Under the pieces are notes generated by a model that saw nothing but the letters and a program-made list of their open reading frames with translations, had not been told where the DNA came from and did not search any database. A stretch of 64,000 bases of DNA from Alphaproteobacteria bacterium (GTDB lineage Bacteria > Pseudomonadota > Alphaproteobacteria > UBA828). Numbering within the stretch: the first letter of the stretch is position 1; the number at the start of each line of letters is the position of its first letter. The stretch lies in contig CBDEFM010000002.1 in assembly GCA_965237415.1 (NCBI GenBank), forward strand, positions 1,760,001 through 1,824,000. Direction: 5' to 3'. The translations under genes and the position numbers were made by a program. This document shows positions 1 to 64,000 of the stretch, piece after piece.

Positions 1-517
1 GGCCCTGATCGGGCAGCACGATCAGCAGCACGCCGCCCGCGCCGAGAGCCAATCCCGCGAGGCTCAGCGCCTCGAAGCGCTCCAGCCGCATGGCAAAGGA
101 CATCAGATACGTGAGCCCCGGCACCAGGGTGAGCACAAGGGTGACAACGCCGGCCGGAAGCTCGCGCGCGGCAATGGCGGTCGCCAGCACCGGCAGCATC
201 ACCGCCAGCAAGGCGAGGCGGAGGTATTGCAGGAGGTGCGCGCGGCTCACCGGCGGCAGCGTGCCGGCGACGGCGCCCACGATCAGCAGCGCGAGGCCGG
301 CGAAGAGCGCGATCCAGAAGGTATAGGCGAAGACCGGGAAGGAAACGCCGGCGGCGAGCTTGTTGGCCGAGAAGATGCCGCCATACGAAATGCCGCCGAG
401 GAGCAGCAGCAATGTCGGGACGATGAGCGCGCGCCCGCGCAGGCGCTCCCCGCCGGCCGCGTCAGTTGCCGGGGCGCCGCCGCTGGCCGTTTTCTCTTCT
501 CGCGGTGCCGCCGGCAT
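1..517 (-). CDS. EamA/DMT family transporter (3' end outside window)
   Basis: Manual minus-strand translation from ATG 517 gives serial hydrophobic helices (LLLLGGISYGGIFSANKLA...LPAGVVTLVLTLVPGLTYLMSFAMRLERF); not in ORF track. Confidence 0.8.
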   Translation of the reverse strand, partial: MPAAPREEKTASGGAPATDAAGGERLRGRALIVPTLLLLLGGISYGGIFSANKLAAGVSFPVFAYTFWIALFAGLALLIVGAVAGTLPPVSRAHLLQYLRLALLAVMLPVLATAIAARELPAGVVTLVLTLVPGLTYLMSFAMRLERFEALSLAGLALGAGGVLLIVLPDQG

Positions 518-601
518 CGCCGTCACGGTAGCGGCGGGATGTGGGCGAGGTCCAGTGCCGGCGGCGCAATGCCGCCGACGTTCCGCTGCGTCAGCGGGAC
601 T

Positions 602-1747
602 CTACAAACACGCCTCCAGCAGCTTCCGCGTGTTCTCCTTAGTCATGGGCACCGGGTTTCCGCCGGCCGTCGGATCGCCCAGCGCCATGACGGTGAGGTC
701 GTCCAGGCGGTCTTGCGTCACTCCCATCGCGCCGAGAGTCTTGGGGATGCCCAAGGTCTCGCGCAACTCCAACACCCGGTCGTAGAAGGCCGTGTAGCCG
801 CCCTTGAGGCCGAGATAGGCGGCGGCATGCGTGAGGCGCTCTTCCACCGCCGGCCGGTTCATGTCGAGCACGTAGGGCATGACGCAGGCGTTCGTCGTGC
901 CGTGGTGGGTGTCAAACACCGCACCCACCGGGTGGCTCAGAGCATGGATCGCGCCGAGGCCCTTCTGGAATGCCGTGGCCCCCATGGAGGCAGCGGCCAT
1001 CATGTGGGCGCGCGCCTCCAGATCGTTGCCGTCGGCGTAGGCGCGGCAGAGGTTCTCATGCACGAGGCGCATCCCCTCCAGCGCGATGCCCTGCCCCATG
1101 GGGTGATAGAAGGGCGAACAGTAGGCCTCCAGGCAGTGGGCCAGGGCGTCCATCCCCGTGCCTGCCGTGATCGGCTTCGGCATGCCGACGGTGAGCTCGG
1201 GGTCGGCGATCACCACCGTCGGCAGCACCTTGGGGTGGAAGATGATCTTCTTCACATGCGTGGCGGAGTTGGTGATGACGCTGGCGCGGCCGACCTCCGA
1301 CCCGGTGCCGGCGGTGGTGGGGACGGCGACCGTGGGCGCGATGGCGTCCGCATCGGCGCGGGTCCACCAGTCGCCCACGTCCTCGAAGTCCCAGACCGGG
1401 CGGGTCTGGCCGGCCATGAAGGCAACCATCTTGCCGAGGTCGAGCGCCGACCCGCCGCCGAAGGCAACGACGCCGTCATGATCGCCCGCCCGGTAGGCGG
1501 CAACGCCGGCATCGAGGTTCTTCTCGGTGGGATTGGAGTCGACCTCGGCGAAGACGGCGCGGCCGAGCCCGCCCGCCTCCAGGATGTCGAGCGCGGCCTG
1601 CGTCATCGGTAGCTGGGCCAAGCCGCGGTCGGTCACGAGCAGGGGCCGCTGAATGTCGGCGGCGGCGCACGCGACGGGTAGTTCCGCGACGCGGCCCGCA
1701 CCGAAGCGGATGGCGGTGGGATAGGACCAGTTGGCGGTGAGCGTCAT
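602..1747 (-). CDS. Iron-containing alcohol dehydrogenase
   Basis: GGGSALD, VPTTAGTGSE, DALAHCLE, HALSH and HHG metal/NAD motifs. Confidence 0.93.
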   Translation of the reverse strand: MTLTANWSYPTAIRFGAGRVAELPVACAAADIQRPLLVTDRGLAQLPMTQAALDILEAGGLGRAVFAEVDSNPTEKNLDAGVAAYRAGDHDGVVAFGGGSALDLGKMVAFMAGQTRPVWDFEDVGDWWTRADADAIAPTVAVPTTAGTGSEVGRASVITNSATHVKKIIFHPKVLPTVVIADPELTVGMPKPITAGTGMDALAHCLEAYCSPFYHPMGQGIALEGMRLVHENLCRAYADGNDLEARAHMMAAASMGATAFQKGLGAIHALSHPVGAVFDTHHGTTNACVMPYVLDMNRPAVEERLTHAAAYLGLKGGYTAFYDRVLELRETLGIPKTLGAMGVTQDRLDDLTVMALGDPTAGGNPVPMTKENTRKLLEACL

Positions 1748-1887
1748 GGTGCGACCTTCCTGACGTGAAGGGGCTCGGGGCTAGACGTACACGGATCATC
1801 AGGCGTCCGACGAGGAACCTCCATACAGCGCCCGGGCGACGACGGCGAGGGGGAGTATGAGCCTGAGCGGACCCGAGTACGGTCCGC

Positions 1888-2232
1888 CTATTGGCCTATG
1901 GTTATCGGCTGGCGCCTTCTGCCCCAGCGGCCCGGCGGGCCGTCGAAGACCCCGGCGGTCTGTGTGCCGCATGCGGTACAGGCTCCTCGGCCATCGAGCC
2001 GCCAGTCGGAGAGCTTGTACCAGTCGCGGCCGATGGTGCGCGTGCCGCACACGTGGCAGTAGGTCGATTGCCGGCCGAGGTCGTGGACATTGCCGGTATA
2101 GGCGTAGCGCACGCCGTTCCGCAGCGCGACGCGCCGCGCCATCGCCAGCGTGTCTGCCGGGGTGCGCGGCTTGTCGAGCATCCGGTAGTCGGGATGAAAG
2201 GCGCTGAAGTGCATCGGCACGTGCGCGCCCTC
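1888..2232 (-). pseudogene. C-terminal remnant of AmmeMemoRadiSam-type (AmrS/PflA-like) radical SAM enzyme
   Basis: VPMHFSAFHPDY...YAYTGNVHD...STYCHVCG...CTACG...GRWGRRR; no CxxxCxxC N-terminal part; homology stops at the TIR starting 2233. Confidence 0.8.
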
Positions 2233-2300
2233 TAACCCGCACGTCTCGCCACGGTCGCGGCCTGGCTCCCCGTCCCACCTCGGGCAGAATTCAATCTTGA

Positions 2301-2340
2301 GGCGGGATTCGGTGGGATTAAGTGGGATAAGTGGGATTCC
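2301..2340 (+). repeat. ~10-bp tandem repeat (GGGATTAAGT-like) with four GGG tracts
   Basis: GGG at 2304, 2314, 2324, 2333; same array at 39757-39806. Confidence 0.9.
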
Positions 2341-2492
2341 GTGAGACAAGGTCGCCCGTGCCTGAGTCGCGCAAGCCCGAGTCGCCCGCGCCTGAAAGGT
2401 CGCGGGCGCGCCAGATAGGGTCGTGCACGCGGAATAGGATCCCGCAAGCACCCCCGTCGCGCTCGCCGCGGCCCGTTCGCTCTTGCGCTGTA

Positions 2493-2507
2493 TGGCACGG
2501 CAATTGC
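2493..2507 (+). promoter_or_regulatory. Consensus sigma54 -24/-12 motif
   Basis: TGGCACGGCAATTGC = TGGCACG-N4-TTGC, GG-N10-GC spacing. Confidence 0.55.
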
Positions 2508-2604
2508 GCCGGCGGCGCGCAGACCGCGGCCGCGGTGAGACATCCGGGCCCCACGATGAGCCGGGCGCGCGTGTTCGGTTGCGGCGGATGCGGAGCCCCC
2601 GGCC

Positions 2605-3570
2605 TCACCCCGGTCCGCTCCATTCCGCAGGGCAGAAGGGAGGGTCGGTCGGCCAGAGTCGGCCTTCCGCCTCGCGCCGTCTCAGCTCGGCATCGCGCGC
2701 CCCGTGCGCGTCCCATGCATCGTCTGCTTGCGCGCGTGGACGCGCGACGCGCACCCCACGCGCGTCCGCATCCTGCGCCCCGTCGGCGGTAGGCGGATCG
2801 GGCGCCGGCTTCGGCAGGGTGACGGGAGAGTCCTCGGCAGAGGCCGCGGCCCACCCGGATGCCGGCGGTGGCGGCTCTGTGCGCCCAGGGAAGACGTGCC
2901 CCTCGAGAGCCCGGCGGACGGTCTCGACCCGTTCGGCATGCGTCATACTGGCCGCGCGCGCGGCCGGTCCGGCGTGCGCGGCGGCGGCATCGGCCGCCGC
3001 CTGCTCGCGCTCGATGCGGAGCTTGTCCGCGCTTTCGATACGGTAGAGCGCGAGGGCGAGGCGGGCGAGGTCCTCCGTCGGCACAGGCTCCGTGCGCTGG
3101 CTGAGCTCGGCCATCGTGCGGAGCGCCAGCGTTCGCAGGGTCTCGATCGCGATGAGGGCGCTAAGCCCCTCGGCGCGGGGGTCGCGCGTGCGCTCCCATT
3201 CCTCGGCAAAGCGAACGGTCTCGCGCTGCAGGCAGATCAGGCCGTCCATGCGCTCGGCCCAGCGGCCCTCGGCGGGTCGCGCCCGCGCGCAGCGTCGTGC
3301 GCGCGGGATCAAATCCGAACTCTCGCCGTCGCCCGCGCGGACGCGCGCCACGATCTCGTCCATGGTGGCGCCGCCCTCGATCGCTGCGGCGACGGCGTCC
3401 TGGATTGCGGCCGGCAGCGGCTCGTCCGGCGAGCGCTCGCTCTCGCACTGCGTCGCGCGGATACGCGCGCGGGAAGATGATCGACGCATGGCGCAAGTCT
3501 GACGCGGACGCTGCGCACCATGCACCGCACCATGGTCCGGAGTCGCCCGCGCCCGAAGGGTCGGGGGCAC
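2605..3570 (-). CDS. DUF3486-like (Mu-like phage gp27) protein; start uncertain (GTG 3570 or ATG 3489)
   Basis: LPAAIQDAVAAAIEGGATMDEIVARV...IAIETLRTLAL...EDLARLALALYRIESADKLRIERE resembles DUF3486; frame and C-terminus conserved in second copy. Confidence 0.65.
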   Translation of the reverse strand: MPPTLRARATPDHGAVHGAQRPRQTCAMRRSSSRARIRATQCESERSPDEPLPAAIQDAVAAAIEGGATMDEIVARVRAGDGESSDLIPRARRCARARPAEGRWAERMDGLICLQRETVRFAEEWERTRDPRAEGLSALIAIETLRTLALRTMAELSQRTEPVPTEDLARLALALYRIESADKLRIEREQAAADAAAAHAGPAARAASMTHAERVETVRRALEGHVFPGRTEPPPPASGWAAASAEDSPVTLPKPAPDPPTADGAQDADARGVRVARPRAQADDAWDAHGARDAELRRREAEGRLWPTDPPFCPAEWSGPG

Positions 3571-3717
3571 AGCATAAAGAGTCGCGCGACCCTGAGTCGC
3601 ACGCGCCCGAAGGGTCGCGGGCGCGGAACCAAGGTCGTGCGCGCGGCGAATTAGGGTACGCGCGCGTCACATAATGTCGTGCGCGCGGAACGAGACAGTG
3701 GCAGGAATTCCGAGTTA

Positions 3718-3757
3718 GGGACGGCTGCCTCGGATCGCTGGAGGCAGCCGTCTCCCC
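3718..3757. terminator. GC-rich hairpin abutting element end
   Basis: GACGGCTGCCTC-N9-GAGGCAGCCGTC inverted repeat; no U-tract. Confidence 0.4.
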
Positions 3758-4159
3758 TCGCTGGGCCCGCGTACCGGTCGGGGCCCGGACCGTCGAAATT
3801 GCTTACCCTTGGAACGCGCGTTTCTCGGCGACGAAATCGATTGACGTGAAGTCCTGCAACCTGAAGGGGCCTCCCCCACAGGAGCCGAGGTCGTTCACGG
3901 TAGCCTCCCCTCGGCCCGCCCTGATCGTTGCTGTGCCAGGGCGCTGACCACGCGATGCCTGCCTCGCTCCGACGATTATTCTAAGGCCGCATTCTTTGGC
4001 GGCGCCCAACCACGCGGCCGACAGTGCCTCCCTGCGATAACCGCGTCCAATAAGGAATTCTCATAAAGGGCATAAGCGCCCCTTATGCCCGGGCGGCATG
4101 GAATTGGCGTGAGAGACGTGTCGGGAATGGGTGCGCAGTACGCCTGCCGGGTGCCCCGG

Positions 4160-5524
4160 CTAATCCTCGCGCAGGGAGCGGTAGAAGAAGTCCGTCACGG
4201 GCTTGACCAGGAAGCTCATGACCGAGCGCTCCTCGGTGCGGATATGGGCTTCCACCGGCATGCCGGGCGTCAGCACCAGATTGCCGGCCACTCGGTTCGA
4301 GCCGCGCGCGGCCCCGGTCTCTTCCGCGTTTCCCGCCGCCGGGCCGGTGCCGTCAGGCCCGTCCAGCGCAAGCTCGACCTCGTACCAGGAGACTCCGCTC
4401 TCCGCATCGCGTACCGCATCAGGCGAGACCCGCACCACGTGCCCGTCGAATTCCGGCGTCACGCGCGCGGGAAAGGCGGAGAAGCGGAGTTTCGCATCCT
4501 GCCCGGGATAGACCTGATCCACGTTGATCGGATTGAGCCGCGCCGTCACCACCAGCCCGGCATCCTCCGGCACGATCTGCAGGATCGGCTCGCCCGGCCT
4601 CACCACCTCCTGCGGCGCGAGTACCGTGAGCCCGAACACCTCGCCCGAGACCGGCGCCCGCACCTCCAGGCGGCCAAGGCTGCGTTGGACCGAGGCGAGA
4701 CGCTCCTTGACCTCGTTCTCCCGCGCCTGGATATCGCGCGCCTGCTCTTCCGCCTCCTCGATGCGCCGCGCGTCGATCTGGAGAATCTGAATCTTCAGCT
4801 CTGCAATCTTGCCGCGGGCGCGGGCGATGGAGGCGGCGATGGCGCCCGAGCGCCCCTCCAGGTCCGCGGCGGCGCGCTCGATGGCCATCAGCCGGTCGAG
4901 CCGCGTGAGCCCCTTGTCGAACAGCGTCCGTTGCGCCGCGAGTTCGCGGTCGATCAGCACGGCCTGATCCTTCAACGAGGCCGCCTGCGCTTCCAGACCC
5001 GCGATCTCCTCGCGCGCCTGCCCGATCCGCTCGCGAATCTGCGCCACCTCGCCGGCCCGCGCCGCCTCCCGCGCCCGGAACAGCCGCTCCTGGCCGTCGA
5101 GGATCTGTTGCACCTGCGGGTCCGCCGCCGCCATGGTCAGAAGCTCTTCGTCCCAGACGATGGCCTCCGCACTCAGGAACTCCGCCTCCAGCCGGTTTCG
5201 CCAGGCCGCGAGCTCGGCGAACTGCGCCTTGAGGATCGCTTCGTCCGATCGCATTTGCCCGTCGCTGAAGCGCAGCAGCACGTCGCCCCGAGTAACGCGG
5301 TCGCCGTCTCGCACCAGGATTTCGCTCACCGTGCCGCCGTCTATGTGCTCGACAACCTGATTGCCGCTTTCGACCTCCACGAGCCCCGCCGCGATCACCG
5401 CGCCCGAGATGGAGGCGAACATGCTCCAACCGAGGAAGCCGCCGAAAAGGACCGCCACGCCCCCGAACCCAAGCACCAGCGCCCTCCCGGCCGAGGAGCG
5501 CCCGTGGGCCGTTCGCGCCGTCAC
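4160..5524 (-). CDS. HlyD-family type I secretion periplasmic adaptor (PrtE-like)
   Basis: N-terminal TM, VVEHIDGGTVSEILVRDGD, coiled coil, LTPGMPVEAHIRTEERS; GTG overlaps upstream TGA. Confidence 0.92.
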   Translation of the reverse strand: MTARTAHGRSSAGRALVLGFGGVAVLFGGFLGWSMFASISGAVIAAGLVEVESGNQVVEHIDGGTVSEILVRDGDRVTRGDVLLRFSDGQMRSDEAILKAQFAELAAWRNRLEAEFLSAEAIVWDEELLTMAAADPQVQQILDGQERLFRAREAARAGEVAQIRERIGQAREEIAGLEAQAASLKDQAVLIDRELAAQRTLFDKGLTRLDRLMAIERAAADLEGRSGAIAASIARARGKIAELKIQILQIDARRIEEAEEQARDIQARENEVKERLASVQRSLGRLEVRAPVSGEVFGLTVLAPQEVVRPGEPILQIVPEDAGLVVTARLNPINVDQVYPGQDAKLRFSAFPARVTPEFDGHVVRVSPDAVRDAESGVSWYEVELALDGPDGTGPAAGNAEETGAARGSNRVAGNLVLTPGMPVEAHIRTEERSVMSFLVKPVTDFFYRSLRED

Positions 5525-7353
5525 GGTGCGCTCTCCTGTGCGAGCCGGACGCCGCCGGCGACGATTTGCGCCTCGCGTCTGGGCACCGCAGGCCGGATCG
5601 TCTCGATCTCTTGCTGGGGAAGCGACACGACCTCTTCGTCGCGCGCCTGCCGCGCGCTCCGCTGCACGCCTGCCTGCAAACGACGCACCTGGGCCTCGCG
5701 GCGGCGCGCAGCAGGCACCGGACGCCCGGCCTCCATCACATACACCTGATCGCATTGGGCAAAGGCGCCGTGCCGGTGGGCCACGATCACCGCCGCGCCG
5801 CCGCGTGTCTTGTGCCCCTCCACCGCGCGGGCGAGCGCCATCGTCCCTTCGGCATCCAGGTTGGAGTCGGGCTCGTCCATGATCACCAGCACGGGCGAGC
5901 CGTAGAAGGCGCGGGCCAGCGCGATGCGCTGACGCTGCCCGCCGGAGAGCGCAGCGCCCCCAGCCGAGACCTGAAAGTCGTAGCCGCCGGGGAGTTTCAG
6001 GATCATCTCGTGCGCCCCGGTGCGCTTCGCCGCATCGACGACATCTTCGTCCCGGGCGGTGGGCGACATGCGGGCGATGTTCTCGGCCACGCTGCCCTCG
6101 AACAGCACCACCTCCTGCAGCAGATAGCCGATGTGCTGCCCCAGCGTTTGCCCGTACTGCTCGAGCTCCGCGCCATCGAGCCGCACCGAGCCGCCCGCCG
6201 GCCGCCAGACGCCGGCGAGCGCGCGGGCGAGGGTGGACTTGCCGGAGGCGGAAGGCCCCGCGATGCCCGCCGCCTGGCCGGGCTCGAGGCGGAACGATGC
6301 GCCGCGCACCGCCGGCACCTTCGCGCCGGGAGCCGCGACCGTGAGGCCCTGCGCCTCCAGGATCGCGCGGGGTGTAGGCAACGAAGTGCGCGCCTGCTCC
6401 GGCGGCGTCTGCTCCAGAAGCTCCGCCAGCGAGCGCCGCGCAGCCCGCACACGCTGCAGCTGCGGCCATTGCGCCACCGCCTGATCGATCGGCGCGAGCG
6501 CCCGGCCCAGCAGGATCGAGGCCGCGATCATCACCCCAAAACTCGCTTGGCCGTGGATCGCGAGCCAGGCACCCAGCCCCAGCATCATCGACTGGAGGAA
6601 GAGTCTCAGCGTCTTCGAGGTCACCAAGAAGAACCCGCCCCGATCGGAGACTGCGAGCGAGCGATCGAGCATTTCGTCCCTGAGCTCGCCCGACCGCGCG
6701 ATCACCGCGTCCTGCATGCCGAGCCCGGCCACGGTCTCGCTACCGGCCCGCATCTCCTCGACGAAGTGTGCGGAGCGGTTGTGCGCATCGCCGACCTCCC
6801 GCTGGAGCTTCGCCGTCCGCGCCTGGTTGAGCAGGGCGAGGAGAAGCAGCAGGGCACCAGAGAACACGGCCAGCACGCCCAGCATCCAGTGGAACATGAA
6901 GAGCACGCAGAGGAAGACCGGCGTCCACGGCGCGTCGAAGAACGCGAAGGGGCCTGAGCCGGAGAGGAAGCGCTGGATCGCCTCCAGATCGCGCACGCCG
7001 GTGGCCGGCCGCGCCCGCTCCGCAGGCACGATCGCGCGGATCAGGATCGCCCGCAGGACACGTGAATCGAGCCTCGCCTGGAGCCTGGCGCCGGCGCGGG
7101 CGAGCACCCGGCCGCGCGCGTGATCCAGAATGCCCATCATCAGGAAGAGGAAGGCCACGATGCCGATGAGCGTGACCAGGGTTGCCTCCGAGCGCGACGT
7201 CAGCACCCGGTCGTAGACCTGGAGCATGAAGAGCGGCCCGGTCAGCATCAAGATGTTGACGAAGATGCTGAAGAGGCCGACCGAAACGAAGAGGTGGCGG
7301 CTCTCGGACAGTGCCGCTCGAATCTCCCGATCGCCGTTTCGGCTTTCCGTCAT
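5521..7353 (-). CDS. Type I secretion ABC permease/ATPase (PrtD-like)
   Basis: LFMLQVYDRVL, GPSASGKST, LSGGQRQR, IMDEPDSNLD. Confidence 0.95.
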   Translation of the reverse strand: MTESRNGDREIRAALSESRHLFVSVGLFSIFVNILMLTGPLFMLQVYDRVLTSRSEATLVTLIGIVAFLFLMMGILDHARGRVLARAGARLQARLDSRVLRAILIRAIVPAERARPATGVRDLEAIQRFLSGSGPFAFFDAPWTPVFLCVLFMFHWMLGVLAVFSGALLLLLALLNQARTAKLQREVGDAHNRSAHFVEEMRAGSETVAGLGMQDAVIARSGELRDEMLDRSLAVSDRGGFFLVTSKTLRLFLQSMMLGLGAWLAIHGQASFGVMIAASILLGRALAPIDQAVAQWPQLQRVRAARRSLAELLEQTPPEQARTSLPTPRAILEAQGLTVAAPGAKVPAVRGASFRLEPGQAAGIAGPSASGKSTLARALAGVWRPAGGSVRLDGAELEQYGQTLGQHIGYLLQEVVLFEGSVAENIARMSPTARDEDVVDAAKRTGAHEMILKLPGGYDFQVSAGGAALSGGQRQRIALARAFYGSPVLVIMDEPDSNLDAEGTMALARAVEGHKTRGGAAVIVAHRHGAFAQCDQVYVMEAGRPVPAARRREAQVRRLQAGVQRSARQARDEEVVSLPQQEIETIRPAVPRREAQIVAGGVRLAQESAP

Positions 7354-7755
7354 CGCTCCGCTCTCCTACGAAGTCACCATCCGTATCGTCGTTCTCGGCG
7401 CTCCCGACCGATGTCTCTGCGCCGGTTCGCCCGGCTGATCGAGTGCTGTCCTGTTTAGAGTTGGCACCGGCGAGCGCGCCTTCAACGCCGGCTCCCGAAT
7501 TATAAAGTTATGGGTGACCAAATATGCTCTAACGGCAGTCCCAGGCCGGCCCGTTTCCTCAGTCGATGCAGTTCCTTGCCAATGAGGACTGTTGCTTCGC
7601 CTGTGCAAATGACCGCACATGCGGACAATTCGTGGCTGTGTCGCAATCGAGGGACAGACGCGCCTCGCGTCTCGTTGCGGCGGGGCCAGGGCATGAGCAG
7701 AATGGCCCGATCGGGCCGGAACGGGCCATTTCGGGTAGGGAACGGGGAGCCTCTC

Positions 7756-8985
7756 ATGGCGGGTGTAACGATCGATATCCCTGTCGCCGACGGCGGCGGG
7801 TTCAGCGGCTATCTGGCGGTGCCGGAAGAGGGCCAGGGGCCCGGCCTGCTGATCGAGCAGGAGATTTTCGGGGTCAATGCGAGCCTGCGCGCCGTCGCCG
7901 ATCTCCATGCCGAGGAAGGCTATGTCTGCCTCGTGCCCGATCTCTTCTGGCGCATGGAGCCCGGCGTGGACCTCGGCTACGACGAGGACGATTTCGCCAA
8001 GGCCTTCGATTTCTACCAGCGCTTCGACGTGGACCAGGCTCTCGTCGACATCGGGGCGGCGCTCGATGCGCTCAGGACGCGGCCCGAGTGCACCGGCAAG
8101 GCTGCCGCCATGGGCTTCTGCCTCGGCGGCAAGCTCGCCTACCTCACCGCCACACGCCACGATATCGATGCGGCGGTCTCGTTCTATGGCGTGGGGATCG
8201 AGGAGGCGCTCGACGAATCCGGCGGTATCGCCTGCCCCATGCTGATGCACTTCGCCGGCGAAGACTCATTCGTTCCGCAAGACGCCGTGAACGCGATATC
8301 CACCCATTTCGAGGCGCGCCCGGAGGTGCGGATTCACGTCTATCCCGGCGTCGATCACGCCTTCTATAACCACGCGCGGAGCGAGGTTTACCACCGGCCC
8401 TCGGCCATGGTCGCCCATTCGCGCACCATCGCGCTGCTGCGCCGCGCGATCGGCCCTACTTACGACCTGGAATCGCTCTGGGAGCATCACCTGCACCACG
8501 AATTCACGGGGCGCAACACGGCGGCAACTATGGCCACCATGGTGGCCGAGCCCTACGTCAACCACATCCCGACCATGACCGGCGGCACCGGCGCGGACGC
8601 GCTGATCCGCTTCTACGCCGAGCACTTCATCCCGAAGATGCCGAAGGACACGACGCTCACCCCGCTGTCCCGCACCGTGGGCGCCGACCGGGTGGTGGAC
8701 GAGATGATCTTCAGCTTCACCCACAACGAGGAGATCGACTGGATGCTCCCGGGTGTCGCGCCCACGGGCAAGACGGTAAGCGTGCCGTTGGTGGCGATCG
8801 TGGCCTTCCGCGGCAACAAGCTCTATCACGAGCACATATACTGGGATCAGGCCTCAGTGCTCGTCCAAGTCGGCCTGCTGGAGCCGCAAGGGCTGCCGGT
8901 CGCCGGCGCCGAGACCGCGCGCAAGGCCGTAGACGAGACGCTGCCGTCGAACCGCCTGATCCCCGGCTGGTCGGATAACGGTTAA
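7756..8985 (+). CDS. Dienelactone hydrolase fused to SnoaL-like domain
   Basis: QEIFGVN, GFCLGG nucleophile, FAGED, GVDHAF; C-terminal PYVNHIPTMTGG...EHIYWDQASVL; RBS GGGGAG before ATG 7756. Confidence 0.9.
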   Translation: MAGVTIDIPVADGGGFSGYLAVPEEGQGPGLLIEQEIFGVNASLRAVADLHAEEGYVCLVPDLFWRMEPGVDLGYDEDDFAKAFDFYQRFDVDQALVDIGAALDALRTRPECTGKAAAMGFCLGGKLAYLTATRHDIDAAVSFYGVGIEEALDESGGIACPMLMHFAGEDSFVPQDAVNAISTHFEARPEVRIHVYPGVDHAFYNHARSEVYHRPSAMVAHSRTIALLRRAIGPTYDLESLWEHHLHHEFTGRNTAATMATMVAEPYVNHIPTMTGGTGADALIRFYAEHFIPKMPKDTTLTPLSRTVGADRVVDEMIFSFTHNEEIDWMLPGVAPTGKTVSVPLVAIVAFRGNKLYHEHIYWDQASVLVQVGLLEPQGLPVAGAETARKAVDETLPSNRLIPGWSDNG

Positions 8986-9022
8986 GGCTGAGGCCAATGG
9001 GGCCGTTGGCGCCTGGAAGCCC

Positions 9023-11458
9023 ATGAGCGCGGACGGCCCGTCGCTGGGCAAAGCGCTGGAGCGCGTCGAGGACGCAGCCCTCCTCATGGGCTGCGGCCGC
9101 TACATCGACGACCTGCCGGTGGCGCCCGGCACCGGCCACGCTGCCATCCTGCGCTCGCCCCACCCCCACGCCCGCCTGCTCGGCATCGATGCGGCGGCGG
9201 CGCTGGCACTGCCGGGCGTCCACGCCGTGGTCACAGGCCGGGATGCGCGAGCCTGGTCTACGCCGTTCATCGTCGGCGTGCGCCAGCCGATGGAGCATTG
9301 GTGCATCGCCACCGACCGCGTCCGCTACGCCGGCGAGCCCGTCGCCATCGTCGTGGCCGAGGACCGCTACCGGGCAGAGGACGCGCTCGCGCTCATCGAC
9401 GTGCGCTACGAGCCGCTGCCCGCCATCGTCGATCCCGAGGCCACCCTCGAGGCGGGCGCGCCGGTGCTGCACGAGGCCGTCGGAAGCAACCTCATCAGCG
9501 AGCGCGCGTTCCGCTACGGCGAGCCGGATGCGGCGTTCGCCGAGGCCGCGCACACGGTCGAGACAACTGTGCGCTACCCGCGCAATTCCTGCACGCCCAT
9601 CGAGTGCCTCGGCCTGATCGCCGCCTACGACCCCGGCGAGGGCGTCTACGACGTGCTTTCCCACTTCCAGGGGCCGATGACGCTGCATCCGGTCATGGCG
9701 CGGGCGCTCAAGGTGCCGGGGCCGCGGCTCAGGCTGCGCTCCGTGCCCGATTCGGGCGGCAGCTTCGGCGTCAAGCAGGCGATCTTCCCGCTCATCGTCG
9801 CGATGGCGCTCGCGGCGCGGAAGGCCGCGCGCCCGGTCAAGTGGATCGAGGACCGGCTGGAGCATCTGCTGGCGGCAAACGCCGCGACCAACCGGGTGAC
9901 TCGGATCGAGGCGGCGGTGGAGGCCGACGGCCGGGTCACGGCGCTCCGCCTCGACCAGCTGGAGGATTGCGGCGCCTATCTGAAGGCGCCGGAGCCCGCG
10001 ACGCTCTACCGCAACCACGGTAATCTCACCGGTCCTTATCACATCGTCCATCTTGCGGTGACGAACCGCGTGGTCGTCACCAACAAGACGCCGACCGGGC
10101 TCAATCGCGGCTTCGGCGGGCCGCAGCTCTACTACGCGCTGGAGCGCCTGATGCAGCGCGTAGCCGCGACCCTCGACCTCGACCCGCTGGCGGTGATCCG
10201 GCGCAACCTGGTGCCGGCGGATGCCATGCCTTACCGCGCCGCCGCGGGCGCCGTGCTCGATTCCGGCGATTTTTGCGCCACCGTGGCTCACGGCGCGGTT
10301 GAAGGGGCGCTCGACGCATTGCGCGCGAAACGCGAGGCGGCACGGGCGGCGGGCCGGCTCTACGGCATCGGCTTCGCCGCAGCGGTGGAGCCCAGCATCT
10401 CCAATATGGGCTACATCACCACCGTGCTCAGCGCCGAAGAGCGGCGCAAGGCGGGGCCCAAGGACGGCGCCGTCTCCCACGCCACGGTGGCGGTAGACCC
10501 CCTCGGCGCCGTCACGGTGACTGCCGACTCGCTCCCCCAGGGTCAAGGGCACCGCACGGTGCTGGCGCAGGTTGTGAGCGACGCGCTGGGCCTCGCACCC
10601 GAACAGATTACGGTCGCGCTGGAGCACGACTCGCAGCGGGACCCCTGGTCGATTGCCGCCGGCAACTATTCGAGCCGCTTCTCCGGCGCCGTCGCGGGCG
10701 CGGCGCACCTCGCGGCGCTGCGGGTGCGGGAGCGCCTCGCCCGGATCGCGAGCCAGAGGCTCAACAGCCCGCCGGAGGAGGTGCGCTTCGAGAGCGGCCG
10801 CATCTTCGCTGCCGACAATCCGGACAACAGTCTCGACTTCCGCCGGGTGGCATCGCTCCCCCACTGGTCGCCGGGCAGCCTGCCCGACGGCGTGCCGCCG
10901 GCGCTACGCGAGACCGCGCGCTGGACTCCGCCCGAACTCACGCCGCCGGACGACGACGACCGTGTCAACAGCTCGGCCGCTTACGGCTTCATCTTCGATT
11001 TCTGCGGGGTCGAGGTCGACCGCCTCACCGGCGCCGTCGCCATCGACCGCTACGTCACCACCCACGATGCCGGCCGCCGCCTCAATCCAGCGCTGGTTGA
11101 CGGCCAGATCCGCGGCGCCTTCGCCCATGCCGTGGGTGCGGCGCTTTACGAAGAGCTCGCCTATTCCGAGGACGGGAGCTTCCTCTCCGGCACGTTCGCC
11201 GACTACCTGGTGCCGACCGCGTGCGAGGTGCCCGATCCGCTCATCCTCCTCCGCGACTCCCTAAGCCCGGTGACGCCGCTCGGCGCCAAGGGTGTGGGCG
11301 AAGGCAACTGCATGACCACGCCCGTCTGCATCGCCAATGCGGTCGCCGATGCGCTGGGGGCCGACAGCCTCGACCTTCCGCTGACGCCGGCCCGCATCGG
11401 CGATCTCATTCACGGGCCGGAGGACGAACCGCCCACCGAGACCCCGCCCGATCGATGA
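9023..11458 (+). CDS. hmfA: Molybdenum hydroxylase large subunit, 2-furoyl-CoA dehydrogenase-like
   Basis: Xanthine dehydrogenase/CoxL motifs (GGSFGVK, NRGFGGPQ, PQGQGH, GAKGVGEG) and hmfBCDE-like neighbours. Confidence 0.8.
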   Translation: MSADGPSLGKALERVEDAALLMGCGRYIDDLPVAPGTGHAAILRSPHPHARLLGIDAAAALALPGVHAVVTGRDARAWSTPFIVGVRQPMEHWCIATDRVRYAGEPVAIVVAEDRYRAEDALALIDVRYEPLPAIVDPEATLEAGAPVLHEAVGSNLISERAFRYGEPDAAFAEAAHTVETTVRYPRNSCTPIECLGLIAAYDPGEGVYDVLSHFQGPMTLHPVMARALKVPGPRLRLRSVPDSGGSFGVKQAIFPLIVAMALAARKAARPVKWIEDRLEHLLAANAATNRVTRIEAAVEADGRVTALRLDQLEDCGAYLKAPEPATLYRNHGNLTGPYHIVHLAVTNRVVVTNKTPTGLNRGFGGPQLYYALERLMQRVAATLDLDPLAVIRRNLVPADAMPYRAAAGAVLDSGDFCATVAHGAVEGALDALRAKREAARAAGRLYGIGFAAAVEPSISNMGYITTVLSAEERRKAGPKDGAVSHATVAVDPLGAVTVTADSLPQGQGHRTVLAQVVSDALGLAPEQITVALEHDSQRDPWSIAAGNYSSRFSGAVAGAAHLAALRVRERLARIASQRLNSPPEEVRFESGRIFAADNPDNSLDFRRVASLPHWSPGSLPDGVPPALRETARWTPPELTPPDDDDRVNSSAAYGFIFDFCGVEVDRLTGAVAIDRYVTTHDAGRRLNPALVDGQIRGAFAHAVGAALYEELAYSEDGSFLSGTFADYLVPTACEVPDPLILLRDSLSPVTPLGAKGVGEGNCMTTPVCIANAVADALGADSLDLPLTPARIGDLIHGPEDEPPTETPPDR

Positions 11459-12282
11459 AGCCTGCGCCCTTCGACTACCTGCGTGCGGACGACGAGGACG
11501 AAGCGCTGGAGGCCCTTGCCGAGGCGGGGGACGACGCGCGCCTGCTCGCCGGCGGCCAGACGCTGATGCCGATGCTCAACATGCGGTTGGTGGAGCCCGC
11601 GGTGCTCATCGACATCTCGCGGCTGCCGGGGCGCGGAGAAATCAGCGACGACGGCGCCGTCATCGAGGTCGGTGCGGCTGCGACCCAAGCCGACTTGGAG
11701 GCCTGGCCCTCACTCGCGCGGCGCGCACCCCTGCTGGCCCAGGCGCTCCCCCTGCTCGGCCATGTCCAGACGCGGAGCCGCGGCACGGTCTGCGGTTCCA
11801 TCGCCTTCGCGGACCCGAGCGCGGAACTGCCGCTCTGCTTGGCTGCGCTGGGAGGCGAGGCGGTGCTGCGCTCGCGCACCGGCAAACGGACGCTCGCGGC
11901 CAGCGAGTTTCAGACCGGGATGCTGTCGACCGCCTGCCGGGAGGACGAGATGGTGACGGCGGTGCGCTTCCCCACCGCCGAGCCGGACGCGGGCTACGCC
12001 TTCACCGAGTTCGCGCGGCGCCACGGCGACTTCGCCATCGTCGCCATCGCCGCCATCGCCCGGGCGAACGGCGTGCGCGTCGGTGTCGGCGGCGTCGCCG
12101 AGCAGCCGGTCGTCCAGGACTGGCCACTCCTGGACGGCAGCGCGCTCGACGACGCGCTCAACGCGCTGGCGTGGTCGCTCGATGCCGCCGACGACGCCCA
12201 GGCCAGCGCCCGCTACCGGCGCGAGCTGGTACGCGGCCTCGGCAAGCGAACGGTCCGCGCAGCGGAGGACGCGCGGCCATGA
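11455..12282 (+). CDS. hmfB: Molybdenum hydroxylase FAD subunit
   Basis: MKPAPFDY, LAGGQTL, RGTVCGSIAFADP, RRHGDFA; 4-nt overlap with upstream gene. Confidence 0.82.
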   Translation: MKPAPFDYLRADDEDEALEALAEAGDDARLLAGGQTLMPMLNMRLVEPAVLIDISRLPGRGEISDDGAVIEVGAAATQADLEAWPSLARRAPLLAQALPLLGHVQTRSRGTVCGSIAFADPSAELPLCLAALGGEAVLRSRTGKRTLAASEFQTGMLSTACREDEMVTAVRFPTAEPDAGYAFTEFARRHGDFAIVAIAAIARANGVRVGVGGVAEQPVVQDWPLLDGSALDDALNALAWSLDAADDAQASARYRRELVRGLGKRTVRAAEDARP

Positions 12283-12779
12283 AGCGGATCCGTGCGGAGA
12301 GCCGCCACAGGGTGGGCCTCACCCTCAACGGCCGCGAGGCGGGCGGCTGGGCCGAGCCCCGCATGCTATTGAGCGATTTTTTGCGCCACGAGCTCGGCGC
12401 CACGGGTACTCACGTGGGTTGCGAGCACGGGGTCTGCGGCGCCTGCACGGTGCGCCTCGACGGCGCTCCGGTGCGCGCCTGCCTGACGCTGGCGGTCCAG
12501 GCCGAGGGCCGGCGCGTGGACACGGTTGAGGGCCTCGCGCCCGAGGGCGAGCTGAACGACCTGCAGAAGGCGTTCCGCCGCCATCACGCGCTGCAATGCG
12601 GCTTCTGCACGCCCGGCATCCTGATGTCGCTCGACGCCTATCTCGAAACCAAGCCTGAGCCGGACGAGGGGGCGATCCGCGCGCTGCTCAGCGGCCATCT
12701 CTGCCGCTGCACCGGCTATTCGGGCATCGTAGCGGCTGCGCTCGAGGCCGCGGAGGCGCGGTGGAGCGAGGATGACTGA
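12279..12779 (+). CDS. hmfC: Molybdenum hydroxylase 2Fe-2S subunit
   Basis: GCEHGVCGACT, QCGFCTPG, HLCRCTGY. Confidence 0.85.
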   Translation: MKRIRAESRHRVGLTLNGREAGGWAEPRMLLSDFLRHELGATGTHVGCEHGVCGACTVRLDGAPVRACLTLAVQAEGRRVDTVEGLAPEGELNDLQKAFRRHHALQCGFCTPGILMSLDAYLETKPEPDEGAIRALLSGHLCRCTGYSGIVAAALEAAEARWSEDD

Positions 12780-14331
12780 CCTCGGCCGTGTGCTGATTGC
12801 GGCGGCCGAGCGGAATCCGCACGCGCTTGCCGTCGTCGATGGCGAGAGGCGCTTCGATTACGCCGCGTGGTTCGACACCGTTTCGCGCGTCGCGGGCGGC
12901 ATCGGCGCGCTCGGGCTCCGGCCGGGAGACCGTCTCGCCGTCATCATGCAGAACTGCTGGGAGATGGCGGCGCTCCACTGGGCCTGCCAGCTTGCCGGCG
13001 TCGTCGCGGTGCCGCTCAACTGGCGAAGCAGCGCCGACGAGTTGGATTACTTCCTCACGGATTCCGGCGCCGCGGCGCTGGCCTTCGACGGGTCCGCCGC
13101 TGCGGCGATGGCTGACTCCGCCTGTGCCGCGCGGCTCCGCCGTATCGGGGCCGGCGGCGCGTCCGAGGGCACGGTGCCATTCGCAGACCTGCTGGCGGCG
13201 CCGGCCGAAGCCGCGCCCCGTGCCGGCGAAGACGACCTCTCGCTCATGCTCTACACGTCCGGGACCACCGGTCGCGGCAAGGGCGTGCCCCGCAGCCACC
13301 GCGCCGAGCGTGCGGCTGCCCTCGCCCACATCGCGCAGAACTGCTACCGCACCGGCGAGCGCACCCTCGGCGTCATGCCGCTCTACCACACCATGGGCGT
13401 GCGCTCGCTGCTCGCCATGGCGTCGATCAATGGCACCTTCGTGTGCCAGCCGCGCTTCGAGGCGCGAGGCGCGCTCCGCCTGATCGAGGCCGAGCGGATC
13501 ACGGCCCTCTACCTGGTGCCGACGCTCTATTACGACCTGCTCGGAAGCCCGGGGTTTGCCGCCGCAGACACCTCCTCGGTGCGCAAATTGGGTTTCGCCG
13601 GTGCGCCGATGGCCGAAGGCTTGCTCCGCCGGGTCGAAAGCGCCTTCCGGCCCGAACTCTTCGTCAACCATTACGGCTCGTCGGAGATCTACACCTTCAC
13701 CATCGATCAGGACGCCGCCGCCAAGCCCGGCTCGGCGGGCAAGGCCGGCATCAACCAGCGCATCCGGGTGGTGGAGATCGGCGCGGGCGATCCCGACCGC
13801 ACCGTCCCCGCCGGCACGGAAGGCGAGGTGATCGCGAGCCTGGAGAGCGAGGAAGCCTTCGCCGGCTATTGGCAGCGGCCGGACGCCGACGCCAGGGCAC
13901 TGAAGCAGGGTTGGTATTTCACCGGCGATGTCGGCTATTGCGACGCCGATGGCGACCTCTTCGTGACGGGCCGGGTCGACGACATGATCATCAGCGGCGG
14001 CGAGAACGTGCTGCCAGCCGAGATCGAAAGCGTGCTCTCGGTCCACCCAGCGGTGGCGGAGACGGCGGTGGCGGGCCTTGCGGACGAGCGCTGGGGGCAG
14101 AAGGTGGCCGCCTTCGTCGTGCGCGCAGGCCCGGTGGACGCAGCGGCGCTCGACGCCCACTGCCGTGCGTCGGCGCTGGCCGATTTCAAGCGCCCACGGA
14201 CGTACGTCTTCGTCCGCGCGATCCCGAAGTCCCCGGTGGGCAAGGTCCTGCGGCGCCTGCTGATCGCGGGCGAATACGAAGAGGACGACGAAGGCGCCGG
14301 CGCCGAGGCCGGCGGCCGGAGAGGTGCATGA
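12772..14331 (+). CDS. hmfD: Acyl-CoA ligase, 2-furoate-CoA ligase-like
   Basis: LYTSGTTGRGKG, YGSSE, GWYFTGD, GRVDDMIISGGEN, PKSPVGK; operon context. Confidence 0.82.
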   Translation: MTDLGRVLIAAAERNPHALAVVDGERRFDYAAWFDTVSRVAGGIGALGLRPGDRLAVIMQNCWEMAALHWACQLAGVVAVPLNWRSSADELDYFLTDSGAAALAFDGSAAAAMADSACAARLRRIGAGGASEGTVPFADLLAAPAEAAPRAGEDDLSLMLYTSGTTGRGKGVPRSHRAERAAALAHIAQNCYRTGERTLGVMPLYHTMGVRSLLAMASINGTFVCQPRFEARGALRLIEAERITALYLVPTLYYDLLGSPGFAAADTSSVRKLGFAGAPMAEGLLRRVESAFRPELFVNHYGSSEIYTFTIDQDAAAKPGSAGKAGINQRIRVVEIGAGDPDRTVPAGTEGEVIASLESEEAFAGYWQRPDADARALKQGWYFTGDVGYCDADGDLFVTGRVDDMIISGGENVLPAEIESVLSVHPAVAETAVAGLADERWGQKVAAFVVRAGPVDAAALDAHCRASALADFKRPRTYVFVRAIPKSPVGKVLRRLLIAGEYEEDDEGAGAEAGGRRGA

Positions 14332-15119
14332 CGACGAGCGGCCCCTTCGACGGTCTCGACGGCTTCCGCGTGGAGGTCGATCGCGCGGCGGCGCGGGCCG
14401 ACATCGTGCTCGACCGCCCGCCGCTTAATGTCGTCAGCATGCCGCAGCGGGACCAGCTCGCCGCCGCCTTCGCCGCGCTCGATGCCGACGAGGGCGTGCG
14501 CGTGATCGTGCTCCGCGCAGACGGGAAGCATTTTTCGAGCGGCGGCGACATCCCCGGTTTCATGACACGCGCGCCGGAGCAGCTCGCGGTGCTGGCGCGC
14601 AACGTCGCCGCGCCCGAGCGCTGCCGCCAGCCGGTGATCGCTGCCATTCACGGCTACTGCTTCGGCGTCGCCTTCGAGTTGTCGCTCGCCTGCGACTTCC
14701 GCATCGTCACGGAGGGCGCGCGGCTCGGCCTGCCGGAACAGCGCATCGGCATGGTTCCCGGCTCCGGCGGCTCGGCGCGGCTCGCCCGGATGATCGGCAT
14801 CGGCCGCACCAAGGACATGGTCATGCGGGCACGGCGCCTCCCCGGCGCGGAGGCTCACGCCTGGGGCATCGCGCTCGACTGCGTGCCGGAAGACGAGCTC
14901 GCGGCCGCGACCGGCGCGCTGGTGGACGAGCTCAAGACCTTCTCACCGCTCGCCCAGCGCACCGCCAAGAAGCTTCTCAACGAGGCCGAGGACGCGCCGC
15001 TGCACGTCGCCATCGCCCTCGAAGGCGAAGCCTATGGTAGGCTGCGCTCATCGGCCGACTTCGCCGAGGGCGTTGCCTCCTTTACGGAGAAGCGCAAGCC
15101 GGTCTTCAAGGGAGAGTAG
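14328..15119 (+). CDS. hmfE: Crotonase-family 2-oxoglutaroyl-CoA hydrolase-like
   Basis: DGFRVEVD...RADIVLDRPPLNVVSMPQRDQL...FSPLAQRTAKKLLN closely recalls HmfE. Confidence 0.82.
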   Translation: MTTSGPFDGLDGFRVEVDRAAARADIVLDRPPLNVVSMPQRDQLAAAFAALDADEGVRVIVLRADGKHFSSGGDIPGFMTRAPEQLAVLARNVAAPERCRQPVIAAIHGYCFGVAFELSLACDFRIVTEGARLGLPEQRIGMVPGSGGSARLARMIGIGRTKDMVMRARRLPGAEAHAWGIALDCVPEDELAAATGALVDELKTFSPLAQRTAKKLLNEAEDAPLHVAIALEGEAYGRLRSSADFAEGVASFTEKRKPVFKGE

Positions 15120-15126
15120 CGGTCGC

Positions 15127-16395
15127 ATGGACGACGCTTCGCCCCCCATAGCGACGGACGCGGACACGGACGAAGCGGAGGGTTCGGCGCCGGGCGACCG
15201 TCTCCCCCGCTTTCACCTCGATCCGGTCGGCGGGATTGCCGGCGACATGTTTGCCGCGGCGCTGCTCGATGCCCGCCCGGACCTTGCCGACGGGCTGCTT
15301 GCAACCATCGATGCGCTCGGGCTTCCGCCCTCGCTGACCATCGCCATCGCCCCGCTCCGGGACACGGCGCTGGCGGGCACCCGGTTCAAGGTCTGCGGAC
15401 CCGCAGACGAGGGCCACGGCCATGTGCGCCTCGCCGACGTGAGCAAGCGGCTGGAGGCCGCCCGCATCGCGCCCGCCGTGCGCACGCGCGCGCTCGCGAT
15501 CTTCACACTGCTCGCCGAGGCCGAGGGCGCGGTGCACGGCACGGACCCGGCGGAGGTCACGTTCCACGAGGTGGGCGCCTGGGATTCGACGGTCGATATC
15601 GTGGCCGCCGCCTATCTGATCGAGGCGCTCGGCCCCGCTCGCTGGTCCTGCGGCGCCATCCCCTTGGGCTCGGGTCGGGTGCGCTGCGCCCACGGCCTGC
15701 TGCCGGTGCCGGCACCTGCCGTGGTTCAACTTTTGCGGGGGCTGGCCACCCACGACGACGGGATCGGCGGGGAGCGGGTCACGCCCACCGGCGCGGCCAT
15801 CCTGAAGCACCTCGCGCCGGACCAGGCGCCGGCCCGAGAGTCGGAGACGCTGGTGGGCGTCGGCACAGGCTTCGGCAGCCGCGCTCTGCCTGACCTGAGC
15901 AACGTATTGCGCGTCCTGGAATTCGCGCCTGTCGCCCCGGCCGCGTTGCAGGAAGCGGTCGCAATGCTTCGTTTCGAGATCGACGACCAGACGCCGGAAG
16001 ACCTCGCGCTCGGCCTCGACCGCCTGCGCGCGCGGCCGGGCATCCTCGATGTCGTGCAATGGCCGGTCTACGGCAAGAAGGGGCGCATGCTGGCTGCCGT
16101 GCAGGTGCTGGCCGAGTCGGCATCATTGGACGCGGCGCTCGCAGCGGTCTTCGACGAGACCACCACGCTCGGCGTGCGCTGGTCGCACGTCTCTCGCAAT
16201 GCCCTTGGGCGGGATTCGGCCACTCATGTCGACGCGCTCGGCACGGTCCGGGTGAAGCGCGCGCGCCGGCCAGCGGGTACCGTGACCGCCAAGGCGGAAC
16301 TCGACGACCTCGCTGGCAGCGCCGGCCACGCGGGGCGCGAAGAGCGGCGCCGCAGAGCCGAGGCGGCGACGCTCACGCGAGGCGGGAATGGCTGA
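15127..16395 (+). CDS. larC: Nickel insertion cyclometallase (LarC1-C2 in one frame)
   Basis: GIAGDMF, VHG...FHEVGAWDS, TPTGAAIL, FEIDD, KKGR, ETTTLGVR. Confidence 0.92.
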   Translation: MDDASPPIATDADTDEAEGSAPGDRLPRFHLDPVGGIAGDMFAAALLDARPDLADGLLATIDALGLPPSLTIAIAPLRDTALAGTRFKVCGPADEGHGHVRLADVSKRLEAARIAPAVRTRALAIFTLLAEAEGAVHGTDPAEVTFHEVGAWDSTVDIVAAAYLIEALGPARWSCGAIPLGSGRVRCAHGLLPVPAPAVVQLLRGLATHDDGIGGERVTPTGAAILKHLAPDQAPARESETLVGVGTGFGSRALPDLSNVLRVLEFAPVAPAALQEAVAMLRFEIDDQTPEDLALGLDRLRARPGILDVVQWPVYGKKGRMLAAVQVLAESASLDAALAAVFDETTTLGVRWSHVSRNALGRDSATHVDALGTVRVKRARRPAGTVTAKAELDDLAGSAGHAGREERRRRAEAATLTRGGNG

Positions 16396-17209
16396 ACCGG
16401 TGCCCGCCTCCGTAAGCGCACTGAACGCCGTCCTGGACGACATCGGCCGGGCCGCGGTCGCGGTGAGCGGCGGTGTCGACAGCATGACGCTTGCCTTGCT
16501 CGCCGGGCGCAGGTTGGGGGCGGACTGTGCGATGTTCCACGCCGTCTCGCCTGCCGTGCCGGCGGAAGCGACCGCGCGCGTGCAAGAGTATGCCGTGCGG
16601 GAAGGGTGGCGGCTTACCGTGCTCGATGCGGGCGAGTTCGACGACCCCGCCTATCGCGCCAACCCGGCGAACCGCTGCTTCTACTGCAAGACCAACCTCT
16701 ACGGCGCGTTGGCTGCACGCACGGACGCGACCCTGCTCTCCGGCACGAACGTGGACGATCTCGGGGACTGGCGGCCGGGGCTGAAGGCCGCCGAAGAGCA
16801 CGGCGTTCGCCACCCCTTCGTCGAGGCAGGAATCGACAAGGCCACCGTGCGCGTCCTCGCGGCGGGATTGGGTTTCGACGACCTGTCGCGGCTTCCGGCC
16901 GCGCCCTGCCTCTCGAGCCGCATCGAGACCGGGCTCCGTGTGGAGGCGGACGATCTCGCCTCGGTCCACGCCGCCGAGCGCTATCTCGCAAGGCAGTTGC
17001 GGCCGGAGACGGTGCGCTGCCGCCGGCGCAAGGCCGGCATCGTCATCGAGCTCGACGAAACCACTCTCGGTGCGCTGAGCGCGAGCCGACGCGCGGCGCT
17101 CGGCGCCGCCGTCGCCGGCATGTTCGCGACGAGCGCTCGCACCCGGCCTGTCAGCTTCGCGCCCTACCGGACCGGCAGCGCCTTTCTCAGGCCCGCGCAT
17201 CCGGCGTGA
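16388..17209 (+). CDS. larE: ATP-dependent sulfur transferase
   Basis: PP-loop SGGVDS, NRCFYCK, DDLGDWRPG, PCLSSR. Confidence 0.9.
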   Translation: MAEPVPASVSALNAVLDDIGRAAVAVSGGVDSMTLALLAGRRLGADCAMFHAVSPAVPAEATARVQEYAVREGWRLTVLDAGEFDDPAYRANPANRCFYCKTNLYGALAARTDATLLSGTNVDDLGDWRPGLKAAEEHGVRHPFVEAGIDKATVRVLAAGLGFDDLSRLPAAPCLSSRIETGLRVEADDLASVHAAERYLARQLRPETVRCRRRKAGIVIELDETTLGALSASRRAALGAAVAGMFATSARTRPVSFAPYRTGSAFLRPAHPA

Positions 17210-17877
17210 GCGCGCCCACCGCCATCACCCTCGACCTCGAACGCCGCGCGCGCATCGGCATCGAGGAGGCCGTGCTCTGCGAGAGCAAGACGCCCGAGCA
17301 GCTGGCGGAAATCCTCCGCCGCGCCGACGAGGCAGGGCGGAGTCTGCTGTTGACCCGCCTCGATGCGGTCCACCGCGACGCCTTGCCCGCCGCCCTCGCG
17401 GAGCGCATCGACTACGAGGCGCTGTCGCGCACCGGCGTCTTCGGCACCGTCACCGCCCCCTCGGGCGCGGCCCGCGTCGCGATCGTCTCCGCCGGGACCT
17501 CGGACCAGCCGGTGAGCCGCGAGGCCGCGCGCACCCTCGCCTATCACGGCCACCCTTCGGTGGAGATCGGCGATGTGGGTGTCGCCGGCCTGTGGCGGCT
17601 GATGGACCGGATCGACGAGATTCGCGCCTTCCCGGTCGTCATCGTCGCCGCCGGCATGGACGCCGCGCTGCCCTCGGTGCTGGGCGGCCTCGTGCCGGGC
17701 ATGGTGATCGCGGTGCCCACGTCCACCGGCTACGGCATCGCCAAGGGCGGGGCCACGGCGATGATGGCCATGCTCGCCTCCTGCGCGCCGGGGGTGGCCG
17801 TGGTGAATATCGACAACGGCTACGGCGCCGCCTGCGCCGCGCTGCGCGCGCTTCCGTTGCTCGCCCCGCAGGCTTAG
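17206..17877 (+). CDS. larB: NaAD carboxylase/hydrolase (AIR-carboxylase-like)
   Basis: SAGTSD, DVGVAGLWRL, VPTSTGYG, SCAPGVAVVNIDNGYGAA; GTG 17206. Confidence 0.93.
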   Translation: MSAPTAITLDLERRARIGIEEAVLCESKTPEQLAEILRRADEAGRSLLLTRLDAVHRDALPAALAERIDYEALSRTGVFGTVTAPSGAARVAIVSAGTSDQPVSREAARTLAYHGHPSVEIGDVGVAGLWRLMDRIDEIRAFPVVIVAAGMDAALPSVLGGLVPGMVIAVPTSTGYGIAKGGATAMMAMLASCAPGVAVVNIDNGYGAACAALRALPLLAPQA

Positions 17878-18665
17878 CCGGCGAGGGCGCGTGCGGCTGC
17901 GGTGCGCTCGTGCAGCCCGCGCAGCGCGGCCAACTCGTCGTCGGTCGGCGCGGGAGTCACGGAGAGGTCATCGGCAATCGCGAGCGGCCAGCCGGTGGCG
18001 GCCAGCACGTCGTCCACCGCTACGCCCGGATGAGTGTGGATGAGGGTGAGCTCGCGGCTCTCCGGATGGGGTTCCAGAATGCCGAGATCGGTGATGACCG
18101 TGGTGGGCCCGCGGCCGGGGAGACCTTCGCGCTCGCGCCAGTCGCCGCCGGTCAAGTGGCCGGCTGAGGTCACGAATTCCACCTGCTCGACGAAGCCGCG
18201 CCGCGACTGGCGCATGATGACGAAGACCTCGCCGGCCAGCGCCGCTATTTCAGGCGCGCCGCCGGCGCCGGGAAGCCGGGTCTTGGGTTGCGCGTAGTCA
18301 CCGATCACGGTCGTGTTGATGTTGCCGAAGCGGTCGATCTGCGCGGCACCCAGGAAGCCCACCGTGATGCGCCCGCCTTGGAGCCAGTAGCGAAAGACTT
18401 CGGCAGTGGAGACCACGAAGTCGGCGGTCTCGGCGAGCTCGCTGTCGCCGATGGAGAGCGGCAGAACCGTTGGCTTCGCCCCGATGGTGCCGGACTCGTA
18501 AATCAACACCGCATCCGGCGCGTGGGAGGCGCGGGCGAGATTGGCGGCGGCGCTCGGCAGGCCGATGCCGACGAAGCAGACCGTACCGCTATCGATGAGC
18601 CGCGCCGCGGCGACGGTCATCATCTCGTCGGCGGTGAAGCCCTGTTCGCTCATGGAGTCAGTCAT
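17874..18665 (-). CDS. CoA-transferase beta subunit (GctB/CatJ-like)
   Basis: CFVGIGLP, LIYESG, GAAQIDRFGNINTT, RLPGAGGAPEI. Confidence 0.9.
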   Translation of the reverse strand: MTDSMSEQGFTADEMMTVAAARLIDSGTVCFVGIGLPSAAANLARASHAPDAVLIYESGTIGAKPTVLPLSIGDSELAETADFVVSTAEVFRYWLQGGRITVGFLGAAQIDRFGNINTTVIGDYAQPKTRLPGAGGAPEIAALAGEVFVIMRQSRRGFVEQVEFVTSAGHLTGGDWREREGLPGRGPTTVITDLGILEPHPESRELTLIHTHPGVAVDDVLAATGWPLAIADDLSVTPAPTDDELAALRGLHERTAAARALAG

Positions 18666-18821
18666 GGACACTCTCATAGCCGCATCGACCCGGCCGATGA
18701 AAGAGCAAGCCGGAGGCCACCGTCCCCGCGCCGGTGCCGCCCTTGCCCGCGCCGCGCGGTTACGATAGGGAGGCAGCGCAGCGGCGAAGCGGGCGCGCCG
18801 CCGACGGCAGGACGAGGGGCG

Positions 18822-19802
18822 GTGGCGCTGCTCACGGTCGAGAACCTGACCAAGATCTTCACGGTCGGCAAGGGCGAGGAGTTGATCGCGGTCAACAACG
18901 TCTCGTTCACGCTGGAGCGCGGGGAGACGCTGGGCCTGGTCGGCGAGAGCGGCTCCGGCAAGACCACGGTCGGCCGCTGCGTGCTCAGGCTGATCGAGCC
19001 CACCGAGGGGCGGATCGCGCTCGGCGACCAGGAGATCAGCGAACTCGATCCGGCCGGGCTCCGGGCGCTCAGGGCGCGGATGCAGCTGGTCTTCCAGGAC
19101 CCCTTCGGCTCGCTGAACCCCAGGCTCACCGTCTACCAGACGGTGGACGAGCCGCTCGCGCTGCACGGCAAGGGGCGCGCCGAGCGCAGGCCCCGCGTCG
19201 GCGCCATGCTGGAGCGTGTAGGCCTCTCGACCGACGTCTTCAACTACTATCCGGCGGACCTGACGGCGAGCGAGCAGCAGCGGGTCGGTATCGCCCGCGC
19301 GCTCGTCACCGAGCCCGAGTTCGTGGTGCTCGACGAGCCGACCTCCATGCTCGACCCCTCGGCGCGGGCCGAGATTCTGGACCTCCTGAAGGCGATCCAG
19401 GGCGAGACGAACACCGCCTACATCTTCATCTCTCACGACCTGACCTCGGTCGCGAAGATCAGTCATCGCATCGCGATCATGTATCTCGGCCATATCGTCG
19501 AACACGCACCGACCGACATCATCATGGAGAGCCAGCGCCATCCCTATAGCCGCGCCCTGCTCTCTGCGGTGCTGTTCCCGGACCCGAAGCGCCGCCCGGA
19601 TCCCTACGTCATCGAAGGCGAGATCCCGACGGCGATCAATCCGAAGCCCGAATGCCCCCTCTACGGCCGCTGCCCGATCCGCGAAGACGCCTGCCAGGAG
19701 GCGGTGCCGCCGCTGGTGGAGGTGGAAGCAGTGCATTATTCAGCCTGCCGGCGCTGGGACGACGTCGCCGCGTCGATGGCGGACGCGCGTGCGACGGCGT
19801 AG
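18822..19802 (+). CDS. Oligopeptide/dipeptide ABC ATPase (DppF-like), degenerate signature
   Basis: GESGSGKT, VFQDP, LTASEQQR in place of LSGGQ, VLDEP, ISHDL, HPY, C-terminal Cys cluster. Confidence 0.9.
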   Translation: MALLTVENLTKIFTVGKGEELIAVNNVSFTLERGETLGLVGESGSGKTTVGRCVLRLIEPTEGRIALGDQEISELDPAGLRALRARMQLVFQDPFGSLNPRLTVYQTVDEPLALHGKGRAERRPRVGAMLERVGLSTDVFNYYPADLTASEQQRVGIARALVTEPEFVVLDEPTSMLDPSARAEILDLLKAIQGETNTAYIFISHDLTSVAKISHRIAIMYLGHIVEHAPTDIIMESQRHPYSRALLSAVLFPDPKRRPDPYVIEGEIPTAINPKPECPLYGRCPIREDACQEAVPPLVEVEAVHYSACRRWDDVAASMADARATA

Positions 19803-19970
19803 CCAAGCGTCGCGTCCGGTGCGGCGCCCGACAACAGGAAACGGCCTTCGCTGAAATTTGAACGAGCGCTTGTTCTAGTTTTCTTCTAATATCCGGCCGC
19901 GTGCGGCGACGCGCGCACTTGCGCGCGCCGGCCGGTCCTGCGGCGCAATGGGAGACTGAGGAGAGACGAC

Positions 19971-21638
19971 ATGACATTGGGTGACATCACGAGACGCGGC
20001 CTCGCGGTCGCGGCCACGGCAGCGCTCGCCGCGCTGGTGGCAGCGGCGCCGCCGAAGCCGGCATCCGCCAATCAGGACACGATGGTAATCGCCATCGGCG
20101 CCCTGCCGCAGGGCATCGACCTCGACAAGCATGTGAGCCCCCAGACCTGGAGCATGGGTGCACAGGTGCTCGAGGACGGCATGAACTGGGAGTCGATCGA
20201 CTTCCCCTTCTCGACCGGCGACGCCTGGGATCCGTCCACCATCCCCGGCTTCATGTATCCCGACTACATGGGCCAGAAGACCCTGGTGCCGGGCATCATG
20301 GAGAAGTGCGAGATGGACGAGGACGGCCTGCGCGCCGTCTACCACCTGCGCAAGGGCGTGATCTCGCCCTGGGGTAACGAGTTCACCGCCGACGACGTGC
20401 TCTGGCGGATCGAACGCGGCAAGGCCACGCAAGCAATCAACAATTTCCTCGAGTTCCTGCTCAGCATGCCGGGCCAGACCATCGACCCGCCCGAGAGCGG
20501 CGGCTACGCCAAGATCGACGATTATACCGTCGAGCTCACCTCTTCGCGGCCCATGCCGCTCGCCTGCAAGGGGCTGACCAACTACTACAACGCCTGGCTC
20601 GACTCGACCGAGATCATGAAGAACGCCACGGAGGAAGACCCCTGGGGCGACAAGTGGGTCGCGACCAACGGCGGCGGCTTCGGCGGCTACCGGGTGACCG
20701 AATGGACCGCCGGCAAGCGGGTCGTTATGGAGGCCAACGAGAACTACTGGCGCGGTGCGCCGGAGATCAAGCGCATCATTTATCTGGTGGTGCCGGAATC
20801 GGCCAACCGCGTGGCGCTGCTCAAGCAGAGCAAGGTGCACATGGCCGAGGGGCTGTCGCCGGACGAGATCGTGGCGCTTGCGGATGATGCGAACGCCCGC
20901 GGCGTTGCGGTACGCGGCAACCAATCCATGTGGATAATGATCAACAATACGCTGCCGCCCTACGACAACGTGAAGGTGCGTCAGGCGATGAATCACCTCA
21001 TCAACCAGGAGGCGATCATCCGCGACATCTACCACGGCATGATGAACCGCTGGCAGGGCGTAATGCCGAGCACCTATCCGGGCTACGAGCAGCACCTCAA
21101 GTACGATTTTAACCCGGAGAAGGCGAAGGCGCTCCTCGCCGAGGCAGGCTTCCCCGACGGCTTCGACGCCGAGCTCTCGTTCGACGCGGCCGTGGCGGCG
21201 ATGGAATCGATCGGCGTCCTGTTGCAGAGCGACTTCAGGAAGGCCGGTATCAACCTCTCGCTGAGGAAGCTGCCGACCGCCGCGAACTCGGACAATGTGA
21301 TGAGCAAGCAGGGCTCGCTCGCGCTGTGGACGGACATGCCCATTCAGCCCGACGTCAACTACGCGTTGAAGCTGGTGTGGCCGACCAACGCTCTCGTCAA
21401 CTACCACAACTTCTCCGACCCAAAGGTCGACCAGGTGCTGCAGGACGGCCAGGGCGTGGTGGACCCGGAGGCGCGCATCGCCGCCCATGCCGGCATCCAG
21501 GAGCATATCCACGACCTGGCACCGCTGGGCTGGATCGGCGAGCACTATTTCGCCGTCGGCCTCTCGCGGAAGGTCAGCAACTTCCGCTGGTACACGACGC
21601 AGTACTACCATGTGGCGGAAATGAGCATCGCCGACTGA
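19971..21638 (+). CDS. ABC substrate-binding protein, family 5
   Basis: TRRGL Tat-like signal, FTADDV, NENYWRG, KAKALLAEAGFPDG. Confidence 0.9.
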   Translation: MTLGDITRRGLAVAATAALAALVAAAPPKPASANQDTMVIAIGALPQGIDLDKHVSPQTWSMGAQVLEDGMNWESIDFPFSTGDAWDPSTIPGFMYPDYMGQKTLVPGIMEKCEMDEDGLRAVYHLRKGVISPWGNEFTADDVLWRIERGKATQAINNFLEFLLSMPGQTIDPPESGGYAKIDDYTVELTSSRPMPLACKGLTNYYNAWLDSTEIMKNATEEDPWGDKWVATNGGGFGGYRVTEWTAGKRVVMEANENYWRGAPEIKRIIYLVVPESANRVALLKQSKVHMAEGLSPDEIVALADDANARGVAVRGNQSMWIMINNTLPPYDNVKVRQAMNHLINQEAIIRDIYHGMMNRWQGVMPSTYPGYEQHLKYDFNPEKAKALLAEAGFPDGFDAELSFDAAVAAMESIGVLLQSDFRKAGINLSLRKLPTAANSDNVMSKQGSLALWTDMPIQPDVNYALKLVWPTNALVNYHNFSDPKVDQVLQDGQGVVDPEARIAAHAGIQEHIHDLAPLGWIGEHYFAVGLSRKVSNFRWYTTQYYHVAEMSIAD

Positions 21639-21807
21639 CGGCGCCACACCCGAGCATCCCTCGGGACGAGCGCGCATGAAGGCGCTTGGCCGGGGCGGCG
21701 GATTTTCCCCGCCGCCCCGGCTTTCTTCCCCATTTGCCGCCCCGGCCGCGGCGCGTCCGTCCGTCCGGCACGCCCGTCGCGGCACGGCCGGCTGATCGGG
21801 CGCACCG

Positions 21808-22863
21808 ATGCGTCTTACACTCTATATCGGGCGCCGCTTTCTCTTCCTGATTCCCCAGGTCTTTCTGATCTCGTTCATCACCTTCGTGCTGGTGCGCCTG
21901 CTGCCGGGCGACCCCGCGCGCCTCTCGCTGGGGCCGCTCGCGCCCGAATCCTCGGTCGAGACGCTGCGCGCCAAGATGTATCTGGACCGGCCGATCCCCG
22001 AGCAATATGTGATCTGGCTGGAGAACGCCTTTCAGGGCGATCTCGGCGAGTCCTGGGTCAACAACACGCAGGTGATCGACGATCTGGTCCAACGCATTCC
22101 GGTGACGCTGGAGCTCATCTTCCTCTCGCTGTTCGTCGTCTTCCTGGTGCTGGTTCCGCTCGCCATCATCACCGCGAGCCGCACCCGGAACTTGATCGTT
22201 CGGATGTTCCAGAACATCACCTTCGGCTACGGCATGTTGGCCGGCGCCCTGCCGGACTTCCTGCTCGGCCTGGTGCTGATCTTCTTCCTCTTCGCGGGTG
22301 CGGCGGGGCTGATGCCGGCGGAGATTCTGCCTGGGCCGGAGGGGCGGCTCGGCATCCTCGACTTCGACCCGCCCTTCGTGACCGGCTCGATCCTGATCGA
22401 CTCGCTGATCGCGGGCGACTTCGAGATTTTCTGGTCGGGCTTCATGCATCTGATCATGCCGGTCTTCACCCTCTCCTTCGTCTACGGCGCGCCCATCTTC
22501 AAGATGCTGCGGAGCCAGATGGAAGGCGCGCTCAAGGCCGACTACACAACCTATGCGGAGGCCGTGGGACTCGCGCCCAGCATCGTGCTCACACGCGCCG
22601 CCAGGGTCGCCGCGGGCCCGACGCTGGTCATCACCGGCGTCGTGGTGATGTTCCTGCTCGGCGGCGCTGTGCTGGTGGAACGGGTGTTCAACTACGTCGG
22701 GCTCGGCCAGTACGCGATCAACGGCATCGTCACCGCCGACTATGCACCGATCCAGGGCTTCGTCTGCTTCGCCGCGATCTTCACGATGCTGGTCTATCTC
22801 GCCGTGGACCTGATCCACTTCGCGATGGACCCCCGCATCAAGATCGGCGGAACTCAGGCCTAG
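21808..22863 (+). CDS. ABC permease (DppB-like)
   Basis: LPGDPAR, RIPVTLEL, VERVFNYVGLG, DPRI. Confidence 0.92.
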   Translation: MRLTLYIGRRFLFLIPQVFLISFITFVLVRLLPGDPARLSLGPLAPESSVETLRAKMYLDRPIPEQYVIWLENAFQGDLGESWVNNTQVIDDLVQRIPVTLELIFLSLFVVFLVLVPLAIITASRTRNLIVRMFQNITFGYGMLAGALPDFLLGLVLIFFLFAGAAGLMPAEILPGPEGRLGILDFDPPFVTGSILIDSLIAGDFEIFWSGFMHLIMPVFTLSFVYGAPIFKMLRSQMEGALKADYTTYAEAVGLAPSIVLTRAARVAAGPTLVITGVVVMFLLGGAVLVERVFNYVGLGQYAINGIVTADYAPIQGFVCFAAIFTMLVYLAVDLIHFAMDPRIKIGGTQA

Positions 22864-22878
22864 AGGCGGCGCACGGGT

Positions 22879-24609
22879 ATGGTCTGGCTCCGCATCAAGC
22901 GCACGCTCCGGGCGCTGCCGAAATGGCAGCTTGCCGTGCTGGCGATGTTCTTCGGATGGCTCTTCCTCACCATCTTCGGCCCCTATCTCGCGCCCTTCCC
23001 AACCGAGGTCGCCGAACCGACCACCCGCCTGCTGCCGCCCAGCGGTACGTACCCGTTCGGCACCGACGAGAACGGGATCGATATCTTCTCCCGCGTGTTG
23101 GCGGCGCCCCGCACCGATGTGGTGATCGGCGTCGTCGCCACCGCGATCTCGGTCCTGCTGGGCGCGCCGCTCGGCGTCATCGTCGCCCTCTACGAGAGCC
23201 GGGGCGGGGCGGGCTCGACCGCGTTCGCCGAGACCTTCATGCGCGTGCTGGAGGTCATCCAGTCCTTCCCCGTATTCGTCTTCGCGATGGTCCTGGTTGC
23301 GGTCTTCGGCGGCAGCGTCACCAACATCATCATCGCCATCGCCTTCGTGAACACGCCGGTCTTCGTGCGCATCGTGCGCTCTGACGTGCTCACGCTGGTG
23401 CAGCGCCCCTTCGCCGAGGCCGCGCGTGCCGTCGGCAACCGCGAGGTGCGCATCGGCTTCCGCCACGTGCTGCCCAACGCGCTGCCGACCGTCCTCGTGC
23501 AGGTCTCGGTCACGGTGGGCTTCGCCATCCTGCTCACCGCGGGCCTGAGCTTCGTCGGCGCCGGGGTCAAGCCGCCGACGCCCGAGCTCGGCGCCATGAT
23601 CGCCTCTGGCGCCAAGTACCTGGAGCTCGGGCAGTGGTGGGCCGCGTTCTTCCCCGGCGTCACGCTCGGCCTGATCGTCTTCTCCTTCGGCATCTTCGGC
23701 GAGATCATGACCCGGGTGATGGAGCCACGCGCGGTGAGACGAGACACCGACCGCCGCCGCGAAGCCGCGCTGGAGACGGGCGGTGACGAGCCCGAGGTGC
23801 CGGAGGCCCCTGACCTCGCGCTCACACGTATGAGCGAGCCGGTGCTCGCGGTCGAGCATTTGGGCGTCGCCGCCGTCGACACGGGCCAGCCGCTGCTGAG
23901 TGAAATCCATCTCGCTCTCGAAGCCGGCCACAGCATGGGGATCGTCGGCGAATCGGGCTCCGGCAAGTCGGTGCTGGTGAAGACACTCCTGCAGCTCCTG
24001 CCGCCGGAGCTTGCCGTCACCTCGGGCTCCGTGCGCTACCTCGACCACGACCTGCTCACGATAGACAAGCGTTCGATGCGGGCGATGCGCACGACGCAGA
24101 TCGCGGCGATCCTGCCCAATGCGAAGTCGGCGCTGAACCCGCTCACCACCGTCGGCGACATGCTGCGCAGCGCGCTACAGGCGCACGAGAAGATCAGCGC
24201 GAAGGACGCCGAGGTGCGCGCAATCCAGCTCTTGGAGATGGTGGGCATCGCCGATCCGGCGCAGCGCCTGAGTGCCTTCCCCCACGAGCTGAGCGGCGGC
24301 ATGGCCCAGCGGGTGTGCCTCGCCATGGCGCTGATGTACCGGCCCAAGCTGCTCATCGCGGACGAGCCGACGGCAGGGCTCGACGTGACCATCCAGCGCC
24401 AGGTGCTCGACCTCACCCGCGCGCTGGCCGAGGATGCCGGCACGGCGCGCCTCCTCATCACAGGGGACCTCGGTATCGCCGCGCACTACTGCGACACGGT
24501 GGCAGTGATGCAGGCGGGGCGGATCGTCGAGATCAACGAGACCGACCGCCTGTTCGACGACCCCCGTCATCCCTACACCCGCCACCTGCTGGAGTGCGTC
24601 CAGGTTTGA
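22879..24609 (+). CDS. Fused ABC permease-ATPase (DppC-DppD-like)
   Basis: FGTDENG, RHVLPN permease then GESGSGKS, LSGGM, IADEP; H-loop reads ITGDL. Confidence 0.9.
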   Translation: MVWLRIKRTLRALPKWQLAVLAMFFGWLFLTIFGPYLAPFPTEVAEPTTRLLPPSGTYPFGTDENGIDIFSRVLAAPRTDVVIGVVATAISVLLGAPLGVIVALYESRGGAGSTAFAETFMRVLEVIQSFPVFVFAMVLVAVFGGSVTNIIIAIAFVNTPVFVRIVRSDVLTLVQRPFAEAARAVGNREVRIGFRHVLPNALPTVLVQVSVTVGFAILLTAGLSFVGAGVKPPTPELGAMIASGAKYLELGQWWAAFFPGVTLGLIVFSFGIFGEIMTRVMEPRAVRRDTDRRREAALETGGDEPEVPEAPDLALTRMSEPVLAVEHLGVAAVDTGQPLLSEIHLALEAGHSMGIVGESGSGKSVLVKTLLQLLPPELAVTSGSVRYLDHDLLTIDKRSMRAMRTTQIAAILPNAKSALNPLTTVGDMLRSALQAHEKISAKDAEVRAIQLLEMVGIADPAQRLSAFPHELSGGMAQRVCLAMALMYRPKLLIADEPTAGLDVTIQRQVLDLTRALAEDAGTARLLITGDLGIAAHYCDTVAVMQAGRIVEINETDRLFDDPRHPYTRHLLECVQV

Positions 24610-24657
24610 TCCGGCGAGGACGGCGGCAAGACGACAACCCAAGCGAATGAGACGACC

Positions 24658-25851
24658 ATGACGCGGCATGTGGAGATCGCAGGGGGCGGCTTTACCGGGC
24701 TCACCATGGGCACGGCGCTCGCCCAGACCGGCTGGACGGCGCGGGTGCATGAGCGCTCGGCGGAGATCCGCGCCTTCGGCGCCGGCATCTGGATCTGGGA
24801 CAACGGCGTGCGCGTGCTCAAGGCGATCGGCGCGGCCGACGATGCGCTCGAAGGCTGCACGGAGGCGCCGACCTATATCAGCCGCGACGCCAACGGCCGC
24901 TTCATCGACGAGGTGCCGTTCGCGCCCATCACCAGCACCGATCGCTCGCGCATGTTCTGCATCACCCGCCAGCAGCTCCTGAGCGCGATTCTCGGCGCAG
25001 CGGAGCGGGCCGGGGTGGAGATCGTCACCGAATCGACCGCGACCGGCGCACGGCCCGACGGCACGCTGCTGATGGAAGATGGGCGGGAATGGCCGGCGGA
25101 CCTTGTCATCGCCGCCGACGGAATCAACTCCAAGGTGCGCGATTCGCTCGGCCTGCTGAAGAGCCGCAAGCCCCATGTCGATGGCGCCGTTCGAGTCCTG
25201 GTGCCGCACGAGCCGGGCTACGCCGACACCGAGGAGGGCCGCACCATCCGCGAGTGGTGGAACGGCTACCGGCGGGTGCTCTACACGCCGTGCACCAGCG
25301 AGGTCTTTTATCTCTGCTTCACCATGCTCGCGCGGGACGCAGAGGCGTCCCAGATTCCCCTGCCGCGGGCGATCTGGACCGAATCCTTCCCGCACCTCCA
25401 ATCGATGATCGGCCGGGTACCGGACGAAGGGCGCTACGACCGCTTCGAGACGATCAAGCTCAAGGCGTGGAGTAAGGGCCGGGTGGCGATCGTGGGCGAT
25501 TCGGCCCACGCCATGTCGCCGGGGCTCGGCCAGGGCTGCGGCACGGCAATCTCGAACGCCCTCTCGCTCTCCAACATGCTGCAGGAATCCGACGACATCG
25601 ACCGGGTGCTGAGGCGCTGGGAGACCCGCCAGCGGCCGATCTCCGAGCACACACAGCTCTGGTCGACGATCACCTGGCCGCTCACGCTCTGGCCTCACTG
25701 GGCGGCGCGGCTCTACTACAACCTGCCGATCTTGCACCCCTGGATGTTGAAACAACGGCGCAAGCCGTCCGAATTCTACGCCTACGGCACCGAGAAGCAG
25801 GTGCGCTGGATGCCGCCCCACATGCGCACCGAGGCCGAGGCAGCCGCGTAA
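24658..25851 (+). CDS. FAD-dependent monooxygenase, MHPCO (2-methyl-3-hydroxypyridine-5-carboxylate oxygenase)-like
   Basis: EIAGGGFTG, EIRAFGAGIWIW, ADGINSKVRDS, RVLYTPC, GDSAHAMSPGLGQG. Confidence 0.85.
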   Translation: MTRHVEIAGGGFTGLTMGTALAQTGWTARVHERSAEIRAFGAGIWIWDNGVRVLKAIGAADDALEGCTEAPTYISRDANGRFIDEVPFAPITSTDRSRMFCITRQQLLSAILGAAERAGVEIVTESTATGARPDGTLLMEDGREWPADLVIAADGINSKVRDSLGLLKSRKPHVDGAVRVLVPHEPGYADTEEGRTIREWWNGYRRVLYTPCTSEVFYLCFTMLARDAEASQIPLPRAIWTESFPHLQSMIGRVPDEGRYDRFETIKLKAWSKGRVAIVGDSAHAMSPGLGQGCGTAISNALSLSNMLQESDDIDRVLRRWETRQRPISEHTQLWSTITWPLTLWPHWAARLYYNLPILHPWMLKQRRKPSEFYAYGTEKQVRWMPPHMRTEAEAAA

Positions 25852-25924
25852 GGCACGCCGCACGCAGGCACCGCAGCGCAGGCCGGTCCGTAGCGGCAGG
25901 GCATGAGCGGCGGATGAGGCGAGC

Positions 25925-27118
25925 ATGACACGACATGCAGAGATCGCCGGCGGCGGATTCACCGGGCTCACGATGGGCGCGGCGCTCGCCCAGGCAGGCT
26001 GGACGGTGCGCGTCCACGAGCGCACGCCGGAGATCCGCGCCTTCGGCGCCGGCATCTGGATCTGGGACAACGGCGTGCGCGTCCTCAAAGCAATCGGCGC
26101 GGCGGACGACGCGCTCGAAGACTGCACCGAGGCGCCGACCTACATCAGCCGGGACGCCAAGGGCCGCTTCATCGACGAGGTGCCCTTCGCGCCCATCACC
26201 AGCACCGATCGCTCACGCATGTTCTGCATCACCCGCCAGCAACTCCTGAGCGCGATTCTCGGCGCAGCGGAGCGGGCCGGTGTGGAAATCGTTATCAGTT
26301 CTTCGGCGACCGGCGCGCGGCCCGACGGCACGCTCATTACCGAGGACGGACGCGAATGGCCGGCTGACCTCGTCATCGCCGCCGACGGGATCAACTCCAA
26401 TGTGCGGGACTCGCTCGGCCTCATGAAGAGCCGCAAGCCCCACGTGGATGGCGCCATCCGCGTCCTCGTACCGCACGAGCCGGGCGACGCCGATACCGAA
26501 GAGGGTCGCACCATCCGCGAGTGGTAGAACGGCCACCGGCGGGTGCTCTACACGCCGTGCACCAGCGAGGTCTTCTATCTCGCCTTCACCATGCTCGCGA
26601 GCGACAGGGAGGCGTCGCAGCTGCCGCTCCCACGGGCGCTCTGGATCGAGGCCTTCCCGCACTTGGAATCGATGATCAACCGGGTGCCGGACGAGGGGCG
26701 CTACGACCGCTTCGAGACGATCAAGCTCAAGGCGTGGAGTAAGGGCCGGGTGGCGATCGTGGGCGATTCGGCCCACGCCATGTCGCCGGGGCTGGGCCAG
26801 GGCTGCGGCACGGCGATCTCGAACGCCCTCTCGCTCTCAAACATGTTGCAGGAATCCGACGACATCGACCGGGTGCTGAGGCGCTGGGAGACCCGCCAGC
26901 GGCCGATCTCCGAGCACACACAGCTCTGGTCGACGATCACCTGGCCGCTCACGCTCTGGCCTCACTGGGCGGCGCGGCTCTACTACAACCTGCCGATCCT
27001 GCACCCCTGGATGCTGAAGCAGCGGCGCAAGCCGTCCGAATTCTTCGCCTACGGCACCGAGAAGCAGGTGCGCTGGATGCCGCCCCACATGCGCGCCGAG
27101 GCGGGAGCGGCGGCGTAG
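25925..27118 (+). pseudogene. Tandem paralog of the monooxygenase with in-frame TAG
   Basis: Same 1194-nt length, collinear; TGG->TAG at 26525-26527. Confidence 0.88.
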
Positions 27119-27164
27119 GACACGCCGCGCGCAGCCCAGCATGGTTGCGCCCATTTGCGGCGTA

Positions 27165-27183
27165 TAGCGCCACACGCTACAAT
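27165..27183 (+). promoter_or_regulatory. higBA operator palindrome overlapping a -10 box
   Basis: TAGCG-N5-CGCTA followed by TACAAT just upstream of GTG 27190. Confidence 0.55.
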
Positions 27184-27189
27184 ATCTCC

Positions 27190-27462
27190 GTGAGGATCAG
27201 GCACAAGGGTCTGCGAGCGTTGCACCAACGGGACGATCCGTCTCGATTGCCCGCACACCTGGTCCCACGGCTTCGGCGCATCCTCTTCCGGCTGCAAGAG
27301 GCATCTCATCCGCGCAGCGCCGACGCGCCCGGCTTCCGGTTGCATCCTTTGACGGGCGACCGGGCAGGCCAATGGAGCGTGCGCGCCTCCGGCAACTGGC
27401 GCGTGGTGTTCCGCTTCGAGGATGGCGAGGCCGTTGATGTCGACCTGATCGATTACCACTGA
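27190..27462 (+). CDS. higB: HigB/RelE-like toxin
   Basis: IRHKGL...PGFRLHPLTGDRAGQWSVRASGNWRVVFRF...VDLIDYH. Confidence 0.9.
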   Translation: MRIRHKGLRALHQRDDPSRLPAHLVPRLRRILFRLQEASHPRSADAPGFRLHPLTGDRAGQWSVRASGNWRVVFRFEDGEAVDVDLIDYH

Positions 27463-27481
27463 TCGGAAGGAGCATCGACCG

Positions 27482-27796
27482 ATGAGCGACGACGATAGTG
27501 ATCGTGTGGGGGCAATGCTGAACCCGCCGCACCTGGGCGAGCTGATTCGCGAGAGCATGGAAGAGGTCGGCTGGAACGTCACCGGGACGGCCGGCCGCCT
27601 GGGCTGCGAGCGCGGCACGCTGTCGCGACTGCTGAATGGTAGAGCCGGCGTCTCGGCGACCATGGCACTGGCGCTGGAAGACATCGGCTGGGGCACCGCC
27701 GAGCACTGGATACGCATGCAGGCGAGCTACGAACTGGCTCAAGCGCGACGGGAACGTGTAGCCGCGGTTCAGGCGGCAAGGGGCGGGGTTTCCTGA
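27482..27796 (+). CDS. higA: HigA antitoxin (HTH)
   Basis: NPPHLGELIRE...LSRLLNGRAGVSATMALAL...WIRMQASYEL. Confidence 0.9.
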   Translation: MSDDDSDRVGAMLNPPHLGELIRESMEEVGWNVTGTAGRLGCERGTLSRLLNGRAGVSATMALALEDIGWGTAEHWIRMQASYELAQARRERVAAVQAARGGVS

Positions 27797-27869
27797 AACG
27801 GCCGTGAGCACATCTCTAAGGTAGTTCCGCGTGCGGCGCTGAGGGAGCGCCGCGCCCGCTGAGGTTGGA

Positions 27870-30236
27870 TCAGACGCGGCGCCGGGCGCGGTCGACGCAG
27901 GCGAGCGCCGCCATATCGAGGATGGCGTCGGTATCGATCCGGTGCTTGGCGTAGAGCGCCGGGATATCGCCTGATTCGCCAAAGCCCGTGACGCCGAGCG
28001 GATAGGCGCGGTGGCCCGCGACCGTGCCGAGCCAGGAGAGTGCGGCCGGGTGGCCATCGAGCACGGTGACCAGCGCGGCGTCGGGCGGCAACCGGCTGAG
28101 CAGCGTCTCGGCATGGGCCGCCGGCACCGCCTCGCCGCGCGCGCGGGCCTCGGAGGCGGTGAGAAGATCGGCATAGAGGCGGTCGGCCGAGGTGACGGCG
28201 AGCAGGCCGATGCCGGGAATTTCCTCCGCGAGCGCCTCGTGGGCAGACTGCACCTCGGGCGCGATGGCGCCAGAAAAGACCAGCGCGATCTGCGCGTCGG
28301 GCGCAGGCTCCACGAGCCAATAGCCGCCGGCCAGAAGATCGTGCCTCAGTGCCGAGTCGATCTCGCGCGCGGGCTGGTCGATCGTGCGGGTGGAAAGGCG
28401 ACAATAGAGAGAGCCGCCGTCAGGTTCCTGCACGTGCCCGAAGCCCCACAGCATGATCTCGGCGAACTCGTCGGCGAAGGCAGGCTCGAAGGAGGTGAGC
28501 CCCGGCTGGCCCATGCCGAGAAGCGGCGTGCCGACCGACTGGTGCGCGCCGCCCTCGGGCGCGAGCGTAATGCCGGACGGCGTGCCGGCCAGCAGGAAGC
28601 GCGCGTCCTGGTAGCAGGCGTAGGTGAGCGCATCGAGGCCGCGGGCGATGAAGGGGTCGTAGACCGTACCCACCGGCAGGAGCCGGGTGCCGAAGAAGCC
28701 GTCGCTCAGCCCGAGCGCCGCGAGCAGCAGGAAGAGGTTGTTCTCCGCGATCCCGAGCTCGATGTGCTGGCCGTTCCGGCTCAGCGACCACTTCTGCATC
28801 GAGACCACCTTCTCGGAGCGGAAGACATCCTCCCGATCGGCGCGGTCGAAGATGCCGCGCTGGTTCACCCAGCCGCCGAGATTGGTGGAGACCGTGACAT
28901 CGGGCGAGGTGGTGACGATGCGCTCGGCGAGCGGACTCTCGCCCTTGCCGAGCTCGTTCAGGATGCGGCCGAAGGCCTCCTGCGTGGACATGCGGGGGCC
29001 CGGGCGGAAGGGCAGCGCGTCCGGCAGCGGCACGGCAGGCGCCGAAAGCTGGCCCGGCTTGCGGTTGAAGGGCGCCGCCGCGATGAACTCCTTCAACGTC
29101 TTCTCGTCGAGCCCGAGGCCGGCGAAGCGCGACCACTCGGCGCCTTCGTCCACGTCCATCGCGGTGCGGAAATCGGCCATCTGCTCTTCGGTCATGATGC
29201 CGGCATGGTTGTCCTTGTGGCCGGCGAAGGGCAGCCCGAAGCCCTTGATGGTGTACGCGATGAAGCAGTGGGGAACGTCGGAATCGACCTCGCGCAGCGC
29301 CTCCAGCACCGCCTCCATGTCGTGGCCCGCGAGATTGGTCATCAGGTCCTGCAGGCCGTCGTCGTCGTAGCCGGCCAGCAGCGTCTTCATGCCCGCGACG
29401 TGGCCGATGTCCTGGGTGAGCCGCTCGCGCCACGCAGTGCCGCCCTTGAAGGTGAGCGCGCAGTAGAGTTCGTTCGGGCAGTCGTCGATCCACTGGCGGA
29501 GCGCCTCGCCGCCGGGCTTCGCGAACGCGGCCTCCTGGCGGCGGCCATGTTTCAGGATCACCACCTTCCAGCCGACCGCCTGGAAGAAGTCCTTGATCTT
29601 CTGGAACAGCCTGTCCGAGACAACCCGATCGAGGCTCTGGCGGTTATAGTCGATGATCCACCAGAGGTTGCGTACATCGTGCTTCCAGCCCTCCAGCAGC
29701 GCCTCGAAGACGTTGCCCTCGTCGAGCTCCGCATCGCCCATGATCGCGATCATGCGGCCGGGGGGGCGCGTCTCCGGCGTGAGCTTGTGGAAGCGCACGT
29801 AGTCCTGGACCATGGAGGCGAAGAGCGTCATGCCCACCCCGAGCCCGACGGAGCCGGTCGAGATGTCCACGTCGTCGCTGTCCTTGGTGCGCGACGGATA
29901 GCTCTGCGCCCCGCCGAAGGCCCGAAAACCCTCCAGCTTGGCCTTCGTCTGGTTGCCGAAGAGGTACTGGATCGCGTGGAACACCGGGCTCGCGTGGGGC
30001 TTAACGGCGACCCGGTCGTTCGGCTCCAGCACGTCGAAGTAGAGCGCCGTCATCAGCGTCGCCACCGAGGCGCAGGAGGCCTGATGGCCGCCCACCTTGA
30101 GCCCGTCCCGCGCCGGGCGGAGATGGTTCGCGTTGTGGACCATCCACGAAGACAGCCACAGCACCTTGCGCTCGAGTGCGTTGAGGCAGGCGAGCGTCTC
30201 CGGCGCGACGGCCGGTTCGTTCACGAGCTGGCTCAT
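27870..30236 (-). CDS. AceE/transketolase-like thiamine-diphosphate 2-oxoacid dehydrogenase E1
   Basis: GGHQAS, STGSVGLG, GDAELDEG, NRQSLD, ELGIAE, EGGAHQ. Confidence 0.88.
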   Translation of the reverse strand: MSQLVNEPAVAPETLACLNALERKVLWLSSWMVHNANHLRPARDGLKVGGHQASCASVATLMTALYFDVLEPNDRVAVKPHASPVFHAIQYLFGNQTKAKLEGFRAFGGAQSYPSRTKDSDDVDISTGSVGLGVGMTLFASMVQDYVRFHKLTPETRPPGRMIAIMGDAELDEGNVFEALLEGWKHDVRNLWWIIDYNRQSLDRVVSDRLFQKIKDFFQAVGWKVVILKHGRRQEAAFAKPGGEALRQWIDDCPNELYCALTFKGGTAWRERLTQDIGHVAGMKTLLAGYDDDGLQDLMTNLAGHDMEAVLEALREVDSDVPHCFIAYTIKGFGLPFAGHKDNHAGIMTEEQMADFRTAMDVDEGAEWSRFAGLGLDEKTLKEFIAAAPFNRKPGQLSAPAVPLPDALPFRPGPRMSTQEAFGRILNELGKGESPLAERIVTTSPDVTVSTNLGGWVNQRGIFDRADREDVFRSEKVVSMQKWSLSRNGQHIELGIAENNLFLLLAALGLSDGFFGTRLLPVGTVYDPFIARGLDALTYACYQDARFLLAGTPSGITLAPEGGAHQSVGTPLLGMGQPGLTSFEPAFADEFAEIMLWGFGHVQEPDGGSLYCRLSTRTIDQPAREIDSALRHDLLAGGYWLVEPAPDAQIALVFSGAIAPEVQSAHEALAEEIPGIGLLAVTSADRLYADLLTASEARARGEAVPAAHAETLLSRLPPDAALVTVLDGHPAALSWLGTVAGHRAYPLGVTGFGESGDIPALYAKHRIDTDAILDMAALACVDRARRRV

Positions 30237-30304
30237 GCGGCCTCCCTTGCAACAAGTCTAGCGCAGACGCGCCGTTGCAGCCATCGCGGCGCCGAGGCCG
30301 CCAG

Positions 30305-30955
30305 ATGAGCCCGCCCGCGCGGGGCGACGACGCGGCGGCGCACGAGGCCGCCGCTATTACGCTCGCCGAATACGACCGCATGTCGGAGGCATACCGTCAC
30401 GGCACGGCCGACCACGACGTGAGCCAGAACATCGCGGCCCTGCTCGATGCCATCGAGGGCGCGCCGCCCCATGTCATCCTCGACCTCGGCTGCGGGCCGG
30501 GCCGCGACCTGCACGCCTTCACAGCCCTCGGGCACGAGGTCGTGGGGCTCGAGGGCGCGGCCGGGCTGGTGGCGCTCGCGCGTGCGGAGACTGACTGCCC
30601 GGTGCTCCACCAGGATTTCCTGGCCCTGGACCTGCCGCTCGCGCGCTTCGACGGGATCTTCGCCAACGCCTCGCTCTTCCACGTGCCGAGCAGTCAGATC
30701 GCGCGCGTGCTCGCCGAGCTCGCCGCTGCGCTGAAACCCAGGGGCGCGCTCTTCTGCTCGAACCCGCGCGGCGACAACCAGGAAGGTTGGGTCGGCGGGC
30801 GCTACGGCTGCTTCTACGACCTGGAGACCTGGCGCGCCTTCGCCACCGGCGCGGGCTTCACCGAGCTTCGCCACTACTACCGGCCGCCCGGCCGCCCGCG
30901 CCACGAGCAGCCCTGGCTCGCCACGGTCTGGCGCAAGTGCGACGAACGCCGGTAG
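30305..30955 (+). CDS. Class I SAM-dependent methyltransferase
   Basis: ILDLGCGPGRD, FDGIFANASLFH. Confidence 0.9.
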   Translation: MSPPARGDDAAAHEAAAITLAEYDRMSEAYRHGTADHDVSQNIAALLDAIEGAPPHVILDLGCGPGRDLHAFTALGHEVVGLEGAAGLVALARAETDCPVLHQDFLALDLPLARFDGIFANASLFHVPSSQIARVLAELAAALKPRGALFCSNPRGDNQEGWVGGRYGCFYDLETWRAFATGAGFTELRHYYRPPGRPRHEQPWLATVWRKCDERR

Positions 30956-31048
30956 CACAGGCCCGTGCGGGCAGCCGCTCCCCGGTGGCCCGAGGGTGTG
31001 GCGAGGCTCTACAATGGGGCTGAAGACTAAGGCGGCAGATGACGGACG

Positions 31049-32086
31049 ATGATCTTTCGCCAGCTCTACCACATGCCCTCGGGCACCTATACCTACCTGC
31101 TGGGCGGCCGCGCGGGCGGCGAGGCGCTCATCATCGACCCGGTGCAGGAGCAGGTGGAGCGCTACCTCACACTGCTCGACGAGCTGGGGCTTACCCTCGC
31201 CAAGGTCGTCGATACCCATGTCCATGCCGATCACATCAGCGGCATGGCGGAACTCCGCGACCGGACCAAGTGCGTCACCGTGATGGGCCGGGAGGCGCCG
31301 GTGGACGTGGTCTCGATGCGCGTCGGCGACGGCGATCCGGTCGAGATCGAGGGCGTCAGCCTGCGTGCGCTGCACACGCCGGGCCACACCGCCGAGTCGT
31401 ACAGCTTCGCGATGGAGGACCGCGTCTTCACCGGCGATACGCTGCTGATCCGGGGCACCGGCCGCACCGACTTCCAAAACGGCGACCCGCTCCAGCAGTA
31501 CGACTCGCTCTTCAACAGGCTTCTCACGCTGCCCGACGAGACGCTGGTCTACCCCGGCCACGACTACAAGGGCGACACGGTCAGCACCATCGGCGAAGAG
31601 AAGCGCTTCAACCCCCGCCTCCAGGTCTCCTCGCCCGCCGACTATGCGGCGCTGATGAACGGCCTCAACCTCGCCAACCCCAAGATGATGGACGTGGCCG
31701 TGCCGGCGAACCTGAGCGTGGGGCGCGGCCAGGCGGACGAGGCCCACCCCGAATGCGCGATGACCGCAGAGGAGGTCATGCACGACGAGCGGCCCGGCGA
31801 CATCCTCGTCGACCTGCGGGAGGAAGGGGAGCGCATGCGGGAGGGCGCGATCCCGAATTCCATCCACGCCCCCTACGGTCAGCTGACCGGCATGATCGGC
31901 CCGGGCGGGGCGTTGCGCGCGCTTGCTTCGCGCCCCGGGCAACGGCTCGTCTACTACTGCGCCTTCGGCGAGCGCTCGGCGATGGCGGTCGATGCCTCGC
32001 ACGAGCGCGGCCTCGGCAACGTCTGCCACATGATCGGCGGTATCGCCGCGTGGCGCGAGGCCGGCGGCACGATCGAAGAGTATTGA
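31049..32086 (+). CDS. Persulfide dioxygenase (ETHE1-like MBL fold)-rhodanese fusion
   Basis: THVHADH, TPGHT, GRTDFQ, YPGHDY; C-terminal YCAFGERS. Confidence 0.88.
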   Translation: MIFRQLYHMPSGTYTYLLGGRAGGEALIIDPVQEQVERYLTLLDELGLTLAKVVDTHVHADHISGMAELRDRTKCVTVMGREAPVDVVSMRVGDGDPVEIEGVSLRALHTPGHTAESYSFAMEDRVFTGDTLLIRGTGRTDFQNGDPLQQYDSLFNRLLTLPDETLVYPGHDYKGDTVSTIGEEKRFNPRLQVSSPADYAALMNGLNLANPKMMDVAVPANLSVGRGQADEAHPECAMTAEEVMHDERPGDILVDLREEGERMREGAIPNSIHAPYGQLTGMIGPGGALRALASRPGQRLVYYCAFGERSAMAVDASHERGLGNVCHMIGGIAAWREAGGTIEEY

Positions 32087-32158
32087 TCCCGCCCCCAGCC
32101 ACGGCCATGGCCGACGCTTGCTCCCGACCGTCACTCCGTGTTTCAGTCCGGCCGGACC

Positions 32159-32427
32159 AAGCCCGGAGTTCTCACCAATGTCACGGCCTGCGTCGCACCC
32201 AGACGTTCGATCCGCCAGGAGTGAGCCGAAAAGCGTAGCGGTGTCTACGGTTGAGGTCCACGACGCCGCGGGCGGGCGTCTGGGCGCGACCCGAAGGGCG
32301 GCGCTGTCCGGCCGACAGTGTGCGTCACGCCGCTTGCCCGATGTCCCGCATCGCGCTGCACGCCGTTCCTGCCCTGTCGGCCGGACAGCGCCGCGCAGAC
32401 CATGACATTGGTGAGAATTCCGGGCTA
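32159..32427. mobile_element. MITE (~265 bp) of the same TIR family
   Basis: 33-nt ends 29/33 identical: AAGCCCGGAGTTCTCACCAATGTCACGGCCTGC vs rc TAGCCCGGAATTCTCACCAATGTCATGGTCTGC; internal 18-bp IR 32301-32318/32374-32391. Confidence 0.85.
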
Positions 32428-32440
32428 AGGAGAGGGCGGT

Positions 32441-33553
32441 ATGAAGCTCGGCATGTTCATGATGCCGGTGAACGATCACCGGCGGGACACCCACACGGTG
32501 CTCAAGGAGGACGTGGAGATCGCGGTCGCCTGCGACCGCTTCGGCTTCGACGAGTTCTGGATCGGCGAGCACTACACGACCCTCAGCGAGCCGGTCACCT
32601 GCCCCTTCATGTTCCTCTCCAATCTGATCGCGCGGACGACACGCATGAAGCTCGGCACCGGCGTGGTCAACCTGCCCCAGCGCCACCCGGTTCAGACCGC
32701 CGCCCACGCGGCGCTGCTGGATCACCTCAGCGACGGGCGGCTGATCCTGGGCGTGAGCCCCGGCGGCCTGGTCAGCGACTTCGAGATGTTCGGCGTGACC
32801 GACCTCCAGGTCCGCCGCGAGATGGCCGGCGAAGCGATCGAGACCGTGCTCAAGCTCTGGTCTACCGATCCGCCCTACGACATCAGGGGCAAGTACTGGA
32901 CCCTCAGGCTCGAGGACTATCACTGGCCCGACCTCGGCGTCGGCGCCATGATCAAGCCCTATCAGAAGCCGCACCCGCCGCTGGTCGCGTCGGCCATGAG
33001 CCCGGATTCCGGCGGTGTAAGCAGCGCTGCCGCGCGCGGCTGGGGCGTGATCTCGGCCAACTTCGTGCCGGTCTCGACCATCAAGAACCACTGGCAGGGC
33101 TTCTCGGACGGCTGCACGCGGAGCGGCCGCGAGCCCCGGCCGGCGGACTGGCGCGTCGCCCGCTCGATTTTCGTCGCGGACGACGACGCCTGGGCCAAGG
33201 CCTACGTTCGCGATCCCGAAGGGCCGCTCGCCCACTACTACGGCTATCTGGTGACCCTCGTCAGGCGGGCCGCCTTCCACGCGATCATGAAGAGCGGGCC
33301 GGAGATGGCGGACGAGGACGTGACCCCGGCTTACGCCTGCGACGCCTTCTCCATCGCCGGCGATCCGGACTCGGTGGCGGAGCAAATTCTCGCGCTGCGC
33401 GAGGAGGTGGGGCCCTTCGGCACCGTCCTCATGACGGCGACCGACTGCCTGAACGAGACCCACAAGGCGCACCAGTTGAACTCCATGCGGCTCATGGCCG
33501 ATGAGGTCATGCCCAGGCTCAGGCGCGCGCTCGGCGACCGCGCGGCGGCCTGA
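32441..33553 (+). CDS. Luciferase-like (LLM) flavin-dependent monooxygenase
   Basis: MKLGMF, FWIGEHY, LDHLSDGRLILG, KPYQKPHPP. Confidence 0.92.
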   Translation: MKLGMFMMPVNDHRRDTHTVLKEDVEIAVACDRFGFDEFWIGEHYTTLSEPVTCPFMFLSNLIARTTRMKLGTGVVNLPQRHPVQTAAHAALLDHLSDGRLILGVSPGGLVSDFEMFGVTDLQVRREMAGEAIETVLKLWSTDPPYDIRGKYWTLRLEDYHWPDLGVGAMIKPYQKPHPPLVASAMSPDSGGVSSAAARGWGVISANFVPVSTIKNHWQGFSDGCTRSGREPRPADWRVARSIFVADDDAWAKAYVRDPEGPLAHYYGYLVTLVRRAAFHAIMKSGPEMADEDVTPAYACDAFSIAGDPDSVAEQILALREEVGPFGTVLMTATDCLNETHKAHQLNSMRLMADEVMPRLRRALGDRAAA

Positions 33554-33619
33554 CCGCGCCTGAGGATCGGAACGCGGGCACGACCGGCGGCGGCCGATCC
33601 GCTGACGCCAACGAAACCG

Positions 33620-34285
33620 ATGCGGACGCGGGTCAAGATCTGCTGCATCTCCAGCGTGGCGGAGGCCCGCACCGCCGTCGCCGCCGGGGCCGATGCCATC
33701 GGGCTGGTGTCGGCGATGCCGAGCGGGCCGGGGGTGATCGATGAAGACCTGATCGCAGAGATCGCCGCCGCGGCGCCACCGGCCATCGGCACCTTCCTGC
33801 TCACGTCGGGGGTGGAGCCCGCGTCGATCATCGCTCAGCAGCACCGCTGCGGCGTCAACGCCATCCAACTCTGCGACGCGCTCGATGCGAACGCCTATCC
33901 GGTGCTGAGGGAGGCGCTGCCCGGCATTGCGCTGATCCAGGCGATCCACGTGCGAGGCGAAGGCGCGGTGGCGGAGGCGGTTGGGCTGGCTCCCATGATC
34001 GACGGGCTGCTGCTCGATTCCGGAAACCCGACGGGCACGGTGAAGGAGCTGGGCGGCACCGGGCGCGTCCACAACTGGGCCCTGAGCCGGCGCATCGTGG
34101 TGGACGCCCCCTGCCCGGTGTTCCTCGCCGGCGGCCTCAACCCCGGCAACGTGGCCGACGCGATCCACCAAGTGCGCCCCTACGGCGTCGATCTCTGCAC
34201 CGGCGTGCGCACGGACGATGCGCTCGATCCCGCCAAGCTCGGCGCCTTCATGGGCGCGGTCGCCGGCGCGGACGCGCGGCTCTGA
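33620..34285 (+). CDS. trpF: Phosphoribosylanthranilate isomerase-like, stand-alone
   Basis: RVKICCI, LLLDSG, LGGTG, FLAGGLNPGNV, GVDLCTGVR. Confidence 0.85.
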   Translation: MRTRVKICCISSVAEARTAVAAGADAIGLVSAMPSGPGVIDEDLIAEIAAAAPPAIGTFLLTSGVEPASIIAQQHRCGVNAIQLCDALDANAYPVLREALPGIALIQAIHVRGEGAVAEAVGLAPMIDGLLLDSGNPTGTVKELGGTGRVHNWALSRRIVVDAPCPVFLAGGLNPGNVADAIHQVRPYGVDLCTGVRTDDALDPAKLGAFMGAVAGADARL

Positions 34286-34373
34286 CTCCCAAGATCGCGC
34301 GAGAGCGCGTATTGATAGATCAACATCCACATGAATGTCGGCCGCCCAAGCGGCCGCTAGAGGAAGAGACACC

Positions 34374-34904
<531 letters not shown>

Positions 34905-34986
34905 GGCTCGGAGACAGACATTCAAGAGCGCCTCGGCTAAGCTTGATGCAACCGGGTGGCGCACCCAAACCCAAGGGGGACTCTTC

Positions 34987-35970
34987 ATGAAACGATTCAT
35001 CGTCGCCGCGCTTGCGGCGATCGGGATTGCCGTGGCCGGCACGGCCCAGGCAGAGGACTTCATGCCGGCCGTCGTCTTCGACATGGGCGGCAAGTTCGAC
35101 AAATCGTTCAACGAGGCCGCGTTCAACGGCGCCGAGAAGTTCAAGGCGGACACCGGCATCCAGTACCGCGATTTCGAGGTCACCAACCCGTCCATGCGCG
35201 AGCAGGCGCTCCGCAACATGGCCAGGCGCGGCGCCCAGGTGGTGGTGGCGATGGGCTTTGCCCAGGCGGCGGCCGTCGAGACGGTGGCCCAGGAGTTCCC
35301 CGAGACCAAGTTCACCCTGATCGACATGGTGGTGGACCTGCCGAACGTGCAGTCCGTGGTCTTCAAGGAGCACGAGGGCTCGTTCCTGGTCGGCATGGCG
35401 GCCGCGCTGGCGTCCCAGACCGGCAAGGTCGGCTTCGTCGGCGGGATGGACATTCCGCTCATCCGCAAGTTCGCGCTCGGCTACGTGGAGGGCGCGAAGT
35501 ACGTCAATCCGGACATCGAGATCTTCCAGAACATGACCGGCACGACGCCCTCCGCCTGGAACGACCCGACCAAGGGCGGCGAGCTCGCCCGCAGCCAGTT
35601 CGACCGGGGCGCGGACGTGGTCTATGCCGCCGCCGGCGGCACCGGCATCGGCGTCTACCAGGCCGCGAAGGACGCCGGCAAGCTCGCCATCGGGGTGGAC
35701 AGCAACCAGAACTACATCCACCCCGGCACGATGCTGACCTCGATGATCAAGCGCGTGGACGTGGCGGTCTACGAGTCCTTCAAGGCCGCCCAGGAGGGTA
35801 CCTGGCAAGGCGGCATCCAGATCCTCGGCCTGGAGGAGGACGGGGTCGGCTGGGCCCTCGACGAGCACAACCGCAGCCTCATCTCGGCCGAGATAGAAGC
35901 CGCGGTCGAGCAGGCGCGCATGGACATCATCGCCGGCAACATCGCGGTGACCGACTACATGGCGCAGTAG
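34987..35970 (+). CDS. BMP-family (nucleoside/purine) ABC substrate-binding protein
   Basis: Signal peptide, GKFDKSFN, AIGVDSNQ, SMIKRVD. Confidence 0.93.
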   Translation: MKRFIVAALAAIGIAVAGTAQAEDFMPAVVFDMGGKFDKSFNEAAFNGAEKFKADTGIQYRDFEVTNPSMREQALRNMARRGAQVVVAMGFAQAAAVETVAQEFPETKFTLIDMVVDLPNVQSVVFKEHEGSFLVGMAAALASQTGKVGFVGGMDIPLIRKFALGYVEGAKYVNPDIEIFQNMTGTTPSAWNDPTKGGELARSQFDRGADVVYAAAGGTGIGVYQAAKDAGKLAIGVDSNQNYIHPGTMLTSMIKRVDVAVYESFKAAQEGTWQGGIQILGLEEDGVGWALDEHNRSLISAEIEAAVEQARMDIIAGNIAVTDYMAQ

Positions 35971-36012
35971 CGCGCGCCGCCGGCGCCCGCCGGCCACCGA
36001 GGCGTAAGCCCC

Positions 36013-37614
36013 GTGGCGGGGGAGGAACACCGGGGGGCCGCCGAAGAGCGTGGCCCCTCGGGCGGGCTCGGTGCGCCCGCGCTGGAGGTCGTCGGCGTCC
36101 AAAAGTGGTTCGGCTCGGTGCACGCCAACGACGATGTGTCGGTCGCCGTCGCCCCCGGCACGATCCACGGCATCGTCGGCGAGAACGGCGCCGGCAAGTC
36201 GACCCTGATGAGCATCGTCTACGGCTACTACCAGGCCGACGGCGGCGAGATCAGGGTGGGCGGCACGCCGGTCGCGATCAAGGGGCCGGAGGACGCCATC
36301 GGCCACGGCATCGGCATGGTCCACCAGCACTTCATGCTCGTGGATACCTTCACCGTGCTGGAAAACGTGGTGCTCGGCGTGGAGCAGGGTTACCTGCTGC
36401 GGTCCACCCTGAGGGAGGCCCGGCAGGAGCTCGAGCGGATTGAGCGCGAGTACGGGCTCGACGTCGACCCCGACGCCATCGTGGGCTCGCTGCCCGTCGG
36501 CCTGCAGCAGCGGGTGGAGATTCTGAAGGCACTCTACCGCGGCGCCGACATCCTGATCCTCGACGAGCCCACGGGCGTGCTCACGCCGCAGGAGGTCGAC
36601 GACCTCTTCCGCATCCTGCGGGCGCTCAGGGACCAGGGCCGGACCATCATCCTCATCACCCACAAGCTGCGCGAGATCATGGCGCTGACCGACCGCGTCA
36701 CCGTGATGCGCGCCGGCCGCGTGGTCGATCATGTGGCGACGGCCGAGACCGACCGCGCGCGGCTCGCCGCGATGATGGTGGGCCGCAGCGTATTGCTCCG
36801 CGTGAACAAGGAAGAGGCTGCGCCGGGCGAGGCCCTGCTGCAGGTGGAGAACCTCGCGGTGCGCGATCGCGGCGGCGTGCCTCGCGTCCACGACGTGAGC
36901 TTCACCGTCCACGCCGGCGAGATCGTCGGCATTGCCGGTGTCGCCGGCAACGGTCAATCGGAGCTGCTGGAGGCGCTTGCCGGCACGCTCGCCCGCGAGC
37001 GGGGCACCATCGCCATCGGGGGCGCGCCTGCGCCCGCCGGCGGCCGCGCCGAGGCGGCGCGCGCCATGCGCCGCCGCGGCCTCGGCCACGTGCCCGAGGA
37101 CCGCCAGCGCATGGGCCTTGTCACCGCCTTCGACGCCTCGGAGAGCGGCATCCTCGGCTACCACCGCGAGCAACGCTACAACCGCGGTGCGCTGATGAGC
37201 CGCGGCGCGGTGGTCGACGCCGTCGGGCGCACGATGGGGGACTTCGACGTGCGCCCGCCGCTCCCCCAGCTGCGCACGGCCAATTTCTCCGGCGGCAACC
37301 AACAGAAGATCGTGGTCGGCCGCGAGATGGGCCGCAGCCCGGACGTGCTGCTGGTCGGCCAGCCGACCCGCGGCGTCGATATCGGCGCCATCGAGTTCAT
37401 CCACCGCAAGCTCGTGGCGATGCGGGATGCGGGCAAGGCGATCCTGCTCGTTTCGGTCGAGCTCGACGAGATCATGTCGCTTTCCGACCGCATCCTGGTG
37501 ATGTTCGGCGGCAGGGTCGTCGGCGAGGTTACGCAGGCGGAGGCGGACGAGCGCACGCTCGGGCTGCTGATGGCCGGCGGGCGCCCGGAAGGCATGGAGG
37601 CCGCCGGGGCGTGA
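36013..37614 (+). CDS. Nucleoside/sugar ABC ATPase (two NBDs)
   Basis: GENGAGKST, ILDEPT, SGGNQQK, QPTRGVD. Confidence 0.93.
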   Translation: MAGEEHRGAAEERGPSGGLGAPALEVVGVQKWFGSVHANDDVSVAVAPGTIHGIVGENGAGKSTLMSIVYGYYQADGGEIRVGGTPVAIKGPEDAIGHGIGMVHQHFMLVDTFTVLENVVLGVEQGYLLRSTLREARQELERIEREYGLDVDPDAIVGSLPVGLQQRVEILKALYRGADILILDEPTGVLTPQEVDDLFRILRALRDQGRTIILITHKLREIMALTDRVTVMRAGRVVDHVATAETDRARLAAMMVGRSVLLRVNKEEAAPGEALLQVENLAVRDRGGVPRVHDVSFTVHAGEIVGIAGVAGNGQSELLEALAGTLARERGTIAIGGAPAPAGGRAEAARAMRRRGLGHVPEDRQRMGLVTAFDASESGILGYHREQRYNRGALMSRGAVVDAVGRTMGDFDVRPPLPQLRTANFSGGNQQKIVVGREMGRSPDVLLVGQPTRGVDIGAIEFIHRKLVAMRDAGKAILLVSVELDEIMSLSDRILVMFGGRVVGEVTQAEADERTLGLLMAGGRPEGMEAAGA

Positions 37615-38726
37615 AAGGCTTCGGCGGGCCGACCCAGGCGCCGGCCTGGGTCACCCACGGCCTGGTCCCGCTCATCAACCTCGGGCTCGCGCTCCTCATC
37701 GCCGGCATCATCATCGCGCTCATCGGCGAGAATCCGCTCGAGGCGCTGAGGCTCCTCGTCCTCGGCGCCGTGGGTTACCCGGAGGCGATCGGCTACACGC
37801 TCTACTACACCACCAACTTCGTCTTTACCGGGCTCGCCGTCGCCATCGCCTTCCACTGCGGCCTCTTCAACATCGGCGGCGAGGGCCAGGCCTATCTGGG
37901 CGGCCTCGGCGCGGGTCTGATCGGGCTCTATCTGGGCCATTGGCCGGCGCCCGTGGTCATTCCGCTTGCGATCGCCTGCGCCATGGCCTTCGGCGCCTTC
38001 TGGGCCTTCATCCCCGGCTGGCTGCAGGCGAAGCGCGGCAGCCACATTGTCATCACGACGATCATGTTCAACTTCCTGGCCGCGGCGCTGATGACCTATC
38101 TGCTGGTCGAGATCTTCATCAAACCGGGGCAGCAGGCCGCCGAGAGCCGCAAATTCGAGACAGGCGCCTGGCTCCCCTTCGTCCACGATATCTTCGCGGC
38201 CTACGGTGGGAATATCGGCCGCTCGTCTCTCAACCTGAGCATCGTCGTCGCCGCGGTCTGCCTCGTGCTCTTCTGGTTCTTCGTCTGGCGCACGCGCTGG
38301 GGCTACGAGATCCGTGCCGTCGGGCACAACGAGTCGGCGGCGGTCTACGGCGGTATTTCGCCGGCGCGCTCGATCATGCTGGCGATGGCGATTTCTGGCG
38401 GGCTCGCGGGTCTGGTGGGCGTGAACGAGATCATCGGCGTCCATCACCGGCTGCTGCTCGAGTTCACGGCGGGCTACGGCTTCGTCGGCATCGCGGTGGC
38501 GCTGATGGGCCGCAACCACCCGGTGGGTATCCTGCTCGCGGCGCTGCTCTTCGGCGTGCTCTATCAGGGCGGCTCCGAGGTCGCCTTCGACATGCCCAAC
38601 GTGACCCGCGACATGGTGGTCGTCCTTCAAGGCCTGGTGATCCTCTTCTCCGGCGCGCTGGAGCACATGTTTCGCGGCCGGATCGAGCGCCTCTTCACGC
38701 GCCGCGCGCAGGCGGTGGCGGCGTAG
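37611..38726 (+). CDS. Nucleoside ABC permease 1
   Basis: GLFNIGGEGQ, multiple TM helices. Confidence 0.92.
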   Translation: MKGFGGPTQAPAWVTHGLVPLINLGLALLIAGIIIALIGENPLEALRLLVLGAVGYPEAIGYTLYYTTNFVFTGLAVAIAFHCGLFNIGGEGQAYLGGLGAGLIGLYLGHWPAPVVIPLAIACAMAFGAFWAFIPGWLQAKRGSHIVITTIMFNFLAAALMTYLLVEIFIKPGQQAAESRKFETGAWLPFVHDIFAAYGGNIGRSSLNLSIVVAAVCLVLFWFFVWRTRWGYEIRAVGHNESAAVYGGISPARSIMLAMAISGGLAGLVGVNEIIGVHHRLLLEFTAGYGFVGIAVALMGRNHPVGILLAALLFGVLYQGGSEVAFDMPNVTRDMVVVLQGLVILFSGALEHMFRGRIERLFTRRAQAVAA

Positions 38727-38728
38727 CC

Positions 38729-39700
38729 ATGGAAGGGGTGACGTGGTTCGTCCTGGTGATCGACGCGACGCTCCGCGTGTCGACGCCGCTCATCCTCGCC
38801 GCCTTCGCCGGCATGTTTGCCGAGCGCTCGGGCGTGGTCGATATCGGCCTCGAAGGCAAGATGCTGGGCGGAGCCTTCGCCGCGGCGGCAGCGGCGTTCG
38901 CCACCGGCTCAGCCTGGATCGGCCTGCTCGCCGGCATCGGGGCCTCGGTCGCGCTCGCGATGGTCCATGCCTTCGCCTGCGTCACTCACCGGGGCGATCA
39001 GGTGGTCTCGGGCATGGCGCTCAACATCCTGGTGGCGGGGCTCGGGCCAGTGCTGTCGCTCGCCTGGTTCGGCCAGGGCGGGCATACGCCGATGGTGGCG
39101 GATGCCGCGCGCTTCCGCCCAATTCACTTCCCCTTCGCCGACCGGTTGAGCGACGTGCCGTTCCTCGCCCAGATCTATTCGGAAATCGCCAGCGGCCACA
39201 ATCTGATCGTCTATATCGCGCTCGGCATGGTCCCGCTCGCGGCGTGGTTCATCTACAAGACCCGCTTCGGGCTGAGGCTCCGCGCAGTCGGCGAGGCGCC
39301 GGAGGCTGTGGACACCGCCGGCATCTCGGTCGCCGGCATGCGCTACCGGGCGATGATCGTCTGCGGCATCCTGTGCGGTATCGCCGGCACGTCGCTCTCG
39401 ATCGCCCAGAACGCGCTCTTCGTGCGCGATATGAGCGCGGGCATGGGCTATCTCGCGCTCGCTGCGCTCATCTTCGGCAAATGGCGCCCGGTGCCGACCC
39501 TCTTCGCCTGCTTCCTCTTCGCCTTCGCCGACGCCGTGCAGGCGAGGCTGCAGGGCGTCGATGTCCCAGGCGTCGGCGTCATCCCGGTGCAGGCGATCCA
39601 GGCGCTCCCCTACCTGCTGACCGTGCTGCTGCTCGCGGGCTTCGTCGGCAAGGCGGTCCCGCCCAAGGCGAGCGGCGTTCCCTACGTGAAGGAGCGTTAG
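38729..39700 (+). CDS. Nucleoside ABC permease 2
   Basis: ERSGVVDIGLEG, KTRFGLRLRAVGE, ends PYVKER; stop TAG coincides with element end. Confidence 0.92.
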   Translation: MEGVTWFVLVIDATLRVSTPLILAAFAGMFAERSGVVDIGLEGKMLGGAFAAAAAAFATGSAWIGLLAGIGASVALAMVHAFACVTHRGDQVVSGMALNILVAGLGPVLSLAWFGQGGHTPMVADAARFRPIHFPFADRLSDVPFLAQIYSEIASGHNLIVYIALGMVPLAAWFIYKTRFGLRLRAVGEAPEAVDTAGISVAGMRYRAMIVCGILCGIAGTSLSIAQNALFVRDMSAGMGYLALAALIFGKWRPVPTLFACFLFAFADAVQARLQGVDVPGVGVIPVQAIQALPYLLTVLLLAGFVGKAVPPKASGVPYVKER

Positions 39701-39908
39701 CCCGGATATCTCGCCGGGCTCACGGACTGCATCGGGCGGGCGAAGCATCAAATTAAGGCGGGATTCGGCGGGATTAAGTGGGATTAAGTGGGATAAGTGG
39801 TATTCCGCGGGGACAACCGCCCGCCGTCCTCCATGACCACGGCGGGGACTGCGGGCGGCCGCATTCCCTGCCTTCGCCTGCCGCCGCCCCGTTCGCTCTT
39901 GCGCTGTA

Positions 39909-39923
39909 TGGCACGGCAATTGC
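39909..39923 (+). promoter_or_regulatory. Consensus sigma54 -24/-12 motif (copy 2)
   Basis: TGGCACGGCAATTGC, identical to 2493-2507. Confidence 0.55.
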
Positions 39924-40022
39924 GCCGGCGGCACGCAGACCGCGGCCGCGGTGAGACATCCGGGCCGCACGATGAGACGGGCGCGCGTCTGCCTGGTCGC
40001 GGCGGAGGAGGAGCCCCCCGCC

Positions 40023-40659
40023 TCACCCTGGCCCGCTCCACTCCGCAGGGCAGAAGGGAGGGTCGGTCGGCCAGAGTCGGCCTTCCACCTCCCGCCGTCT
40101 CAGCTCAGCATCCCGCGCCCCGTGCGCGTCCCACGCGTCCTGTGCACCGTCGCCGGCAGGCGACTCGGACGTGGGGTCCGGCGGGGTGACGTGGGAGTCA
40201 GCGGGAGAGGCGGCGGCCCACCCGAATGCCGCCGGCGGCGGGTCTGTGCCCCCAGGGAAGAGGTGCCCCTCCATGGCCCGGCGGACGGTCTCGACCCGTT
40301 CGGCATGCGTCATAGTGGCCGCGCGCGCGGCCGGCCCGGCGTGCGCGGCGGCGGCATCGGCCTTCGCCTGCTCGCGCTCGACGCGGAGCCTGTCGGCGGC
40401 TTCGATGCGGTAGAGCCCGAGCGCGAGGCGGGCGAGGTCCTCCGTCGATACCGGTTCCGCGCGCTTGCCGAGCTCGGCCATCGTAACCAGAGCCAGCGTT
40501 CGCAGGGTCTCGATCGCGATGAGGGCGCTAAGCCCCTCGGCGCGGGGGTCGCGCGTGCGCTCCCATTCCTCGGCAAAGCGATCGGTCTCGCGCTGCAGGC
40601 AGATCAGGCCGTCCATGCGCTCGGCCCAGCGGCCCTCGGCGGGTCGCGCACGCGCGCAG
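40023..40659 (-). pseudogene. DUF3486-like gene copy 2, 3' part
   Basis: CARARPAEGRWAERMDGL...PTDPPFCPAEWSGPG matches copy 1; cut by IS21. Confidence 0.85.
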
Positions 40660-40813
40660 TGTCGATGACGGTCCAAAAGTGCGCCTATTCGCTGCATTCA
40701 GCACGTGAGTGCGGTGACGATGTAGCAGCTTGTTTGGCGGGTGGAAGCGTGCCTCGTCGGAGCTGTGGATAGGCGGCTTGTCGCAGCGACCGCCCTCGTC
40801 TATGGACGCCCCC

Positions 40814-41070
40814 GGTAATGCAAGCTTTTCTTTGAACGGCACGGTGCATGCGGTCAGGTGCTGTCGTCTATCCGGCCTGTTGATGCGGCATTTCGATCGC
40901 CGCTGGCCCGTATGGAGATACGCGAACCGGGTCCAAAATCGAGTCTGCGAGCTTGAACGCTCTCAGGACGGTGCTGGTTTTCCCGATCCGGTCTCATTGA
41001 CCGTATGCCCTCCTTACCTGTCCTCCGACCTGCCCACATCCCCGACGGCTTCCCGCGATTGTCCGCCCTG
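40814..41070 (-). ncRNA. Putative bridge/seek RNA of the IS1111-type element (exact ends unknown)
   Basis: Contains matches to both target flanks and to the element end (see findings). Confidence 0.8.
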
Positions 41071-42096
41071 TCAGGCGGTTGCGGGAACCCGATAGATCTC
41101 CTTCTTCGCCGTCACCGCCCAGGCGACGCGCGCCATTTTGTTGGCCAGCGCAACCGCGACGAGCATCTTCGGCTTGCGCGCCAGCATTTCGGCCAGCCAA
41201 GGATCCCTCGTCTCGCCACCACGGCGCTCCGCCGCTTGGATTACAGACATGGCACCCGTGATCAAGAGCCGCCTGAGATCGCGCTGGCCCATCTTCGATA
41301 CCTTGCCAAGCCTTGGCTTGCCGCCAGTCGTATGCTGTCGCGGCACGAGGCCTAGCCAGGCGGCGAAGTCGCGCCCGCGCCTGAAGCTCTCCATCGGTGG
41401 GGCGAAAGCCTGTACTGCCATGGCCGTGATCGGCCCGATGCCCGGGATCGTCATGAGCCGTGCCGCCTCTTCGTCCTGGCGTGCGCAAACGCGGAGCTCC
41501 TTCTCCAAATCGTAGATCTTCGCATCGAGGTCTGAGACCTGACCGAGCAGTAGGTCACCCAGCTCGCGAACCGGCTCCGGTAGCCCCGAGCTCGGATCCA
41601 TGAGTGCCGCCTCCAGCCGCTTGACATGAGCTGGCCCCTGTGGAGCGATGACGCCGAACTCCGCCAGGTGACCCCGTAGCGCGTTAATCGTCTGCGTGCG
41701 CTGGCGCACCAGGAGGTCGCGTGTGCGGAACAGCATCCCTCGAGCCTGCTGCTCTTCCGTCTTCACGGCCACCAAGCTCATGGTGGGGCGCTGCGCGGCC
41801 TCGCAAGTCGCCTCCGCGTCCCTCGCGTCATTTTTCTGCCGTTTGACGAATGGCTTGACATATATCGGTGGGATTAGCTTGACCTCGTGTCCGAGCATCT
41901 CGGTCTCTCTACCCCAATAGTGAGCGCTCGCGCAGGCCTCCATCGCCACCACGCAGGGCGGTTGCGAGGCGAGGAAGTCGAGTAGCTTGCCCCGGCTCAG
42001 CTTCTTGCGGAACACAACGGACCCGTCTGCCCGCGCACCATGCAACTGAAAGCTGTGCTTCGCCAGATCGATCCCGATGATGCTAGCCTGATCCAT
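41071..42096 (-). CDS. IS110-family recombinase/transposase
   Basis: IGIDLAK, AMEA, KNDARDAE (DEDD), IPGIGPITA, WLGLVPRQHTTGGK; RBS GGAGG before ATG 42096. Confidence 0.96.
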   Translation of the reverse strand: MDQASIIGIDLAKHSFQLHGARADGSVVFRKKLSRGKLLDFLASQPPCVVAMEACASAHYWGRETEMLGHEVKLIPPIYVKPFVKRQKNDARDAEATCEAAQRPTMSLVAVKTEEQQARGMLFRTRDLLVRQRTQTINALRGHLAEFGVIAPQGPAHVKRLEAALMDPSSGLPEPVRELGDLLLGQVSDLDAKIYDLEKELRVCARQDEEAARLMTIPGIGPITAMAVQAFAPPMESFRRGRDFAAWLGLVPRQHTTGGKPRLGKVSKMGQRDLRRLLITGAMSVIQAAERRGGETRDPWLAEMLARKPKMLVAVALANKMARVAWAVTAKKEIYRVPATA

Positions 42097-42441
42097 GGAG
42101 GCCTCCTCCCTCAGGTGGTTCGACACCACCACCTTGGCACGATTCGCTGCCGTCGGGAGGGGGCGTCCACTCCCTCGAGTCTGGCAAGGCAAGCCGGCTA
42201 TCCACAGCGGGCAGGCGTCGCGATTCCGGTGGCGGCGGGCGAACTGGCGGCAGCCCCTCGGACCTGAACAGCAAGATCGGTAGGGCTACACTCGGGCCGC
42301 TGAGAACGATGCGGCGCCGGCCACGTCTGCTTGGTGGCAAGAGCCGGCGCCGCACCCCCCGAGCCATGCTCGGCACGGCCCAGATGCACAGTATCGTGCG
42401 GGTTTTGGCGGGGGTCGAGCCCGTTCTCATCGACCGCCGCG

Positions 42442-42888
42442 ATGAGGAACTTCGGCCGCCTGTTCAACTGCGCCCACTGCGATCGGCAGGTGGTTCTCTG
42501 CCCGCGCTGCGACCACGGCAACATGTACTGCTCAGCGGACTGCCGCGAGACGGCGCGCAGGCAGGCGCAGCGTCTTTGCGGGCAGCGCTATCAGGACAGC
42601 CTCCAGGGTCGTCGCAAGCACGCGCAGCGGCAGCAGCGCTATCGCGATCGGCACCGGCGTCGGGTGCCGGAGAATGAGGTCTGCGCGCAGAAAGTGACGC
42701 ATCACCCTTTGACCCGCGGGCACCGTCGTCCTGTTGTGCCACAGACGCCGATGACGCGTCGCGGGACACAACCCTTTGGGCACGGGCGGCCTGCCAGGGT
42801 CTTCCGCTGCCATCGCTGCGGCCGGTTCTGCGCGCAGTTTGTCCATCCGGGCCTGCGCCCGGTCCGGCATCCGGCACGAGAAGGGTGA
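42442..42888 (+). CDS. Cys-rich putative zinc-binding protein inside the IS21
   Basis: CAHC, CPRC, CSADC, CHRC motifs; basic; stop 1 nt before istA ATG. Confidence 0.7.
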   Translation: MRNFGRLFNCAHCDRQVVLCPRCDHGNMYCSADCRETARRQAQRLCGQRYQDSLQGRRKHAQRQQRYRDRHRRRVPENEVCAQKVTHHPLTRGHRRPVVPQTPMTRRGTQPFGHGRPARVFRCHRCGRFCAQFVHPGLRPVRHPAREG

Positions 42889-42889
42889 G

Positions 42890-44395
42890 ATGACCATCGA
42901 CAAGAAGACGCGCGCGGAGATCCTGCGCCTCCATTACGCCGAGAAGTGGAAGATCGGCACGATCGCAAACCAACTCGGCGTCCATCACATCACGGTCCGC
43001 CGCGTTCTGGCCGACGACGGGGTGCCTCGGCATATGAGGCGGCACCGGCGCTCGAAGCTCGATCCCTTCATGCCCTTCATCCGCCAGACACTGGCTCACT
43101 ATCCGAAGCTGACCGCCAGCCGGCTCTACGAGATGGCGTGCGAGCGCGGCTACCAGGGGAGCCAGAGCCACTTCCGCAACATGATCGCCCCCGAGCGGCC
43201 GAAGCCTGTGGCCGAGGCCTATCTGCGTCTCAAGACCCTTCCCGGCGAGCAGGCCCAGGTCGATTGGGGACACTTCGGCAAAGTGAAGCTCGGTCGCGCG
43301 GAGCGCCCGCTGATGGGCTTCGTGATGGTTCTGAGCTTCTCGCGACGCATCTTCCTGCGCTTCTACCTCAACGCCGCGATGAGCAACTTCCTGCGTGGCC
43401 ATATCGACGCCTTCGAGGCGTGGCAGGGCGTGCCCCGCGAGCTCTGGTACGACAACCTGAAGAGCGTCGTGCTGGAGCGCCGCGGCGACGCCATCCGCTT
43501 CAATCCCCAGTTCCTCGACTTCGCCGGCCACTACCGTTTCCTGGCACAGCCCGTCGCGATCGCGCGCGGCAATGAGAAGGGGCGCGTGGAACGGGCGATA
43601 CGCTACGCTCGCGACAGCTTCTTCGCCGCTCGCTCATGGCGCGATATCGACGACCTCAACGCCCAGGCCCAGGCCTGGTGCGATGGCATCGCCGCCGAGC
43701 GGCCCTGGCCCGAAGACCACTCCATCAGCGTGCGCGAGGCCTTCGAGCGGGAACGCAGCTCTCTCATTGCGCTGCCCGGCGATCGCTTCCCCGCCGACGA
43801 ACGGGTCGAGGCCTCCATCGGCAAGACCCCTTACGTCAGATTCGACCTCAACGACTACAGCGTGCCGCACACCCATGTGAGCCGCACTCTCGTCGTCCTC
43901 GCGACCCTCGACGAGGTGCGCATCCTCGACGGCGCGGACGTCATCGCCACCCATCCACGCAGCTTCGACAAGGCAGAGCGTGTCGAAAACCCCGACCACA
44001 TCGCCGGCCTGGTCAGGCACAAGCGTCATGCCCGGCGCCTTCGCGGGCAGGATCGGCTGGTCCAGGCCGCGCCCAACAGCGAGCGCCTGCTCACCGACGC
44101 CGCCAAGCGCGGCAGCAATCTCGGCACCATCGTCGCCGCCCTACTGCGCCTCCTCGACGGGTACGGCGCCGCCGAGCTCGAGGCGGGCATCGACGAGGCC
44201 CTGAAGCGCGGCGTCCCCCATCCGAACGCCGTGCGCCTGAGCCTGGCCCGGCGGCGCGAACTGCGAGACGAGCCCCCGCCCATCCCCGTCGACCTGCCCA
44301 AGCATCCACGCCTGCGCGATATCGCGGTGCGCGACCACGATCTCGGCGGATACGACGGACTGGCCGGTGGGCCCGAAGAGGACAGCGAAGAATGA
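42890..44395 (+). CDS. istA: IS21 transposase
   Basis: N-terminal [34 protein letters not shown]. Confidence 0.95.
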
Positions 44396-45201
44396 CCGAC
44401 ACCCTCAAGGACCGTGCCCGCGCGCTGCGCCTGTACGGCCTCATCGCCCACTGGGACGACATCGGCGAGTGCAGCTGGCTGCCCACCCTCATCGCCTGGG
44501 AAGAGGAAGAACGGCGAAGCCGCAGCCTCAAGCGGCGCCTCAGCGAGGCCCGCATTGGACACTTCAAGCCCCTCGTCGACTTCGATTGGGACTGGCCCCG
44601 CCGCTGCGACCCAATGGTCATCGAGGACCTCATGAGCCTCGAGTTCCTGCGCGAGGCCGCCAACGTCGTCCTCGTCGGCCCAAACGGGGTGGGCAAGTCC
44701 ACCATCGCCGCCAACCTCGCCCACCGCGCCATCATCGAGGGGCACACCGTGCGCTTCACAACTGCAGGAAACATGCTCGGTGAGCTCGCCGCCCTCGATA
44801 GCGACAGCCTGCTCCAGCGCAAGCTCCGATTCTACGCCCGCCAACAGCTGCTGGTGATCGACGAGGTCGGCTACCTCTCCTATAGCAATCGCCATGCCGA
44901 TCTGCTGTTCAATATCGTCTCCAGCCGCAGCCAGCAGCGCTCCACCATAATCACCACAAACCGGCCCTTCGCCGAGTGGAGCGAAGCCTTCCCCAACGCC
45001 GCCTGCGTCGTCGCCCTCGTCGACCGCCTCATCCACAACGCCGAGATCATCGCCATCGACGGCGATTCCTATCGCCGAAAGGAGGCCGAGGAACGCCAGA
45101 AGAAGCGCAGCGCAGAGCGCCGCCGCCGCCGGGGCGCAGCAGGCCGTCGGCGAGCCGGAAAGGCCGACGCCCTGGACCGCGAGCCGCCGTCGGCGGCGTA
45201 G
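44392..45201 (+). CDS. istB: IS21 helper AAA+ ATPase
   Basis: GPNGVGKS, LLVIDEVGY, IITTN, VDRLIH, GDSYR. Confidence 0.95.
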   Translation: MTDTLKDRARALRLYGLIAHWDDIGECSWLPTLIAWEEEERRSRSLKRRLSEARIGHFKPLVDFDWDWPRRCDPMVIEDLMSLEFLREAANVVLVGPNGVGKSTIAANLAHRAIIEGHTVRFTTAGNMLGELAALDSDSLLQRKLRFYARQQLLVIDEVGYLSYSNRHADLLFNIVSSRSQQRSTIITTNRPFAEWSEAFPNAACVVALVDRLIHNAEIIAIDGDSYRRKEAEERQKKRSAERRRRRGAAGRRRAGKADALDREPPSAA

Positions 45202-45418
45202 TCATAGATCGTCTCTCGCCATGGTACGGGCGGGTGCAGGCCGAGACCCTGAGAGCCTATCCCCTCGAAGGCGTCGCGCGATCCCTCGGCTACCGCCGCG
45301 ACCCCGATGTCGATGACGCACCCTGGAGGCACCTCGGATTGATCGTCAGCATCAACCGCCGACCACGTCCAACTCCAGAAATGCAGCAAATACGCGCATT
45401 CCTAAGCCGTCGCTAACA

Positions 45419-45616
45419 CGCGCAGCGTCGTGCGCGCGGGATCAAAGGCGAACGGTCGCCGCCCCGCGCACGGACGCGCGCCACGATCTCGTCCATGGTG
45501 GAGCCGTCCTCGATGGCTGCGGTCACGGCGTCCTGGATTGCGGCCGGCAGCGGCTCGTCCGATGAGCAGTCCCCGCCCATCGCACCTGCCGTGCCCGGCG
45601 TGCTCTCGCACTGCAT
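45419..45616 (-). pseudogene. DUF3486-like gene copy 2, 5' part
   Basis: DEPLPAAIQDAVTAAIEDGSTMDEIVARVRA...LIPRARRC joins in frame to the 3' part across the TSD. Confidence 0.85.
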
Positions 45617-45744
45617 GACGCGATCCTGGCGCGCGCGCCGAGCACCGTGCACCGCACCATGGTCCGTCGCCCGCGCCCGCAGGGTCGCGGGCGCGGTATC
45701 AGGGTCCCGTGCGACGCCGACCATGACCGCGAGAAAATTCCGGG

Positions 45745-46800
45745 CTAGAGGCGGAGGCGTTCTCGCGTGAGATGGATGAGGCGGGCGAGGCCGTGCGGCT
45801 CGACGATCAGGATCACGATGATGAAGCCGCCGAAGATAATGACCTCGAGATGCTTGGCGAGGTCGACGGGAAAGTCGATGCCGAGCATCGTGTTCAGGTT
45901 GGTGAGGAAGATCGGCACGACGGTGATGAAGGCCGCGCCGATGATGGAGCCCGCGATCGAGCCGAGGCCGCCGACGATGACCATGAAGAGCACGAGGAAG
46001 GAGAGGTTGACGTCGAAGGCGAGCGTCTCGGCGCTGCCCAGATAGAGGAAGACGAAGAGCGAGCCCGCGACGCCGCAGAGATAGGAGCTCACGGCGAAGG
46101 CGAGAAGCTTGGTGCGGAGCAGCGGGATACCCACGATCTCGGCGGCCACGTCCATGTCGCGCACCGCCATCCAGGCGCGGCCGAAGCGGCTGCGCATCAG
46201 GTTGCGGGCGAAGAAGACGAAGACCGCGACGAAGACCAGCGCCACCAGATAGCGCACCTCGGCGGCCGCCTCCGGCCCGGTGATCATGACGCCCGCGAAT
46301 TTGCGCGGCGGTGCCGTGATCGTGCCGGACGGGTTGTCGTTGTAGAACCAGGGCACCCGGTTGAAGAGCCAGATCAGGAAGAACTGCGCCGCGAGCGTCG
46401 CCACCGCCAGATAGAAGCCCTTGATGCGCAGGCTCGGCAGGCCGAACAGGATGCCGACGCCGGCGGCGAAGAAGCCCGAGATGAAGAAGATGGCGATGAT
46501 GTCGACCCCGGGCCACGCGGTCGTCATCTTGTAGGTGGCGTAGGCGCCGACCGCCATGAAGCCGCCGGTGCCGAGCGAGAGCTGGCCTGCGAAGCCGGTG
46601 AGCAGATTGAGCCCGAGCGCCGCGAGCGCGAATATCAGGAAGGGGATCAGGATCGCCTGCAGCCAGTACTCGTTCGCGAGCGTCGGCACCGCGAAGAGGG
46701 CGAGCAGCGTGATCACGGTCACGAAGACGGTATCGATCGAGCGCGAGCGGGTCGCGAAGAGGGCGTTGCAGAGGTCGGTGAAATAGGCGCGCACGGTCAC
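45745..46800 (-). CDS. Branched-chain amino acid-type ABC permease (LivM-like)
   Basis: LNLLTGFAGQLSLG, GFYLAVATLA, VGGLGS; stop TAG coincides with element end. Confidence 0.9.
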   Translation of the reverse strand: MTVRAYFTDLCNALFATRSRSIDTVFVTVITLLALFAVPTLANEYWLQAILIPFLIFALAALGLNLLTGFAGQLSLGTGGFMAVGAYATYKMTTAWPGVDIIAIFFISGFFAAGVGILFGLPSLRIKGFYLAVATLAAQFFLIWLFNRVPWFYNDNPSGTITAPPRKFAGVMITGPEAAAEVRYLVALVFVAVFVFFARNLMRSRFGRAWMAVRDMDVAAEIVGIPLLRTKLLAFAVSSYLCGVAGSLFVFLYLGSAETLAFDVNLSFLVLFMVIVGGLGSIAGSIIGAAFITVVPIFLTNLNTMLGIDFPVDLAKHLEVIIFGGFIIVILIVEPHGLARLIHLTRERLRL

Positions 46801-47735
46801 ACCCGCTCGATGATCTTTTCGCCGAACAGGCCCTGGGGCCGGAACATGAGAACCAGCATCGCCAGCATGTAGGCGAACCAGTTCTCGATCGCGCCGCCGA
46901 TCACCGGGCCCCAATAGACCTCGGCGACCTTCTCTCCGAGGCCGATGATGAGCCCGCCGACGATGGCGCCGGGAACGGAGGTCAGCCCGCCCAGGATGAG
47001 CACGGGCAGCGCCTTCAGCGCGATCAGCGACAGGCTGAACTGCACGCCGCTCTTCGCCCCCCACATGATGCCGGCGACCATGCCGACGATCCCGGCCACC
47101 GACCAGACGATGATCCAGATGGTCCTGAGCGAGATCCCGAGGGAGAGCGCCGCCTGCGGATCGTCGGCCACCGCCCTGAGCGCCCGCCCCATGGGCGTGT
47201 GCTGGAAGATCAGCGCCAACACTGCCACCAGCACTGCCGCCACCAGGGCGGCGATGAGGTCGAATTCGTTGAGCAGCATGCCGCCCACATCGACAGGAGA
47301 GGACGGGATGCCGAGGTCGAGCGCCTTGACATTCGAGCCCCAGGCCCATTCGCCGACGCCTTCGAGCAGGAAGCTCAGCCCGATGGTCGCCATGAAGAGC
47401 GTGATCGGCGGCTGATTGATCAACGGGCGCAGCATCCCGCGCTCGATCGCGAAGGCGAGCCCGATCATGACGATTGCCGTCACCGGCAACGCGGCCCAGA
47501 CCGGCAGGCCGTGCTCCATCACCCCGACCAGGGTCAGCGCGGCGAACAGAACCATCGCACCCTGGGCGAAGTTGAATACCTGAGAAGCCTTGAAAATGAG
47601 CACGAAGCCGAGTGCCACCAGCGAGTACATTACGCCGGTGAGCAAGCCGGAAATCGCGACCTCGCCGAGGAACACCGGGAACTCGATCATGTCGAGGAAG
47701 GGCGCGACGAAGAAGTCCCAAAGGAACTCCATCAC
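46797..47735 (-). CDS. Branched-chain amino acid-type ABC permease (LivH-like)
   Basis: YSLVALGFVLIF, FNFAQG, RPQGLFG. Confidence 0.92.
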   Translation of the reverse strand: MMEFLWDFFVAPFLDMIEFPVFLGEVAISGLLTGVMYSLVALGFVLIFKASQVFNFAQGAMVLFAALTLVGVMEHGLPVWAALPVTAIVMIGLAFAIERGMLRPLINQPPITLFMATIGLSFLLEGVGEWAWGSNVKALDLGIPSSPVDVGGMLLNEFDLIAALVAAVLVAVLALIFQHTPMGRALRAVADDPQAALSLGISLRTIWIIVWSVAGIVGMVAGIMWGAKSGVQFSLSLIALKALPVLILGGLTSVPGAIVGGLIIGLGEKVAEVYWGPVIGGAIENWFAYMLAMLVLMFRPQGLFGEKIIERV

Positions 47736-48547
47736 GCGTCATCCTCGGTTGCGACGCCCAGATAGGCGTCGATCACCGCCTGATCGTTACGCACTTCCTC
47801 CGGCGTCCCGTCCGCGATCTTGCGGCCGTAGTCGAGCACGATGATGTGATCGGAGAGCTCCATGACCACGCTCATGTCGTGCTCGATCAGAGCCATGGTC
47901 GTGCCGAACCGGGCCTTGGTCTCGAGGATGAAGCGGCTCATCTCGGCTTTCTCGCCCCTGTTCATCCCGGCCATGGGCTCGTCGAGCAGGAGCAGGTCGG
48001 GCTCGGCCGCGAGCGCACGGGCGAGCTCCACGCGCTTCTGCAGGCCGTAAGGGAGGCGGCCCACCGGCGTGTTGCGGATGTGCTCGATCTCGAGGAAGCT
48101 GATGACCTCATCGGCAGCGGCGCGGTGGCGTGATTCCTCCGCCCGCGAGGGCCCCGCCGGCAGCAGGCAGAAGACGAAATTGCTGCGCATCTTGAGGTTG
48201 CGGCCGGCCATGACATTGTCGAGCGTGCTCATGCCCCTGAACAGCGCGACGTTCTGAAAGGTGCGGGCCATGCCCTCCAGGGCGGCAACGCGCGGGTGCA
48301 TCTTGCGGCGCACGCGCCCCTTGAAGGTGATCGTGCCCTCGCTCGGCTGGTAGGCGCCGTTGAGCACGTTGAGCATGGAGGTCTTGCCGGCGCCGTTGGG
48401 CCCGATGATGGCGCAGATCTCGCCGGCGTAGATGGTGAACTCGATGCCGGCCAGCGCCTGGACGCCGCCGAAGCGGAGCGCGATGTCCTGGACGCTCAAT
48501 AACGGCGTGCCGGGAGCGGGGCGGCCGTTTTCCGTCTCACCCGGCAT
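47732..48547 (-). CDS. ABC ATPase (LivG-like)
   Basis: GPNGAGKTS, RTFQN, LPYGLQKR, IEHDM, AYLG. Confidence 0.92.
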   Translation of the reverse strand: MPGETENGRPAPGTPLLSVQDIALRFGGVQALAGIEFTIYAGEICAIIGPNGAGKTSMLNVLNGAYQPSEGTITFKGRVRRKMHPRVAALEGMARTFQNVALFRGMSTLDNVMAGRNLKMRSNFVFCLLPAGPSRAEESRHRAAADEVISFLEIEHIRNTPVGRLPYGLQKRVELARALAAEPDLLLLDEPMAGMNRGEKAEMSRFILETKARFGTTMALIEHDMSVVMELSDHIIVLDYGRKIADGTPEEVRNDQAVIDAYLGVATEDDA

Positions 48548-49373
48548 GGTCGCCTTCGCTCGCGTCTGCGGCCGTGGCTTGTGACAAGCCGAGATAGTGC
48601 TCTCTCACCGCCGGGTTGCCGCGGAGCTCCGCCGCCGTGCCCTCCAGGACGACCTGGCCGCTGTCCAGGATATAGCCGTAACCGGCCACGCCGAGGGCCA
48701 TGTTGGCGTTCTGCTCGGCAAGCAGGAACGTAACCCCCTCCTCCTTGTTGAGCTGGCGGACCTCCGCGAAGATCCGGGCGAGCACCTGCGGCGCCAGGCC
48801 CATGGACGGCTCGTCCAGGAGGACCATGGTCGGCCGCGACATCAGCGCCCGGCCGATGGCGAGCATCTGCTGCTCCCCGCCCGAGATGAAGCCCGCGAGG
48901 ATGCGCCGCCGCTCGGCGAGCAGGGGGAAGTGTGCGTAGACCCGCTCGAGGTCGGCGCGTACCGCAGCCTTGCCGTCCTTCCTGGTATAGGAACCGGTCA
49001 GCAGGTTTTCGTGAACCGTGAGGTGGGGGAAGCAGCGCCTCCCCTCCATGACCTGGATGATGCCGCGGCGCACGAGGTCGCCCGGCGCGAGCCGGTCGAT
49101 GCGCTCGCCCCGGAAGTGGATCTCGCCCCCGGTGATGTCGCCGCGTTCGACGCGCAGCAGGTTGGAGATCGCCTTGAGCGTGGTGGTCTTGCCGGCGCCG
49201 TTGGGCCCCAGAAGGGCGACGATCGCGCCTTCGGGAACGGCGATGCTGACGCCGCGCAGGACCGAGATCACATGGTCGTAGACGACCTCGACCGAGTCGA
49301 GCCGCAGCAGAGCCTCGGGGGCGGCGGTCGTCTCGCCGCCGCCCCCGGCTGCATCCCCGGTTGGAACGCTCAC
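48537..49373 (-). CDS. ABC ATPase (LivF-like)
   Basis: GPNGAGKTT, SGGEQQM, DEPSMGLAP, AEQN. Confidence 0.92.
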   Translation of the reverse strand: MSVPTGDAAGGGGETTAAPEALLRLDSVEVVYDHVISVLRGVSIAVPEGAIVALLGPNGAGKTTTLKAISNLLRVERGDITGGEIHFRGERIDRLAPGDLVRRGIIQVMEGRRCFPHLTVHENLLTGSYTRKDGKAAVRADLERVYAHFPLLAERRRILAGFISGGEQQMLAIGRALMSRPTMVLLDEPSMGLAPQVLARIFAEVRQLNKEEGVTFLLAEQNANMALGVAGYGYILDSGQVVLEGTAAELRGNPAVREHYLGLSQATAADASEGDHAG

Positions 49374-50734
49374 ATTTCCTGCGAGCAGTCGCGCGGAGTG
49401 ATGTTGTTCTCCGCCGCGTACTTGGCGGCGTCCGCCTCGATCATCGGCCGCACGACTTCGCGCATGGGCTCGATCCAGTCGCTGACGATGTTCCAGGCCG
49501 AGCCGTCCCACTGCTGGATGAGTACGGGGCCGTTGCCCTCATGGTCCTCGCAGGTGATCTTCACCGGCGGGGTGAAGCCGGCAAGCCCGATCTCCGCCAA
49601 CCGCTCTTCCGTCAGGTCGAGGTTCTCCAAACCCCAGCGCACCTCGGCCCCGGTCATCGGCCGGTCGCCGTACTTGCCCATGGCGGTGCGGATGGCCTCG
49701 ACCGTGTAGAGGGCGTTGAGGAGTCCGCGGTTGTAGAGGACCTCGCCGAAATTCCTCGCCGCCGCCGCCGCCGCATCGCCGCCGTAGATGATTTGCAGGA
49801 TATGGTCATGAAGCGGGAAGCCGGCGCCCGGCGAGTGGAACCCGCCGCCGCGATAGCCGATGGCGTCGTCGCCGGCCGGCACGACGTCGGATTCGCTCGC
49901 CGACCACCAGACACCGATCAGTCGTTCCATGGGATAGGCGATCGCCGCGGCCTCCTTGATCGCAACCTGGTTCATCACGCCCCAGCCCCACAGGAACGTC
50001 CAGTCGGGCTTGATCTTGCGGATCTGCAGCCAGGTCGCCCGCTGCTCCTGCCCCGGGTGGTCGACCGGGAGCAGCTCCAGGGTATAGCCGAACTTCTCAG
50101 CCAGCACCTGGAGGGTCGGGATCGGCTCCTTGCCGTAGGGGCTGTTGTGGTAGATGAGGGCGATCGTCTTGCCCGCCAGTTGGTCCATGCCCCCCTCCTC
50201 GGCGCCGACGAACTTGACGAAGGCCGAGGCCTGGCTCCAGTAGGTGGTGGGGAAGGTGAAGGTCCACGGGAAGACGCGCCCGTCGGATGCCGCGGTCTGC
50301 CCGTAACCCATGGAGTGCACCGGAATCTGGTCCACCGGCGCCCTCGGGTTGAGCTGGTAGGTCACGCCGGTGGAGAAGGGCATGATCAGCGACGCCCCTG
50401 TCGACCCTTTGTTCTTAAGGCGCTCGTAGCACTCGACACCGGCCTTGGTGTCGTAGCGGTACTCGCACTCCTCGAAGGTGACCTTGACGCCGTTGATGCC
50501 GCCGTCGCGTTCGTTGACCAGCGTGTAGTAGTCCACAAAGCCGTTTGCTGCCGGGATGCCGTTAGGCGCATACGGCCCAGTCCGGTAAACGAGCAAGGGA
50601 ATGAACTGCTCGTCGGCCGCCTGAACCTCACCGCCCGTGAGGGTCATCGTGGCCGCCACCGAAAGACCGCCGGCGACCACCGCCGCGGCCAGAGCACCGC
50701 TCACACTGCGGCGCAAGACGTTCCTGAATTCCAT
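49370..50734 (-). CDS. Liv-type ABC substrate-binding protein
   Basis: Signal peptide, YRTGPYAPNG, INGVK, CEDHEG; RBS GGAGG. Confidence 0.92.
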   Translation of the reverse strand: MEFRNVLRRSVSGALAAAVVAGGLSVAATMTLTGGEVQAADEQFIPLLVYRTGPYAPNGIPAANGFVDYYTLVNERDGGINGVKVTFEECEYRYDTKAGVECYERLKNKGSTGASLIMPFSTGVTYQLNPRAPVDQIPVHSMGYGQTAASDGRVFPWTFTFPTTYWSQASAFVKFVGAEEGGMDQLAGKTIALIYHNSPYGKEPIPTLQVLAEKFGYTLELLPVDHPGQEQRATWLQIRKIKPDWTFLWGWGVMNQVAIKEAAAIAYPMERLIGVWWSASESDVVPAGDDAIGYRGGGFHSPGAGFPLHDHILQIIYGGDAAAAAARNFGEVLYNRGLLNALYTVEAIRTAMGKYGDRPMTGAEVRWGLENLDLTEERLAEIGLAGFTPPVKITCEDHEGNGPVLIQQWDGSAWNIVSDWIEPMREVVRPMIEADAAKYAAENNITPRDCSQEM

Positions 50735-51082
50735 GTCCTTACCTCCCGCGTCAGGACCAGGCGCGCCTGGAGGGCACGCCGCTCGTTCCGTATACAACCG
50801 TAGCACGGAGAAACGCCTGCTGCCACGCTGTCGGCCATGCCTCAGTCGACCTTATCGTCACTGTATGTAGCAAATAATTCGTCTGTACTCACGGCAAGGA
50901 CAGCGCCGCCGTTATCGAGGAAGGCGGCAACGGCCCCACTCCATGCAACGCCTCTCCTGCGCGTCTCGATTTTCGTCGACGTCGACGGTCATCGGTAGTC
51001 GGCCGCAGGGCAGCCGGCCACCCTCATGACCGAACGATGCATGGACCCTTCGGGCAACGAGGCATGGACCGCTCACGACAAC

Positions 51083-51150
51083 GGGGCGCGCGCCTTTCGG
51101 CCCGCGCCCCGCTCTCTTAAACTTGAGCCGCGAGGCGGTCTCGCGGCCTC
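51083..51150 (-). terminator. Two GC hairpins downstream of the Hsp20 gene
   Basis: GCCGCGAG-N5-CTCGCGGC and GGGGCGCG...CGCGCCCC inverted repeats. Confidence 0.5.
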
Positions 51151-51156
51151 GGCCCG

Positions 51157-51609
51157 TCAGGCCGCCTTCTGGTTGAGCCGCTTCTGATCGCCGGTTTCGA
51201 TGGCGATCTTGCGCGCCTTCAGCGCCTCGGGAAGCTCGCGCACCAGGTCGATGTGGAGCATCCCCTTGTCGAGCGCCGCGCCCGTGACCTGGATGTGATC
51301 GGCAAGGTTGAAGCGCCGCTCGAAGGTGCGGGCGGCGATCCCCCGATGGAGATAGCTCTCGTTCGCGCCGTTCTCCTTGGCGAGCTTGCCCGCCACGGTG
51401 AGCAGGTTCTCCTTCACCTCGATCGCGATCTCGTCCTCGCCGAAGCCGGCGACGGCGAGGGTCACGCGGTAGGCGTTCTCACCCATCTTCTGGATGTTGT
51501 AGGGCGGATAGGTAGGGGCCGTCTCGCTCGGCATCTGCTCGAGCATCCGGGCCATCCGGTCGAAACCGACTGTGGTGCTGAAGAGCGGGGAAAGATCGAA
51601 TGCACGCAT
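51157..51609 (-). CDS. ibpA: Small heat-shock protein (Hsp20/IbpA family)
   Basis: YPPYNI, LAVAGF, YLHRGIAARTFERRF, GMLHIDL. Confidence 0.93.
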   Translation of the reverse strand: MRAFDLSPLFSTTVGFDRMARMLEQMPSETAPTYPPYNIQKMGENAYRVTLAVAGFGEDEIAIEVKENLLTVAGKLAKENGANESYLHRGIAARTFERRFNLADHIQVTGAALDKGMLHIDLVRELPEALKARKIAIETGDQKRLNQKAA

Positions 51610-51700
51610 GGTGTGACTCCTTTCTCAAGCAAGTCCATCTGTGGTCCGCCGTTCCGGCCGGACCGGTTCCAAACCCTGCCGGGGGCCCATCCTGCGGCAC
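51610..51700 (-). promoter_or_regulatory. ROSE-like RNA thermometer
   Basis: GACUUGCUUGAGAAAGGAGUC: UUGCU pairs over the AGGA SD just before the sHsp ATG; further upstream stems. Confidence 0.7.
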
Positions 51701-51718
51701 CCCCCTCGGGCATCCGTG

Positions 51719-51747
51719 ACGTGGCGATGCCGGAACCTGATTTCAAG
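51719..51747 (-). promoter_or_regulatory. RpoH (sigma32)-type promoter
   Basis: CTTGAA-N17-CCACGT upstream of the sHsp gene. Confidence 0.6.
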
Positions 51748-51806
51748 GGCCGGCGGATGAGGGCGGCGCTGGACCTGCGGGCGGTGCTGCGCCACCGTGG
51801 CGCGCC

Positions 51807-52760
51807 ATGACGCAACCCACGGCCCCGCGCGGCGTCTCCACGCCCGGCATCTCGACGCCCGGCGTCCACGCCGCGGTGTTCGTCGCCATGTTCCTCATCT
51901 CGTTCAGCTATCCGGTGGGCGAGGCCATCGCCAACGAGCTGGACACCGGCGTGCTGCTGTTCCTGCGCTTCGTGCTGGCCATGGCGATCTTCGGGCCGCT
52001 GGTCGCCTGGCGCCACGGCCTCTCCTGGCCGGGCTGGCGGGCGCTCGCCGGCTATGCGGCGATCAGCGCGTCGCTGGTCGCGTTCTTCTGGTGCATGTTC
52101 TACGGCCTGCGCACCACCAGCGCGCTCAACACCGGCGCCATCTCGACCCTGATACCCGGACTCACGGCCATCGGCGGCGCAATCCTCGTCGGCGAGCGAC
52201 TGGGCTGGCACCGCCTCGCGGCCCTCGGCATCGGCCTGGTCGGTGCGCTCTGGGTGGTGTTTCGCGGCGATTGGGACCGCTTCACAGCCCTCGATCTCAA
52301 CGAGGGCGACCTGATCGTCTTCGCGGGCTGCATCGCGATGGGCTTTTACAGCCCGCTCGTCAAGCGCTTCCACAGAGGCGAGCCGGTGATGGTCATGACC
52401 TTCTGGGTGGTGGCCATCAACGCGGTGTGGTTCCTCGTGCTCGCCAACAGCGCGCTATGGACCATGGAATGGGGCGATGTCCCGCCCTTCGCCTATGGCG
52501 GAATTGCCAGTATCGCGGTCCTCTCGACCGTCATTTCCTTCTTCCTGATACAATGGACCACCATCAGGCTCGGCCCGACCCGCGTCCAGTCCTACAGCTA
52601 CCTTCTGCCGGCCTTCGTGCTCGCGATCGACTGGGCCTTCGGAAAAGGCCTGCCGTCCGCGCTCACAATCCCCGGCATCCTGATCGTGCTGGCCGCGAGT
52701 CTGGTGATTCAGCGCGGCGAGGTCTTCGCGGGCCGCTCAGCGGACGGCGCGCGCTCCTGA
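51807..52760 (+). CDS. EamA/DMT transporter
   Basis: About ten TM helices, GLRTTSALN, LVGERL, RLGPTR. Confidence 0.88.
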   Translation: MTQPTAPRGVSTPGISTPGVHAAVFVAMFLISFSYPVGEAIANELDTGVLLFLRFVLAMAIFGPLVAWRHGLSWPGWRALAGYAAISASLVAFFWCMFYGLRTTSALNTGAISTLIPGLTAIGGAILVGERLGWHRLAALGIGLVGALWVVFRGDWDRFTALDLNEGDLIVFAGCIAMGFYSPLVKRFHRGEPVMVMTFWVVAINAVWFLVLANSALWTMEWGDVPPFAYGGIASIAVLSTVISFFLIQWTTIRLGPTRVQSYSYLLPAFVLAIDWAFGKGLPSALTIPGILIVLAASLVIQRGEVFAGRSADGARS

Positions 52761-52769
52761 CTCCGCCGA

Positions 52770-53960
52770 TCAGCCGCGCTCGATGCTGAAGAGGCCGGCC
52801 GTTACGGCGAGGCCGATCGCTGGGCAAATCAGCATGCACCACCACGCGGCCTCCCAGCCGCCGAAGCCGCCGACCACCACTGCCATGAGCGGCGGCCCCA
52901 CCAGCATGCCGATGGCAGCCCCCTGGGCCATGAAGCCGTTGGCCATGGCCACGAGGTCGGGCTTGGGCGCATGCACCGCCGCGCCGGCGTACGCCGCCGC
53001 AGGCAGGATGCCGCTGCCGGTGCTGAAAATGATCGCGAGTGGGATCTTGGCACCGTCCGGCACAAAGCCCGCGAGGATCAACATGCCCGTCACGGCCATG
53101 ATGACGTTCGCCGCCCCCACCAGGGCGTAGCGCGGCACACCCTTTTGCATCAGCCAGCCGCCGATCAGGTTGCCGGTGGCGTTCATGCCCACCACGAGCG
53201 CCGAGAAGAGCGCGGCCCCGATGGGCCCGCGGCCCTGCGTTTCGATCAGGAAGGTCGGCAGCCACGCGGCGACCGCGAACCACTGGATGGTGAACAGTAG
53301 GAACGCCCCGCCATAGAGCCACAGCGCGCCAACCGGCAGCGTCGCCCGCGCGCCGGCCCAATCGAACCCCGCGTGCGCGTCGCGGCTTGGTTGCTCGGGC
53401 CAGCGCCGTCGCGTCGTGCCGACCGCCGCAAACACCGCCGCAATCAGCGCTGCCCCGGCGCAGAGCCACCAGAGGCTGCGCCAGCCCAAAGGCTCGGCGA
53501 GGAAGGGCGCCACCACCATGGCGAGCGCCATCCCCGCCGGCATGTAGGCGCTCCAGATTCCCAGTGCGAGGTTCCGGTCCTCGGGTCGCGTGGCATCGAG
53601 GGTGATCTTCGGCGCCGAGGCCGTGATGGCGGCGAAGCTGATACCTTCGAAGACGCGCACCGCGAGCAGCATGCCGGCGCCGGTCGCGAACGCGCCGGCG
53701 ATACCGCTCAGGACGAGAACGAGAGCGCCGGTGAGCAGGAGCGCGCGGGCGCCGACGCGCCCCCCGGCCAACCCAGTCAAAACACCGAAGGCTGCCCCGT
53801 AAGCGAAGAAGATGGAGGCGAGCCAGCCGGCGGTCACCTTGTCGAGCCCGAACTCGTCGGAGACAAGCCCGATGGTCGGCGGCACCTTGCCGACGGCGTA
53901 GCCGACGACGACGCCCGCCATGATGGCAACCGCGACGACGCTCCACCGGGTCCGCGTCAC
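52770..53960 (-). CDS. MFS transporter (CynX-like)
   Basis: About twelve TM helices, GGRVGAR, VRVFEG, WLPTFL; GTG 53960. Confidence 0.85.
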   Translation of the reverse strand: MTRTRWSVVAVAIMAGVVVGYAVGKVPPTIGLVSDEFGLDKVTAGWLASIFFAYGAAFGVLTGLAGGRVGARALLLTGALVLVLSGIAGAFATGAGMLLAVRVFEGISFAAITASAPKITLDATRPEDRNLALGIWSAYMPAGMALAMVVAPFLAEPLGWRSLWWLCAGAALIAAVFAAVGTTRRRWPEQPSRDAHAGFDWAGARATLPVGALWLYGGAFLLFTIQWFAVAAWLPTFLIETQGRGPIGAALFSALVVGMNATGNLIGGWLMQKGVPRYALVGAANVIMAVTGMLILAGFVPDGAKIPLAIIFSTGSGILPAAAYAGAAVHAPKPDLVAMANGFMAQGAAIGMLVGPPLMAVVVGGFGGWEAAWWCMLICPAIGLAVTAGLFSIERG

Positions 53961-54006
53961 GTGGGCGCCTGCCTCGATTTCGTCCACGCCTGCCAAGCGG
54001 TCTAGC

Positions 54007-54414
54007 CTAGCGCCAGGGGCCGCAGGCGGAGAGCGCCTGCGTGTCCTCGTAAGCGTCCCAGACGGCGATCTTGCCGCCCTGCACGGTGAAGACCCAGCAC
54101 CACTTCGCGCGGTAGTGCTTGCCGCTGATCTTGGAGGACCCCGCCTCTTCGCCGTTGACGGAGACGGTGTCGCCCTCTGCGACCCAGGTCTTGATGACAT
54201 GCTCGTGCATGGCGAGCGCCGCCGGCATGACCCGGAAGTAGTCCTCGATGGCGGCCTTGCCCTGCCACCGGCCCGCCCAGGGGAGATCGTCGCCGCCCGG
54301 CATGTCGATCGCCGCGTCGTCGGTGAACATGGCCACAATGGTGGCAGCGTCGCCGCCCGCGAGCTGGTCGAGGAACCCCTTGACGACGTCTCGTGCAGAC
54401 ATGGGCGTAGACAT
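54007..54414 (-). CDS. NTF2/SnoaL-like protein
   Basis: LPWAGRWQGKAAIEDYF...FTVQGGKI...YEDT. Confidence 0.85.
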   Translation of the reverse strand: MSTPMSARDVVKGFLDQLAGGDAATIVAMFTDDAAIDMPGGDDLPWAGRWQGKAAIEDYFRVMPAALAMHEHVIKTWVAEGDTVSVNGEEAGSSKISGKHYRAKWCWVFTVQGGKIAVWDAYEDTQALSACGPWR

Positions 54415-54669
54415 GGGCGTTGCTCCATCGGCGCGGAAACGGAGGACCGCGCACGCGGACACCAATCGGTCTATCTCATAGCACCTTGGGGGGGTCGATG
54501 GCGATGCACCGTGCCCACCCCGTCGCGTCGAATGCACGGTCGCTCGACGCGGGCATGGCCTTGCCTCCGAACGGCGGCTGCGTGGAGGATGTCGGACGCG
54601 ACGATCATCTAAGGAGGCATAGCAATCGGCGTAGCGGCACCGCCATCGCCGCCGACGCTCGGCCCGACG

Positions 54670-55839
54670 ATGAAACCGCAACGTCCCCATCACCCGGCGG
54701 TTCTGGCCGTTGCGGGCCTGCTTTCGCTGGCGGTCGGCATCGGGATCGGACGCTTCGCCTATACGCCGATCCTGCCCTACATGATCGCCGGTCTCGAGCT
54801 CGACCGATCGCAAGCGGGCCTGATCGCGTCCGCCAACTACCTCGGTTACTTCGTGGGCGCCCTGGCCGCGGCCTGGCGGGCCGTGCCCGGCGACCCTCGC
54901 TTCTGGCTGCTGGGCGCGCTGGCGCTGAGCGGGCTCAGCACCGGCGCCATGGCGCTCACGACGAGCCTGGGTGCTTTCCTGCTCCTGCGCTTCGTCGGCG
55001 GCGCCGCCGGCGCGCTGGTGATGGTGCTCGCGTCTTCCCTGGTGATGGACCGGCTCGCCGCCGCCGGTCGAGATGGATGGGCGGCGGTGATGTATGCGGG
55101 GGTCGGGAGCGGCATCGCGATCTCGTCCCTGGCGGTCCCGGCGGCAGCATCCGGAGACAGCGACTGGCAAAGCCCGTGGTTCTTCTGCGGCGCACTCTGC
55201 CTTGCGCTTTCGATCCCGGTCGCGGTGCTGTTGCCGAGACCGCAAGGTCCGGCGACGGCGGCGGCGCGTACCGAGACCCACAAGAGGAGAGCCGGCCTGC
55301 TCCGCTTGATCCTCGCCTACGGGCTGGTTGGCTTCGGCTACGTCATCACCGCCACCTTCGTCGCCGACATGGTGCGCGCCGATCCCGTGCTGCAACCGGC
55401 GGAGCACCTGGTCTGGCTCTGCGTCGGCCTGACGGCGGCGCCCTCCGTGGCGCTCTGGGGCTGGGCCGGGCGGCGCTGGGGCAATGCGCGCGCCTTCGCG
55501 ATCGGCTGCCTGATCGAGGCGGCGGGCGTGGCGCTCAGCGTGCTGGGCGGCGGCATTTGGCCGATCATGCTTGCGGCCGGGCTGCTCGGCGGGACCTTCG
55601 TGGGGTTGACCGCGATCGGCCTCATCGAGATCCGCCACTTGTCGGCCGGCGACCCGCGCCGCAATCTGGCTCTGATGACCGCGGCCTGGGGGCTGGGCCA
55701 GATGGTGGGGCCGACGCTCGCCGGCGTGATCTTCGATTCGCTCGGCAGCTACCTGGTACCGTCGTTGCTGGCCGCAGCCGCGCTCGTTGTTGCCGCTGCG
55801 CTCGCCGCGAGCGTGACGGGGCGCAAAAGCGCCGCGTGA
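54670..55839 (+). CDS. YbfB/YjiJ-family MFS transporter
   Basis: GIGRFAYTPILP, ASANYLGY, GFGYVITATF. Confidence 0.9.
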   Translation: MKPQRPHHPAVLAVAGLLSLAVGIGIGRFAYTPILPYMIAGLELDRSQAGLIASANYLGYFVGALAAAWRAVPGDPRFWLLGALALSGLSTGAMALTTSLGAFLLLRFVGGAAGALVMVLASSLVMDRLAAAGRDGWAAVMYAGVGSGIAISSLAVPAAASGDSDWQSPWFFCGALCLALSIPVAVLLPRPQGPATAAARTETHKRRAGLLRLILAYGLVGFGYVITATFVADMVRADPVLQPAEHLVWLCVGLTAAPSVALWGWAGRRWGNARAFAIGCLIEAAGVALSVLGGGIWPIMLAAGLLGGTFVGLTAIGLIEIRHLSAGDPRRNLALMTAAWGLGQMVGPTLAGVIFDSLGSYLVPSLLAAAALVVAAALAASVTGRKSAA

Positions 55840-55975
55840 CCGCTCTGCCGTCGGGCCAAAACGACTGGACGGATCGTCGAATTGCTGGCTTGCTTGACGC
55901 TGGTGCGCCCGACGCCCGGCAAGGAGCGAAGGGCGGCCTCGACGGCGTTCGATACCGACGAGAAGGACAAACCCC

Positions 55976-57304
55976 GTGGCCCTTAGCGACGCGCGTGGCG
56001 TGCCGACATCGGCAACCAATCCCAAGAGCCTGGAGATTCTGGAGACGGCGATACGCCAGTTCCAGAGTTATCGGGGCGACGCCGTCGAGACCATCGACCG
56101 GGCGCTGGCCGACGACCCGGACTTCGTCGCCGGCCACATTTTCCGGACCGAGCTGCACACCATGCTGTGGGAGAAGAGCGTGCTGCCCGAGGTCGAGGCA
56201 GGCCTCGGCCGCCTCAAGGCCCTCGCGGGCAAGGCCACGGAGCGCGAACGGGCCCACATTGCGGCAATCGCGGCCTGGGCCGCGGGCGACTGGGAAGGGA
56301 TGTCGGCACGGCTCGACCGGGTCGTCGCCGACGAGCCGCGCGATGTGGTGGCCCTCCAGGTCGGCCATCTCTCCGACTTCTTCCAGGGCGACCGGAACAA
56401 TCTGCGCGGCCGCGTCGCCCGCGCGCTCCCGGCCTACAGTCGGGAGGACCCGGGATACGGCTTCCTGCTCGGCATGGCCGCCTTCGGCCTGGAGGAATGC
56501 GGCGACTACGGCGCGGCGGAGGAAAGCGGCCGGCAGGCGCTCGCACTGGAGCCGGACGACTGCTGGGCGCAGCATGCGCTCTGCCACGTGATGGAGATGC
56601 AGGCACGGCAGGACGAAGGCATCGCCTTCATGGAAGGGCGTCAGGCTCACTGGGCGCAGGACGACAATACATTCGCCTTCCACAACTGGTGGCACGTCTC
56701 GCTCTTCAATCTCGACAACGACCGCTACGACCGGGTGCTCGAGATTTACGACACGGCGCTCCGGCCCGAGCCCTCGGAGGTCCAGCTCGAGATGCTCGAT
56801 GCCGCCGCGCTGCTCTGGCGCCTCCACCTGCGCGGGGTCGATACGGGCGACCGCTTCGCTAAGCTGGCCGCGACCTACGAGGCGATTGCGGAGCACGCCT
56901 TCTACGCCTTCAACGACATGCACGCGATGATGGCCTACGTCGCGGCCGGGCGCGACAACGCAGCGCAAGCATTGGAAGGCGCGGCGGTAGCGGAGGCGGA
57001 GGGCACGGGCACCAACGCCCGCATGACCCGCGACGTGGGCCTCCCAATCGTGCGCGCGATCCGCGCCTTCGGCGCCGGGCGCTATGGCGAGACGGTAGAC
57101 CTGCTGATGCCCGTGCGCTACCGCGCCCAAATCTTCGGCGGCAGCCACGCCCAGCGCGACATCGTCCACCGCACACTGATCGAGGCCGCGCTTCGCGATG
57201 GCCAGCACGGCCTCGCGCAGGCGCTCGCGAACGAGCGCATTGCATTGAAACCCGATTGCCCCTTCAGCCGTTCGCTCAGGGAGCGGGCCAAAACGATGCA
57301 GTAG
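55976..57304 (+). CDS. Tetratricopeptide-repeat protein (TTC38-like)
   Basis: AFGLEECG, WAQHALCHV, HNWWH, GGSHAQRD. Confidence 0.85.
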   Translation: MALSDARGVPTSATNPKSLEILETAIRQFQSYRGDAVETIDRALADDPDFVAGHIFRTELHTMLWEKSVLPEVEAGLGRLKALAGKATERERAHIAAIAAWAAGDWEGMSARLDRVVADEPRDVVALQVGHLSDFFQGDRNNLRGRVARALPAYSREDPGYGFLLGMAAFGLEECGDYGAAEESGRQALALEPDDCWAQHALCHVMEMQARQDEGIAFMEGRQAHWAQDDNTFAFHNWWHVSLFNLDNDRYDRVLEIYDTALRPEPSEVQLEMLDAAALLWRLHLRGVDTGDRFAKLAATYEAIAEHAFYAFNDMHAMMAYVAAGRDNAAQALEGAAVAEAEGTGTNARMTRDVGLPIVRAIRAFGAGRYGETVDLLMPVRYRAQIFGGSHAQRDIVHRTLIEAALRDGQHGLAQALANERIALKPDCPFSRSLRERAKTMQ

Positions 57305-57326
57305 GAGAACGCGGGCGGCGCGCCGG

Positions 57327-58052
57327 TCAATCCGGCCGGCCGCTCCGCCCGTGGGTGTAACGCCAGGCGTAGGCGCCGAGCGCCATGCCGATGAGCGGGC
57401 CGGCGACGTAGATCCAGTAGTGCGTGAAGTCGCCCATGGCGACATAAGGACCCAAGGCACGCGCGGGGTTCATCGCGGCGCCTGCGACCGGGCCCATCAG
57501 CATCACCTCGATGCCCACCACCGCACCCACCGCCACGCCCGCAAAGGGGCCGTGCGCGCGTTTGTCGAGGCCGACGCCGGCCACCACCCACATCAGCAGG
57601 AACGACACGAAGAGCTCGATCGGGAACGCCGTCAGCGGCGTGATGCCGACGGCCGCGTTGGGCAGATTGGCCCCCATCGCGCCGAAATCGCCGAGCGCCC
57701 AGTAGAGGCACATCCCCGCCAGCACGGAGCCTGCAAGCTGGGCCAGCGCGTAGCCGGGGACGAGGCGCCAGTCGAGATGGCCGATCAGCGCCGCCGCGAA
57801 GGAGAGCGCCGGATTGACGTGGGCGCCCGAGACGTGACCGAAGGCATAGATGACGACCGTGATGATCAGGCCCGAGATCAGGCCGGAGCCGATGGCGCCG
57901 AGGGTGCCGCCCATCTTGGCGTCGACCACCACGGCGCCGGCGGCGAAGAAGACGAGCGAAAAGGTGCCGATGAACTCGCAGCAGTAGCGGCGCAGATCAT
58001 CGGAGCCTGCGGCCGGCAGGAACCGCCGACTCGGCGAGGGCTGTTCCGTCAT
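57327..58052 (-). CDS. Aquaporin/MIP channel
   Basis: SGAHVNPA and AMNPAR. Confidence 0.93.
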   Translation of the reverse strand: MTEQPSPSRRFLPAAGSDDLRRYCCEFIGTFSLVFFAAGAVVVDAKMGGTLGAIGSGLISGLIITVVIYAFGHVSGAHVNPALSFAAALIGHLDWRLVPGYALAQLAGSVLAGMCLYWALGDFGAMGANLPNAAVGITPLTAFPIELFVSFLLMWVVAGVGLDKRAHGPFAGVAVGAVVGIEVMLMGPVAGAAMNPARALGPYVAMGDFTHYWIYVAGPLIGMALGAYAWRYTHGRSGRPD

Positions 58053-58130
58053 CCGACGGGAGAATAGCCGGTATTGCAGCCCCGCCAATCGACCGTGCCG
58101 GGGCTGCGACAGTAAACCGGCGCCTGACGC

Positions 58131-60785
<2,655 letters not shown>

Positions 60786-60913
60786 GGGGCGGCCCTGCAC
60801 GGTTACCCGGGCGGCGGTCGGCCCGGCGCTTGGATGCGTGCTACTTAGTGCGCCTCAGGCGGGCTGTCCAGATTGGTGCGCCTCCGCGCCCGCCTGCCCC
60901 GGCCTTGAGCGGC

Positions 60914-61996
<1,083 letters not shown>

Positions 61997-62054
61997 GTTC
62001 GCCTCCTTATTCCACACGGGCCGAACCGATGCAATGCGACCCGAGAAGGCACTT

Positions 62055-62069
62055 GTACCCTATTTGTTC
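62055..62069 (-). promoter_or_regulatory. Alphaproteobacterial LexA (SOS) box
   Basis: GAAC-N7-GTAC upstream of recA. Confidence 0.75.
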
Positions 62070-62142
62070 TTACCCTGCAACCCCTCATTTCATCGCCGCC
62101 CGCGCGTGGCCGCGCTATGATGGGCACGGCTTCCCGCCGATC

Positions 62143-62219
62143 GGGCCCGTAGTTCAATTGGTTAGAACCCGCCGCTCATAACGGCGTTGTTGCAGGTTCG
62201 AGTCCTGCCGGGCCCACCA
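62143..62219 (+). tRNA. tRNA with CAT anticodon, most likely tRNA-Ile2 (lysidine type) rather than Met
   Basis: GGGCCCG/CGGGCCC acceptor stem, CTCATAA loop, GGTTCGAGTCC T-arm, encoded ACCA. Confidence 0.92.
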
Positions 62220-62404
62220 ACTCCCGACCGACGGTGCAAATCGCCGCAAAACCGTCTATGCACCACGGCTGACGAGAGCGGAGAGGAACCGGGCCGCAGG
62301 CCCGGACGGCGCGACCGCGCGTCGCACGGGTACGCGCGCGGGGGCACGCGATGCGAACGGAGTGAACGCCCGGCGACTGAGGGATTGGAATAAGAGGACT
62401 ATCG

Positions 62405-63778
62405 ATGGCTGATTTCGACCTCCTGGTGATCGGCGGCGGCTCGGGCGGCGTGGCCTGCGCCCGCCGGGCGGCAAGCTATGGCGCGCGCGCAGCGGTGATC
62501 GAGAACGACCGCCTCGGCGGCACCTGCGTGCATCGCGGCTGCATCCCCAAGAAGATGCTCGTCTACGCGTCGCACTTCAGCCACGACTTCGAGGACGCGG
62601 CGGGCTATGGCTGGATCGTCGGCGAGCGCTCCTTCGACTGGCCGGCGATGGTGCGGGCCAAAGTCGCCGAGCTCGACCGGCTGGAGGGCATCTACGAGCG
62701 ACTACTGCGCGACGCCGGGGCAACGCAAATCACCGGCACCGGGCGCCTGCTCGATGCCCATACCGTCGCCGTGGGCGACGAGAAGCACCGCGCCGAGACC
62801 ATCGTCATCGCCACCGGCGGCCGGCCGACGATGCCCGACATCCCCGGCATCGAACTCGCCGTGAGCTCGGACGAGATGTTCGACCTGCCGGCCTTCCCCG
62901 AGCGCCTGGTGATCGTGGGCGGCGGCTACATCGCCTGCGAGTTCGCCTGCATCATGCAGGGCCTCGGCGCGCAGGTGACCCAGCTCTACCGCCGCGACCT
63001 GCCGTTGCGCGGCTTCGACTACGATCTGCGCGCGGTGCTCTGCGAAGAGATGCGTAAGGGCGGTGTCGATCTCCGCCTCAACACCAACGCGACCTCGCTA
63101 GCGCGGGAGGGCGACGCCATCGCGGTCGCGACCACGACCGGCGAGACGATCGAGGCGGATCAGGTGCTGTTCGCCACCGGGCGCAAGCCCAATGTCGCCG
63201 GCCTCGGGCTCGAGAACGCGGGCATCGCGACCGCGGAGGGCGCCGCCGTCCCGGTCGATGCCGCGTCCCACACGGGCGTCGCCGGCATTTACGCCGTGGG
63301 CGATGTCACCGACCGCATCAACCTGACGCCGGTGGCGATCCACGAAGGCCGCTGCATCGCCGAAACCCTGTACAACGACAATCCGCAAACGCCCGACCAC
63401 CGCGATATCGCGACGGCGGTCTTCACCACGCCGGAGCTCGGCACGGTGGGGCTCAGCGAGGAGGAGGCGCGGCAGACCTTCCCCGCGGTGGACATCTACA
63501 AGACCCGTTTCCGCCCGCTCAAGCACACGCTGACCGCGCGGGAGGAGACCATCTTCATGAAGCTCGTCGCGGAGCGCGCGTCGGGCCGGGTGGTCGGCTG
63601 CCACATGGTGGGCGACGGCGCGGGCGAAGCCGTGCAGCTATTGGGTGTCGCCGTCAAGGCAGGCGCGACCAAGGCACAGTTCGACGCGACCATGGCGGTG
63701 CACCCGACCGCGGCGGAGGAGTTCGTCACCATGTACGAGCCGGTGCCGGAGACCGCCGCCCAAGCCGCCCAGGCGTGA
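62405..63778 (+). CDS. gor: Glutathione-disulfide reductase
   Basis: GGGSGG, GGTCVHRGCIPKK, GGGYIA, HPTAAEE. Confidence 0.95.
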   Translation: MADFDLLVIGGGSGGVACARRAASYGARAAVIENDRLGGTCVHRGCIPKKMLVYASHFSHDFEDAAGYGWIVGERSFDWPAMVRAKVAELDRLEGIYERLLRDAGATQITGTGRLLDAHTVAVGDEKHRAETIVIATGGRPTMPDIPGIELAVSSDEMFDLPAFPERLVIVGGGYIACEFACIMQGLGAQVTQLYRRDLPLRGFDYDLRAVLCEEMRKGGVDLRLNTNATSLAREGDAIAVATTTGETIEADQVLFATGRKPNVAGLGLENAGIATAEGAAVPVDAASHTGVAGIYAVGDVTDRINLTPVAIHEGRCIAETLYNDNPQTPDHRDIATAVFTTPELGTVGLSEEEARQTFPAVDIYKTRFRPLKHTLTAREETIFMKLVAERASGRVVGCHMVGDGAGEAVQLLGVAVKAGATKAQFDATMAVHPTAAEEFVTMYEPVPETAAQAAQA

Positions 63779-63872
63779 GACCGGCGTCGAACAACTCAGG
63801 AAAATGCTGGCACGGCGGGCGGTTCGGGCGTATAGCACGGCCACAACTACATAAATTCCGCGGGAGAACGAC

Positions 63873-64000
63873 ATGCCCGGCACGTGGAATCCCGGCCGTT
63901 GGCGTGGATTGCCGATCAAGCAGCAGCCGAACTGGCCCGACGCGGTCGCGCTCGCCTCGGCCGAGGAACGCCTCAAGACTTCGCCCCCGCTGGTCTTCGC
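63873..64000 (+). CDS. Class II DAHP synthase, N-terminus only
   Basis: MPGTWNPGRWRGLPIKQQPNWPD...PPLVF. Confidence 0.8.
   Translation, partial: MPGTWNPGRWRGLPIKQQPNWPDAVALASAEERLKTSPPLVF

What the first reader, a model, noticed from the sequence alone, without database searches (positions are those of the whole stretch)
2233..45747. Dispersed family of transposase-less TIR elements: one MITE and two gene-carrying composite copies
Seen: six element ends share a ~33-nt motif. They are 2233 TAACCCGCACGTCTCGCCACGGTCGCGGCCTGG; rc3717 TAACTCGGAATTCCTGCCACTGTCTCGTTCCGC; 32159 AAGCCCGGAGTTCTCACCAATGTCACGGCCTGC; rc32427 TAGCCCGGAATTCTCACCAATGTCATGGTCTGC; 39698 TAGCCCGGATATCTCGCCGGGCTCACGGACTGC; rc45747 TAGCCCGGAATTTTCTCGCGGTCATGGTCGGC. 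Five of six start at TA within a YTAR. They pair into three elements, none encoding a cognate transposase. The two large ones share the order TIR - GGG array - sigma54 motif - internal TIR - DUF3486-like ORF (opposite strand) - GC hairpins - TIR. Inference: a non-autonomous cassette that disperses a solitary phage-derived gene. The end reading GTG AGA ATT CCG GGC TAA (VRIPG*) recalls from memory how some IS1380-family ORFs end inside their right IR; a TA-only duplication would instead point to IS630/mariner.
Basis: partly seen in the sequence, partly recalled or inferred. Interest (0 to 1): 0.85.

Follow-up and report, generated by a model that had tools for sequence, protein, structure and literature searches.

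The report
Orphan MITE family with cargo-carrying copies
A small mobile DNA element without its own transposase, common in a group of uncultured alphaproteobacteria, occurs here once in its usual 269-base form and twice as an older, larger relative that carries a phage-type DNA-binding gene: a new family of a familiar kind of element, not a new kind.

Summary
The six ends are real and related. The 269-bp element (32159-32427) is a standard member of a MITE family. Copies are modally 269-270 bp and flanked by TA in a C-TA-R context. One clean orthologous empty site shows a TA duplication. Its 102 predicted base pairs are kept by compensatory changes. No cognate transposase turned up: 133 ORFs beside 49 unpaired ends, and the window's long ORFs, gave none. 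E1 (2233-3717) and E3 (39698-45747) are two old copies (ORF dS 0.18) of one ~1.5-kb unit with diverged ends of the same family. It holds a repeat array, a sigma54-type motif, an internal end and a divergent Mu Gp27-like gene. E3 is large only because an IS21-family element, itself hit by an IS110-family element, split that gene. The gene-plus-ends link was seen only in this window. Its paralogues elsewhere could not be fetched. Verdict: a new member of known kinds (MITE and mobile insertion cassette), working like an IS630/mariner-type non-autonomous element. The IS1380 idea is not supported.

The parts
2233..3717 (.). E1: ~1.5-kb TIR-bounded unit carrying the Gp27-like gene; TA on both sides, outside bases C and G
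2233..2265 (+). E1 left end (diverged TIR; matrix score 17; 26/33 to consensus)
2301..2341 (+). array of GGGATT repeats at about 10-nt spacing
   Evidence: (D6)
2364..2410 (+). GC-rich hairpin repeat (family D5)
2493..2507 (+). sigma54-type motif TGGCACG-N4-TTGC inside the best-conserved stretch 2469-2572 (96% to E3)
   Evidence: (D7)
2519..2551 (-). internal end of the TIR family (matrix score 26)
2605..3489 (-). Gp27-like ORF P0001 (294 aa; PF11985 29.4 bits, cutoff 28; phrog_426)
3486..3540 (+). conserved stretch upstream of the ORF, ending in GCACCGCACCATGGTCCGG (3522-3540)
   Evidence: (D18)
3525..3625 (+). two further GC hairpin repeats (D5 copies at 3525-3571 and 3579-3625)
3685..3717 (-). 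E1 right end (diverged TIR; matrix score 11; 21/33 to consensus)
32159..32427 (+). standard 269-bp MITE; TIRs 32159-32191 and 32395-32427 (33 nt, 91% complementary); 79-93% identical over its length to copies in other assemblies
   Evidence: (I7)
39698..45747 (.). E3: second copy of the E1-type unit, interrupted by nested ISs; lies between two convergent permease genes whose stop codons are the flanking TA plus the G of each end
39698..39730 (+). E3 left end (matrix score 31)
39757..39807 (+). GGGATT array
39909..39923 (+). sigma54-type motif
39935..39967 (-). internal end (matrix score 29); 39698-39967 is 270 bp
40023..40659 (-). 3' part of the split Gp27-like ORF
40660..45418 (+). IS21-family element (TG...CA; IRs 40667-40698 / 45380-45411; 7-bp duplication CGCGCAG at 40653-40659 and 45419-45425); istA 42890-44395, istB 44392-45201
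40743..42227 (-). IS110-family element nested in the IS21 (transposase 41071-42099; bracketing inverted repeat 40743-40780 / 42190-42227; limits approximate)
45426..45640 (-). 5' part of the split Gp27-like ORF
45649..45695 (+). upstream motif (45649-45667) and one GC hairpin repeat
45715..45747 (-). E3 right end (1-nt deletion relative to the family)

Best explanation
All the ends belong to one family of non-autonomous DNA transposons that duplicate TA.

The 269-bp copy is a standard MITE. It is most likely cut and pasted by a DDE transposase made elsewhere, IS630/Tc1-mariner-like in behaviour and not identified. It inserts at TA in a C-TA-R context. Because each end begins with G, an insertion into the TA of a stop codon leaves TAG on both sides.

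E1 and E3 are two old copies of a 1.5-kb derivative of the mobile-insertion-cassette type. A MITE-sized left unit runs from an outer end to an internal end and holds a GGGATT array and a sigma54-type motif. Next to it lie a solitary, divergent Mu Gp27-like DNA-binding gene and a further end beyond the gene. Use of that outer end would move the gene as a passenger.

After insertion, E3 was hit by an IS21-family element, which was then hit by an IS110-family element.

Shown: family membership of the ends; spread of the MITE; TA flanks; one clean empty site; E1/E3 homology ending at the ends; the nested ISs. Inferred: the kind of transposase; how the composite arose; that the composite was moved by its outer ends.
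For: MITE.
They come from 36 assemblies, 35 titled Alphaproteobacteria, Rhodospirillales, Rhodospirillaceae or Defluviicoccus.
- There are 45 plus/minus end pairs under 1 kb apart, three of them in the window, with a modal length of 269-270 bp.
- 94 of 114 ends are preceded by TA, and the base before that is C in 75 of 114.
- Among 41 paired copies, TA is on the left in 34 and on the right in 30. The outside bases are C in 34 and G or A in 39.
- L094 (occupied) against L085 (another assembly, empty) shows a single TA at the empty site.
- The window copy is 79-93% identical over its full length to copies elsewhere.

E-type.
- E1 and E3 are 87-96% identical in their shared blocks, and similarity ends at the outer ends.
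- Both are flanked by TA.
- The left end plus spacer plus array of E1 recurs in another assembly: L071, 76% over 118 nt.
- The split E3 ORF has no stop apart from its own terminal one, with dN/dS 0.50 and dS 0.18 over 266 codons.
- The protein family has 566 or more members.
- 44 of 46 relatives match PF11985.
- E3 lies exactly between two convergent permease genes, both of which keep a stop codon made of TA plus G.

No transposase.
- 133 ORFs within 2.5 kb inside 49 unpaired ends gave one IS6 DDE, two tyrosine integrases and one group II intron reverse transcriptase, and nothing consistent.
- 79 window ORFs of 230 aa or more, with the ORFs scanned, gave only the IS21 and IS110 genes.
Against: - No autonomous element with these ends was found, so the transposase type is inferred only from the TA duplication and target.
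- Only one empty site is clean. The second (L052 against L070, paralogous segments of one genome) reads CACT-GAGG rather than a plain TA.
- The outer ends of E1 and E3 are far less alike (about 20-22 of 33, by eye) than the cores (87-96%). Several spacers do not align at all although dS is only 0.18. The two copies are therefore mosaics, and their ends may have separate histories.
- 0 of 99 TIR-bearing stretches from other genomes hold a close homologue of the gene.
- The two E-like relics in another assembly (L071, L080) have at best a weak left end (score 6) and no detectable right end.
- No empty site is available for E1 or E3.
- The two ends of each MITE copy co-vary at three otherwise free positions. 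A plain protein-binding TIR model does not predict that.
Confidence: 0.6

Rival explanations
1. E1 and E3 are not moved by the TIRs. The array, Gp27-like gene and upstream motif form a host or prophage-remnant module. It multiplied by duplication, recombination or some mechanism of its own, and the MITE-family ends beside and inside it are secondary insertions or decayed relics.
For: - The outer ends are much more diverged than the core, and the spacers are not homologous.
- A 38%-identical homologue in L054 carries the same upstream motif GCACCGCACCATGGTCCGG, with no TIR in the about 125 bp to its right.
- In L071 the upstream motif is duplicated around a 1.2-kb low-GC insert. That suggests the module recombines on its own.
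- Solo ends are very common in these genomes: 69 unpaired hits.
Against: - The same three ends lie in the same order and orientation in both copies.
- Similarity between E1 and E3 stops at the outer ends.
- E1's left end, spacer and array are conserved as one block in another assembly.
- Both copies are flanked by TA in a Y-TA-G context.
Confidence: 0.2
2. The Gp27-like protein is the active part, not a passenger. One version: as a small-terminase-like protein it binds the GGGATT array next to the left end, as a pac-like site, and recruits a helper phage's or gene transfer agent's packaging motor, which would make the unit a minimal satellite. Another version: it is the end-binding factor for the element's own movement.
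For: - The protein belongs to PF11985 and phrog_426, 'terminase small subunit'.
- The model shows short N-terminal helices followed by long helices.
- A phased repeat array lies 35-70 nt inside the left end in 4 of 4 E-like elements and in 0 of 38 standard MITEs.
- The gene is multi-copy and has been kept (dN/dS 0.5).
- From memory: in phage Mu the pac site lies close to the left end.
Against: - No catalytic domain was detected.
- No phage or gene-transfer-agent genes are in the window.
- The array also occurs in L071 and L080, which have no intact gene.
- Binding of the protein to the array is untested.
- Standard MITEs move without this gene.
Confidence: 0.07
3. The 269-bp element is above all a structured RNA (or single-strand DNA) unit. 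What look like TIRs are the closing helix of a three-helix fold, and its spread uses a structure-dependent route, REPIN/RAYT-like or RNA-mediated, rather than a TIR-binding DDE enzyme.
For: - 97.7% of 2957 cells are paired.
- 26 pairs changed on both sides, against 10.2 +/- 1.6 in shuffles (0 of 500 reach it) and 0-11 when the partners are slid.
- The three free positions of the ends co-vary between the two ends of each copy: 6, 13 and 16 of 29 sequences changed on both sides.
- There are 118 G.U cells against 31 A.C cells.
Against: - TA flanks and a single TA at the empty site are the mark of TA-duplicating DDE transposition.
- Any element with TIRs pairs end to end.
- Copies are related by descent, which inflates covariation counts.
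- The G.U excess is biased, because the structure was predicted on that strand.
- No Rfam family matches.
- This reading can hold alongside the main one, as with the RNase III-cleaved Correia transcripts (PMC10969869, passages).
Confidence: 0.1

Closest known systems
IS630/Tc1-mariner-derived bacterial MITEs (for example MITEEc1, listed under IS630 in PMC11602168, passage)
   Same: Short and without a transposase; terminal inverted repeats; TA on both sides with a single TA at an empty site; preference for a CTAG-like context (IS630's CTAG preference is recalled, not taken from a call).
   Different: No IS630-type or any other cognate transposase was found. The ends match nothing in the plasmid collection. 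ISfinder was not available.
Correia / NEMIS elements of Neisseria
   Same: Abundant orphan MITEs. They carry promoter motifs and are cleaved as RNA hairpins at their TIRs (PMC10969869, passages read). Their TA duplication is recalled.
   Different: No sequence relation was seen or tested. This element is longer (269 bp) and has two long internal helices kept by compensatory change. The sigma54-type motif is only in the E-type, and the Correia promoters are sigma70-like.
Mobile insertion cassettes (MICs)
   Same: Bounded by IS-type ends, without a transposase, carrying a passenger gene, and thought to be moved in trans (PMC3129680, passages read).
   Different: The partner IS is unknown. The ends are diverged. 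There is an extra internal end. Only two copies with known flanks are in hand.
Phage Mu Gp27 family (PF11985, DUF3486; small terminase subunit in PHROGs)
   Same: P0001 matches over residues 25-197 (29.4 bits, cutoff 28). 44 of 46 relatives match, best E 2.5e-49.
   Different: The gene is solitary, with no large terminase or other phage gene nearby. It is about 110 residues longer, with a proline-rich variable region and a conserved C-terminal WPTDPPFCP motif. It is multi-copy in several assemblies.
REPINs / REP elements moved by RAYT transposases (recalled)
   Same: Extragenic palindromic units whose hairpins are kept by compensatory change.
   Different: REPINs are shorter and leave no TA duplication. 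No RAYT gene was looked for or seen here.

Membership tests
MITE (generic) | short (under about 500 bp), terminal inverted repeats, no coding capacity for a transposase | tested here: met
   269 bp; 33-nt arms 91% complementary (I7); 41 paired copies elsewhere of 179-314 bp
MITE (generic) | many dispersed copies with target-site duplication and presence/absence polymorphism | tested here: met
   115 exact-pattern ends in 99 stretches; TA flanks in 34/41 (left) and 30/41 (right); one clean and one unclean empty site
IS630/Tc1-mariner derivative | TA duplication | tested here: met
   L094 against L085; flank counts
IS630/Tc1-mariner derivative | an autonomous element with the same ends that encodes a DDE (DD[E/D]) transposase | tested here: not met
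   None among 133 ORFs beside 49 unpaired ends, none in the window, none in plasmids. The search was partial: 8-kb chunks, a truncated scan, no ISfinder.
   2-bp TA duplication; no transposase ORF in or next to the elements
Mobile insertion cassette | passenger gene(s) between IS-type ends, no transposase | tested here: met
   E1: ends at 2233 and 3717 with the Gp27-like ORF between them. E3 is the same apart from the nested IS21/IS110.
Mobile insertion cassette | mobilised as a unit by a cognate transposase | tested here: inconclusive
   Two copies at unrelated loci with homology ending at TA-flanked ends. But there is no empty site, no partner IS, and the ends are diverged and mosaic.
Phage_Mu_Gp27 (PF11985) | score above the Pfam gathering cutoff | tested here: met
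   29.4 against 28 bits; 44/46 relatives match; phrog_426 E 1e-6; Atlas neighbours at 0.92 partly carry PF11985
Phage small terminase (function) | works with a large terminase in a phage packaging module; oligomeric ring; binds pac DNA | not testable with these tools
   No phage genes in the window. Fold searches gave nothing with E of 0.001 or below. No homologue by sequence in the PDB.
sigma54-dependent promoter | GG/GC elements, TGGCAC-N5-TTGC (consensus recalled) | tested here: met
   TGGCACGGCAATTGC at 2493 and 39909; 2 hits against 0.04 expected. Activity and dependence on an activator were not tested.
Rfam RNA families | match at the gathering score | tested here: not met
   Only tRNA-Met in the window. 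Only chance-level hits in the MITE and E1.

The most novel reading that the evidence does not exclude
The E-type unit is a minimal transposable packaging module. It would combine a small-terminase-like protein with its own pac-like GGGATT array next to the left end, as in phage Mu, and be spread by MITE ends. From each insertion site it would let a helper Mu-like phage or gene transfer agent start headful packaging of the neighbouring chromosome.
Probability: 0.05. Interest if true: 0.85.

Novelty: new member of a known kind. Interest (0 to 1): 0.4.

Why it matters
- These short elements and their solo ends sit at gene boundaries in many uncultured alphaproteobacterial genomes. Some lie at the same place beside ileS or ppk in different assemblies. 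Without a model for them they go unannotated, or their shadow ORFs are called as genes.
- Their ends supply TAG stops on both strands, and in the window they abut a ribosome-binding site. They can therefore change gene ends and expression.
- The whole-length structural conservation makes the family a good case for asking whether MITEs are kept for an RNA or DNA-structure function.
- The E-type shows that a phage-family DNA-binding gene can be captured and multiplied inside a chromosome. If the protein binds the adjacent array, that would be a simple system for studying passenger capture by non-autonomous elements.

Tried and rejected
- **Plasmid and phage collections.** E1 DNA, MITE DNA and the P0001 protein gave no match. 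A 50-nt end gave only chance hits, none covering 80%.
- **PDB by sequence.** Nothing.
- **Fold searches of the AF2 model** (pLDDT 73). Nothing at E of 0.001 or below. Small terminases appear only at E 3-6, and a DUF3486 phage protein at E 0.27. None of this is used as evidence.
- **Rfam.** Nothing.
- **A coding reading downstream of the sigma54-type motif.** Rejected: E1 and E3 differ by a 2-nt indel there.
- **'GGGATT' motifs near the distant homologue in L054.** Rejected as an array: they lie in its last codons.
- **Assigning the E-type ends to MITE end type A or B.** Not robust.
- **Literature.** 'DUF3486' gave one unrelated phage paper. A search for MITEs in alphaproteobacteria listed nothing on this family (listing only). 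A census of prokaryotic MITEs (PMC11602168, passages) may include it in supplements I could not open.
- **Not done.** A covariance model of the MITE, because of the expected calibration time. Complex prediction, because no binding claim is made.

Full report
**The observation**

They align with 79% mean column identity. The 18-mer TAGCCCGGAATTCTCACC with up to 3 mismatches occurs 4 times, against 0.05 expected.

I built a weight matrix from 84 distinct ends of other genomes. It scores the window ends 17 (2233+), 11 (3717-), 52 (32159+), 61 (32427-) and 31 (39698+). The best score in 20 shuffles of the window was -1.6. The end at 45747 has a 1-nt deletion and is seen only in the gapped alignment.

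The same matrix finds two more ends inside the large elements: 2551- (score 26) and 39967- (score 29). They match the family better than E1's outer ends do.

**What E3 is**

E1 (2233-3717) and E3 (39698-45747) are copies of one unit. Shared blocks are 87-88% identical, and 96% over 2469-2572.

Aligning E1 with E3 shows that 40660-45418 of E3 is an insertion. It begins TG and ends CA, has inverted repeats at 40667-40698 and 45380-45411, and is flanked by a 7-bp duplication, CGCGCAG. It encodes IstA and IstB. It is an IS21-family element.

Inside it, an IS110-family transposase gene (41071-42099, minus strand) is bracketed by a 38-nt inverted repeat.

So E3 is E1-sized once the nested ISs are set aside, and its ORF is split. 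The two ORF pieces hold no stop apart from the gene's own terminal one. Read across the insertion, the frame runs uninterrupted to that stop.

**The small element belongs to a large family**

- They come from 36 assemblies. 35 are titled Alphaproteobacteria, Rhodospirillales, Rhodospirillaceae or Defluviicoccus. The single hit in an Archangium contig scores 6 and looks like chance.
- 45 plus/minus pairs lie under 1 kb apart, three of them in the window. The modal length is 269-270 bp.
- The window copy is 79-93% identical over its whole length to copies elsewhere.
- 94 of 114 ends are preceded by TA.
- Among 41 paired copies, TA is on the left in 34 and on the right in 30. The outside bases are C (34) and G or A (39).
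- L094 holds a copy where the orthologous site in another assembly (L085) has a single TA. This is a clean TA duplication.
- A second pair, L052 and L070, are paralogous segments of one genome. It shows precise presence and absence, but the empty site reads CACT-GAGG, which is not clean.

**No cognate transposase**

69 ends were unpaired. Many are solo ends of about 40 bp that abut ordinary genes.

For the 49 with at least 1.2 kb of sequence inward, I scanned the three longest stop-to-stop ORFs of 200 aa or more within 2.5 kb, 133 ORFs in all. They are housekeeping genes. The exceptions are one IS6-type DDE (L051), two tyrosine integrases (L010, L097) and one group II intron reverse transcriptase (L082).

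In the window, 79 ORFs of 230 aa or more, together with the ORFs scanned, show an ordinary chromosome with recA, alaS, transporters and enzymes. The only transposases are those of the IS21 and IS110 elements.

The ends match nothing meaningful in the plasmid collection.

This search was partial. It used 8-kb chunks and a truncated scan, and ISfinder was not available.

**A conserved fold**

29 copies give a consensus of 102 pairs: the two ends pair with each other, and there are two long internal arms.

- 97.7% of cells are paired.
- 26 pairs changed on both sides, against 10.2 +/- 1.6 in shuffles (0 of 500 reach it) and 0-11 when the partners are slid.
- The three free positions of the ends co-vary between the two ends of each copy.
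- G.U cells outnumber A.C cells 118 to 31. The structure was predicted on that strand, so this last count is biased.

No Rfam family matches.

**The E-type unit**

From left to right in E1:

- the left end;
- after about 35 nt, an array of GGGATT repeats (2301-2341);
- a GC hairpin repeat;
- the motif TGGCACGGCAATTGC (2493; with the copy in E3, 2 in the window against 0.04 expected);
- the internal end (2551);
- on the minus strand, a 294-aa ORF (2605-3489);
- a conserved upstream stretch ending GCACCGCACCATGGTCCGG;
- two more hairpin repeats;
- the right end.

The sigma54-type motif points into the 3' end of the ORF. A protein reading downstream of it fails, because E1 and E3 differ by a 2-nt indel there.

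The stretch from left end to internal end is 319 bp in E1 and 270 bp in E3. It is MITE-sized, but its core is unrelated to the standard MITE.

**The protein**

- P0001 matches PF11985 (Mu Gp27, formerly DUF3486) at 29.4 bits, cutoff 28. It also matches phrog_426, 'terminase small subunit'.
- 44 of 46 relatives, down to 27% identity, match PF11985, best E 2.5e-49.
- The model is all-helical with pLDDT 73. Fold and PDB searches add nothing.
- The close family has 566 or more members at 70-87% identity. Three do so at 4,035,330 bp, the length listed for the window's own protein.
- In 1.84 billion representatives, only 134 clusters reach E of 0.001 or below.
- Between E1 and E3, dS is 0.18 and dN/dS is 0.50 over 266 codons.

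**How far the link between gene and ends goes**

None of the 99 stretches from other genomes holds a close homologue. L054 has a 38%-identical homologue 2.6 kb from a MITE. It has the same 19-nt upstream motif but no end to its right.

One other assembly has two E-like relics.

- L071 has an E1-like left end, spacer and array (76% over 118 nt). Then comes the upstream motif, twice, around a 1.2-kb low-GC insert with three small ORFs. The relic ends 10 nt before recG.
- L080 has the array, a remnant of the ORF's 5' end and the motif.

The E1 and E3 outer ends are only about two-thirds identical to each other, and several spacers do not align. The units are therefore mosaics.

**Reading**

The simplest account is a TA-duplicating, non-autonomous family moved in trans. 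It has a standard MITE form and an older cassette form that carries the Gp27-like gene.

It works like an IS630/mariner-derived element. Membership cannot be claimed without the transposase. The IS1380 idea fails on the duplication length.

The rival that the gene module spreads independently of the ends stays open, because I could not fetch the paralogues' flanks. The boldest reading, a transposable small terminase plus pac module, is not excluded but has no direct support.

MITEs, MICs and solo IRs are established categories (PMC3129680 and PMC10969869, passages read). I found no description of this family (listings). A large MITE census (PMC11602168, passages) may list it in supplements I could not open.

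Noticed in passing
window 40660-45418: IS21-family element (istA, istB, 7-bp duplication) with an IS110-family element nested in its left part. An extra Cys-rich ORF (42331-42888) upstream of istA has no Pfam match.
   Followed up: partly
window 39698-39700 and 45745-47: E3 lies exactly between two convergent BPD_transp_2 permease genes. Each stop codon is the flanking TA plus the G of the element's end, so a single shared TA would have ended both genes before the insertion.
   Followed up: partly
window 32420-32443: The MITE's right end abuts AAGGAG 8 nt before the ATG of a luciferase-like monooxygenase gene. In L055 a solo end sits upstream of a gene of the same Pfam family.
   Followed up: no
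alignment A3 (29 MITE copies from the window and loci): The whole 269-nt element keeps a three-helix fold through compensatory changes, including the three free positions of the two ends. No Rfam family matches.
   Followed up: yes
L071 3497-4839: The ~60-nt stretch that precedes the Gp27-like ORF is present twice (about 80% alike) around a 1.2-kb low-GC insert. The insert has three small minus-strand ORFs (59, 171 and 92 aa) without Pfam hits. It looks like cargo replacement or site-specific insertion at that stretch.
   Followed up: partly
window 2712-2762; L059 ~6421; L097 ~1667; L085 ~7818: A ~30-50-nt GC-rich palindromic mini-insert (core GCGCGCGTGGACGCGCGACGCG) occurs in frame inside the E1 ORF, where it adds 17 residues that E3 lacks. 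It also occurs inside some MITE copies.
   Followed up: partly
L001, L021, L053 (beside ileS); L050, L060, L063 (beside ppk): Ends or partial MITEs lie next to the same housekeeping gene in different assemblies. The sequences just inside the ends in L050 and L060 are nearly the same, which suggests old insertions kept across species.
   Followed up: partly
L082 1097-3043: A group II intron reverse transcriptase/maturase ORF lies about 160 bp from a MITE copy that lacks a detectable second end.
   Followed up: no
P0001 family alignment A2, columns ~255-330: A proline-rich region of variable length with tandem-repeat-like units, an invariant C-terminal WPTDPPFCP motif, and two N-terminal forms (MRRSSSRARIRATQCES... 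or MQCES...) that differ by a 36-nt indel in the DNA.
   Followed up: no
window 24643-26209: Two adjacent 300-nt stretches, 89% identical and 1267 nt apart, overlapping an FAD_binding_3 ORF: probably tandem paralogous genes.
   Followed up: no

Follow-up and report, generated by a model that had tools for sequence, protein, structure and literature searches.

How did the right end of a MITE come to lie inside a larger element, next to a gene and without the TA that should stand on its outside? This question is raised twice in the window, by which we mean the whole 64,000-nucleotide stretch of DNA analysed here: at 2518-2551, within an element that we call composite A (2235-3715), and at 39934-39967, within composite B (39700-45745). 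The earlier note read such internal ends as the footprint of cargo capture, in which a MITE passed over its own right end, used a more distal one and took along the gene lying between. The window is part of the genome called G000 below, and C2 is a contig label in G000 coordinates.

The family to which these ends belong is represented in the window by a reference 268-bp MITE (32161-32425, plus strand; inverted repeat I7), whose two ends scored 48.8 and 52.5 bits with a PWM built from 36 ends of 18 full 268-bp copies; 19 full-length copies of the window MITE were found in the genome. When the genome was scanned with this PWM, 185 matches at ≥8 bits were obtained, and 4 Mb of shuffled sequence gave 2 matches at ≥8 bits, 1 at ≥16 bits and 0 at ≥20 bits. 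TA flanked most copies of the 268-bp MITE, and the flanks of the 185 matches were TA in 131 cases, TG in 16 and CA in 15, with 29% of the genome-wide ends lacking TA. The window MITE was absent from all of the orthologous loci of relatives (11/11). One empty site was recovered, in the closest relative, where the sequence reads GTTAGG (GCCGGGTTAGGGAG) and G000 has ...CCAA, then the MITE and then TAAGGAG, so that the left TA copy of the window MITE is now AA. This empty site fits an insertion at TA, as in IS630/Tc1-mariner elements, and the MITE family was shown, to judge from its flanks, to target TA.

Scored with the same PWM, the internal right TIR of composite A (2518-2549, minus strand) gave 28.8 bits, as did that of composite B (39934-39965, minus strand), with E-values of 6e-7 and 2e-7, respectively, in a gapped nhmmer profile search. 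The match to a MITE right end that the earlier note had claimed at 2519-2549 and 39935-39965 therefore stands far above the shuffled null, in which nothing in 4 Mb reached 20 bits. The exact 31-mer occurs at two sites in the window, 2519-2549 and 39935-39965, both on the minus strand, and not one of 100 dinucleotide shuffles gave as many as two matches to it at ≤3 mismatches. The internal TIR carries the right-end signature GGTCTGCGC, and its outer tip points toward the gene, so the repeat is the right end of the unit to its left and not an end of the gene module. These results confirmed that the internal sequence is a genuine right TIR of a TA-flanked MITE family. Two other identities were ruled out. 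The repeat is not an intrinsic terminator, as it has no T-run or U-tract, and it is not part of an IR/DR-type double binding site, as it is inverted and not direct with respect to the left end. Metagenome scans with the internal repeat and with the right flank of composite A gave 0 matches each.

Composite A begins after a TA at 2233-2234, read directly as the flank of a PWM match. Its left TIR (2235-2266, plus strand; 22.4 bits, nhmmer E 2e-5) is followed by tandem GGGATTAAGT boxes with units of 9-10 bp (2301-2341, plus strand; repeat family D6) and by a GC-rich hairpin repeat of the GAGTCGCCCGCGCCTGAAAGGTCGCGGGCGCG type (2364-2410, plus strand; repeat family D5), of which the short elements have one too. 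A remnant of a gene start region (2475-2517, minus strand) forms part of this gene-less left unit. The remnant aligns with the 5′ end of the intact gene and with short elements, its start codon is mutated, an internal piece is missing, and it is 95.9% identical to its counterpart in copy B. The internal right TIR closes a unit of 315 bp (2235-2549) in A and of 266 bp in B, each with a TA and a left repeat at its other side, in keeping with the MITE-sized units that had been proposed for 2233-2551 and 39698-39967. Direct reading also bore out the proposed loss of TA, with CC at 2550-2551 in A and CG at 39966-39967 in B. On the far side of the junction lies an intact Mu-gp27/small-terminase-like gene of 294 aa (2605-3489, minus strand), which matched PF11985 (Phage_Mu_Gp27, the former DUF3486) with 29.4 bits at a cut-off of 28. 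Upstream of this gene there is an operator-like near-palindrome, GCACCGCACCATGGTCCGG (3523-3541), whose position is taken by CCGCACCATGGTGCGG in copies G-J, and the right module further contains hairpin repeats (3525-3625, plus strand; repeat family D5). The composite ends with a distal right TIR (3684-3715, minus strand; 10.0 bits, nhmmer E 0.007) and a TA at 3716-3717.

Composite B has the same plan. A TA and left TIR (39698-39731, plus strand; 19.4 bits, nhmmer E 2e-6) and GGGATTAAGT boxes (39757-39807, plus strand; repeat family D6) precede the internal TIR, and the gp27-like gene beyond it is interrupted by an IS. The 3′ part of the gene (40023-40659, minus strand) matched PF11985 with 22.1 bits, as measured on an ORF at 40023-40697 that extends 38 bases into the IS. 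The 5′ part (45420-45616, minus strand) has the ancestral-type start MQCES and aligns with copy A (repeat family D4). Between them, as judged from junctions and profiles, is an IS21-family insertion (IstA/IstB) with a nested IS110-family transposase gene (40660-45419, plus strand; IstB_IS21 190.8 bits, Transposase_20 82 bits), and a 6-bp duplication, GCGCAG, flanks the insertion at 40654-40659 and 45420-45425. An operator-like motif was read directly at 45648-45666, and the distal right TIR, which extends to 45745, is followed by a TA (45713-45747, minus strand; nhmmer E 5e-4); an indel inside this TIR caused it to be missed by the ungapped matrix. The claim that the DUF3486-like gene lies between the internal end and a distal right end thus held, as the distal TIRs and their TA were found. 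Both composites have outer TIRs and one gp27-like gene and contain no native transposase ORF. They share no flanking homology, and the similarity between them is bounded exactly by TA and the left TIR on one side and by the right TIR and TA on the other.

The presence of A and B at unrelated loci, each bounded by TA and outer TIRs, provides moderate evidence that a whole composite may have moved as a unit via its outermost ends, with the internal end skipped. We consider it somewhat more probable than not that the 32-nt sequence is the right TIR of a gene-less, MITE-like member that stands head-to-tail with the gene-bearing part (2552-3715) of another member of the same family, and this family appears to be a lineage-specific set of TA-flanked, non-autonomous elements. 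The internal end is then the seam of two fused relatives and not the footprint of the capture of an outside gene. Such a composite could have arisen if a short member inserted just downstream of the gene within a full-length member and the inner left TIR and the outer right TIR were then used as a pair, with the transposase supplied in trans. The right end of the short member would thereby have become internal and been carried along unused. The composites would then have been reshaped by gene conversion between copies and by deletions, through which D, E and F, as well as several copies in one sister genome, would have lost the internal end. The consensus fit of the ends counts against the fusion, as the internal end (28.8 bits) fits better than the outer ends that were supposedly used (22.4, 19.4 and 10.0 bits in the same elements), and the nhmmer E-values follow the same order (6e-7 and 2e-7 for the internal ends, 2e-5 and 2e-6 for the left ends, 7e-3 and 5e-4 for the distal right ends). 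The weak outer right end of A, with 10 bits, also counts against it. The 32-mer is 100% identical in composites A, B and C. Its third exact copy, at G000:C2:3921220, is again internal, adjoins the gene and is flanked by CG. The left gene-less unit does not appear to move independently, given that the exact 32-mer occurs 3 times in the whole genome and is internal each time.

A comparison of the gene-bearing copies revealed how variable the junction is. There are 10 gene copies in the genome, in two subfamilies (A-F and G-J) with approximately 50% amino-acid identity. In all A-F type copies examined (six here and seven loci in the congeners G004 and G007), the gene was preceded by a whole or partial short element, and the boxes alone never directly adjoined it. 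Four states of the junction were found: a complete short element with its right TIR, followed by TG, at L035 of G004 (25.9 bits) and L038 of G007 (17.2 bits); a right TIR that is kept while the operator and hairpin are missing, followed by CC or CG, in A, B and C; an operator and hairpin that are kept while the right TIR is missing, in D, E, F and L036 of G004; and a start remnant directly against the gene flank at L031, L032 and L033 of G004. The internal end is thus missing in 3 of the 6 close copies (D, E and F), and the suggestion that an internal end, in damaged form, is found in every cargo-bearing copy failed at these three. Other species contribute one composite with an internal right end each, in G004 and in G007, both with TG after it, and the composite type is old, as it is present in three species of the genus. 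Another locus, L127, was dropped as a third relative with an internal end, as a complete MITE is nested there, with the gene end on one side and the boxes on the other; a related MITE does insert at this place.

Immediately past the repeat, the sequence shared by A, B and C (CACGATGAGCCGGGCG) is homologous to that of L035 (AAACACGAGCCGGGCGG), and this homology points to one common origin of the junctions. L035 of G004 has an internal end, but its orthologue in G000, copy E, does not. The flanks of the two align at 91% and 84%, and G004 has approximately 100 extra bases that contain the internal repeat, a finding that counts against the fusion. The difference between these orthologues implies that deletion or conversion added or removed the internal end while the locus stayed the same. 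In copy A, the left TIR and hairpin region share 75-78% identity with D and E and 40-58% with B and C, and for the remnant and internal repeat the values are 94-97.5% with B and C and 58-60% with D, E and F. The left module of copy A is thus a recombinant mosaic, and the junction may therefore spread by gene conversion besides transposition, which is a further point against the fusion. Compared segment by segment, the junctions are 98-100% identical in pairs whose genes are 84-95% identical (B-C and D-E), a pattern in which recombination among copies is clearly at work. Among gene-bearing copies, the internal end is neither universal nor stable.

The mosaic left module of copy A, the close identity of the junctions in B-C and D-E and the difference between E and L035 are also what one would expect if the internal end were a passive relic, shared among A, B and C by gene conversion or recombination, with its TA lost by ordinary decay. 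CA and TG are moreover the commonest non-TA flanks in the genome (31/185). We regard this explanation as possible but rather unlikely. Conversion accounts for the similarity of the junctions but not for the origin of the composite layout, and A and B, with precise outer bounds of TA and TIR at two unrelated loci, still need transport. The fusion of two family members stays our preferred reading of the layout, with conversion as a later process that may have acted on it.

None of the five internal ends, three in G000 and one in each of the two congeners, has TA, in contrast to 131 of the 185 ends genome-wide. On the plus strand of the element the flanks are CC (A), CG (B), CG (C), TG and TG, and on the repeat's own strand TA, CA, CG and GG can be linked by single substitutions. 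A bias toward a missing TA would be expected, because composites with a still-working internal end would fall apart, and the flanking TA is reportedly needed for excision of some Tc1-type transposons. The opposite finding, that cargo copies with intact internal ends are common, was thus not made in these five. However, the five ends are not independent, as a single junction is common to A, B and C and probably also to L035, and they may represent perhaps two or three independent events. The association of the internal position with a missing TA is therefore suggestive at best.

This association, together with the order of left TIR, internal right TIR without TA, gene, and distal right TIR with TA, is what one would expect if a MITE had inserted next to some unrelated gene of the host or of a phage, its right TA had decayed and a distal right end had then been used, so that the gene was captured. 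The family also carries real cargo elsewhere, as at the MazE-like/PemK locus (G000:C2:780561-781634) described below. We nevertheless consider such a capture very unlikely. Besides the small number of independent events, four observations speak against it, all of which concern the native layout of the family.

The first is the association of the gene with the motifs of the family. A BLAST search of 2200-3780 against the genome gave 154 HSPs, and elements of the family are laid out, from left to right, as left TIR, boxes, GC-rich hairpins, a gene on the opposite strand, an operator-like motif, hairpins and right TIR. An element has two to eight boxes (GGGATTAAGT or GGGATAAGT). The operator-like near-palindrome, approximately 45 bp upstream of the start codon, is GCACCGCACCATGGTCCGG or the perfect palindrome CCGCACCATGGTGCGG. 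All 10 gene copies, from both subfamilies, lie ≤1.5 kb from a cluster of GGGATTAAGT (GGGAT) boxes, and the cluster is on the 3′ side of the gene. Copies G-J show the layout in its simple form, with boxes that directly abut the gene end, the gene and the perfect palindrome CCGCACCATGGTGCGG. Second, of 46 related loci in congeneric genomes, 34 have the operator 9-mer no more than ~160 bp upstream. The family is conserved across this uncultured alphaproteobacterial genus. Third, the start region of the gene is found inside the short elements. The genome has 63 box loci, 10 with the gene and 53 without it, and the gene-less elements that were read have kept a stretch, typically of 55-100 nt, with the operator, the start codon and the codons that come first in the gene; the promoter of the gene was also kept in those examined. 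This retention of the start region suggests that the short elements are deletion derivatives of gene-bearing elements, and the simplest reading is that they would derive from them as MITEs do from their parents. Fourth, the DNA on the right of the gene is not random host DNA but a module that corresponds to the right-hand portion of a family member. The gp27-like gene would then, again on the simplest reading, be the family's own gene and not captured foreign cargo. The claim of cargo capture by end-skipping can thus be divided. Its end-skipping part agrees with the location of A and B at unrelated loci within TA and outer repeats, but its cargo does not, given that the gene is native to the family (boxes at 10/10 copies).

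Least probable of all is that the internal repeat was kept because it is functional, as a candidate binding site for the gp27-like protein or the transposase that would regulate the gene or the element: the 32-mer is the same in three copies, between which the genes differ by 6-15%, its A/B/C variant contains a perfect 14-bp palindrome, ACCGCGGCCGCGGT, and the TIR core and the operator have CATGGTC in common, but the repeat is missing from half of the close copies, whose ORFs are intact, it has no U-tract and is no intrinsic terminator, no Rfam match was found in 1800-4200, and recent conversion accounts equally well for the identity.

If two family members were fused and moved as we propose, a transposase acting in trans is required, and transposase genes with matching ends were searched for. 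In a TIR matrix scan of G000, 0 of 11 DDE_3 (IS630-type) loci were flanked by the TIRs, and in 15 congeners the same was true for 0 of 28 loci, sampled from ~150 matches. Larger TIR pairs in G000 (0.4-3.6 kb) enclosed ordinary chromosomal genes and no transposase, as judged by eye from ORF translations. As no DDE_3 gene with these TIRs was found in the loci scanned, a derivation from IS630 would be hypothetical. Empty sites of the composites were also looked for in relatives. For composite A none was recovered, as the right flank was not found or not syntenic there; composite A abuts a truncated radical-SAM-like gene, and relatives continue that ORF. For composite B, whose right flank is not syntenic in relatives, none was recovered either, and the relatives have a TGA stop and a convergent gene at this site. 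Three other genomes have other TIR elements at the spot of composite B. Four relatives lack copy D, but they gave no empty site, as the site is a cluster of repeats there and D has no right TIR. A weak nhmmer "right TIR" at D was rejected, as it is actually the 3′ end of a host gene. That these searches found neither a cognate transposase nor an empty site for a composite counts against the proposed fusion.

Several known systems resemble these composites in part. Mobile insertion cassettes such as MIC231 of the Bacillus cereus group consist of IS-type repeats around one or more genes, have no transposase and are presumed to be mobilized in trans. Composites A and B are alike in having inverted repeats around a gene and no transposase inside. 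They differ in that what they carry is not a variable passenger but one gene that recurs, in 10 copies, as part of the family itself, and in that the composites have an extra internal end. ISEcp1, of the IS1380 family, has a transposase of its own and duplicates 5 bp of the target; via alternative right ends it picks up unrelated genes lying downstream. The likeness to our composites, in which a proper right end would have been passed over for a more distal imperfect one, is loose. Here, there is no transposase in the unit, the flanks are TA, and two non-autonomous relatives were fused, so the comparison with ISEcp1/IS1380 drawn in the earlier note does not fit the family.

Closer in construction are the TIMEs, which are described as miniature inverted-repeat elements that mobilize the DNA between two ends into mosaic non-autonomous transposons (PMC4133298). 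As reported there, TIMEs are derived from Tn3, have 38-bp repeats, make 5-6 bp duplications in AT-rich targets and have been shown experimentally to be mobile (PMC4133298). The composites share with what is described for TIMEs (PMC4133298) a composite-transposon-like, non-autonomous structure with functional modules inside, but their flanks are TA, and their mobility is one that we infer. The IS630/Tc1-mariner element ISY100 and its MITEs are described as using a TA target, with TA on both sides and TIRs of ~30 nt (PMC2170065). The TA flanks and TIRs of about 30 nt found here resemble that description (PMC2170065), but the 11 DDE_3 genes of G000 and the 28 loci of congeners are without these repeats.

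With regard to the gene itself, all of the aligned members matched both PF11985 (11/11, best E 1.8e-28) and phrog_426, the terminase small subunit (11/11, best E 8.4e-34), and 897 relatives were found in the library at E ≤0.001. In contrast to a small terminase gene that stands once beside a large terminase gene, this gene is present in ten dispersed copies within TIR-bounded repeats, and no large terminase of PF03237 or PF03354 was found in G000, which is 95.96% complete. Proteins of subfamily A-F are about 290-300 aa long, contain an insertion of 12 aa and have WPTDPPFCPxxWSGPG as a conserved tail at the C-terminus. In subfamily G-J, the conserved gp27-like part comprises approximately 190 aa, and the frames, of 249-316 aa, are open through the boxes. 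The ORFs of the A-F type were intact in 8 of 8 cases tested in three genomes, with dN/dS of 0.46-0.78. All of the copies are old, with a dS of 0.15-0.25 within the genome and no sign of recent mobility, which counts against the proposed fusion. An AlphaFold2 model predicted an all-helical protein, in which long helices come after a pair of helices at the N-terminus (pLDDT 74.2, pTM 0.41), for which a Foldseek search of the PDB gave no match at E ≤0.001. Literature searches, supplements aside, did not find multicopy small-terminase-like genes inside inverted-repeat elements. A search combining small terminase, multicopy, transposable element and pac site gave nothing relevant, DUF3486 was found in the context of one phage genome, and the motifs of the element, searched as text, had no match.

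It is tempting, if quite unlikely to be correct, to see in the gp27-like protein the family's sequence-specific DNA-binding factor, which would recognize the GGGATTAAGT boxes and the operator. If so, the family could consist of transposable modules of terS and pac-like sites, from which a phage or gene-transfer agent would package DNA at dozens of chromosomal sites, or it could be a transposon family with a domesticated small terminase that recognizes the ends and boxes, with the nuclease supplied in trans. Should the protein bind the boxes or ends, a transposable element would be using a phage packaging protein in a way that has not been described. In phages, pac sites lie within terS genes, and the G-J frames that are open through the boxes may be seen as an echo of this arrangement.

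The novelty of the seam itself is modest. It does carry a lesson for annotation: an inverted repeat that lies inside an element and next to a gene is in itself no evidence that a MITE has stolen the gene. The family is the more notable object, with transposase-less repeats built around a small-terminase-like gene that has its own boxes and operator. Elsewhere in the genome, at G000:C2:780561-781634, a MazE-like/PemK pair (MazEF) is framed by the left part of a short element and a distal TIR. This pair is true cargo of the TIR family and shows that the family can move other genes as well.

Outside the window, the genome under study (G000; contigs C1 and C2) carries a TIR-bounded unit of the same family, 1,073 bp long, with a cargo of its own (G000:C2:780561-781634; positions 162-1235 of extracted locus L089). 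The left part of this unit is of the type seen in the short, gene-less elements, with the L-TIR, degenerate boxes, a hairpin, a remnant of the start and the operator-like motif, but the right repeat proper to such an element is reduced, ahead of the cargo, to ~10 inner bases. A gene for a MazE-like antitoxin (PF11455, 85 bits) follows, then one for a PemK/MazF toxin (PF02452, 82 bits), beyond which a distal repeat and TA close the unit. The MazE-like and PemK/MazF pair is real cargo of the same element family. Elsewhere, a pair of TA-flanked repeats (572 bp; G000:C1:170489-171061, locus L090) closely brackets a 138-aa ORF, and this pair is either two solo ends or one more small unit with a cargo. 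The ORF appeared RidA/YjgF-like on inspection by eye.

At window 39696-39700 and the orthologous sites (loci L061, L071 and L076), the ABC-permease gene ends in a stop codon that is a hot spot. A box-type element lies there in both the genome under study and the relative G004, a ~55-bp mini-MITE consisting of two repeats only occupies the site in G020, and G018 has a different TIR element again. In fifteen other relatives the gene ends with TGA and has no element; in the genome under study the stop codon is TAG, with its last base supplied by the first base of the element. Composite B is the element at this site, and its gp27-like gene is interrupted by an IS21-family element (window 40660-45419) with a 6-bp duplication, GCGCAG. 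The IS21-family element encodes IstA (42887-44392) and IstB (44392-45198; 190.8 bits), and an IS110-family transposase gene is nested inside it on the minus strand (41074-42096).

To the left of composite A, the ORF at window 1888-2232 is a 114-aa remnant, the C-terminal part of a longer gene that extends far upstream in eight relatives and ends, in the genome under study, ~14 bp short of the TA of the composite. The missing remainder is absent from the far side of composite A in this genome, and therefore a deletion or rearrangement accompanies the element. The gene looked radical-SAM-like by eye; the remnant had no match in Pfam.

Four gene-bearing copies (A, C, D and E) have an in-frame insertion behind the ancestral start codon (window 3455-3489 in A), a hairpin unit of 27-36 nt (GTCGCGCGGATACGCGCGCGGGA...) that gives them the N-terminus MRRSSSRARIRAT-QCES. 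Short, gene-less elements, for example the one at G000:C2:1280880-1281320, contain this unit too, as one to three tandem copies. At two loci, one at G000:C2:1503107-1503337 and one next to the short element at C2:1251000, box-family members adjoin another dispersed repeat, which reads TCCCGTTNCC...TTCGTTTGCATGTTGTCGGGCCGG, contains GCCCGGACTCGTTCCGGGC-type hairpins and has many copies in G004. Finally, CACC…CATGGTC is common to the right-end repeat (…CACCAAGGTCATGGTCTGCG; for example window 32395-32425) and the operator-like motif (…CACCGCACCATGGTCCGG; 3523-3541), a likeness in sequence that could reflect one protein reading both, or chance.

Follow-up and report, generated by a model that had tools for sequence, protein, structure and literature searches.

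An IS1111-group element nested in an IS21-family element and the predicted bispecific RNA that may guide its insertion

The elements IS5075 and IS4321 reportedly target the terminal repeats of the Tn21 family, an observation attributed to Partridge and Hall in 2003. The principle of RNA-guided insertion was established in 2024, in reports on the bridge RNA of IS621 (Durrant et al. 2024, PMC11208160; Hiraizumi et al. 2024, PMC11208158) and on the seekRNAs of the IS1111 elements ISEc11, ISPa11, ISKpn4 and ISPst6 (Siddiquee et al. 2024, PMC11187229). As described in the seekRNA report, IS1111 transposases are 330-350 aa in length and carry a GL-P----S/T-G motif, and in the IS1111 seekRNAs the segment that complements the top strand of the target lies 5' of the segment that complements the bottom strand, a guide order that is the reverse of the IS110 type (PMC11187229). 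The bridge RNA report gives a length of 7-17 bp for the subterminal inverted repeats of IS1111 elements, and predicts right-end RNAs in 93.0% of them (PMC11208160). In addition, ISPpu9 of Pseudomonas putida is reported to have a small RNA gene downstream of its transposase gene, to insert into palindromic repeats and to be accompanied by RNA-only copies in the genome (PMC12288879). A first-pass annotation of the sequence considered here had treated the class of system as known, and rightly so, since the bridge RNA and seekRNA reports describe the mechanism (PMC11208160; PMC11208158; PMC11187229). What is new at this locus is the target and not the mechanism; among the papers listed by a single literature search, none concerned an IS1111 member aimed at IS21.

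The element described here lies in a window of 64,000 nucleotides, the whole stretch of alphaproteobacterial DNA that was analysed. It is a member of the IS1111 group of the IS110 family, as the first-pass annotation had proposed, because its protein domains, its NCBIfam assignment, its transposase motif, its subterminal repeats, its long downstream non-coding region and its relatedness to IS5075 and IS4321 all fit this placement. The transposase has an N-terminal DEDD (RuvC-like) domain (PF01548, residues 7-146, 3.3e-15) and a C-terminal PF02371 domain (residues 212-289, 4.2e-23), reaches 320.9 bits (cut-off 140) with the model NF033542, 'IS110 family RNA-guided transposase', and contains in its translation the sequence GLVPRQHTTG, which corresponds to the GL-P----S/T-G motif of IS1111 transposases. 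With transposases annotated as members of the IS5075 and IS4321 families it shares 43% identity across 98% of its length. An inverted-repeat search found the subterminal repeats to be 100% complementary over their 11 nt, and 272 nt of non-coding DNA separate the stop codon from the right end, compared with 79 nt that separate the left end from the ATG. The boundaries were set by comparison with two diverged relatives in the same genome, B and C, and with 62 further relatives, which place the beginning of the left end at 42175 and the end of the right-end body at 40799. In its described features the element resembles ISEc11, ISPa11, ISKpn4 and ISPst6, which share with it the long non-coding region downstream of the transposase gene, the subterminal repeats, a transposase 330-350 aa long that carries GL-P----S/T-G, and two short target matches in the same order. 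We consider it very probable that this is an IS1111-group element nested in IS21 whose DEDD recombinase would be guided by a predicted bispecific RNA of ~170 nt. The features on which this reading is based are collected in Table 1.

Table 1. Features of the nested element, its predicted RNA, its target and its host (positions are those of the window)
Feature	Position	Strand	Remarks
Host IS21-family element	40660..45418	+	4,759 bp including the nested element
istA	42776-44395	+	NF033546, 253.3 bits; rve and Mu-transpos_C_2
IstB domain	within ORF 43636-45201	+	PF01695, 2e-55
Host palindrome arms	40743..40780 and 42190-42227		38 nt, 74% complementary (inverted-repeat search)
IS1111-group element, IS110 family	40797..42175	-	1,379 bp including one copy of the CG core (40798-40797)
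Transposase/recombinase gene	41071..42096	-	341 aa
Left subterminal inverted repeat	42159..42169		11 nt; 6 nt inside left end
Right subterminal inverted repeat	40803..40813		11 nt; 4 nt inside right end
Left flank CAGACTCGA	42183-42175	-	direct sequence check
Right flank GAGGGCGGT	40797-40789	-	direct sequence check
Left target CAGACT (42183-42178) and CG core (42177-42176)	42176..42183	-	family comparison, empty site
CG core (40798-40797) and right target AGGGCGGT (40796-40789)	40789..40798	-	family comparison, empty site
Predicted bridge/seek RNA scaffold	40843..41011	-	~169 nt, in 3' non-coding region
Predicted target-binding module	40924..40989	-	loop holds both target guides around a hairpin
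Predicted right target guide ACCGUCCU	40965..40972	-	pairs with AGGGCGGT at 40796-40789, one G-U
Predicted hairpin between target guides, GAGC-GUUCAA-GCUC	40949..40962	-	helix 4 of consensus fold
Predicted left target guide CAGACUCGA	40939..40947	-	same as left target (6 nt), CG core and A
Predicted right donor guide CUCCAU	40912..40917	-	complements family left end ATGGAG
Predicted hairpin between donor guides	40874..40908	-	GGCC/GGCC stem and inner GCGGC/GCCGC stem
Predicted left donor guide AUAGACGA	40864..40871	-	same as right end (ATAGA), CG core and A

The first-pass annotation had also concluded that the target lies inside another insertion sequence, and this is confirmed by the flanks and by an empty site in a relative of the host. 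Both flanks belong to one element of the IS21 family, identified by istA, istB, terminal repeats that begin TGT and a short target duplication (CGCGCAG, 7 bp, at 40653-40659 and 45419-45425). The insertion is located 138 bp inside the left end of this host, in the spacer of a palindrome that has a core of 19-nt arms (40762-40780 and 42194-42212) and a 30-nt spacer that holds the insertion. The palindrome is kept in IS21 relatives, with changes on both arms. A search of 80 IS21-related loci for the uninterrupted form of the predicted target found it in one IS21 relative from another genome (L091), in which the two 15-nt halves are contiguous and 30/30 positions match, with a single CG. Two further IS21-related loci match the right side at 12/15 positions, and the full site occurs in L091 alone of the 80. 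Since the empty site consists of the left flank joined to the right flank with a single CG, the insertion was site-specific and took place without duplication beyond the shared core. Unlike the targets of ISEc11, ISPa11, ISKpn4 and ISPst6, the target here is the spacer of a palindrome in IS21. Insertion in a palindrome, an RNA downstream of the transposase gene and membership of the IS110 family are also features of ISPpu9. The locus differs from those of IS5075 and IS4321 in that the host is IS21 and not of the Tn21 family, and in that the site is internal and not a terminal repeat.

Both junctions of this copy contain CGAGGG, and the exact boundary is therefore unreadable from this copy alone. 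The first-pass annotation had settled on a GA or CGA core, which has to be corrected to CG in the light of 62 distinct insertions. On this family comparison the crossover dinucleotide is CG (42177-42176 and 40798-40797), because the dinucleotide before the conserved left end is the same as the dinucleotide after the right-end body in 56 of the 62 insertions, whereas the register shifted by one base, as needed for GA, fits 14 of 62. The dinucleotides counted are CG (39), TG (22) and AG (1); in 6/62 relatives the dinucleotides differ between the two junctions. With the core so placed, the target reads CAGACT-CG-AGGGCGGT.

The proposed guide RNA would be encoded between the transposase stop codon and the right end of the element and would be made up of two modules, one for the target and one for the donor ends. 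All of the motifs that the first-pass annotation had pointed to in this region are present on the minus strand at the positions it gave. A 9/9 match to the left target and core, CAGACTCGA, is present at 40947-40939; an 8/8 match to the right end and core, ATAGACGA, is present at 40871-40864; and the GAGC-GTTCAA-GCTC stem is at 40962-40949. The segment ACCGUCC (40972-40966) had been read as a complement of the right flank, and both its position and its one G-U pair stand, with the difference that the guide is 8 nt long. CUCCAU (40917-40912), which had been described as a partial match to the left end, has one mismatch to the element's own AGGGAG, because the left end has G and not T as its second base here. 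The left end reads AGGG in this copy and ATGG in 61/62 distinct insertions, and the target carries a G at the position equivalent to the deviant base. Hence the earlier description of the element as apparently intact holds for the open reading frame and for the RNA helices, but not for this position of the left end. In order to assess how often such matches arise by chance, the 272-nt non-coding region was subjected to 20,000 mononucleotide shuffles, of which 27 contained the left-flank 9-mer, 107 the right-end 8-mer and 448 an 8-nt segment able to pair with the right flank using no more than one G-U; the 9-mer and the 8-mer did not appear jointly in any of the 20,000.

On the RNA strand, the segment at 40972-40965 that complements the top strand lies 5' of the segment at 40947-40939 that complements the bottom strand. 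This is the order described for IS1111 seekRNAs and the reverse, by the seekRNA report (PMC11187229), of the order in IS621. The locus is otherwise like IS621 in having one predicted target loop and one predicted donor loop, a 2-nt core common to donor and target, left guides that would pair with the bottom strand and right guides that would pair with the top strand. It is unlike IS621 in the location of the RNA, which lies upstream of the gene at the left end of IS621 but at the right end here; in its core, which is CG here and CT in IS621; and, as far as IS621 has been reported, in that neither right-hand guide pairs with the core.

A covariance-model fold had been suggested as a check on this reading, and it returned helices with compensatory changes. 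RNAalifold, run on an alignment of 55 distinct RNAs, predicted a closing helix, stems of 8 bp and 3 bp round the target loop, and two inter-guide hairpins. In the target module, the predicted outer stem pairs 40989-40982 with 40931-40924 and the inner stem pairs CCAG with UUGG; these helices, numbered 2 and 3, are paired in 97.0% and 97.6% of cells, and both sides have changed in 7/11 pairs. The hairpin between the target guides (helix 4, 40949-40962) offers a particularly varied example in the pair of columns 57/72, which is AU in 23, GC in 12, UA in 8, CG in 4 and GU in 3. Helices 5 and 6, which make up the donor hairpin, are paired in 98.2% and 98.5% of cells. For the fold as a whole, 95.2% of 1,588 cells are paired, with both-side changes in 15/29 pairs. 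This level of pairing was reached by 0/500 shuffles, a control that is inflated by the relatedness of the sequences; a second control, in which the registers were slid by 1-3 columns, gave 20.9-44.2% paired and agrees with the first. All four of the guide segments sit in stretches that are unpaired in the fold. Taken at the level of sequence comparison, these data support a conserved RNA structure with compensatory base-pair changes. The predicted long-range closing helix (columns 11-15/176-180; 85.1% paired, both-side changes in 3 pairs) is better supported in this alignment than a local 5' hairpin that would use some of the same columns (12-15/22-25; 66.2% paired, both-side changes in 0 pairs). 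The local hairpin is penalised by an inserted column in one subgroup, so that it may nevertheless form. For a stem closing the donor loop, no single register was seen by eye to fit all of the sequences and RNAalifold predicts none, and inspection of the RNA by eye found no equivalent of the handshake bases of IS621.

The covariance model built from the RNA alignment, R1, scores the window element at 166.8 bits (C2:1800843-1801011). It detects eight loci in the genome of the window, consisting of four copies of the element, B, C, a truncated remnant and a further element, D. The remnant (C2:1562143-1562311) is truncated at its 5' side, scores 110 bits, has several broken pairs and retains the last transposase codons. 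It is the sole RNA-only locus in this genome and is a decayed element with no separate RNA gene, unlike the situation described for ISPpu9. Element D was detected by the covariance model only, was outside the alignment on which the model was trained and has a transposase that is 43% identical; in D, too, the loop segments fit the left flank, the right flank (7/7) and the right end of the element itself, so that the model recovered an element following the same rule. Beyond this genome, R1 has a hit at 18.8 bits (E 2.8e-4) downstream of the transposase gene of IS5075 and another in an IS110-family element on a Klebsiella plasmid (53 bits, E 1.8e-12). The match at IS5075, a related transposase and the aim at another mobile element are what the window element has in common with IS5075 and IS4321. 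Among the curated models of Rfam 15 none fits, with 0 matches in 39500-43500 at E up to 1, a negative that does not mark the RNA as a different kind.

If the loop segments are guides, they would be expected to change together with the flanks of each element. B and C are 78% and 76% identical to the window element at the DNA level, and in the alignment of the three the non-coding scaffold is kept while four short segments vary, following in each case the flanks and ends of the element concerned. For a wider comparison, we collected 80 loci encoding relatives of the transposase (60-84% amino-acid identity), anchored them on the gene by tblastn and then aligned their ends; a loose motif search for element ends in these loci had given many false pairs and was dropped in favor of this anchoring. 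Seventy-seven loci were aligned, and both ends were located in 64. The 13/77 for which one end was not located (L010, L019, L021, L025, L033, L034, L037, L038, L046, L058, L081, L087 and L089), several of them interrupted or rearranged, were excluded from the guide table. The 64 relatives yield 61 distinct combinations of guide and flank, with 51 distinct guide pairs. For the left target guide, with the core excluded, the mean longest common stretch is 4.43 with the element's own flank and 2.54 with the flanks of others, and at least 5 nt are shared with 33/61 own flanks compared with 84/3,616 others. Corresponding values for the right target guide are 4.84 and 2.99, with at least 5 nt shared in 33/61 and 183/3,628. 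In nine of the 61 combinations one target guide, the left in 4 and the right in 5, has just 2 nt in common with the flank of its own element. In closely similar pairs of loci, single-base changes are paired between guide and flank, with GUAAGCG/GTAAGCG in L005 and GUAACCG/GTAACCG in L020, and with GGGCG/GGGCG in L053 and GGTCG/GGTCG in L054. The left donor guide likewise co-varies with the right end, such that ACACACGA is found with CACACACG and ACAGATGA with CACAGATG. The guides of the window element itself are absent from all 80 related loci. The comparison supports extending the guide reading to the relatives, in which the variable loop segments track their own flanks, and the bispecific reading put forward in the first-pass annotation is thereby strengthened, as the loop segments fit their own flanks far better than those of others across the 61 combinations.

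The sites of the other copies in this genome had been proposed as a check on targeting. There are three full copies with 100% identity and one 5'-truncated copy, and all four do lie in IS21 with the same flanks, with an identity that extends over 138 bp or more on the right and, in the full copies, over 1.4 kb or more on the left. However, the four copies are not independent tests of targeting, because all of them lie in one identical IS21::IS1111 composite. Two complete composites differ at 0/4,759 positions and have different target duplications (CGCGCAG, 7 bp, and CCCGCG, 6 bp); two more host left ends have other flanks. Movement of the composite by IS21 is the simplest explanation for these copies, and the window element appears to ride IS21, given that an identical composite is found at sites with different target duplications. 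A stronger version of this account, which we regard as possible and somewhat unlikely, is that the element is a passenger that inserted once into the IS21 lineage, that IstA/IstB made all of its copies by moving the 4,759-bp composite, and that the changed left end may have abolished its own excision, leaving the guides as a record of one past event. The identity of the composites speaks for such a history, as do the occupation of 4/4 host left ends in the genome, with no empty host copy seen among them, and the left end that is rare in the family. Moreover, the RNA retains CGAU and CUCCAU, which fit the AT of the family and not the AG of this copy. On the other hand, three copies share one intact open reading frame without a difference, the RNA helices have been kept whereas those of the remnant have decayed, the single mismatch between guide and donor may be tolerated, and the same picture would result if the element inserted efficiently and site-specifically into each copy of IS21.

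Public sequencing runs with related sequences comprised 21 rows from 11 studies, including 3 RNA libraries, and X1, X3, X5 and the RNA run X10 were compared with 40600-42400. The sequences available for these runs are Logan contigs, which cannot show transcription; most of the pieces are 90-95% alike and are thus derived from relatives. Among the contigs of the 4 runs over 40600-42400, which are mostly those of relatives, none joins the flanks and none contains a circle junction. Of the contig joints, the three listed fall within the element and have short sides of 21-26 nt. A contig of a relative in the RNA library carries the guide segments of element B, with loose ends at 40937 and 40972, and is not informative on transcription. 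A consensus scan of 40700-42300 found neither a sigma-70-like promoter nor an intrinsic terminator.

The preferred reading, that the matches are guides in an RNA, has also to be weighed against the view that they act in DNA, for instance as internal copies of protein-binding or recombination sites. The RNA is predicted from sequence, and the promoter scan and the Logan contigs give no sign of its transcription, which is what such a view would have in its favor. Nevertheless, we consider it very improbable, given that the loops holding the matching segments are unpaired in a fold backed by compensatory changes, that each pair consists of one same-sense and one complementary segment, as reported for the tested systems (PMC11187229; PMC11208160), and that related IS1111 members are reported to need such an RNA (PMC11187229). 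Chance similarity in a G+C-rich non-coding region, for which it could be said that every match is short (6-9 nt), is refuted by the shuffle control together with the comparison of own and other flanks, the same columns fitting the flanks in dozens of relatives, and merits practically no credence.

Under the guided reading, the DEDD recombinase would use the predicted RNA to bring together the target and an excised circle in which the right end, CG and the left end are joined, and the circle would recombine with the target at CG, by analogy with IS621 and the tested IS1111 members. The anatomy of the element, the matches of its guides to flanks and ends, their co-variation in relatives, the conserved fold and the uninterrupted target are shown here; we infer that the element produces this RNA and that the recombinase binds it, and likewise the formation of the circle and the order of strand exchange. 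The locus provides a clean natural example, in that four guides are readable, the core is assignable by family comparison and an uninterrupted target is available. Furthermore, the ~50 relatives, whose natural guide pairs differ while the scaffold is shared, amount to a set of naturally reprogrammed RNAs. This set could help to work out how long the guides are and what rules the core follows in IS1111-type systems, a group that has received less study than IS621.

The nesting in IS21, together with a sister lineage that is found at IS21 terminal repeats, extends the habit of IS1111 elements of landing in mobile elements. It is conceivable, as a tentative idea toward which we do not lean, that this IS1111 clade may specialise in parasitising IS21-family elements, its member in the window being aimed at a palindrome spacer conserved in one IS21 lineage. 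Were this so, the programming of bridge RNAs would serve a stable association of one element with another, and the G in the left end could mark a copy that has no further need to move by itself. The sister lineage (L012-L018) has transposases that are 78-80% identical and has different guides. Six of its seven loci lie at one end or the other of a second IS21 lineage, within its repeated terminal motifs; the remaining locus is nested in a sibling IS1111.

The motif GCTTGCAT (window 40815-40828), which lies just inside the right subterminal repeat of the nested IS1111-group element, is almost invariant in the same columns of its relatives. Seventeen bases past this motif, the sequence made by joining the right end, the core (the dinucleotide common to both junctions, CG in this element) and the left end would present a -10-like hexamer in most relatives, the final T of which is missing in the window's copy. 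This arrangement is consistent with a candidate promoter that would be formed only at the circle junction. The left end of the window's element reads AGGGAG, with G as its second base (42175-42174), and ATGG is found there in 61 of 62 distinct related insertions. The CGAU and CUCCAU (right donor guide) of the bridge RNA agree with T and not G at this second base, and G also stands at the equivalent post-core position of the target.

The IS21 host and the IS1111 element nested inside it form a composite of 4,759 bp that is present twice in the genome with 0 differences between the copies, whereas their target duplications differ (CGCGCAG vs CCCGCG). Two further left ends and a lone right end of the IS21 host were located, each with other flanks, and no copies of the host that lack the nested element were seen in the genome. 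IS21 relatives (loci L090, L091, L093, L099, L100 and L103) retain the palindrome that surrounds the insertion site, with sequence differences on both arms, which suggests a putative hairpin, or a site bound by a dimer, in this IS21 lineage. An ORF rich in cysteine pairs lies between istA and the left end of the host; no Pfam or NCBIfam matches were found for it, and its DNA is 77-81% conserved in IS21 relatives. The host is itself inserted into another repeat family (window about 39750-40660 and 45419-45700), of which there are at least five genome copies with 85-90% identity.

Locations of the IS21::IS1111 composites and other features; bare coordinates refer to the window and G000:C2 to the genome that contains it
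Feature	Coordinates	Strand	Remarks
Composite, window copy	40660-45418	+	
Composite, second copy	G000:C2:98626-103384		
Further IS21 host left ends	G000:C2:3418195; G000:C2:2247123		
Lone IS21 host right end	G000:C2:75246		
Palindrome arms	40743-40780; 42190-42227		
ORF, Cys-pair-rich	42331-42888	+	185 aa
ORF	40023-40697	-	Weak Phage_Mu_Gp27 match, under Pfam cut-off
Element D, fourth IS1111-type element	G000:C2:3641260-3642660	-	Transposase 43% identical
5'-truncated IS1111 remnant	G000:C2:1562026-1562359	+	Last transposase-gene codons, RNA region, right end

A sister lineage (L012-L016 and L018, around 2921 and 4303; transposase with 78-80% amino acid identity, core TG) is inserted in a repeated motif adjoining an IstA homologue that shares only about 30% identity with the IstA of the window; the match to IstA was seen in five of these six loci, L016 being the exception. 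Each end of that IS21 carries two copies of the motif, and insertions are present in one copy or the other and at both ends; the motif looks like the IS21 terminal repeats. Another relative, L017 (around 2917 and 4290), interrupts the gene for the bridge RNA in a sibling IS1111 element, at a point within the 5' strand of the closing helix. The conserved scaffold sequence there is matched by the guides of L017, whose own scaffold has one base missing at the corresponding place.

In the same genome, the RNA of the truncated remnant has several broken helices and scores 110 bits versus 166.8 for the window's element. Element D has the core AG and its flanks are matched by its own guides, its target lying within an 8-bp palindrome.
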